A stretch of 64,000 nucleotides of DNA from contig JAUCBJ010004858.1 of the NCBI GenBank assembly GCA_032718475.1, forward strand, positions 1 through 64,000. The letters run 5' to 3'. The DNA comes from Nemertoderma westbladi (taxonomy: Eukaryota > Animalia > Xenacoelomorpha). Of this stretch, positions 1 to 64,000 are shown one piece after another. The notes beneath the pieces were generated by a model. It worked only from the letters and a program-made list of their open reading frames with translations, did no database searches and was not told the origin of the DNA. Position 1 is the stretch's first letter; the number at the start of each line of letters is the position of its first letter. A program made the position numbers and the translations under genes.

Positions 1-12600: not shown

Positions 12601-15600
12601 GGTACAGGCATAGATACTAGCTAAATACCAACTCGTACACTATACCGATACAGGTACAGGCATAGATACTAGCTAAATACCAACTCGTACACTATACCGA
12701 TACAGGTACAGGCATAGATACTAGCTAAATACCAACTTGCACACTGTACCGATACAGGTACAGGCATAGATACTAGCTAAATACCAACTTGCACACTGTA
12801 CCGATACAGGTACAGGCATAGATACTAGCTAAATACCAACTTGCACACTGTACCGATACAGGTACAGGCATAGATACTAGCTAAATACCAACTCGTACAC
12901 TGTACCGATACAGGTACAGGCATTTTCTAAGGCGCAAAATGTATGCATCCTATGTAATTCCTAAAAAAAATAGCACAATATTACAACATTTATCAAGGGT
13001 AACCAAAGTTATTGGCCATTATTTCCGTGACACTGACATCGTCACGGTGTAGTTGCCCATTATTTAATTTTTGCATTACTTGGTTTGTGTCGTAAAGAGA
13101 AGAAACAGAAGAACAATATTTATAATTTTAGGTTCAGAATCTTGTCATTTCACAAGTCCGCAGCTATAAAGTCTACATTTTATTTCTCTACTGGATATAA
13201 AGTACAGTTGAGTTGAGTTATAACGTGCTATATTTGAACTTATCACTGACAGAACTAATGGTGTTAATTAATAATGAAATTTTATTTAATAATATTTATA
13301 AATATATCATGTAATTGAATAGGCGATTGAATGCATGGGATTTAGAATAAAGGAGAACGATACTTTGTCATACCGGTATATTATTTATCCCCCAGCCAAA
13401 CAACAATGGAATCTAACACTTCCGATATAGAACGTTAACAGTTCAACTTTATTTTACTCATTCGCAATCCCTTTAGAAATGGATCCGCTACTTCGGAAAT
13501 AAATACACTTGAAATAAAAAATGGTTCAATTAAAACCGATATAATTCCTTCATGTGATGAAGTTCGGACACCTGGGAAGAATATATTGAGCTCATCCTCA
13601 TCTTGAAATTGTATATCAGATACCAAGGAAAAGGAACCGGGTAATAATGACTACGAAATCGAACTGCCCACTTTGCACCGTTCTCCTACCCAATATCGAC
13701 GAAGTATTTGCCCGACATATACTCAACCACCATCCATTTCATTTGACAGAAAAAATTGCTGAGCTTCTCATTGAAAAAACCTTTACGTCATATCATATTG
13801 GAGTTTTCTACCGGTGCAAAATTTGCAGAAACTACAGCGAAAGTAAAGCCGTGGTCGTTAAACACATGGTGAGTCATTGCCCTGGCATTGAATACGAGCA
13901 AGCCAACAATTCCCATCAATTAGCAAGCAATGCTTTGGCAAGAATCAACCAATCACAACCAAGACAGATAGAATCAGATGAGCCACAAAGGAGTCAGAAA
14001 AAACCTAAAATGGTAGAATCTCCTGTTAAACAACAATTCGACATTCTACGATACACAACGTATCCACTAGATTGTGTTCCATCTCGATATCCGATACCAA
14101 TGGCGTCTCCCACACACAAAGGGTCCCAACAACTACCCCCGAAACCGGTGGTGGGCGGCTTTGCTCCACCGGTTTATCCCTCAGCCACACGCTGTCTCTA
14201 TCCTGGTCCTCAATACCGCATGTACCAATCCTGCGCGCCGACACTCTTGGGGCCTTTCATCGATCCCCAGACGATGGGATACCCCCCTCGGCATCCACAC
14301 CTACCGGCCCACCAACACCAGGTTGTCGAGCAGCCCTACAAACTTTTGTCGGAACGCACTTCAGCCAATTATCCACCCACGATGCAAACGGGAGTTTCTC
14401 TCGAAACATTAAGGAATTCGCATAGAAATCAAAACCAAACGAGGTCCACCAACATTGATGGGAGACACGATGTTCATCAACCAGATGTAATCTGGTGCGG
14501 TGAAAAACGCCCATGCAATTCTGCGTCCGCGAGCGTTGAGCGGGAATCCAGGGAGATGTTTAGAAATGTTCTACAGCGTAACCGGATATCATGTAGTAAA
14601 CCTAAAGATCCGTTGTCATCGAAAACATCGGAATCGCCGCTAATCGTTGAACCGGTTTCTCCGGCCGCAAATTATCCAAATAATTTGAACATTCCGTGCC
14701 CCAATGTAAAACCACAAGAACATCGAAGTCAACATCATCAACAAATATCTAGAAACGACACGAACTCATCCTCACTTCCACCGAAGAAACGAAAATATGT
14801 CCGGAAGTCTTTGACTAACAGAGTTCGGAAAGGGAATCAGCAGCCACCCGAAGTTCACCGGAAACATCCGATCTTACCATCCGTGTCAGCAGCCCTTCGA
14901 GAGGAGCTGAGCGATGCCACTGGGCCGCTAACAGGACATATATCAGAGTTCATGTTCCCTTCCATGTTAAAAGTAAATGTACAACCTTCTTCCGCAATTC
15001 AGACGCGAGCGGAATCATTGCTAACATTGTCAGATTCAGCACACACGCGCTCCACATCAACGCAAAAGTATTCAACGATGATTAAAACAGCACCGATCCA
15101 ACCGCAACTATCTCCAATGCTACATAATCTTTCGCCAATATTAATACAACACCCTCCAATGATATCGCAACTGTCACCTGCGCTACCCCATCTATCACCA
15201 ATGCTGCCACAAGTATCACCAATATTAAAAGAACCCTCGCCGATGCTAACTCCAAACCAGCCGATGCTAACTCCAAACCAGCCGATGCTAAAGAGGGACC
15301 AGCCAATGCTAGCGCGACACCATACTATGCTAACAGGATCCCAACCGCTGCTAACAGGGTCCCAACCGCTGCTAACACATCAACATCCCATGCTTACACT
15401 ATCCCAGCCAATTATATCTGGTTCGCAACCCATTCTAGCGCCACAGCAGCCAATGGTAACACAACCCACGCCGAGGCTAAAGAGACACCAACAGATGCTA
15501 ACAAATTCTCAGCCTTTGCTAACAGGAGCCCAACCGATGCTAACCCCTCCTATGCAAATGCTATCTCAAACCGCACCGATTCTAACTCGAGCAATACCAA

Positions 15601-18600
15601 ATGCTACACAACCCGTGTACGGTATAGATCCGATGGTTCACCTGTCAGATGCAGGGCGCAGTACTAGGGTAGGAAGAGGCGGTTTGCCCGTTCAATGTGG
15701 TGCGCAGCTGGCCACTCAAATACTCGACTGCCTATAAGAAATCATTTCGATACATTTAGATAATATACCCTGATTTAAACCTAATAAAGCCGATAGCTGT
15801 GCCTTTATCAGAAGACTCAGTAATTCAACCTTTTGTTTACAGACTGTTTTGTGTGTGTCTGTCCGCTCAACCCTAGTGTTTAAATTGAGTTTATACGAAT
15901 AAACATTTTCTATTGTTTGATTTTGTTATTGCTTTTTTGGATAATGTACTGTTTGTCTCCATACAATATCATTCATTTTTTACTTATAGAAAAAAAGCAA
16001 TTTATAACCTTAACATATAGCAATAATAAGAAATATTACATACGTCCTGCAATAGTTTCGAGCCAAAATTACGAATCTCACATACCCTGCGATAATAGTC
16101 ATCTCCATCAGTACATCCGCAGTATTTCTGATTGATACATTGAGATCCGCTAAGTACGTAACCGGCAACGCAAGCGCAGCCTGGGGCGGGGGGCGAAGAG
16201 CAACGGAGGGGGGCGTTGGGGTCCCTGCAGGTTGCCGGGCAACGGGGAGCAACTTCCGTATAAGCGCTGTTCGTGTTGCATTGTTCCGCTGCGGGAAAAA
16301 AAGACGAACATTTTATTATCCAGAGGAATCATAATAAATATTTATTTACAAAATATTTTTTATCTTTTCCTTATTTTAGTCTTGAGTGTTAAGAAAAATA
16401 AATATAATGTTTTTTTCTTCAGAAAAAAGTAAAATTATAAGTAATTTAATTTCACAATTTAAACATTTGCCCTTGACGGAAAGTGATAATTATATTCGAT
16501 TAAAAAATGTAAAATGACAATTATAATGTAAAATAACACTTTTTGTTACAATTTTAAATTGACCGAATTTCAATATTTAGTAAGAAATAGTTGTAGTTGT
16601 GGTAGAATTGGGTTTTGCGCATAAGGTCTTCAGTAACTTAAATTTACAAACAATATCGTAGCAAATACAGTAACATGTAGAGAGAAATACTAACGGCAGA
16701 ATGATGGCGACCTCCAAATGATACTGTCACCAACAGATGAGGGGTAACCCATATCTAGCAACGCTCGACGACATACGGCCTCGAAGAATGCGATGTAACG
16801 GCACAATACTTTCATATCGCCCTTATAAAAATAACAGAATATAAAAAATATGGAGTGAGAATTCCACTAAAATAAGAAATGTGACTTGAATGACAATTCT
16901 CAGTTGTATTACATACAGTATGGCTCAACAGTATGGCTTCCATTATCGGAAATGTTCGAGGGTCAGAAATTTGGTAATGTGTGCAAAGTGCATACTGTAC
17001 AACTGTAAAATGTACGAAACAACAAACACACGCAAACCTAATCAAACACATTATTTATTTTCAATTAATAACGAAATTCTACTCACGCCATAGGTACAGA
17101 CATCGACAACTCACGGAATAGGCGCAGACATCGACAACTCACGGCATAGGTACAGACATCGACAACTTACGGCATAGGTACAGACATCGACAACTCCCGG
17201 CATAGGTACAGACATCGACAACTCACGGAATAGGTACAGACATCGACAACTCACGGAATAGGTACAGACATCGACAACTCACGGAATACTGTAGGTACAG
17301 ACATCGACATCACACGGAATAGGTACAGACATCGACAACTCCCGGCATAGGTACAGACATCGACAACTCACGGAATACTGTAGGTACAGACATCGACATC
17401 ACACGGAATAGGTACAGACATCGACAACTCACGGCATAGGTACAGACATCGACAACACAAAGCATAGGTACAGACATCGACAACTCACGGCATAGGTACA
17501 GACATCGACCACACGGAATAGGTACAGACATCGACATCACACGGAATAGGTACAGACATCAACAACACACGGGATAGGTACATACATCGACAACTCACGG
17601 CATAGGTACAGACATCGACATCACACGGAATAGGTACAGACATCGACATCACACGGAATAGGTACAGACATCAACAACACACGGAATAGGTACAGACATC
17701 GACATCACACGGAATAGGAACAGACATCGACAACTCACGGCATAGGTACAGACATCGACATCACACGGAATAGGTACAGACATCAACAACACACGGAATA
17801 GGTACAGACATCGACAACTCACGGCATACGTACAGACATCGACATCACACGGAATAGCTACAGACATCGACAACCCACGGCATAGGTACAGACATCGACA
17901 ACTCACGGAATAGGTACAGACATCGACAACTCACGGCATAGGTACAGACATCGACAACTCACGGAATAGGTACAGACATCGACATCACACGGAATAGGTA
18001 CAGACATCAACAACACACGGAATAGGTACAGACATCGACAACTCACGGCATAGGTGCAGACATCGACAACACACAGAATAGGTACAGAGATCGACAACAC
18101 ACGGCATAGGTACAGACATCGACAACTCACGGAATAGGTACAGACATCGACATCACACGGAATAGGAACAGACATCGACAACTCACGGCATAGGTACAGA
18201 CATCGACATCACACGGAATAGGTACAGACATCAACAACACACGGAATAGGTACAGACATCGACAACTCACGGCATACGTACAGACATCGACATCACACGG
18301 AATAGCTACAGACATCGACAACCCACGGCATAGGTACAGACATCGACAACTCACGGAATAGGTACAGACATCGACAACTCACGGCATAGGTACAGACATC
18401 GACAACTCACGGAATAGGTACAGACATCGACATCACACGGAATAGGTACAGACATAGACAACACACGGAATAGGTACAGACATCGACAACTCACGGCATA
18501 GGTGCAGACATCGACAACACACAGAATAGGTACAGAGATCGACAACACACGGCATAGGTACAGACATCGACAACTCACGGCATAGGTACAGACATCGACA

Positions 18601-21600
18601 ACTCACGGAATAGGTACAGACATCGACATCACACGGAATAGGTACAGACATCGACAACAAACGGAATAGGTACAGACATCGACAACTGACGGCATAGGTA
18701 CAGACATCGACAACACACGGAATAGGTACAGACATCGACAACTCACGGCATAGGTACAGACATCGACAACTCACGGCATAGGTACAGACATCGACAACTC
18801 ACGGCATAGGTACAGACATCGACAACTCACGGCATAGGTACAGACATCGACAACTCACGGCATAGGTACAGATATCGACAACTCACGGCATAGGTACAGA
18901 CATCGACAACTCCCGGCATAGGTACAGACATCGACATCACACGGAATAGGTACAGACATCGACAACTCACGGCATAGGTACAGACATCGACAACTCACGG
19001 CATAGGTACAGACATCGACAACTCACGGCATAGGTACAGACATCGACATCACACGGAATAGGTACAGACATCGACAACTCACGGCATAGGTACAGACATC
19101 GACAACTCACGGCATAGGTACAGACATCGACAACTCACGGCATAGGTACAGACATCGACAACTCACGGCATAGGTACAGACATCGACAACTCCCGGCATA
19201 GGTACAGACATCGACAACTCACGGCATAGGTACAGACATCGACATCACACGGAATAGGTACAGATATCGACAACTCACGGCATAGGTACAGACATCGACA
19301 ACTCACGGCATAGGTACAGACATCGACAACTCACGGCATAGGTACAGACATCGACAACTCACGGCTTAGGTACAGAAATCGACAACTCACGGCATAGGTA
19401 CAGACATCGACAACTCCCGGCATAGGTACAGACATCGACAACTCACGGAATACTGTAGGTACAGACATCGACATCACACGGAATAGGTACAGACATCGAC
19501 AACTCACGGCATAGGTACAGACATCGACAACTCACGGCATAGGTACAGACATCGACAACTCACGGCATAGGTACAGACATCGACAACTCACGGCTTAGGT
19601 ACAGAAATCGACAACTCACGGCATAGGTACAGACATCGACAACTCCCGGCATAGGTACAGACATCGACAACTCACGGAATACTGTAGGTACAGACATCGA
19701 CATCACACGGAATAGGTACAGACATCGACATCACACGGAATAGGTACAGACATCGACAACTCACGGCATAGGTACAGACATCGACAACTCACGGCATAGG
19801 TACAGACATCGACAACTCACGGCATAGGTACAGACATCGACAACTCACGGCATAGGTACAGACATCGACAACTCCCGGCATAGGTACAGACATCGACAAC
19901 TCACGGAATACTGTAGGTACAGACATCGACATCACACGGAATAGGTACAGACATCGACAACTCATGGCATAGGTACAGACATCGACAACTGACGGCATAG
20001 GTACAGACATCGACAACACACGGAATAGGTACAGACATCGACATCACACGGAATAGGTACAGACATCGACATCACACGGAATAGGTACAGACATCGACAA
20101 CTCACGGAATAGGCGCAGACATCGACAACTCACGGCATAGGTACAGACATCGTAAAACTCACGGCATAGGTACAGACATCGACAACTCACGGCATAGGTA
20201 CAGACATCGACAACACACGGAATAGGTACAGACATCGACCACACGGAATAGGTACAGACATCGACATCACACGGAATAGGTACAGACATCAACAACACAC
20301 GGGATAGGTACATACATCGACAACTCACGGCATAGGTACAGACATCGACATCACACGGAATAGGTACATACATCGACAACACACGGAATAGGTACAGACA
20401 TCGACAACTCACGGCATAGGTACAGACATCGACAACTCACGGCATAGGTGCAGACATCGACAACACACAGAATAGGTACAGAGATCGACAACACACGGCA
20501 TAGGTACAGACATCGACAACTCACGGCATAGGTACAGACATCGACAACTCACGGAATAGGTACAGACATCGACATCACACGGAATAGGTACAGACATCGA
20601 CAACAAACGGAATAGGTACAGACATCGACAACTGACGGCATAGGTACAGACATCGACAACACACGGAATAGGTACAGACATCGACAACTCACGGCATAGG
20701 TACAGACATCGACAACTCACGGCATAGGTACAGACATCGACAACTCACGGCATAGGTACAGACATCGACAACTCACGGCATAGGTACAGACATCGACAAC
20801 TCACGGCATAGGTACAGATATCGACAACTCACGGCATAGGTACAGACATCGACAACTCCCGGCATAGGTACAGACATCGACATCACACGGAATAGGTACA
20901 GACATCGACAACTCACGGCATAGGTACAGACATCGACAACTCACGGCATAGGTACAGACATCGACAACTCACGGCATAGGTACAGACATCGACATCACAC
21001 GGAATAGGTACAGACATCGACAACTCACGGCATAGGTACAGACATCGACAACTCACGGCATAGGTACAGACATCGAAAACTCACGGCATAGGTACAGACA
21101 TCGACAACTCACGGCATAGGTACAGACATCGACAACTCCCGGCATAGGTACAGACATCGACAACTCACGGCATAGGTACAGACATCGACATCACACGGAA
21201 TAGGTACAGACATCGACAACTCACGGCATAGGTACAGACATCGACAACTCACGGCATAGGTACAGACATCGACAACTCACGGCATAGGTACAGACATCGA
21301 CAACTCACGGCTTAGGTACAGAAATCGACAACTCACGGCATAGGTACAGACATCGACAACTCCCGGCATAGGTACAGACATCGACAACTCACGGAATACT
21401 GTAGGTACAGACATCGACATCACACGGAATAGGTACAGACATCGACAACTCACGGCATAGGTACAGACATCGACAACTCACGGCATAGGTACAGACATCG
21501 ACAACTCACGGCATAGGTACAGACATCGACAACTCACGGCTTAGGTACAGAAATCGACAACTCACGGCATAGGTACAGACATCGACAACTCCCGGCATAG

Positions 21601-24600
21601 GTACAGACATCGACAACTCACGGAATACTGTAGGTACAGACATCGACATCACACGGAATAGGTACAGACATCGACATCACACGGAATAGGTACAGACATC
21701 GACAACTCACGGCATAGGTACAGACATCGACAACTCACGGCATAGGTACAGACATCGACAACTCACGGCATAGGTACAGACATCGACAACTCACGGCATA
21801 GGTACAGACATCGACAACTCCCGGCATAGGTACAGACATCGACAACTCACGGAATACTGTAGGTACAGACATCGACATCACACGGAATAGGTACAGACAT
21901 CGACAACTCATGGCATAGGTACAGACATCGACAACTGACGGCATAGGTACAGACATCGACAACACACGGAATAGGTACAGACATCGACATCACACGGAAT
22001 AGGTACAGACATCGACATCACACGGAATAGGTACAGACATCGACAACTCACGGAATAGGCGCAGACATCGACAACTCACGGCATAGGTACAGACATCGTA
22101 AAACTCACGGCATAGGTACAGACATCGACAACTCACGGCATAGGTACAGACATCGACAACACACGGAATAGGTACAGACATCGACCACACGGAATAGGTA
22201 CAGACATCGACATCACACGGAATAGGTACAGACATCAACAACACACGGGATAGGTACATACATCGACAACTCACGGCATAGGTACAGACATCGACATCAC
22301 ACGGAATAGGTACATACATCGACAACACACGGAATAGGTACAGACATCGACAACTCACGGCATAGGTACAGACATCGACAACACACGGAATAGCTACAGA
22401 CATCGACAACCCACGGCATAGGTACAGACATCGACAACTCACGGCATAGGTACAGACATCGACAACTCACGGAATAGGTACAGACATCGACAACTCACGG
22501 CATAGGTACAGACATCGACAACTCACGGAATAGGTACAGACATCGACATCACACGGAATAGGTACAGACATCGACAACACACGGAATAGGTACAGACATC
22601 GACAACTCACGGCATAGGTGCAGACATCGACAACACACGGAATAGGTACAGACATCGACAACACACGGCATAGGTACAGACATCGACAACTCACGGCATA
22701 GGTACAGACATCGACAACTCACGGCATAGGTACAGACATCGACAACTCACGGAATAGGTACAGACATCGACATCACACGGAATAGGTACAGACATCGACA
22801 ACACACGGAATAGGTACAGACATCGACAACTCACGGCATAGGTACAGACATCGACAACACACGGAATAGGTACAGACATCGACAACTCACGGCATAGGTA
22901 CAGACATCGACAATACACGGAATAGGTACAGACATCGACATCACACGGCATAGGTACAGACATCGACAACTCACGGAATAGGCGCAGACATCGAAGAGAC
23001 ATTCGTCGTAGGAAATCATAACGTCGATGAAGTTGGCGCACAACCCGAAGGGCCCGGTTGGGTCTGTTAGCAGCCCACACTGCTGGGCGGCGAAGGCCTG
23101 TACCTCAGCGGAACAGCTGACAGGAACCACGGGGCCATTGTAGTGGCAACTGAATATAGAAGAAATAGAATATATACAACAGTTGATAAACCAAGTTTAC
23201 GAGCAAACAGTAAGAACAGATAATTCATTACCGGATATACGATAGACCGGATAGACGTCGATCATTTTCATTAGACGTTTTAATTAAGGGTGTAACGGTT
23301 TTCGCCGCCGTTTTTTTTAAATAAAACAATTACGTTAGTCCAATGTCTATTTTGACTTCTCCAGGCCGTCCCGTCTTCAGGGTAAACATATGTAATAAAT
23401 AGTATTCAAAAACAGAGTAAGGCCCGCCGCACTCTAGAGATACAAGATGCAAGATACCAGATGCAAAAATCGTTCCCGACGTACACTAGAGATGCAAGAT
23501 GCAAAAATCGTTCCCGACGTACACTAGAGATGCAAGATGCAAGATGCATCGTATTTTATTTTATATATTGATAGCTTTTATGTTATTTATTTATTGCGTT
23601 TAAAATTTATTCCCATTATATATATCATTTCACGAGAGCATTATTGGATAAATCCAATAAATTACAAGACACCTGTGGCTGGCGTTATGGCAAAGTTATA
23701 TAATCAACTGCGAGATGATCCCGACACCACATACATTTGCGAATGATACTCTCATGTCCGTTTGGTACATTTGTTGCACTTTTGTCCCTAATTGATGGAA
23801 ACATCCGAAAGTGCAGCGCCAAGTTTAGAAAAGCGATTGGAGCGAAGGAAAAACTGTTAGTCACACTGAGGTGCAGTATAATATAATATTGGGTGGCAAC
23901 ACATGCTAATTAATATATTACTTTGATTATTTTAATGTATATTTCAAAGAATTTATCTCACTGCATCTCTAGTGTGCGTGCCTCCCATAGGATCTACATG
24001 TATTCTATAATTCGAGATGCAAAAAATTGAACATCGTGCATCGTCCTTCTTTGCATCTTGCATCTCTAGTGTGCGGCGGGCCTAAGGTGGCAGGCAGATA
24101 TAGTCTGTGCGAGAAATACTAATACTGGGCTAAAAACTACACGGTTCAGAAATTCGTATTGGGCGTAAGGTATAATATTACAGCGATAATCGGGCCTTAA
24201 ATGTAAAGTAGAGTAAAAAAATTTTTCGACCGCTATACTAGGGATTACGCAGAAAGCATTCTTACTATACTTACAGTATTTCCAGTGTGGTCCACTCAGA
24301 ACTCTACACCCAGACGAAACTGGTACTCAAATAGTAGCCATTCATGGATGCAAGAGTTGCGCTCCGGCTAGTCCATTTAAAGCATTCGTTACGAAACAAA
24401 TACCACCCCCCCCCCCCCCCCCCCCCCCCCCCAGCTGGGATCGAACCCACGACCTCCAGATAGATGTAAATTTAATACAACTATGGCGAATTAATGGGAC
24501 TATGGCTTTGATCTTAACTTACGGTCACTGCGGTAACGGGCAGTACATTAAAGCACCGCGGTACCAAGGATGCACTCTCTAAATTAACTTACTAGTACTG

Positions 24601-27600
24601 GAGATAATATCGCGATAACTAAGGATATAACTTACTAGTACTGGAGATACTGGAGATAATATCGCGATAACTAAGGATATAACTTACTAGTACTGGAGAT
24701 ACTGGAGATAATATCGCGATAACTAAGGATATAACTTACTAGTACTGGAGATACTGGAGATAATATCGCGATAACTAAGGATATAACTTACTAGTACTGG
24801 AGATACTGGAGATAATATCGCGATAACTAAGGATATAACTTACATAGTACTGGAGATACTGGAGATAATATCGCGATAACTAAGGATATAACTTACTAGT
24901 ACTGGAGATACTGGAGATAATATCGCGATAACTAAGGATATAACTTACTAGTACTGGAGATACTGGAGATAATATCGCGATAACTAAGGATATAACTTAC
25001 TAGTTCTGGAGATACTGGAGATAATATCGCGATAACTAAGGATATAACTTACTAGTACTGGAGATACTGGAGATAATATCGCGATAACTAAGGATATAAC
25101 TTACTAGTACTGGAGATACTGGAGATAATATCGCGATAACTAAGGATATAACTTACTAATTCTGGAGATAATATCGCGATAACTAAGGATATAACTTACT
25201 AGTACTGGAGATACTGGAGATAATATCGCGATAACTAAGGATATAACTTACTAGTACTGGAGATACTGGAGATAATATCGCGATAACTAAGGATATAACT
25301 TACTAGTACTGGAGATACTGGAGATAATATCGCGATAACTAAGGATATAACTTACTAGTACTGGAGATACTGGAGATAATATCGCGATAACTAAGGATAT
25401 AACTTACTAGTACAGGAGATAGTGGAGATAATATCGCGATAACTAAGGATATAACTTACTAGTACTGGAGATACTGGAGATAATATCGCGATAACTAAGG
25501 ATATAACTTACTAGTACTGGAGATACTGGAGATAATATCGCGATAACTAAGGATATAACTTACTAGTACTGGAGATACTGGAGATAATATCGCGATAACT
25601 AAGGATATAACTTACTAGTACTGGAGATACTGGAGATAATATCGCGATAACTAAGGATATAACTTACTAGTACTGGAGATACTGGAGATAATATCGCGAT
25701 AACTAAGGATATAACTTACTAGTACTGGAGATACTGGAGATAATATCGCGATAACTAAGGATATAACTTACTAGTACTGGAGATACTGGAGATAATATCG
25801 CGATAACTAAGGATATAACTTACTAGTACTGGAGATACTGGAGATAATATCGCGATAACTAAGGATATAACTTACTGAGTACTGGAGATACTGGAGATAA
25901 TATCGCGATAACTAAGGATATAACTTACTAGTACTGGAGATACTGGAGATAATATCGCGATAACTAAGGATATAACTTACTAGTACTGGAGATACTGGAG
26001 ATAATATCGCGATAACTAAGGATAGAAATTACTGGTACTGGAGATACTGGAGATAATATCGCGATAACTAAGGATATAACTTACTAGTACTGGTGATACT
26101 GGAGATAATATCGCGATAACTAAGGATATAACTTACTAGTACTGGTGATACTGGAGATAATATCGCGATAACTAAGGATATAACTTACTAGTACTGGAGA
26201 TACTGGAGATAATATCGCGATAACTAAGGATATAACTTACTAGTACTGGAGATACTGGAGATAATATCGCGATAACTAAGGATATAACTTACTAGTACTG
26301 GAAGATAATATCGCGATAACTAAGGATATAACTTACTAGTACTGGAGATACTGGAGATAATATCGCGATAACTAAGGATATAACTTACTAGTACTGGAGA
26401 TAATATCGCGATAACTAAGGATATAACTTACTCGTACTGGAGATAATATCGCGATAACTAAGGATATAACTTACTAGTACTGGAGATAGCTGGAGATAAT
26501 ATCGCGATAACTAAGGATATAACTTACTAGTTCTGGAGATACTGGAGATAATATCGCGATAACTAAGGATATAACTTACTAGTACTGGAGATGCTGGAGA
26601 TAATATCGCGATAACTAAGGATATAACTTACTAGTACTGGAGATACTGGAGATAATATCGCGATAACTAAGGATATAACTTACTAGTACTGGAGATACTG
26701 GAGATAATATCGCGATAACTAAGGATATAACTTACTAGTACTGGAGATAATATCGCGATAACTAAGGATATAACTTACTAGTACTGGAGATACTGGAGAT
26801 AATATCGCGATAACTAAGGATATAACTTACTAGTACTGGAGATACTGGAGATAATATCGCGATAACTAAGGATATAACTACTAGTCTGGAGATACTGGAG
26901 ATAATATCGCGATAACTAAGGATATAACTTACTAGTACTGGAGATACTGGAGATAATATCGCGATAACTAAGGATATAACTTACTAGTTACTGGAGATAA
27001 TATCGCGATAACTAAGGATATAACTTACTAGTACTGGAGATACTGGAGATAATATCGCGATAACTAAGGATATAACTTACTAGTACTGGAGATACTGGAG
27101 ATAATATCGCGATAACTAAGGATATAACTTACTAGTACTGGAGATACTGGAGATAATATCGCGATAACTAAGGATATAACTTACTAGTACTGGAGATACT
27201 GGAGATAATATCGCGATAACTAAGGATATAACTTACTAGTACTGGAGATACTGGAGATAATATCGCGATAACTAAGGATATAACGTACTAGTACTGGAGA
27301 TACTGGAGATAATATCGCGATAACTAAGGATATAACTTACTAGTACTGGAGATACTGGAGATAATATCGCGATAACTAAGGATATAACTTACTAGTACTG
27401 GAGATAATATCGCGATAACTAAGGATATAACTTACTAGTACTGGAGATACTGGAGATAATATCGCGATAACTAAGGATATAACTTACTAGTACTGGAGAT
27501 ACTGGAGATAATATCGCGATAACTAAGGATATAACTTACTAGTACTGGAGATACTGGAGATAATATCGCGATAACTAAGGATAGAAATTACTAGTACTGG

Positions 27601-30600
27601 AGATACTGGAGATAATATCGCGATAACTAAGGATATAACTTACTAGTACTGGTGATCCTGGAGATAATATCGCGATAACTAAGGATATAACTTACTCGTA
27701 CTGGAGATAATATCGCGATAACTAAGGATATAACTTACTAGTACTGGAGATACTGGAGATAATATCGCGATAACTAAGGATATAACTTACTAGTTCTGGA
27801 GATAATATCGCGATAACTAAGGATATAACTTACTAGTACTGGAGTTGGAGATAATATCGCGATAACTAAGGATATAACTTACTAGTACTGGAGATAATAT
27901 CGCGATAACTAAGGATATAACTTACTAGTACTGGAGATAATATCGCGATAACTAAGGATATAACTTACTAGTACTGGAGATACTGGAGATAATATCGCGA
28001 TAACTAAGGATATAACTTACTAGTACTGGAGATACTGGAGATAATATCGCGATAACTAAGGATATAACTTACTAGTACTGGAGATACTGGAGATAATATC
28101 GCGATAACTAAGGATATAACTTACTAGTACTGGAGATACTGGAGATAATATCGCGATAACTAAGGATATAACTTACTAGTACTGGAGATACTGGAGATAA
28201 TATCGCGATAACTAAGGATATAACTTACTAGTACGGAGATACTGGAGATAATATCGCGATAACTAAGGATATAACTTACTAGTACTGGAGATACTGGAGA
28301 TAATATCGCGATAACTAAGGATATAACTTACTAGTACTGGAGATACTGGAGATAATATCGCGATAACTAAGGATATAACTTACTAGTACTGGAGATACTG
28401 GAGATAATATCGCGATAACTAAGGATATAACTTACTAGTACTGGAGATACTGGAGATAATATCGCGATAACTAAGGATATAACTTACTAGTACTGGAGAT
28501 ACTGGAGATAATATCGCGATAACTAAGGATATAACTTACTAGTACTGGAGATACTGGAGATAATATCGCGATAACTAAGGATATAACTTACTAGTACTGG
28601 AGATACTGGAGATAATATCGCGATAACTAAGGATATAACTTACTAGTACTGGAGATACTGGAGATAATATCGCGATAACTAAGGATATAACTTACTAGTA
28701 CTGGAGATACTGGAGATAATATCGCGATAACTAAGGATATAACTTACTAGTACTGGAGATACTGAAGATAATATCGCGATAACTAAGGATATAACTTACT
28801 AGTACTGGAGATACTGGAGATAATATCGCGATAACTAAGGATATAACTTACTAGTTCTGGAGATAATATCGCGATAACTAAGGATATAACTTACTAGTAC
28901 TGGAGATAATATCGCGATAACTAAGGATATAACTTACTAGTACTGGAGATACTAGAGATAATATCGCGATAACTAAGTACTGTATATAACTTACTAGTAC
29001 TTGAGATACTGGAGATAATATCGCGATAACTAAGGATAGAACGTACTAGTACTGGAGATACTGGAGATAATATCGCGATAACTAAGGATATAACTTACTA
29101 GTTCTGGAGATAATATCGCGATAACTAAGGATATAACTTACTAGTACTGGAGATACTGGAGATAATATCGCGATAACTAAGGATATAACTTACTCTTCGT
29201 CTGTCCCGGTTTTCCAGCAGTTTCCCCAGTCGTTCGGGTCGCCGTGAGCGACTCCTCCACAGACGTCATCGTTCGAAGGGTTCGCGTCGCAGTTACCGCA
29301 CATACCATCAACCTATAAATTTAGATGATATTGTATGGAGAACATTGTGTATAAAGTTTAATAAACTGGAGGTGAGGCATCGTAATTAAAGGGGGTGATT
29401 GGGAGTTGTGGCGACGCAATTTTGTCGACAATCCGGCATAGCACACTTAATAATATGTATATAGACCTATATCATGCATGCCGACAGTAATAATTGTTAA
29501 TGTGTTGATTATTTACTACAGTATATAATATACTTTTTTTGGAAATCTTTTATTCTTATCGAATAAAAGTCTTGGAAATATAAATATCACTTAATAATTG
29601 AAAGTTATTTATGACACTGCCGAACAGATTAGTTTCAAGGTCAAGGAACAATATGGCTGGCCAGCAGATATTATCTATGTAATATCTCACACTCTATTTA
29701 CACCGAAATGTTTCACATAGGAGAAGGTGAAGGTTATTCACCTCCCTGTGACAATACAGATACAGATAATTAAATAAATAAATAATTAATTTGATAAAAG
29801 CTTTTATTGAGTTTATTATCAGCAAGTGATGATTACCTTTCCAGCGAAGGTTGGTGGCAGCGCGACCATTGCGCTGTAACGTGTATCATACACCACCCAG
29901 AGTCCGAAATCTGTCTTAATCAAAACTCTCTGGTTGCAAAGTTCAATTGTGACTTTGTTCTCTAATGGCACATAAGGCATGTTCACAGCAACACCATCAA
30001 CCTAAAGGTAAAACAAAAATATCAGCAAGAAAATCAACAATAAATTCTGCGTTTGAACCTTGACAAGCTTACTTATGCCTACATGTCGCGTAAAATAAAC
30101 ACATTCATTCATTTTAAAATAAACAACCAGACTGAATTGAACTTACACTCAAATAGAGAAAATTTAAATTAACATAAATCTATCGCAAATTTCTCGTACA
30201 AACATATTAAACGATTAAGAGATAAAATTATTATCGCGCAAACTTACAAATATATCTCCTCCGAAATAAACTTCTATATGGAAGCCGTAGACCTTAACAT
30301 CGACCAGTGCAACGGAGGTACTCATGTGAAGCTCCTCCCAGTTGTGTTCCCTATTCTTAACATTGACCTCGAACGACGGGATATCGTTGGCGGTATTCTT
30401 CGTCCACAGATACTGGCAGCTGCCTTGGAAACTAACCCGACGACCATCGAAGCTCTCATAATGTGGATCGCCGCTGCCCCAACAAATACAATAACCTGAA
30501 ATAACGAGCAAAAATAATATACGTTAATATAGTTTCTTAACCATCAAACAGAAACACTGGTGTTGCCCTAGGAACGGGTGTTCACATACAGACCATGACC

Positions 30601-33600
30601 CGTAATATAGTGTCATTTTCTGATGACACAGATCTACAAAGCTTTACCATATTGCTTGAAATTTGGAACACAACTAGTGTAAACTCACAGTCAAATTCCA
30701 CACGAAGCTCGAATTGTTAATTCCGCCTTTACATTTTTTATAGGCGTGCAAAGTCGCACCCTTCGTATCGTGGCCATTCTTCCCATTATTAGTCAAGAAT
30801 TAGTCGTATGATTTATAATATCATTATAAAGCTTTAAATACAAGGTTTCCACAAATGTAACAATGTATAGGCGTTCAAAGATTGCAAGAATAATCGTACG
30901 CTGGAGGATTTATTATATTTAATAAATACACAACATTCTATAGTAATGTGTACAATAAAATAATTGTAACATTCATACCGAGAAGCATATATAATTACAA
31001 ACCTGGAGGTGGGTTGTCACAAACACTGGCTCTGTCTCGTCTGGGGCAACAATATTTAACTTCGTAGTTGTAACAAAGCCCATCCGGCTGGGCCAGATTC
31101 ACACATTCGAACCCGGGAATCGCAGTCGCGCTCGAGAATATCTCGCCCGTAGCGGTTGCTGGTTGTTTGCCCTGCGGTGTTGGAGGGCAGTTAGTTAGTT
31201 ATAGGTATGGGAACATTGGCAAAGTAAGGCGGGAGGATTAATAAGGCAGACGTTATTATCAACCTTATATCCAGCACACAGCACACAATACAAATTCCAC
31301 ACTCTTATTATATTTGGGAAGCAAATTGAAAAGCAATTACTTATGGGAAACCATGGAATGTTATGACGTATATTTTGGTAAAGATTGAATTATCGAATCG
31401 ATGTGTGGTGCAAGATTGTTGGCTCACCTGTTTGGTTCTAGCCTACCAGGTTATCGGCTTACCACTTTGGTTCTAGCCTACCAGGTCATTGGTCTACTTC
31501 TTTGGTTCTAGCCTACCAGGTCATTGGTCTACTTCTTTGGTTCTAGCCTACCAAGTCATTGGCCTACCTCTTTGGTTCTAGCCTACCAGGTTATTGGCCT
31601 ACCTCTTTGGTTCTAGCCTACCAGGTTATTGGCCTGCCTCTTGGGTTATAGCCTACCAGGTTATTGGCCTACCTCTTTGGTTCTAGCCTACCAAGTCATT
31701 GGCCTACCTCTTTGGTTCTAGCCTACCAGGTTATTGGCCTACCTCTTTGGTTCTAGCCTACCAGGTTATTGGCCTGCCTCTTGGGTTATAGCCTACCAGG
31801 TTATTGGCCTACCTCTTTGGTTCTAGCATACCAGGTCAATGGTCTACCTCTTTGGTTCTAGCCTACCAAGTCATTGGCCTACCTCTTTGGTTCTAGCATA
31901 CCAGGTCAATGGTCTACCTCTTTGGTTCTAGCCTACCAAGTCATTGGCCTACCTCTTTGGTTCTAGCCTACCAGGTTATTGGCCTACCTCTTTGGTTCTA
32001 GCCTACCAGGTTATTGGCCTGCCTCTTGGGTTATAGCCTACCAGGTTATTGGCCTACCTCGTTGGTTCTAGCCTACCAGGTTATTGGCCTAACTCTTTGG
32101 TTTTAGCCTACCAGGTTATTGGCCTACCACTTTGGTTCAACCTACCAGGTTATTGGCCTACATCTTTGGTTCTAGCCTACCAGGTTATTGGCCTACCTCT
32201 TTGGTTCTAGCCTACCAGGTTATTGGCCTACCTCTTTGGCTCTAGCCTACCAGGTTATTGGCCTACCTCTTTGGTTCTAGCCTACCAGGTTATTGGCCTA
32301 ACTCTTTGGTTTTAGCCTACCAGGTTATTGGCCTACCACTTTGGTTCAACCTACCAGGTTATTGGCCTACATCTTTTGTTCTAGCCTACCAGGTTATTGG
32401 CCTACCTCTTTGGTTCTAGCCTACCAGGTTATTGGCCTACCTCTTTGGTTCTAGCCTACCAGATTATTGGCCTACATCTTTGGTTCTAGCCTACCAGGTC
32501 ATTGGCCTACCTCTTTGGTTCTAGCCTACCATGTTATCGGCCTACCTCTTTGGTTCTAGCCTACCAGGTAATTGGCCTACCTCTTTGGTTCCAGCCTACC
32601 AGGTTATTGGCCTACCTCTTTTGTTTTTGCCTACCAGGTTATTGGCCTACCTCTTTGGTTCTAGCCTACCATGTTATCGGCCTACCTCTTTGGTTCTAGC
32701 CTACCATGTTATCGGCCTACCTCTTTGGTTCTAGCCTACCAGGTTATTGGCCTACCTCTTTGGTTCCAGCCTACCAGGTTATTGGCCTACCTCTTTTGTT
32801 TTTGCCTACCAGGTTATTGGCCTACCTCTTTGGTTCTAGCCTACCATGTTATCGGCCTACCTCTTTGGTTCTAGCCTACCAGGTTATTGGCCTACCTCTT
32901 TGGTTCCAGCCTACCAGGTCATTGGCCTACCTCTTTGGTTCTAGCCTACCATGTTATCGGCCTACCTCTTTGGTTCTAGCCTACCAGGTTATTGGCCTAC
33001 CTCTTTGGTTCCAGCCTACCAGGTTATTGGCCTACCTCTTTTGTTTTTGCCTACCAGGTTATTGGCCTACCTCTTTGGTTCTAGCCTACCAGGTTATGGG
33101 CCTACCTCTTTGGTTCCAGCATACCAGATTATTGGCCTACCTCTTTTGTTCTAGCCTACCCAGTTATTGGCCTACCTCTTTTGTTCTAGCCTACCCTGTT
33201 ATTGGCCTACCTCTTTGGTTCTAGCCTACCAGATTATTGGCCTACCTCTTTTGTTCTAGCCTACCCTGTTATTGGCCTACCTCTTTGGTTCTAGCCTACC
33301 AGATTATTGGCCTACCTTTTGGTTCTAGCGTACCAGGTTATTGGCCTACCTCTTTGGTTCTAGCCTACCATGTTATCGGCCTACCTATTTGGTTCTAGCC
33401 TACCAGGTTATTGGCCTACCTCTTCGGTTCTAGCCTACCAGGTTATGGGCCTACCTCTTTGGTTCTAGCCTACCATGTTATTGGCCTACCTCTTTGGTTC
33501 TAGCCTACCAGATTATTGGCCTGCCTCTTGGGTTCTAGCCTACCAGGTTATTGGCCTACCTCTTTGGATTTAGCCTACCAGGTTATTGGCCTACCTCTTG

Positions 33601-36600
33601 GTTCTAACCTACCAGGTTATTGGCCTACCTCTTTGGTTCTCGCCTACCATGTTATTGGCCTACCTCTTTGGTTCTAGTCTACCATATTATTGGCCTACCT
33701 CTTTGGTTCTAGCCTACAAGGTTTATGGCCCGCCTCTTTGGTTCTAGCCTACCAGGTTATTGGCCTACCTCTTTGGCTCTAGCCTACCAGATTATTGGCC
33801 TACCTGTTTGGTTCTAGCCTACCAGGTTATTGGCCTACCTCTTTGGTTCTAACCTACCAGGTTATTGGCCTACCTCTTTGGTTTTAGCCTACCAGGTTAT
33901 TGGCCTACCTCTTTGGTTCTAGCCTACCAGATTATTGGCCTACCTCTTTGGTTCTAGCCTACCCTGTTATTGGCCTACCTTTGGATTCTAGCCTACCAGA
34001 TTATTGGCCTACCTCTTTGGTTCTAGCGTACCAGGTTATTGGCCTACCTCTTTGGTTCTAGCCTACCATGTTATCGGCCTACCACTTTGGTTCTAGCCTA
34101 CCAGGTTATTGGCCTACCTCTTTGGTTCTAGCCTACCAGGTAATTGGCCTACCTCTTTGGTTCTAGCCTACCATGTTATCGGCCTACCACTTTGGTTCTA
34201 GCCTACCAGGTTATTGGCCTACCTCTTTGGTTCTAGCCTACCAGGTTATTGGCCTACCTCTTTGGTTCTAGCCTACCATGTTATCGGCCTACCACTTTGG
34301 TTCTAGCCTACCAGGTTATTGGCCTACCTCTTTGGTTCTAGCCTACCAGATTATTGGCCTACCTCTTTGGTTCTAGCCTACTAGGTTATTGGCCTATCTC
34401 TTTGGTTCTAGCCTACCAGGTTATGGGCCTACCTCTTTGGTTCTAGCCTACCATGTTATTGGCCTACCTCTTTGGTTCTAGCCTACAAGATTATTGGCCT
34501 ACCTCTTTGGTTCTAGCCTACCAGGTTATAGGTCTACCTCTTTGGTTCTAGCCTACCAAGTCATTGGCCTACCTCTTTGGTTCTAGCCTACCAAGTCATT
34601 GGCCTACCTCTTTGGTTCTAGCCTACCAGATTATTGGCCTACCTCTTTGGTTCTCGCCTACCAGGTTATTGGCCTACCTCTTTGGTTCTAGCCTACCAGG
34701 TTATTGGCGTACCTCTTTGGTTCTAGCATTCCAGATTATTGGTCTACCTCTTTGGTTCTAGCCTACCAGGTTATTGGCCTACCTCTGGTTCTAGCCTACC
34801 ATGTTATTGGCCTACCTCTTTGGTTCTAACCTACCAGATTATTGGCCTACCTCTTTGGTTCTAGCGTACCAGGTTATTGGCCTACCTCTTTCGTTCTAGC
34901 CTACCAGGTTATTGGCCTATCTCTTTGGTTCTAGCCTACCGGGTTATTGGCCTACCTCTTTGGTTCTAGCCTACCAGGTTATAGGCCTACCTCTTTGGTT
35001 CTAGCATACCAGATTATTGGTCTACCTCTTTGTTTCTAGCCTACTAGCTCTAAGTTATTGGCCTACCTCTTTGATTCTAGCCTACCAGGTTATTGGCCTA
35101 CCTCTTTGGTTCTAGCCTACCAGGTTATTGGCCTACCTCTTTGGTTCTAGCCTACCAGGTTATTGGCCTACCTCTTTGGTTCTAGCCTACCAGGTTATTG
35201 GCCTACCTCTTTGGTTCTAGCCTACCAGGTTATTGGCCTACCTCTTTGGTTCTAGCCTACCAGGTTATTGGCCTACCTCTTTGGTTCTAGCCTACCAGGT
35301 TATTGGCCTACCTCTTTGGTTCTAGCGTACAACGCGGTCGGGTCTGTGCAGAGGTTCGGGTGAACGGAAGAAATGGCGGCGAGAGTTTCATCGTCTCCTA
35401 GGCCTCCCTCATCGTCTACATCGTAAAAGTTTGTCCACGACCCTTCGCAATCCGGTTCTGGAGCTGCATTAGAGATTATAGAAGGAAGGTCTATTAGTAT
35501 GAGAAATATCGAATTTTAGGAGTGAAATTAGAAAATTATTTATTTTTGAACGGTGTTTTTAAATATGAAATAATAATTAAAAAGTAATGTGGGGTGTGTA
35601 GAATAGGAATTAAATATAATCGTTATATTCCGAGAAGAATGAGCTAAATTGCATGCATAAGCAAAGACTAAAGTGATGATGAACAAATGATTTGGTGTAT
35701 GCAAATCCTCGATCAGCTGACAGCAGAACGACTGGTTTCACACCGCATGATATTCAACCTAATGTATGGTTGAATGAAATAATAGAATCTAGAGAGAGTA
35801 TGTGCTTTGAAGTGGGGTCAAATCACGGGAAGCAGGACAATTCGGTCCCGGACAATTCGGTCCCGGACAATTCCGTCCCGTACAATTCGGTCCCGGACAA
35901 TTCGGTCCCGGACAATTCGTTCCCGGACAATTCGGTCCCATTAATTTTGTGTTTTGGGACCGAATTGTCCGGATACTGACTAGGACAATTCGGTCCCAAA
36001 ACATGCATATTAATGGGACCGAATTGGGCCCATGTGAAGAATACCAGACTTTCTGCCGTTATATTTCACTTTGCGGTTACCCCCATGTGAAGAATACCAG
36101 GTTTTCACCAAAAACACAGGTAACAGAAGGGCTTAATCTAACCAAAACAATAAACGAATTAGTATATGTACAGGTTATACGAACGAAATAAGCGCTATAA
36201 AACACTTAAAAAAAACACTAGCTACCATATAATAATATATATTAAGGTTCTAGAACATTCACCATTATATTGTACCAATTAAATTCGGTCCCGGACAATT
36301 CGGTCCCGGACAATTCGGTCCCGGACAATTGGGTCCCATTTATTTAGTGTTTTTGGACCGAATTGTCCGGGACCGAATAGTCCGGGACCGAATTGTCCGG
36401 ACCGAATTCTTCGGTACCGAATTGTCCCGGACCGAATTGTCCTACATCCAAATCACGTAAGGGCCTTATTTCAATAAAGGGCTTCACAATTAATTATTTT
36501 TTTAGATTATTTATAATAATTTTATTTATCATTAGGGCATATATCAACCGATAGTAAAATATACAATAGCACAAGAATGTTAAAAACTGTAAAATATGTA

Positions 36601-39600
36601 TTTAATTATGAAACAAGGCAACTCTTATGTTAAAATGATGAGAAGATATTGTATTTGGAGAACTGGAGAGACACAAAACTAGATACAATTATTATTTTAT
36701 TTTAATTATTTCTAGGTAACTGTAGACTAATATGATTTGATATATATGTATATATCACAATAACAATTGATAATAAATAACCAACCACATATAATGAATA
36801 AATAATGAATGACTATGTACTTGTATGCTAACTCTTATGTTAAAAAAATTGTATAAATATAAAAATGGTTCGTTAAAAGTTCAGCAACGGGAGTTAGCCT
36901 TGCACCTCGCAGTTTGAGTTGGCTAATATTATGGAGGTGTCGGCAACTGGATGATCACAATTAATTAGTTAACTAATTTTAAAATTAATCAAGCTACTCT
37001 AAAAGTATTAGAATCAAATACTATTAATTAATTTTTAATTTTAATATTAAACTCACGTTGAGGACAGCAGTATCGAACTCTATAATCGAAACAGCTTACT
37101 CCGGCGGGCTGCAATGCATTCAAACAAACCAAGCCCGCACTGGGATCGTAAGCGGCAAATACTTGGCCCGTGTTGGCTGCAGGATTGTTGGTTGTCTTCT
37201 CGCGGGCGTCAATTGCTCTGAAAATAATTAAAACGTAAATAGTATAAGTCTTCATGTAATAAAGATAAATAAATATAAATAGTAACTATTATCATAACAA
37301 TTTTTTAGGTAACAATTAATTTATGCATAAATTAATATCAACCTATCAACCTACAGGAAAAAAGACAATATCATAAGAATGTTAAAAAAAAAACTGTAAA
37401 ACACGTATTTTTTAATTATGTTGCTGTTTTTTTTAATTAAATTAGAGTTTCTTCATTAAAATAGTAAAATAGGAAAAAACTCCCATAGACAGGAAATCCT
37501 GGAAAGAAAGTAGCGTGGGTAATAGTAGCTGGGTGCAGCTGCTATAGAGGATCGGGCAAAAAATAAGGATTAGAAATATGAAGGAATAAAAATATGGATT
37601 GGAACCCAGCAGACTCTGCAGCAGACGCGAAGCGCTGCCTGCTGTCTGTCCTCATCGCTGCCGGAATATCAAACGGACGCCAAGGTCTAACCGACGCATC
37701 TCACCTGCCAGCCCGAGAATAAAAACAACTAAGTTTGAATTTCTCGCGGAAAATTCGAGTAAACTAAAACAACTAAACTAAAGTTAGCTACAAATTTACT
37801 GCTTATCGCATTGCCATTACACACTTACTCTGGATTGTTACACATAAACACGTTGGCAGGGATGGAAACAAGTAGACTAGCTAATGACTCATCCTCGCCA
37901 ATGTTATCCGGTTGACCGACATCAAAGTATCCTGTCCAGGATCCACGACTGCACTCAACAATCGGATCTGAAAATAAAAAAAATACAACCTCTTTACATT
38001 TTATAGTTTGTCACTCATGGCGGTTTCCGTATGTAGTTCTCGTATGGCTTGTATCGCATGTACACTGCCCGGCTGCATGAGCCCGGCTAGGTAATACCCG
38101 ATTATCTTCTGTTTGTGAAAGTATTTATGCAGACAAACATTAAAAAAAGTAATTATGTGCCACTTAGTGGAGTGCCGTAGCGAAAAAATCATTACCAATG
38201 TGCCAATAGTTAGTTACCTTGTTGCTATGTCAAAAATCAATTTTGCTATAAGGAAAGAAACATTGAAAGTGATAATAATTTCTGATTTTTTTGAGCATGG
38301 GAATTTTGTAATCTTGGTACTTACAAAAAAATTTGGTACATTTGCCACAATTTCAGCTTTTTTACGTCGATAAGCCATTCCACTATCTTGGTAGCGCCAC
38401 AAATTTGCAGGCTAGTTATTAGAAATAATTATATTTATTCCAAAATTGTAACATTACTCAACGCCGTTAGTATTAACAGCGAGTTGTTATTTAGCACTTT
38501 ACAACTTTAGAGGACTTTACAGCATTGTATTGGCCTGTACATTTAGTATTGTATTTGGTGTTATTGTTTACGTGGTAACCCATGACGGCGTTAAGTAATG
38601 TCCCCCTAGTGGACATTACTTAACGCCGTCATGGTTACCACGTAAACAATAGGTGGTAATTTGCCTGACAGCCAGATAGGCCTACTGCATTACCTACCGG
38701 TAGGCGGGGTATAGGCTATTAATGACCAGTAGGGCCTAGCTATATTATTATTACATGGCTCCAAACGCCACCAGAAATATAAGCTAACTTATTTATAACA
38801 TAATTTATGTCATTTTTACATTTATTTATACGCAACTAATATAATTTGTGCAGTTTCTATCACTTATAATGTATATGTACAATCATTTCGTACTGTTAAA
38901 ATTTTGGAATAAAACTACATACATACTTGTTGCAAAGTACTTTACAGTGTTCTGATCCTCGTGGATTTATTTTCACTCACTCACTAACGTTCGTTCGTGT
39001 AACAAAGCCACTCGGATCATCACACTGTAAAGTGCTACTTTACACACAAGTATGTAAATAGTTATTGCTACACATTGTAGACAATAAACAATATTGATAA
39101 CTGTTCAATTTTATGATTACAGATCACAATAATAAGTTCAAAAAACTACCAATAATTATAGCCATGACAACCAACATATTCCCTAACCGTTCTGGGGGCA
39201 ACAGAAGCGGACTTCGTAATCGTTGCAATCCTCTCCGTCGGGTTGGTCGGCGTTCCGGCAGGCTATCCCGTTCCGATCGAAGTGGAAGAGAACGTCGTCC
39301 GTGTGGAAGGGGTGGTAGTGGGCGTTGGTTGTACGAGCTTCCGAGAACACCGGAGTCAGACAATCGTGGTTCTCGAACCCTAGAAATATGTGACTTTCGT
39401 TAGCATTATAATTCCAACATTAATGTAATAAATTATTCAAATAGAAAACTTCAATTTAAATATTAAATATGTTAAAAATACACGATTACAACCTTGCCGT
39501 ATTTGATATTAGTCTATTTTAGAATATAATAATTATTGTTGATTGTTATTAATATTCAAATTAATATATTTTAATATCTACTTATACAGTCTACAGCTGT

Positions 39601-42600
39601 GTGACTATCTACTAACTTACGGCTGTGACTATCTACTAACTTACATAGTCTACTGCTATGACTATCTACTAACTTACATAGTTTACGGATGTGACTATCT
39701 ACTAACTTACATAGTCTACGCCTGTGACTATCTACTAACTTACATAGTCTACGGCTGTGACTATCTACTAACTTACATAGTCTACGACTGTGACTATCTA
39801 CTAACTTACATAGTCTACGGCTGTGACTATCTACTAACTTACATAGTCTACGACTGTGACTATCTACTAACTTACGGCTGTGACTATCTACCAACTTACA
39901 TAGTCTACGGCTGTGACTATCTACTAACTTACATAGTCTATGGCTGTGACTATCTACTAACTTACATAGTCTACGGCTGTGACTATCTACCAACTTGCGG
40001 CTGTGACTATCTACCAACTTACATAATCTACGGCTGTGACTATCTACTAACTTATGTAGTCTACGGCTGTGACTATCTACTAACTTACATAGTCTACGCC
40101 TGTGACTATCTACTAACTTACATAGTCTACGACTGTGACTATCTACTAACTTACATAGTCTACGGCTGTGACTATCTACTAACTTACATAGTCTACGGCT
40201 GCGACTATCTACTAACTTACATAGTCTACAGCTGTGACTATCTACTAACTTACATAGTCTACGGCTGTGACTATCTACTAACTTACATAGTCTACGGCTG
40301 TGACTATCTACTAACTTACGGCTGTGACTATCTACTAACTTACATAGTCTACGACTGTGACTATCTACTAACTTACGGCTGTGACTATCTACTAACTTAT
40401 GTAGTCTACGGCTGTGACTATCTACTAACTTACATAGTCTACGACTGTGACTATCTACTAACTTACGGTTGTGACTATCTACCAACTTACATAGTCTACG
40501 GCTGTGACTATCTACTAACTTACATAGTCTACGGCTGTGACTATCTACTAACTTATATAGTCTACGGCTGTGACTATCTACTAACTTACATAGTCTACGG
40601 CTGTTACTATCTACTAACTTACGGCTGTGACTATCTACCAACTTACATAATCTACGGCTGTGACTATCTACTAACTTATATAGTCTACGGCTGTGACTAT
40701 CTACTAACTTACATAGTCTACGGCTGTGACTATCTACCAACTTACGGCTGTGACTATCTACCAACTTACATAATCTACGGCTGTGACTATCTACTAACTT
40801 ATATAGTCTACGGCTGTGACTATCTACTAACTTACATAGTCTACCGCTGTGACTATCAACTAACTTACATAGTCTACGGCTGTGACTATCTACCAACTTA
40901 CATAATCTACGGCTGTGACTATCTACTAACTTACATAGTCTACGGCTGTTACTATCTACTAACTTACGGCTGTGACTATCTACCAACTTACATAGTCTAC
41001 GGCTGTGACTATCTACCAACTTACATAGTCTACGGCTGTGATTATCTACCAACTTACATAGTCTACGGCTGTGACTATCTACCAACTTACATAGTCTACG
41101 GCTGTGACTATCTACCAACTTACATAGTCTACGGCTGTGACTATCTACCAACTTACATAGTCTACGGCTGTGACTATCTACCAACTTACATAGTCTACGG
41201 CTGTGACTATCTACCAACTTACATAGTCTACGGCTGTGACTATCTACTAACTTACATAGTCTACGGCTGTGACTATCTACTAACTTACATAGTCTACGGC
41301 TGTGACTATCTACCAACTTACATAGTCTACGGCTGTGACTATCTACCAACTTACATAGTCTACGGCTGTGACTATCTACTAACTTACATAGTCTACGGCT
41401 GTGACTATCTACCAACTTACATAGTCTACGGCTGTGACTATCTACCAACTTACATAGTCTACGGCTGTGACTATCCTCCAATATACTGGCGAGGAGTTCC
41501 CAGTCTCCTGTTCCAGTCGCGTCGTCCCGATCGATCCATGAACTGAAAGCTCCAGCGCAATCTCTCGATGCTGAGAAAATGTGTAAAAATAATAATAATT
41601 TATTTATTAAGAGTGCAATACAGAGCAATGTCGAGTGCGCGTTACAAGCGGAGATTTTAATTAACAGTTAAGGTAGGGCGGGTTGACCTCAGTTTGACCT
41701 CAGTGAATTATTAATCGTTTATCACATTTTAAATTTCCAGAAGGGAATGTCAATAACTTTACTTGTACCGGTGCGACGGTGATCCCGTCACACGAACGTT
41801 TTAACATCCAAAATATACCCTCTATAGAGTCAGACTATTATACCCTGCTCCATAAAATGTCAAAAAGTCACGAGATAACAAATAAGAATCGCATCTAAAA
41901 TAAAACTCACGTGGAGTTGGTTGGGTTGGGTCGCCGTCGGAACAGAATACATTGACAGCCGAATTACCACCGCACCATTGATTCGCGTTGCCAAAGCAAT
42001 GAATGTCGCACATCTCCTCAGCCTCCATTTCGGGTGGCATATGGTAGGAGCAGCCGCACTAAAATAAAAAGAGTAAATAAAAATTACGAATTTTGCTATG
42101 CTCCAGTAGTTAGCAATAAATTGGCGAATGATGTTGGCCTTAGACGTAGTCGTACTAAATTAAATAGTCTAGACACTGCCTCATCATCACTTGGAAACTT
42201 ACCGGCACCACGTCTGACTTACTGGGGTAAAGTATCTTACTAAGTTGAAAGAGCAATCAGCAGCAGCTCTCATCAATAATAAGTTCAAGTAAAGTAAATA
42301 GTTACTAGAAGCAGTTACTCTTACGATGCTCAATTAAGCGTAAAATCGCTATGGTTACGGCAAAAATGTCGAATTTATCGCAACCTCGACAATGTAGGAA
42401 GTATCTTACCTTATTTCCTTGTCCCAGAATGGTAAAGGGAAGCATAAACATAGCGCACATCGTCTGGCAATAATTCACAGTCATTACGGCGGATATGTCT
42501 GTAGCGACAAACATAGCTATCGCATCGGAATAGCGTGGGGAAAAACATCCCTTGAAGCAGTAATCAACTGAAAAATTCAATACAAAGGAATACCGCGTAT

Positions 42601-45600
42601 TAATTAATGAGACTTTATGAGATTAACGCGACTTAATGAGATTGTATTAATTCAGTGACTTGGACCTTATTGAGATTGTATAAATTCAGTGACTTGGACC
42701 TTAATGAGATTGTATTAATTCAGTGACTTGACCTTAATGAGATTGTATTAATTCAGTGACTTGGACCTTAATGAGATTGTATTAATTCAGTGATTAGGAC
42801 CTTAATGAGATTGTATTAATTCAGTGACTTGGACCTTAATGAGATTGTATTAATTCAGTGATTAGGACCTTAATGAGATTGTATTAATTCAGTGACTTGG
42901 ACCTTAATGAGATTGTATTAATTCAGTGACTTGGACCTTAATGAGATTGTATTAATTCAGTGACTTGGACCTTAATGAGATTGTATTAATTCAGTGACTT
43001 GGACCTTAATGAGATTGTATTAATTCAGTGATTAAGACCTTAATGAGATTGTATTAATTCAGTGACTTGGACCTTAATGAGATTGTATTAATTCAGTGAT
43101 TAGGACCTTAATGAGATTGTATTAATTCAGTGACTTGGACCTTAATGAGATTGTATTAATTCAGTGATTAGGACCTTAATGAGATTGTATTAATTCAGTG
43201 ACTTGGACCTTAATGAGATTGTATTAATTCAGTGACTTGGACCTTAATGAGATTGTATTAATTCAGTGATTAGGACCTTAATGAGATTGTATTAATTCAG
43301 TGACTTGGACCTTAATGAGATTGTATTAATTCAGTGATTAAGACCTTAATGAAATTGTATTAATTCAGTAACTTGGACCTTAATGAGATTGTATTAATTC
43401 AGTGACTTGGACCTTAATGAGATTGTATTAATTCAGTGACTTGGACCTTAATGAGAGTGTATTAATTCAGTGACTTGGACCTTAATGAGATTGTATTATT
43501 TCAGTGACTTGGACCTTATTGAGATTGTATTAATTCAGTGACTTGGACCTTAATGAGATTGTATTAATTCAGTGACTTGGACCTTAATGAGATTGTATTA
43601 ATTCAGTGACTTGGACCTTAATGAGATTGTATTAATTCAGTGACTTGGACCTTAATGAGATTGTATTAATTCAGTGACTTGGACCTTAATGAGATTGTAT
43701 TAATTCAGTGACTTGGACCTTAATGAGATTGTATTAATTCAGTGACTTGGACCTTAATGAGATTGTATTAATTCAGTGACTTGGACCTTAATGAGATTGT
43801 ATTAATTCAGTGACTTGGACCTTAATGAGATTGTATTAATTCAGTGACTTGGACCTTAATGAGATTGTATTAATTCAGTGACTTGGACCTTAATGAGATT
43901 GTATTAATTCAGTGACTTGGACCTTAATGAGATTGTATTAATTCAGTGACTTGGACCTTAATGAGATTGTATTAATTCAGTGACTTGGACCTTAATGAGA
44001 TTGTATTAATTCAGTGACTTGGACCTTAATGAGATTGTATTAATTCAGTGACTTGGACCTTATTGAGATTGTATTAATTCAGTGACTTGGACCTTAATGA
44101 GATTGTATTAATTCAGTGACTTGGACCTTATTGAGATTGTATTAATTCAGTGACTTGGACCTTAATGAGATTGTATTAATTCAGTGACTTGGACCTTAAT
44201 GAGATTGTATTAATTCAGTGACTTGGACCTTAATGAGATTGTATTAATTCAGTGACTTGGACCTTAATGAGATTGTATTAATTCAGTGACTTGGACCTTA
44301 TTGAGATTGTATTAATTCAGTGACTTGGACCTTAATGAGATTGTATTAATTCAGTGACTTGGACCTTAATGAGATTGTATTAATTCAGTGACTTGGACCT
44401 TAATGAGATTGTATTAATTCAGTGACTTGGACCTTAATGAGATTGTATTAATTCAGTGACTTGGACCTTATTGAGATTGTATTAATTCAGTGACTTGGAC
44501 CTTATTGAGATTGTATTAATTCAGTGACTTGGACCTTAATGAGATTGTATTAATTCAGTGACTTGGACCTTAATGAGATTGTATTAATTCAGTGACTTGG
44601 ACCTTAATGAGATTGTATTAATTCAGTGACTTGGACCTTAATGAGATTGTATTAATTCAGTGACTTGGACCTTAATGAGATTGTATTAATTCAGTGACTT
44701 GGACCTTAATGAGATTGTATTAATTCAGTGACTTGGACCTTAATGAGATTGTATTAATTCAGTGACTTGGACCTTAATGAGATTGTATTAATTCAGTGAC
44801 TTGGACCTTAATGAGATTGTATTAATTCAGTGACTTGGACCTTAATGAGATTGTATTAATTCAGTGACTTGGACCTTAATGAGATTGTATTAATTCAGTG
44901 ACTTGGACCTTCATGAGATTGTATTAAATTTGAAACAGAGATAGTTGCACCTCCCTCCTCCTTGCTGGGTGAGCCAGAATTTTTATTTTTGCTTTCATTC
45001 TTTAGCTACAAGCGTTTAAAAAAGTGTCTCCGTCGATATTGCAAGAATTCAGAATAATGTAACGCAATCTGAATTACGTTGAAAAATAGCTGAGATAATA
45101 TGGGCGTCCGAAAGTTGTATGGGTTTACATCTGCGTGAAGCTATTTAATTCAGTATAAAAAAACGCACAACATTCTGTAACATTTTGCATATCTATAAAT
45201 AGCTGCGCAATAGTAATATTGTACACCATCTCCCTCAATACAACAACCATTTTTAGCAAGTCGGAGTCCCGGAGTCTCTATTAAACTTGTATGAAGATAG
45301 TTCGACACCTATTCTTACCGCTGCTCTGGCAGGGCCGGATTTTTCCACTTTCAAATCATTTAGCTACAACAAGCCGTTAAAAATGCATATTTAGCAATAT
45401 TTGACCTCCTCTTAATTTTAATCTTTTGAATGAAATCTAGATAGAACCGCTTTCATCTGCAGATTCCGAATCTAAAAACCGTTTTCATTTTCACCAATAA
45501 CTTCCGGATATATTATCATTTTTCTAAGAAATCCTTCATGACACACCGATTAAGTAGGAGGGATTTAAAACTAACTCTTTTTCAAATTTCATTAGGATTA

Positions 45601-48600
45601 TGTATAAAAATTTGGTGGGGATCCAAGTTACTGAAGGAATTTACTATATTCTAGGACATGGTGTAAACAGTGTCAACATGATGTGCTTCGAACATTAAAT
45701 CCAGAGGGATCTAAAGTTGAACTTTATTAAACTTTGGCGACGACGTTAACTTTGGTTATATTAACTTTGGTTTTATCTACCAACTTTGGTTATATCTACT
45801 AACTTTGGTTTTATCTACCAACTTTGGTTATATCTACTAACTTCATTTAGGTATATCTTCTTACTTTAGTTATATCTACTTCATGTAGGGCGGGGTAGCT
45901 CAGTTGGTTGAGCGCCGGGCCTGCAATCTATTGGTTGTAGGTTCAGCCCCGCCAGGGTCCACTCTGCCTTTCATCCACTGGGGTCGATAAAATGAGTACC
46001 AGTTAAATAACTGGGAGCAAATCTTGGGATAGGAGTAGCGCCCACCCCTACCCTCGGGTAGCAGCTATCGAAAGAGGAGCCTTCGGGTCGCCTCCGGCTT
46101 CGGCCGACTGTTTGCTTTGCTTGCTACTTCATTTAGGTATATCTTCTTCCTTTAGTTATACCTACTAACTTTGGTTTTATCTACCAACTTTGGTTATATC
46201 TCCTAAGTTTGGTTTTATCTACCAACTTTGGTTATATCTACATCCTTTCGTTATATCTACTAACTTTGGTTACATCTACCCCCTTTTGTTATATCTACTT
46301 CATTTAGTTATATCTTCTTCCTTTAGTTATATCTACTAACTTTGGTTATATCTACTAATTTTTGTTATATCTACAAACTTTGGTTATATCTACGAACTTT
46401 GGTTATATCTACTAACTTTGGTTTTATCTACCAACTTTGGTTATATCTACATCCTTTCGTTATATCTACTAACTTTGGTTACATCTACCCCCTTTTGTTA
46501 TATCTACTTAATTTAGTTATATCTTCTTCCTTTAGTTATATCTACGAACTTTAGTTATATCTACTAACTTTGGTTATATCTACGAACTTTGGCTATATCT
46601 ACTAACTTTGTTATATCTACTCCGTTTAGATATATCTACTAACTTTGGTTATATCTACTAACTTTGGTTATATCTACTAACTTTGTTATATCTACTCCGT
46701 TAAGATATATCTACTAACTTTGTTATATCTACTAACTTTGTTATATCTACTAACTTTGTTATATCTACTAACTTTGTTATATCTACTAACTTTGTTATAT
46801 CTACTCCGTTTAGATATATATACTAACTTTGTTATATCTACTCCGTTTAGATATATCTACTAACTTTGTTATATCTACTTCATTTAGGCATATCTTCTTA
46901 CTTTAGTTATATCTACTAACTTTTGTTATATCTACAAACTTTGGTTATATCTACTAACTTTGGTTATATCTACTAACTTTGTTATATCTACTCCGTTTAG
47001 ATATATATACTAACTTTGTTATATCTACTCCGTTTAGATATATCTACTAACTTTGTTATATCTACTTCATTTAGGCATATCTTCTTACTTTAGTTAAATC
47101 TACTTCATTTAGGCATATCTTCTTACTTTAGTTATATCTACTTCATTTAGGTATATCTTCTTACTTTAGTTATATCTACTTCATTTAGGTATATCTTCTT
47201 ACTTTAGTTATATCTACGAACTTTGGTTATATCTTCTTCCTTTAGTTATATCTACTAACTTTGTTATATCTACTCCGTTTAGCTATATCTACTAACTCTG
47301 GTTACATCTACTCCCTTTAGTTATATCTATTCCATTTAGGTATATCTTCTTCCTTTAGTTATATCTACTCCGTTAGGCATATCTTCTTCCTTTAGTTATA
47401 TCTACTCCATTAGGTTATATCAACGCAGTTTGTTTATATTATATACGAATATATTTAGGTTATAGTTACTCATTTTGTTATATAGACTTACTTTTGTTAT
47501 TCCCTATGGTTATATATCTACTCACTTTGGTTATATCTTGGATTTGATGGATCTATCCCGCTCGTGTCCAGGTTATTCTCAGCATCTTCATCTGACGTAA
47601 CTCCTTCAAAGGTTTCCAATCCATCTGAAAGTTACAAGAGAGTTTTTATACAGAATTACATTCAATGTATTTGGCTCTAATCTCGGACATTCCGCATTAT
47701 TACATTCAATGTATTTGGCTCTAATCTCGGACATTCCGCATTATTACATTCAATGTATTTGGCTCTAATCTCGCACATTCTGCATTATTACATTCAATGT
47801 ATTTGGCTCTAATCTCGGACATTCCGCATTATTACATTCAATGTATTCGGCTCTAATCTCGGACATTCCGCATTATTACATTCAATGTATTTGGCTCTAA
47901 TCTTTGACATTCCCCATTATTACATTCAATGTATTTAGCTCTAATCTCGGACATTCTGCATTATTAATTCAATGTATTTGGCTCTAATCTTTGACATTCC
48001 CCATTATTACATTCAATGTATTTAGCTCTAATCTCGGACATTCTGCATTATTAATTCAATGTATTTGGCTCTAATCTCGAACATTCCGCATTATTACATT
48101 CAATGTATTTGGCTCTAATCTCGGACATTCTGCATTATTAATTCAATGTATTTGGCTCTAATCTCGGACATTCCGCATTATTAATTCAATGTATTTGGCT
48201 CTAATCTCGGACATTCCGCATTATTACATTCAATGTATTTGGCTCTAATCTCGGACATTCCGCATTATTACATTCAATGTATTTGGCTCTAATCTCGGAC
48301 ATTCCGCATTATTACATTCAATGTATTTGGCTCTAATCGCGGACATTCCGCATTATTAGATTCAATTTATTTGGCTCTAATCTCGGACATTCCGCATTAT
48401 TAGATTCAATTTATTTGGCTCTAATCTCGGACATTCCGCATCATTACATTCAATGTATTTGGCTCTAATCTCGGACATTCCGCATTATTACATTCAATGT
48501 ATTTGGCTCTAATCTCGGACATTCCGCGTTATTAGATTCAATGTATTTGGCTCTAATCTCGGACATTCCGCATTATTACATTCAATGTATTTGGCTCTAA

Positions 48601-51600
48601 TCTTTGACATTCCCCATTATTACATTCAATGTATTTAGCTCTAATCTCGGACATTCTGCATTATTAATTCAATGTATTTGGCTCTAATCTCGAACATTCC
48701 GCATTATTACATTCAATGTATTTGGCTCTAATCTCGGACATTCTGCATTATTAATTCAATGTATTTGGCTCTAATCTCGGACATTCCGCATTATTAATTC
48801 AATGTATTTGGCTCTAATCTCGGACATTCCGCATTATTACATTCAATGTATTTGGCTCTAATCTCGGACATTCCGCATTATTACATTCAATGTATTTGGC
48901 TCTAATCTCGGACATTCCGCATTATTACATTCAATGTATTTGGCTCTAATCGCGGACATTCCGCATTATTAGATTCAATTTATTTGGCTCTAATCTCGGA
49001 CATTCCGCATTATTAGATTCAATTTATTTGGCTCTAATCTCGGACATTCCGCATCATTACATTCAATGTATTTGGCTCTAATCTCGGACATTCCGCATTA
49101 TTACATTCAATGTATTTGGCTCTAATCTCGGACATTCCGCGTTATTAGATTCAATGTATTTGGCTCTAATCTCGGACATTCCGCATTATTACATTCAATG
49201 TATTTGGCTCTAATCTCGGACATTCCGCATTATTACATTCAATGTATTTGGCTCTAATCTCGGACATTCCGCATTATTACATTCAATGTATTTGGCTCTA
49301 ATCTCGGACATTCCGCATTATTAGATTCAATTTATTTGGCTCTAATCTCGGACATTCCGTATTATGAATACGCATTATTTCAATTCAGAGGGATTGTTCA
49401 TTTTGCCATTTTGAATGCATTTACTACAACAACTGTATAGTAAACAATTTTAGACTTAGCATACAATTTCTGTTACCACGCTAGGGAGATGTAGAATACT
49501 CGAGAGGCGTTCTAGTAGTTTATTGTTTTAAGTTATTAATTAGGCTACTTTGCAGCGATCCGTTTTATAGGCCGCAACGATTCTTTAAACTTTTTTGTGT
49601 TTCGCGGATATCACTAAAGCGCTAACAAAATTATATAAAGTTAAACTACGGTGGCTCCTTTAGGTTAATTAAGTTTCCATTTATTATTGGAGGAGATACT
49701 AAGTCAGGCCCGGAGATACTATCTCAGGGCCTGAGATACGATCTAAGGCCCTGAGATACTAAGTCCGGCCTGGAGATACTATCTCAGGCCCTGAGATACA
49801 AAGTCCGGCCCGGAGATACTATCTCATGCCCAGAGATACTATCTCAGGCCCTGAGATAGTATCTCCAGGCCGGGCTTAGTATATCCGGCCCGGAGATAAA
49901 ATACAGAACAAGTTCATAGACATTATAGCGCTGACACAGCAATCAACAGAAACAAATTGCAGCCAATCAGCTAACCAAATAGATCGTGTCACACGGAGAT
50001 ATGGAGGGGACCACTACCCCCAATGATATATCCCACTCAGGGAAAGTCGACGAACCCGAGGGGCGAAGCACAGCCAACGTTGAAGGAGCCTGCATCCCTA
50101 CCGTCGAGAGCGCTGGAAGTTCAAGCGATGGGAAGGCAACACTCATCGACGCGCTGAAAACTAGAATTGAGCTACCACCCGTGGAGCCTTTCAAGTTTGA
50201 TGGTAGCAAGCCGGAAGAATATCTACAGTTGCGGAGGATGTATACTAATGAGGTTTTGACAAAAAATCTCACACAGACGGAGTGCCTTAAATACCTACAA
50301 GTCTATACAGGGGGGCCAGCTTACGACATCGTGAGGCAATACCAAGGTATTGAAGCAGGATTCACGACCGCATGGAGAGCCCTGGACAGGGAATTTGGCC
50401 ATCTTGCGAAGATTATCCGACAAACCTTAAGGGGAATAACATCAGGCGGACTCGCAGATTACCCCGTTAGCATCAAGACTTTCGCTAACAAAGTAGAGAA
50501 AGCGCTAATAGTGTTAAAGACCCTAGATGCACCTTACGAACACAATGCATCGAACAACATCACCATGATAGCGCAGGCACTACCGATTTGGCTAAGAAAC
50601 AAATGGAGAAAGATCGCTTTCTCCACTCGAGAAAAGAAAGGTGCAGAGCAAGGGCTGGAGGAGATGTCGAACTTCCTTAACTACGAGGCGGAGCTAATAA
50701 CGGATCCAGTCTATAGTGAGGACAGTCTAGGCAAGGTACCGAAACTACCAATCTAACTCTAGAGAATTCATGGAAGCCATAGATGATAAACAACCGGAGG
50801 TAAAGATAGATAAACATATGACGGTAAAGGAGCAGATCATGGCGGACAAGAGAATAGAATCGCAGCAGAAGGTACTAGGGATCGTATGGAACCGGGAGAC
50901 AGATGAGTTGGAGTATTTACTAAGTCAGGAGGGCGCTGGGATCCATACTAAACGGGGCTACGTGTCATACATAGCAAGGATTTACGATCCGCTATGTCTA
51001 GCGTCCCCATTGTTGGTCACGGGGAAACAAATATTGAAGAAGGTCTACAAGATTAAAGACGACTGGGACGCAGAGGTCCCAGTGGAGATGAGCAAACAGT
51101 GGGAGAAATGGACAGGGAGCCTCGCAGAAATGGGGACTTATAGTATGCCACGTGTATACTTCCCGGATGGGGACATGGGCGATTTAGAACTACATATGTT
51201 CTCCGATGCATCCCTGAAGCATATGGTGCGGCACTTTATTTGGTACAGCGGAAGGGGACTCACAAGCCCAGGCTTGCGTTTAGTAAAGCGAGGTCGACGC
51301 CACCAGATTCAGCATCAGTGCCGAAACTCGAGCTAACGGCTGCAAGACTAGGAGTGAGAGCGACAGCATACTTGGTGGACACGATACCAAGTATAGTAGA
51401 GACACACTACTGGACAGATTCCATTGGAATGGTTGCATAACGAGAAGACGCGTAATCCCATATTTGTGGCGAATAGAGTGGATGAGATAAGAGCAACATC
51501 AGATTTGGAGAAGTGGCACTACTGCCCAACTGACGAAAATCCAGCGGATCTGCTATCGAGGGGCGTTGTACGCCACGCTTTCTCGAGGAAGCAGGAGTTG

Positions 51601-54600
51601 TGGCAGCATAGACCGCACTTCCTTAATGACAGGTCGAACTGGCCACCGATGAGGAAGTTAGATCCAAGTACAGAGTAAGTGACAGTGGAGGAGGAGGGAG
51701 AGGAATCAGAAGGGGAGGAAATATTTAGTCAGCTAGTGAGGGAGGTTAAGGAGGCGCCACCACGATCAAAGGCGATAGAGTTATGCGATAACCCAACGGA
51801 TAGGCTGCTCAGTTACAGCTCCAGCTGGTACAAGATGAACAAGCTAGTAGCATATCTGAGGGCCTACAGATAATTCCTTAGGGGAGCTGGTAAGGATACC
51901 AAGATGAGACCCGCCATCGATCTGGAAGGAGCAGCCAAAGCCATGATACGATACGAACAAAGGAAGGGATACGGAGATGAGGTAGACCGCATCAGCAAGC
52001 AACAATGCCTTCGTCAAGACAGCGAGCTCAACGCCCTGTCACCATAATTAGATAACGCATGAACTCCAGGGTGGTGAACAACATCAGCCCCGTAATCCCA
52101 CCAAATCCGATAATAATCCCCAACAAGTCACCAATAGTCCACCAGATCATATGGGACGCCCATAAGTCCATACTACATGGGGGTACCAACCAGACCCTAA
52201 CGGAGATTTGAAAGATATTCTGGGTAATCCAGCTCAGGAAGATGGTGAAGGCGGTAGTGGGGCAATGCCAGACGTGCCAAACGGACGAAGAAGGAGAGGG
52301 CCGTACAGGAGATGGCGCCATTGCCGACCAACAGGGTGAGGCATCACGACCCACCGTTCACACACTGTGGCGTGGACATGTTCGGGCCGATTAAAATAAA
52401 GGTGATGCGGTATATGGAGATGACAGGATGACAGATGACATGATTATCAACAATCACTGGAGGTTGGCTAGGGTAGTGGAGATGGACCCCGGCAAAGATG
52501 GAAGTGATGATCGGAGGGAAGATAGGGGCCAGAGATAGGAAGACCTACAGGAGGGCGGTAGGGAAGTGTTGCCTATTGGAGGGGTCACCCTAAACTAGTT
52601 GAGTCGTCCAATATATTGGACTGAGGGGGTGGGATTGAGGGTGAGACGCCCTTCCCACACACTAAAAAAAATTTAAATAAAAATAAGTAGTAAAAATACT
52701 AGTACCAAGGTATGCTGTAGGTAGACATTATGTACGTCTGATGGGTACGGACGTACTAACGTACATAATATATAGGTGTAGGTAGTTACAATTATGTACA
52801 TCGGACGGGTACAAATGTACCAACATACCTAATTTACATACGCACTATTGTGGGCACTGAGGGCGCCACGTGAGGAGTTGAGGGGGGGTTTGTACGCATA
52901 CCGTAGTAGAAGGGTACATAGTACCGTAAATACGTAATACGCACTATTGTGGGCACTGAGGTCGCCACGTGAGGAGTTGATAGGGGGTATGTACGCATAC
53001 TGTAGTAGAAGGGTACACAGTACCATAGTGAGGATTAGCAGGGGTATATATTGCGCACGTCTGATGGGCACAATGTGCCAACGTACGTAATAAATACCAG
53101 CACAAGCTGGGTTAATGGGACCAATAACACGTAATACGTACTATTATGGGCATTGAGGGCGCCACTTGAGGAGTCGAGGGGGGTATGTAGGCATAGTAGA
53201 ATAGACCGTATAGGCCGCACAAACTAGACTACTGTAGCGCATAGCCCATAATACAGACTTAGGGTATTGTTACAGACCCAGGAGACTGTCTGGTAGGAAG
53301 CTAGTACGACAATAGGAAAACTGTAGCTAGTCTTCTCTGTATACAAGTAGGAATGGATTGCTTACATAGTAATCAAGTAGCAGATAGAATAATAGCACAT
53401 ACGGGGGAGAATATAAAAAAGAACAAAATTAATAAAATTATAGCAACTGGGAAGAAAAATAAGTTAAACCGGTTGCTGAGCATGGTGCAGGAGCTAGTGA
53501 GACTGAAAACTACGGTCAAGGTGGGATCGGCGATACATGGCGATGTAGACAGAATTATTGGACCGGGCACCCCAAATATTCTGGACATGCAGGTAGCCTA
53601 CATGGCTATGACGAAACCAGACGGATTGGGATTGGTGGACAACACGGGACATTACGGAGCCGTGGCAATGGACCAACTGATGGGACTCATGTGCCACAAG
53701 CCGATGGACTGGAACAAGTTCCGGGAGGAATACGGAGGGGAACTTGCAAACTCACTCAAGTGGGGAGCGAGACCGGGGAAGGATGAGCTATATCACTTCT
53801 GGAAGGGAGCGATAAAGATATGTCAGAAGAGATATATCCTACAGGAGGACTGGATAATGATAGGTTTACTAAACCTATTCATCACGGTGATTTTCGGCAG
53901 GGAGCCGACGGCGTTTCTACTATCGGCATCACCTCTGAGCCACAGGAGAGCCTTTAAGGTGGCCCTAGAAGGTTTTGTAGACCACCTGGGGGTGAAGGGC
54001 GAGTCGGTATATTGCAATACCCAACACCTGGTGGACAGAGAGGTAGACACACCGTACAAGCGATGGGAGAAACAGGGGGCGGATAGGGTTGAGGAGAGGA
54101 TACTAGAGGAAGTCGCCAGGAGAGAGAGAAGGAAAACAGCGGGCAGAAAGGCATATATAAGGGGAGGGGAGTACGAGTTCGAAGCCCAAGACTTGGACGA
54201 GTTGAGGTGGGGATTGGAGACCTTGGGCGAGTTTGGCTGGGGGACGAACTGGGTTGGATGGAAGAGACACCGATACAGTCTACATCGGGGCTGCAAGGAA
54301 TGCTGATGCCTGCGGGGTCTGAGGGCGACTTCGGAAGGAAGAGACCGAGGGAGGTAGAAGGGTGGAAGGCCATGAGTGAATACCAGGCCGGAAAGGGACA
54401 CAGTGGATTAACCGGGATCCCGGGTTTGGATCCGCTCCCGGCAGGGGATGAGGAGGAGGACGAGTTCGGGACGATGCCATCGATAGAGAGGATCGGCCAC
54501 TCAGACACGGACTGGGTGGACGGGAGAGTGGTGACAGCCACCGGGGCGAGAGCCTTCTGGGACGCACCCGGCAAGCGGACCTGGGAGCATGGGGAGCCGG

Positions 54601-58579: not shown

Positions 58580-60834
58580 CTGCAGAGCACAGGTAGAAGA
58601 TAGAGGACCACTGTATCTGTAGAGCACAAGTAGAAGATAGATGACCACTGTATCTGTAGAGCACAGGTAGAAGATAGAGGACCACTGTATCTGTAGAGCA
58701 CAAGTAGAATATAGAGGACCACTGTATCTGTAGAGCACAGGTAGAAGATAGAGGACCACTGTATCTGTAGAGCACAAGTAGAAGATAGATGACCACTGTA
58801 TCTGTAGAGCACAAGTAGAAGATAGAGGACCACTGTATCTGTAGAGCACAGGTAGAAGATAGAGGACCACTGTATCTGTAGAGCACAAGTAGAATATAGA
58901 GGACCACTGTATCTGTAGAGCACAGGTAGAAGATAGAGGACCACTGTATCTGTAGCGCACAGGTAGAAGATAGAGGACCACTGTATCTGTAGAGCACAGG
59001 TAGAAGATAGAGGACCACTGTATCTGTAGAGCACAGGTAGAAGGTAGAGGACCACTGTATCTGCAGAGCACAGGTAGAAGATAGAGGACCACTGTATCTG
59101 CAGAGCACAGGTAAAAGATAGAGGACCACTGTATCTGGAGAGCACTAGTAGAAAATAGAGGATCACTGTATCTGCAGAGCACAAGTAGAAGATAGATGAC
59201 CACTGTATCTGGAGAGCACAAGTAGAAGATAGAGGACCACTGTATCTGGAGAGCACAGGTAGAAGATAGAGGACCACTGTATCTGTAGAGCACAAGTAGA
59301 AGATAGAGGATCACTGTATCTGTAGAGCACAAGTAGAAGATAGAGGACCAATGTATCTGTAGAGCACAAGTAGAAGATAGAGGATCACTGTATCTGTAGA
59401 GCACAAGTAGAAGATAGATGACCACTGTATCTGGAGAGCACAAGTAGAAGATAGAGGACCACTGTATCTGTAGAGCACAAGTAGAAGATAGAGGACCACT
59501 GTATCTGTAGAGCACAAGTAGAAGATAGAGGACCACTGTATCTGTAGAGCACAGGTAGAAGATAGAGGACCACTGTATCTGTAGAGCACAGGTAGAAGAT
59601 AGAGGACCACTGTATCTGTAGAGCACAGGTAGAAGATAGAGGACCACTGTATCTGTAGAGCACAGGTAGAAGATAGAGGACCACTGTATCTGCAGAGCAC
59701 AGGTAGAAGAAAGAGGATCACTGTATCTGTAGAGCACAAGTAGAAGATAGAGGACCACTGTATCTGTAGAGCACAAGTAGAAGATAGAGGACCACTGTAT
59801 CTGTAGAGCACAGGTAGAAGATAGAGGACCACTGTATCTGTAGAGCACAGGTAGAAGATAGAGGACCACTGTATCTGTAGAGCACAAGTAGAAGATAGAG
59901 GACCACTGTATCTGTAGAGCACAGGTAGAAGATAGAGGACCACTGTATCTGTAGAGCACAGGTAGAAGATAGAGAACCACTGTATCTGTAGAGCACAAGT
60001 AGAAGATAGAGGACCACTGTATCTGTAGAGCACAGGTAGAAGATAGAGGACCACTGTATCTGTAGAGCACAGGTAGAAGATAGAGGACCACTGTATCTGT
60101 AGAGCACAGGTAGAAGATAGAGGACCACTGTATCTGTAGAGCACAGGTAGAAGATAGAGGACCACTGTATCTGTAGCGCACAGGTAGAAGATAGAGGACC
60201 ACTGTATCTGTAGAGCACAGGTAGAAGATAGAGGACCACTGTATCTGTAGAGCACAAGGCGAAGATGGAGGACCACTGTATCTGTAGAGCACAGGTAGAA
60301 GATAGAGGACCACTGTATCTGTAGAGCACAGGTAGAAGGTAGAGGACCACTGTATCTGTAGAGCACAAGTAGAAGATAGAGGACCACTGTATCTGTAGAG
60401 CACAGGTAGAAGATAGAGGACCACTGTATCTGTAGAGCACAGGTAGAAGATAGAGGACCACTGTATCTGTAGAGCACAGGTAGAAGATATAGGACCACTG
60501 TATCTGTAGAGCACAAGTAGAAGATAGAGGACCACTGTATCTGTAGAGCACAGGTAGAAGATAGAGGACCACTGTATCTGTAGAGCACAGGTAGAAGATA
60601 GAGGACCACTGTATCTGTAGAGCACAGGTAGAAGATAGAGGACCACTGTATCTGTAGAGCACAGGTAGAAGATAGAGGACCACTGTATCTGTAGAGCACA
60701 GGTAGAAGATAGAGGACCACTGTATCTGTAGAGCACAGGTAGAAGATAGAGGACCACTGTATCTGTAGAGCACAAGTAGAATATAGAGGACCATTGTATC
60801 TGTAGAGCACAGGTAGAAGATAGAGGACCACTGA
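58578..60834. repeat. Minisatellite, 37-bp unit CTGTATCTGTAGAGCACAGGTAGAAGATAGAGGACCA, ~61 copies; acceptor-like on minus strand
   Basis: Minus unit TGGTCCTCTATCTTCTACCTGTGCTCTACAG|ATACAG. Confidence 0.97.
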
Positions 60835-61502
60835 CAAACTTAATTTTTAACTTTACATACAAAACTAGATTTCACAATGCCATAATAATAATGGAATAGT
60901 AGTAATGGAATATAGACAATATAGTTGACATTGCCTACATACAACAAATAGTTCCTATAAATTATTATTATTCTGGGAGTTTCTGGATTACAATAATGAA
61001 ATAATGTTTATTTATGTTTTTATTTTGTTTGTTTGTTTATTTATTATGTTTCTCTAAAAAGTTTTAGAAAATTGGATCAATGCTATGCCTAAAGGAACAA
61101 AGTGATTTAAAAAGTTAAATATTAATATATTAAGTAATTAATATAAGTATTCTGATGACTGAAGATTTACATCCCGCGTGCTTGCACGCCCTATTATAGT
61201 TAACTCGTAATAGTCATACGTAGTATTACTTAATTATTTTAGTTTTTTTTAATTAAATTTTGCCTTAATTTTTCGATCTATTGTTTTTGTATAATTTTGG
61301 TAACTTTACCTTTATTATTTTATATTATAATTACTCAGCAACCGGAGTATTTGACGAATTAAGAAAACAATAATTAATTATTAATCAAATATTGGGCGTG
61401 TAGATGATAGCACGATAGTACAAGTTAGTGTTATTATTGCTCATACAAATTAGTTAAATTAGAAATAAAATTAAATTTAGAATCAACTCACGAATGACTT
61501 AC

Positions 61503-61571
61503 CTCAGCTGGCGTACATGTTACTAATACTTCACCAGACTCACTTGACATTGTATTAGTTGTACATTCCAT
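61503..61571 (-). CDS. Possible upstream exon MECTTNTMSSESGEVLVTCTPAE
   Basis: ATG-initiated 23 codons ending in a strong GAG|gtaagt donor, phase 0; no recognisable homology. Confidence 0.3.
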
Positions 61572-61661
61572 TGTATAACACCAGCGGCAGTTAGTTTCTT
61601 TAAAAAAATCGCAAGTTTATTTTCCTTTCCACCAAAGTGATCACATTTGCCGCCCCCTAAT

Positions 61662-63570
61662 CTATATTGTGTGGGGCATGGTATATATATACACCATACA
61701 CCTACCTATATTGTGTGGGGCATGGTATATATATACACCATACACCTACCTATATTGTGTGGGGCATGGTATATATATACACCATACACCTACCTATATT
61801 GTGTGGGGCGTGGTATATATATACACCACACACCTACCTATATTGTGTGGGGCATGGTATATATATACACCATTGATACACCTACCTATATTGTGTGGGG
61901 CATGGTATATATATACACCATACACCTACCTATATTGTGTGGGGAATGGTATATATATACACCATACACCTACCTATATTGTTTGGGACATGGTATATAT
62001 ATACACCATTGATACACCTACCTATATTGTGTGGGGCATGGTATATATATATACACCTACCTATATTGTGTGGGGAATGGTATATATATACACCATACAC
62101 CTACCTATATTGTTTGGGACATGGTATATATATACACCATACACCTACCTATATTGTGTGGGCCATGGTATATATATACACCATACACCTACCTATATTG
62201 TGTGGGGCATGGTATATATATACACCATACACCTACCTATATTGTGTGGGGAATGGTATATATATACACCATACACCTACCTATATTGTGTGGGGCATGG
62301 TATATATATACACCATACACCTACCTATATTGTGTGGGGAATGGTATATATATACACCATACACCTACCTATATTGTTTGGGACATGGTATATATATACA
62401 CCATACACCTACCTATATTGTGTGGGGCATGGTATATATATACACCATACACCTACCTATATTGTGTGGGGAATGGTATATATATACACCATACACCTAC
62501 CTATATTGTGTGGGGAATGGTATATATATACACCATACACCTACCTATATTGTTTGGGACATGGTATATATATACACCATTGATACACCTACCTATATTG
62601 TGTGGGGCATGGTATATATATACACCATACACCTACCTATATTGTGTGGGGCATGGTATATATATACAACATACACCTACCTATATTGTGTGGGGCATGG
62701 TATATATATACACCATACAGCTACCTATATTGTGTGGGGCATGGTATATATATACACCATACACCTACCTATATTGTGTGGGGCATGGTATATATATACA
62801 CCATACACCTACCTATATTGTGTGGGGCGTGGTATATATATACACCATACACCTACCTATATTGTGTGGGGCGTGGTATATATATACACCATACACCTAC
62901 CTATATTGTGTGGGGCGTGGTATATATATACACCATACACCTACTTATATTGTGTGGGGCATGGTATATATATACACCATACACCTACCTATATTGTGTG
63001 GGGCATGGTATATATATACACCATACACCTACCTATATTGTGTGGGGCATGGTATATATATACACCATACACCTACCTATATTGTGTGGGGCGTGGTATA
63101 TATATACACCATACACCTACCTATATTGTGTGGGGCGTGGTATATATATACACCATACACCTACCTATATTGTGTGGGGCGTGCGTGGTATATATATACA
63201 CCATACACCTACCTATATTGTGTGGGGCATGGTATATATATACACCATACACCTACTTATATTGTGTGGGGCATGGTATATATATACACCATACACCTAC
63301 CTATATTGTGTGGGGCGTGGTATATATATACACCATACACCTACCTATATTGTGTGGGGCGTGGTATATATATACACCATACACCTACCTATATTGTGTG
63401 GGGCGTGGTATATATATACACCATACACCTACCTATATTGTGTGGGGCGTGGTATATATATACACCATACACCTACCTATATTGTGTGGGGCGTGGTATA
63501 TATATACACCATACACCTACTTATATTGTGTGGGGCGTGGTATATATATACACCATACACCTACCTATAT
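61662..63570. repeat. Minisatellite, 44-bp unit CTATATTGTGTGGGGCATGGTATATATATACACCATACACCTAC, ~43 copies
   Basis: Direct reading; minus strand has ATAG|GTAGGT in each unit and an internal ATGGT..ACCAT hairpin. Confidence 0.97.
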
Positions 63571-64000
63571 CCAGTTAAAGGTTCGAGGATAATGCTAATA
63601 ATATTTTACACTCATTTCCAATACGTCATCATATTTTATTACATTTTGCATTTCAAAATTGAAATGAAACATGAAAAATGAAACATTTCATTGAAACATC
63701 ATTTTTTGAGTGGGAAGGCGACGTTTTATTTAGGTTATTGATAAAAGGCCCGGGTAACATAAGCTTTCAACCGAAAACTTTCAATAAGCGTTAGTCCTGT
63801 GTTCATCTTAACTGGAAGTTGAAAGCGAACATTTATTGCATTATTGACAACCAATCAGAAGAAACAACTCTTTTATATCCGGTTATTTGAAAGTTGAAAG
63901 ATTTTGTGTGATCCTTATTCTAGAAACATATTTACACCAATAAAGTTCCACGTTTTTTCCCATGTAATACGTAATTTTATTCTTAAATTGGTACTTTTTT

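What the first reader, a model, noticed from the sequence alone, without database searches (positions are those of the whole stretch)
17081..47525. Splice-donor-seeded minisatellites: five unrelated intronic arrays are tandem copies of their own exon end and/or 5' splice site
Seen in sequence: at exons 2, 5, 9, 13 and 14 the array begins at the first intron base. The unit is the last 13-22 exon nt plus the donor for exons 2, 5, 9 and 14 (AGATATAACCAAA|GT(G/T)AGT; GATAGTCACAGCCGTAGACTAT|GTAAGT; GCTAGAACCAAAGAG|GTAGGC; TCGATGTCTGTACCTATGCC|GTGAGT). For exon 13 the unit starts with the donor (GTAAGTTATATCC...). The units share no sequence, so these are independent events. In three arrays the distal copy ends in a good donor followed by unique intron DNA (GGC|GTGAGTAG at ~17086, A|GTAAGTTAAT at ~24592, CAG|GTGAGCC at ~31427), as expected if the junction itself was amplified. 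Inference: a mechanism targets splice junctions for tandem amplification (e.g. splicing-coupled pausing or R-loops with slippage), or such arrays are retained as U1 landing pads or alternative donors. I know of no named system of this kind.
Basis: partly seen in the sequence, partly recalled or inferred. Interest (0 to 1): 0.88.

Follow-up and report, generated by a model that had tools for sequence, protein, structure and literature searches.

The report
Five splice-donor minisatellites in mucin-like gene
In an animal's mucin-like gene, four exon ends with their splice signal, and a fifth splice signal alone, are copied head-to-tail 59 to 209 times into the next intron; the original signal is likely the one used, so this is a dense, likely harmless case of a repeat type already named "mirage" in lancelets, though why such repeats crowd at exon ends remains open.

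Summary
A 26-exon mucin/FCGBP-like gene (minus strand, 1431 codons, no stop) has arrays at the donors of exons 2, 5, 9, 13 and 14: units 19-52 bp, 59-209 copies, 18 kb together. Four units hold 13-22 exon bases; exon 13's holds one. Exon 14's unit encodes conserved C8-domain residues, so it came from the exon. Only the first donor gives the family's cysteine spacing (9 residues; 328 of 391 homologous motifs). Contigs of a second sample show three arrays' units at high depth. No RNA junction was seen.

The type is named: lancelet "mirages" and the human F7, CBS and 6-16 repeats, where the upstream donor wins. The scan noted it before, in 19 windows of this genome and in at least 22 genomes (unchecked notes).

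Still unexplained: 5 of 10 large arrays inside the gene cover a donor, against 0.35-1.2 expected (P 1e-5 to 4e-3; up to 0.03 with small arrays; window picked after the fact). None covers an acceptor. GC content and donor strength do not explain it. Side result: exon 5's array is in frame and stop-free for 1.88 kb. New member of a known kind; interest 0.3.

The parts
431..55877 (-). Host gene, 26 coding exons in the window: signal-peptide-like start, WSC, three WxxW, two VWD-C8-TIL blocks, chitin-binding domain; gel-forming mucin / FCGBP / zonadhesin-like (family label from my own knowledge of this domain set); runs on beyond exon 26
   Evidence: Exons with AG/GT ends and matching phases, 4293 nt, 1431 codons, 0 stops; Pfam hits on single exons; 940 relatives of exon 11 at E<=0.001
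47526..47624 (-). Exon 2 (phase 1 donor)
45748..47538 (-). Exon 2 donor array: 19-bp unit (13 exon + 6 intron bases), 79 copies, oldest-looking (15% from consensus), first 120 nt degenerate
45862..46148 (.). About 270-bp insertion that splits the exon 2 array; holds a weak tRNA-like match, likely a SINE
   Evidence: 267-nt unit; Rfam tRNA E=0.033, below the gathering score; 11-nt flanking repeat, which the array's own period could also give
41454..41570 (-). Exon 5 (first half of WxxW domain 1; phase 1 donor)
39618..41475 (-). Exon 5 donor array: 33-bp unit (22 exon + 11 intron), 59 copies; units of 33 and 24 bp keep the frame; no stop for 1880 nt; 44 downstream in-frame GT copies
35312..35463 (-). 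Exon 9 (first half of WxxW domain 3; phase 0 donor)
31408..35326 (-). Exon 9 donor array: 35-bp unit (15 exon + 20 intron), 108 copies; exon copy equals the consensus; last copy (donor at 31427) differs at 8 of 35; stop 9 nt after the donor
   Evidence: distal border bridged by contigs of runs X1, X2, X3
29194..29312 (-). Exon 13 (end of VWD 1; phase 2 donor)
24585..29194 (-). Exon 13 donor array: 52/43-bp unit starting at the donor (1 exon base), 90 copies, all with GT, youngest-looking (0.6% from consensus); the 9-base donor motif stands at both ends; last donor at 24592
   Evidence: joint 'goes back 52' in X1, X2, X3
22975..23149 (-). Exon 14 (first half of C8 domain 1; phase 0 donor)
17079..22994 (-). 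Exon 14 donor array: 28-bp unit (20 exon + 8 intron), 209 copies, 5.9 kb; exon part covers the codons of D-V-C-A-Y-S; exon-identical tails at copies 33, 102 and 208; last donor at 17086
16695..16821 (-). Exon 15 (second half of C8 domain 1); joined to the first donor of exon 14 it gives the family's 9-residue cysteine spacing
61662..63570 (-). Candidate sixth donor array (unproven): 44-bp unit with a strong donor 6 nt inside its first copy, on the gene's strand; would belong to an upstream non-coding exon
   Evidence: donor score 8.1 (real donors 5.5-12.2), chance 0.03 per unit, one of 24 unit-strand tests on the 12 non-donor arrays; no RNA

Best explanation
These are five independent 'mirage' minisatellites: a short stretch across (or, at exon 13, starting at) a splice donor was duplicated in tandem, likely by ordinary slippage or repair at short repeats, then likely expanded by unequal exchange, and is likely tolerated because the first donor is predicted to be the one used. 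Shown: the units match their own junction; the exon 14 unit derives from coding sequence; inner copies are homogenised while end copies lag; the first donor restores the conserved protein at exon 14. Inferred: the seeding step (a 9-base exact repeat bounds the exon 13 unit and a 5-of-6 repeat the exon 9 unit; no clear seed at exon 14); first-donor use in RNA (from the F7 experiments and the protein alignment); neutrality. A duplication across a donor leaves the exon and its first donor intact and puts all extra copies in the intron, so it costs nothing under upstream-first choice, and stops after +1 to +141 nt would send four of five read-through forms to decay. That explains survival, not excess. 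For the 4- to 14-fold local excess I think a non-adaptive birth bias at exon edges most likely, inflated by short native introns (238-259 nt of unique DNA left in introns 5, 9 and 14), a genome rich in minisatellites (46% of the window) and the choice of window; its cause is untested.
For: Unit-junction identity and copy structure. Exon 14/15 joined at the first donor: 472 of 569 spanning alignments to homologous domains have no length difference, D and C encoded in the unit are kept in 90% and 95%, spacing 9 in 328 of 391 motifs, while the only in-frame downstream donor would add 28 residues. Exon 13/14 and 9/10 joins are colinear within a few residues (458 and 33 spanning alignments). End copies diverge (exon 9 last copy 8 of 35; exon 14 exon copy 3 of 20), as described for mirages. 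Divergence from 0.6% to 15% and a SINE-like insertion point to different ages. Array donors are ordinary in strength (7.7-9.6, others 9.0). F7 minigenes: the most upstream of identical donors is used (PMC1557585). Units of arrays 9, 13 and 14 at many times single-copy depth in a second sample.
Against: Neutral tolerance alone predicts 0.35-1.2 donor arrays of 10, not 5; weighting seeds by GC does not raise it (0.29-0.39). The junctions after exons 2 and 5 had no homologous alignment (0 hits), so first-donor use there has no support, and exon 5 has 44 equal in-frame donors. In human 6-16 and CBS nearby pseudo-donors are used in part (PMC1557585 introduction). Acceptor-spanning mirages exist (BflGb6; unchecked notes on this genome), so the donor-only pattern here (5 to 0, sign test P=0.06) may not be a firm rule.
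Confidence: 0.68

Rival explanations
1. A splicing- or transcription-coupled process (polymerase pausing, R-loops or breaks at the 5' splice site) seeds duplications at donors specifically; the arrays are its footprint.
For: 5 of 10 large arrays cover a donor and 0 an acceptor; the exon 13 unit starts at the donor to within one base; a sixth array has a strong donor in its first unit; unchecked notes report the same in 19 windows of this genome.
Against: Unit starts lie at -1, -13, -15, -20 and -22, with no shared register, length or motif besides the donor; donor strength is ordinary; units hold no next-exon sequence, so no mRNA template; post-hoc window; a secreted mucin-like gene is not an obvious germ-line transcript (inference).
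Confidence: 0.17
2. No bias at all: the genome makes minisatellites everywhere, native introns are short, and the reader picked an extreme gene.
For: 12 large arrays in 64 kb; with introns capped at 300 nt and the small arrays counted, P(5 or more of 16) is 0.033; very many windows were scanned.
Against: All other nulls give P 1e-5 to 8e-3; notes on other genes of this genome report 3-4 donor arrays per gene (unchecked, and also picked by readers).
Confidence: 0.08
3. The arrays are kept by selection as U1 landing pads, spare donors or sources of longer isoforms; exon 5's in-frame array would give a variable-length, cysteine-bearing repeat in the protein.
For: Exon 5: frame open for 1880 nt, both unit lengths divisible by three, 44 in-frame donors equal to the real one; exon 13: 90 of 90 copies keep GT.
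Against: GT varies about as much as the rest of the unit in arrays 5, 9 and 14 and is absent from 49 of 81 copies at exon 2; exon 13's array is only 0.6% diverged, so nothing has had time to decay; four of five arrays stop within 141 nt; exon 5's open frame needs only a unit length divisible by three and 11 stop-free bases, spread by homogenisation.
Confidence: 0.05
4. Assembly artefact: junction reads were looped out.
Against: Copies carry structured variants and an insertion; unit depth is far above single-copy depth in two samples of two studies; the distal border of array 9 is bridged in X1, X2 and X3; head-to-tail joints of 52 and 56 bases are seen.
Confidence: 0.02

Closest known systems
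Lancelet 'mirage' minisatellites (Adh3, globins BflGb6 and BflGb9, troponin C, PGBD5). Seen: passages of PMC3087553 and PMC3902484; the naming paper, Canestro et al. 2002, only as cited there (not held)
   Same: Tandem units spanning an exon-intron border; unit size inside their 10-160 bp range; many but not all copies keep the splice signal; inner copies homogenised, end copies excluded; mechanism of birth called unclear there too
   Different: 59-209 copies and 1.8-5.9 kb against 3-6 copies in BflGb6; five in one gene, all at donors, whereas lancelet mirages hit both borders; exon 13's unit holds almost no exon; splicing not measured here
Human donor-spanning VNTRs: F7 intron 7 (37 bp), and 6-16/IFI6, CBS intron 13, LMNB2, PDGF intron 4 as cited. 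Seen: abstract and passages of PMC1557585; Turri et al. 1995 not held
   Same: First unit holds the exon end and the real donor; identical pseudo-donors follow; F7's unit holds only 4 exon bases, close to exon 13 here
   Different: 5-25 copies there; one array reported per gene; upstream-first choice was shown in mammalian cells, not in this animal
Intron gain by tandem duplication (Rogers model; Fig. 7 model of PMC3087553; repeats at exon-intron borders in PMC2812944, passages)
   Same: A duplication that carries splice signals
   Different: Here the acceptor lies in unique DNA 238-1446 nt past the array and does not resemble the unit; the introns look older than their arrays

Membership tests
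mirage minisatellite | Tandem unit spans an exon-intron border | tested here: met
   Exons 2, 5, 9, 14: 13, 22, 15, 20 exon bases plus the donor
mirage minisatellite | Same feature, exon 13 array | tested here: inconclusive
   One exon base only; the unit starts at the donor, so it abuts more than spans
mirage minisatellite | Unit of minisatellite size (10-160 bp in PMC3087553) | tested here: met
   19, 28, 33, 35, 52 bp
mirage minisatellite | Many but not all copies keep the splice signal | tested here: met
   GT in 32 of 81 (exon 2), 44 of 59, 95 of 108, 90 of 90, 183 of 209
mirage minisatellite | Concerted evolution inside, end copies excluded | tested here: met
   Mean 0.6-5% from consensus in four arrays; exon 9 last copy 8 of 35 off; exon 14 exon copy 3 of 20 off and matched by the second-last copy
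mirage minisatellite | Normal splicing is undisturbed | tested here: inconclusive
   Indirect only: first-donor joins give a stop-free 1431-codon frame and family-typical spacing at exons 9, 13, 14; no transcript seen
mirage minisatellite | Length varies between haplotypes or cells | not testable with these tools
   Only short-read contigs, whose depth is no copy number
F7-type donor VNTR | Identical pseudo-donors follow the real donor | tested here: met
   Copies scoring at least as well as the real donor: 44 of 49 (exon 5), 84 of 110 (exon 9), 112 of 201 (exon 14), 19 of 81 (exon 2)
F7-type donor VNTR | The most upstream donor is used | not testable with these tools
   Needs cDNA reads; protein alignment favours it at exon 14
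intron gain by tandem duplication | The intron's acceptor end derives from the duplicated unit | tested here: not met
   No periodic match across any of 25 acceptors (best score 7); exon tail against intron end and intron head against next exon: 2 of 50 tests under p=0.05 (introns 5 and 9), as chance gives, though both fall on array introns

The most novel reading that the evidence does not exclude
In this animal a process tied to the 5' splice site makes donors true hot spots for the birth of minisatellites, several-fold above the rest of the intron, so that mirages are a genome-wide mutational footprint of splicing on DNA; and where the unit keeps the frame, as at exon 5, the array is a ready-made variable coding repeat that downstream donors can switch on, a route by which mucin-type tandem repeats could be born.
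Probability: 0.2. Interest if true: 0.7.

Novelty: new member of a known kind. Interest (0 to 1): 0.3.

Why it matters
As it stands: a dense, large example of a named oddity, and a trap for annotation, since each array offers dozens of false donors and exon 5's array looks like a 600-codon open frame. It is also a natural test of upstream-first donor choice with up to 200 rivals in an invertebrate. If the excess at donors holds genome-wide it would tie repeat birth to gene structure, which the papers I read leave open (PMC3087553 calls the mechanism unclear); that needs one genome-wide count, not more single genes.

Tried and rejected
No whole genome is held, so no genome-wide test. No RNA holder listed among 6 runs; which donor is used could not be read. 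X1 may be the window's own sample; X2-X4 are one sample; X5 covers only dispersed repeats. Search for full-length relatives of exon 11 by shared words: 0 of 31 candidates; the HMMER search found them, without names. Atlas look-up of exon 26 gave no result, so the animal's group was not fixed. A frameshift I suspected by eye at exon 15 was my misreading. GC-biased seeding does not raise the expected donor count. Intron birth by duplication not supported. Arrays ending 23-112 nt before acceptors: P 0.01-0.03 on full lengths, 0.06-0.69 with capped introns, so not counted. In one search the exon 13 copies were mis-anchored and the exon 2 GT count failed on a length filter; I use for exon 13 and for exon 2. 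Paper searches listed no genome-wide test of mirage enrichment; the library lacks most subscription papers, one search listed 25 of 32 and I read titles and abstract starts only, and no supplements were opened. PMC10078293 (passages) did not bear on the question.
Full report
Host gene. The window is animal DNA; no whole genome is held. From the sequence I built a minus-strand model of 26 coding exons from 55877 to 431, all with AG/GT ends and matching phases, 4293 nt, 1431 codons, no stop. Single exons hit WSC, Mucin2_WxxW, VWD, C8, TIL and CBM_14 (11 of 19 stretches scanned gave host-gene domains, 2 gave retrotransposon domains, 6 nothing). This domain set is that of gel-forming mucins, FCGBP and zonadhesin (my own knowledge). 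The model rests on frame and homology, not on RNA.

The observation. TRF finds 12 large arrays; with the small ones, 46% of the window is tandem repeat. Five cover a donor: exon 2 (19 bp, 79 copies), exon 5 (33 bp, 59), exon 9 (35 bp, 108), exon 13 (52/43 bp, 90), exon 14 (28 bp, 209), 18 kb in all. Units hold 13, 22, 15, 1 and 20 exon bases. A scan of all 26 donors and 25 acceptors for periodic self-match gives scores 60, 60, 39, 48 at exons 5, 9, 13, 14, score 10 at exon 2, at most 8 at the other 21 donors and at most 7 at acceptors. The distal donors are at 17086, 24592 and 31427 as stated. Exon 2 is the weakest case: its first 120 intron bases are degenerate, but 14 of 79 units carry its 13-base tail exactly. 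Exon 13 is a different shape: intron sequence between two copies of a 9-base donor motif.

Real DNA. Three of 6 listed runs hold the locus, from two samples; X1 may be the source. On contigs, bins at the edges of arrays 9, 13 and 14 have summed depths of 262-3011 against 14-47 for single-copy contigs, head-to-tail joints of 52 and 56 bases appear, and the distal border of array 9 is bridged in X1, X2 and X3. The tool warns that depth is no copy number.

Direction and donor choice. Against 150 homologous proteins, the exon 14/15 join at the first donor aligns with no length difference in 472 of 569 spanning alignments; the Asp and Cys encoded inside the unit are kept in 90% and 95%; the gap to the next Cys is 9 residues here and in 328 of 391 homologous motifs. 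So the unit came out of the exon, and only the first donor makes a normal C8 domain; the one in-frame downstream donor (+84 nt) would add 28 residues. Joins 13/14 and 9/10 are colinear within a few residues; joins after exons 2 and 5 had no alignments. Reading past the donor meets a stop at +5, +9, +1 and +141 nt for exons 2, 9, 13, 14, but at +1880 nt for exon 5, whose 33- and 24-bp units keep the frame and offer 44 equal donors.

History. Mean distance from consensus is 0.6% (exon 13), 2.9% (5), 4.6% (9), 5.0% (14) and 15.3% (2); array 2 also carries a SINE-like insertion. That points to different ages (inference). End copies lag: exon 14 differs from its array at 3 of 20 bases and is matched by the second-last copy; array 9's last copy differs at 8 of 35 while the exon copy equals the consensus. 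The latter leaves open that the working donor of exon 9 was overwritten from the array (inference; needs array-free alleles). Short repeats bound the unit at exon 13 (9 of 9) and exon 9 (5 of 6); none is clear at exon 14.

Is it more than chance? With arrays collapsed to one unit and seeds placed uniformly, 10 large arrays in the gene span give 0.35-0.51 expected donor hits against 5 (P 1e-5 to 7e-5; for 4, P 3e-4 to 1e-3); with 6 small arrays added, P 1e-4 to 7e-4. The two large arrays upstream of exon 1 were left out, as no exons are known there. Capping introns at 800, 500 or 300 nt raises the expectation to 0.66-1.18 (P 2e-4 to 4e-3; 0.003-0.033 for 16 arrays). GC weighting changes nothing, and the five donors are of average strength. 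No array covers an acceptor (0.33-0.46 expected under uniform seeding; 5 to 0, P=0.06). The window was picked for this pattern, so this is a local excess, not a genome-wide result.

Mechanism. Most likely: a local duplication crosses a donor, unequal exchange expands it, and it is tolerated because exon and first donor stay intact and the upstream donor wins, as shown for human F7 (PMC1557585, abstract and passages). Tolerance explains survival but not excess; I favour a non-adaptive birth bias at exon edges plus short native introns and window choice, cause untested. A splicing-coupled hot spot is possible (0.17) but the units share no register or length and hold no next-exon sequence. Selection for U1 pads is unlikely: GT is not clearly better kept than the rest of the unit.

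Known kind. I recalled the lancelet 'mirages' and confirmed them in PMC3087553 and PMC3902484 (passages): repeats spanning exon-intron borders, harmless to splicing by RT-PCR, homogenised inside with the ends excluded, origin unclear. Four arrays meet the structural definition; exon 13's is borderline. Seven searches listed no genome-wide enrichment test, within the library's limits. The scan's own notes list 19 windows of this genome and 111 findings in at least 22 genomes with the same reading; they are unchecked leads, and two of them report acceptor arrays, which made me soften the donor-only rule.

Verdict. Real, ordinary in kind, unusual in density and size; the excess at donors and the in-frame exon 5 array are the parts worth a test. 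Interest 0.3.

Noticed in passing
window 61662-63570 and about 61502, minus strand: A 44-bp array has a strong donor 6 nt into its first unit, and another consensus-like donor stands near 61502. Exon 1 starts with ATG right after an acceptor, so upstream non-coding exons are implied; this may be a sixth mirage.
   Followed up: partly
window 698-776, 47655-49365, 42632-44927, 8370-9987: Four arrays that cover no splice site end 23, 31, 65 and 112 nt before an acceptor; not significant once introns are capped.
   Followed up: yes
introns 5, 7, 9 and introns 14, 21: The three WxxW domains and the two C8 domains have their inner introns at different places and phases, while introns 11-13 and 15 match introns 18-20 and 22 (by eye). 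The arrays with long exon tails (5, 9, 14) sit at unshared positions; the donor-only array (13) sits at a shared one.
   Followed up: partly
window about 49950-55400, plus strand, intron 1: BEL/Pao retrotransposon remains (DUF1759, Peptidase_A17), followed by two open frames of 333 and 324 codons (53305-54303, 54093-55064) without Pfam hit.
   Followed up: partly
window 13590-15734, plus strand, intron 16: Open frame of 715 codons opposite to the host gene, no Pfam hit, with paired Cys/His near its start and 21-bp repeats inside; likely a mobile element.
   Followed up: partly
window 874-956, plus strand, intron 25: tRNA-Leu (TAG) gene inside an intron.
   Followed up: no
window 35835-35939 and 36282-36442, intron 8: 15-bp GC-rich repeats in both orientations, resembling the ends of a small transposon.
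   Followed up: no
window 8039-8258, exon 17: Encodes a run of seven arginines in eight residues between the two VWD blocks, a possible cleavage site.
   Followed up: no
window 58577-60833: 37-bp array upstream of the gene whose last unit ends in an acceptor-like site on the gene's strand (score 5.2, chance 0.12 per unit); not significant.
   Followed up: partly
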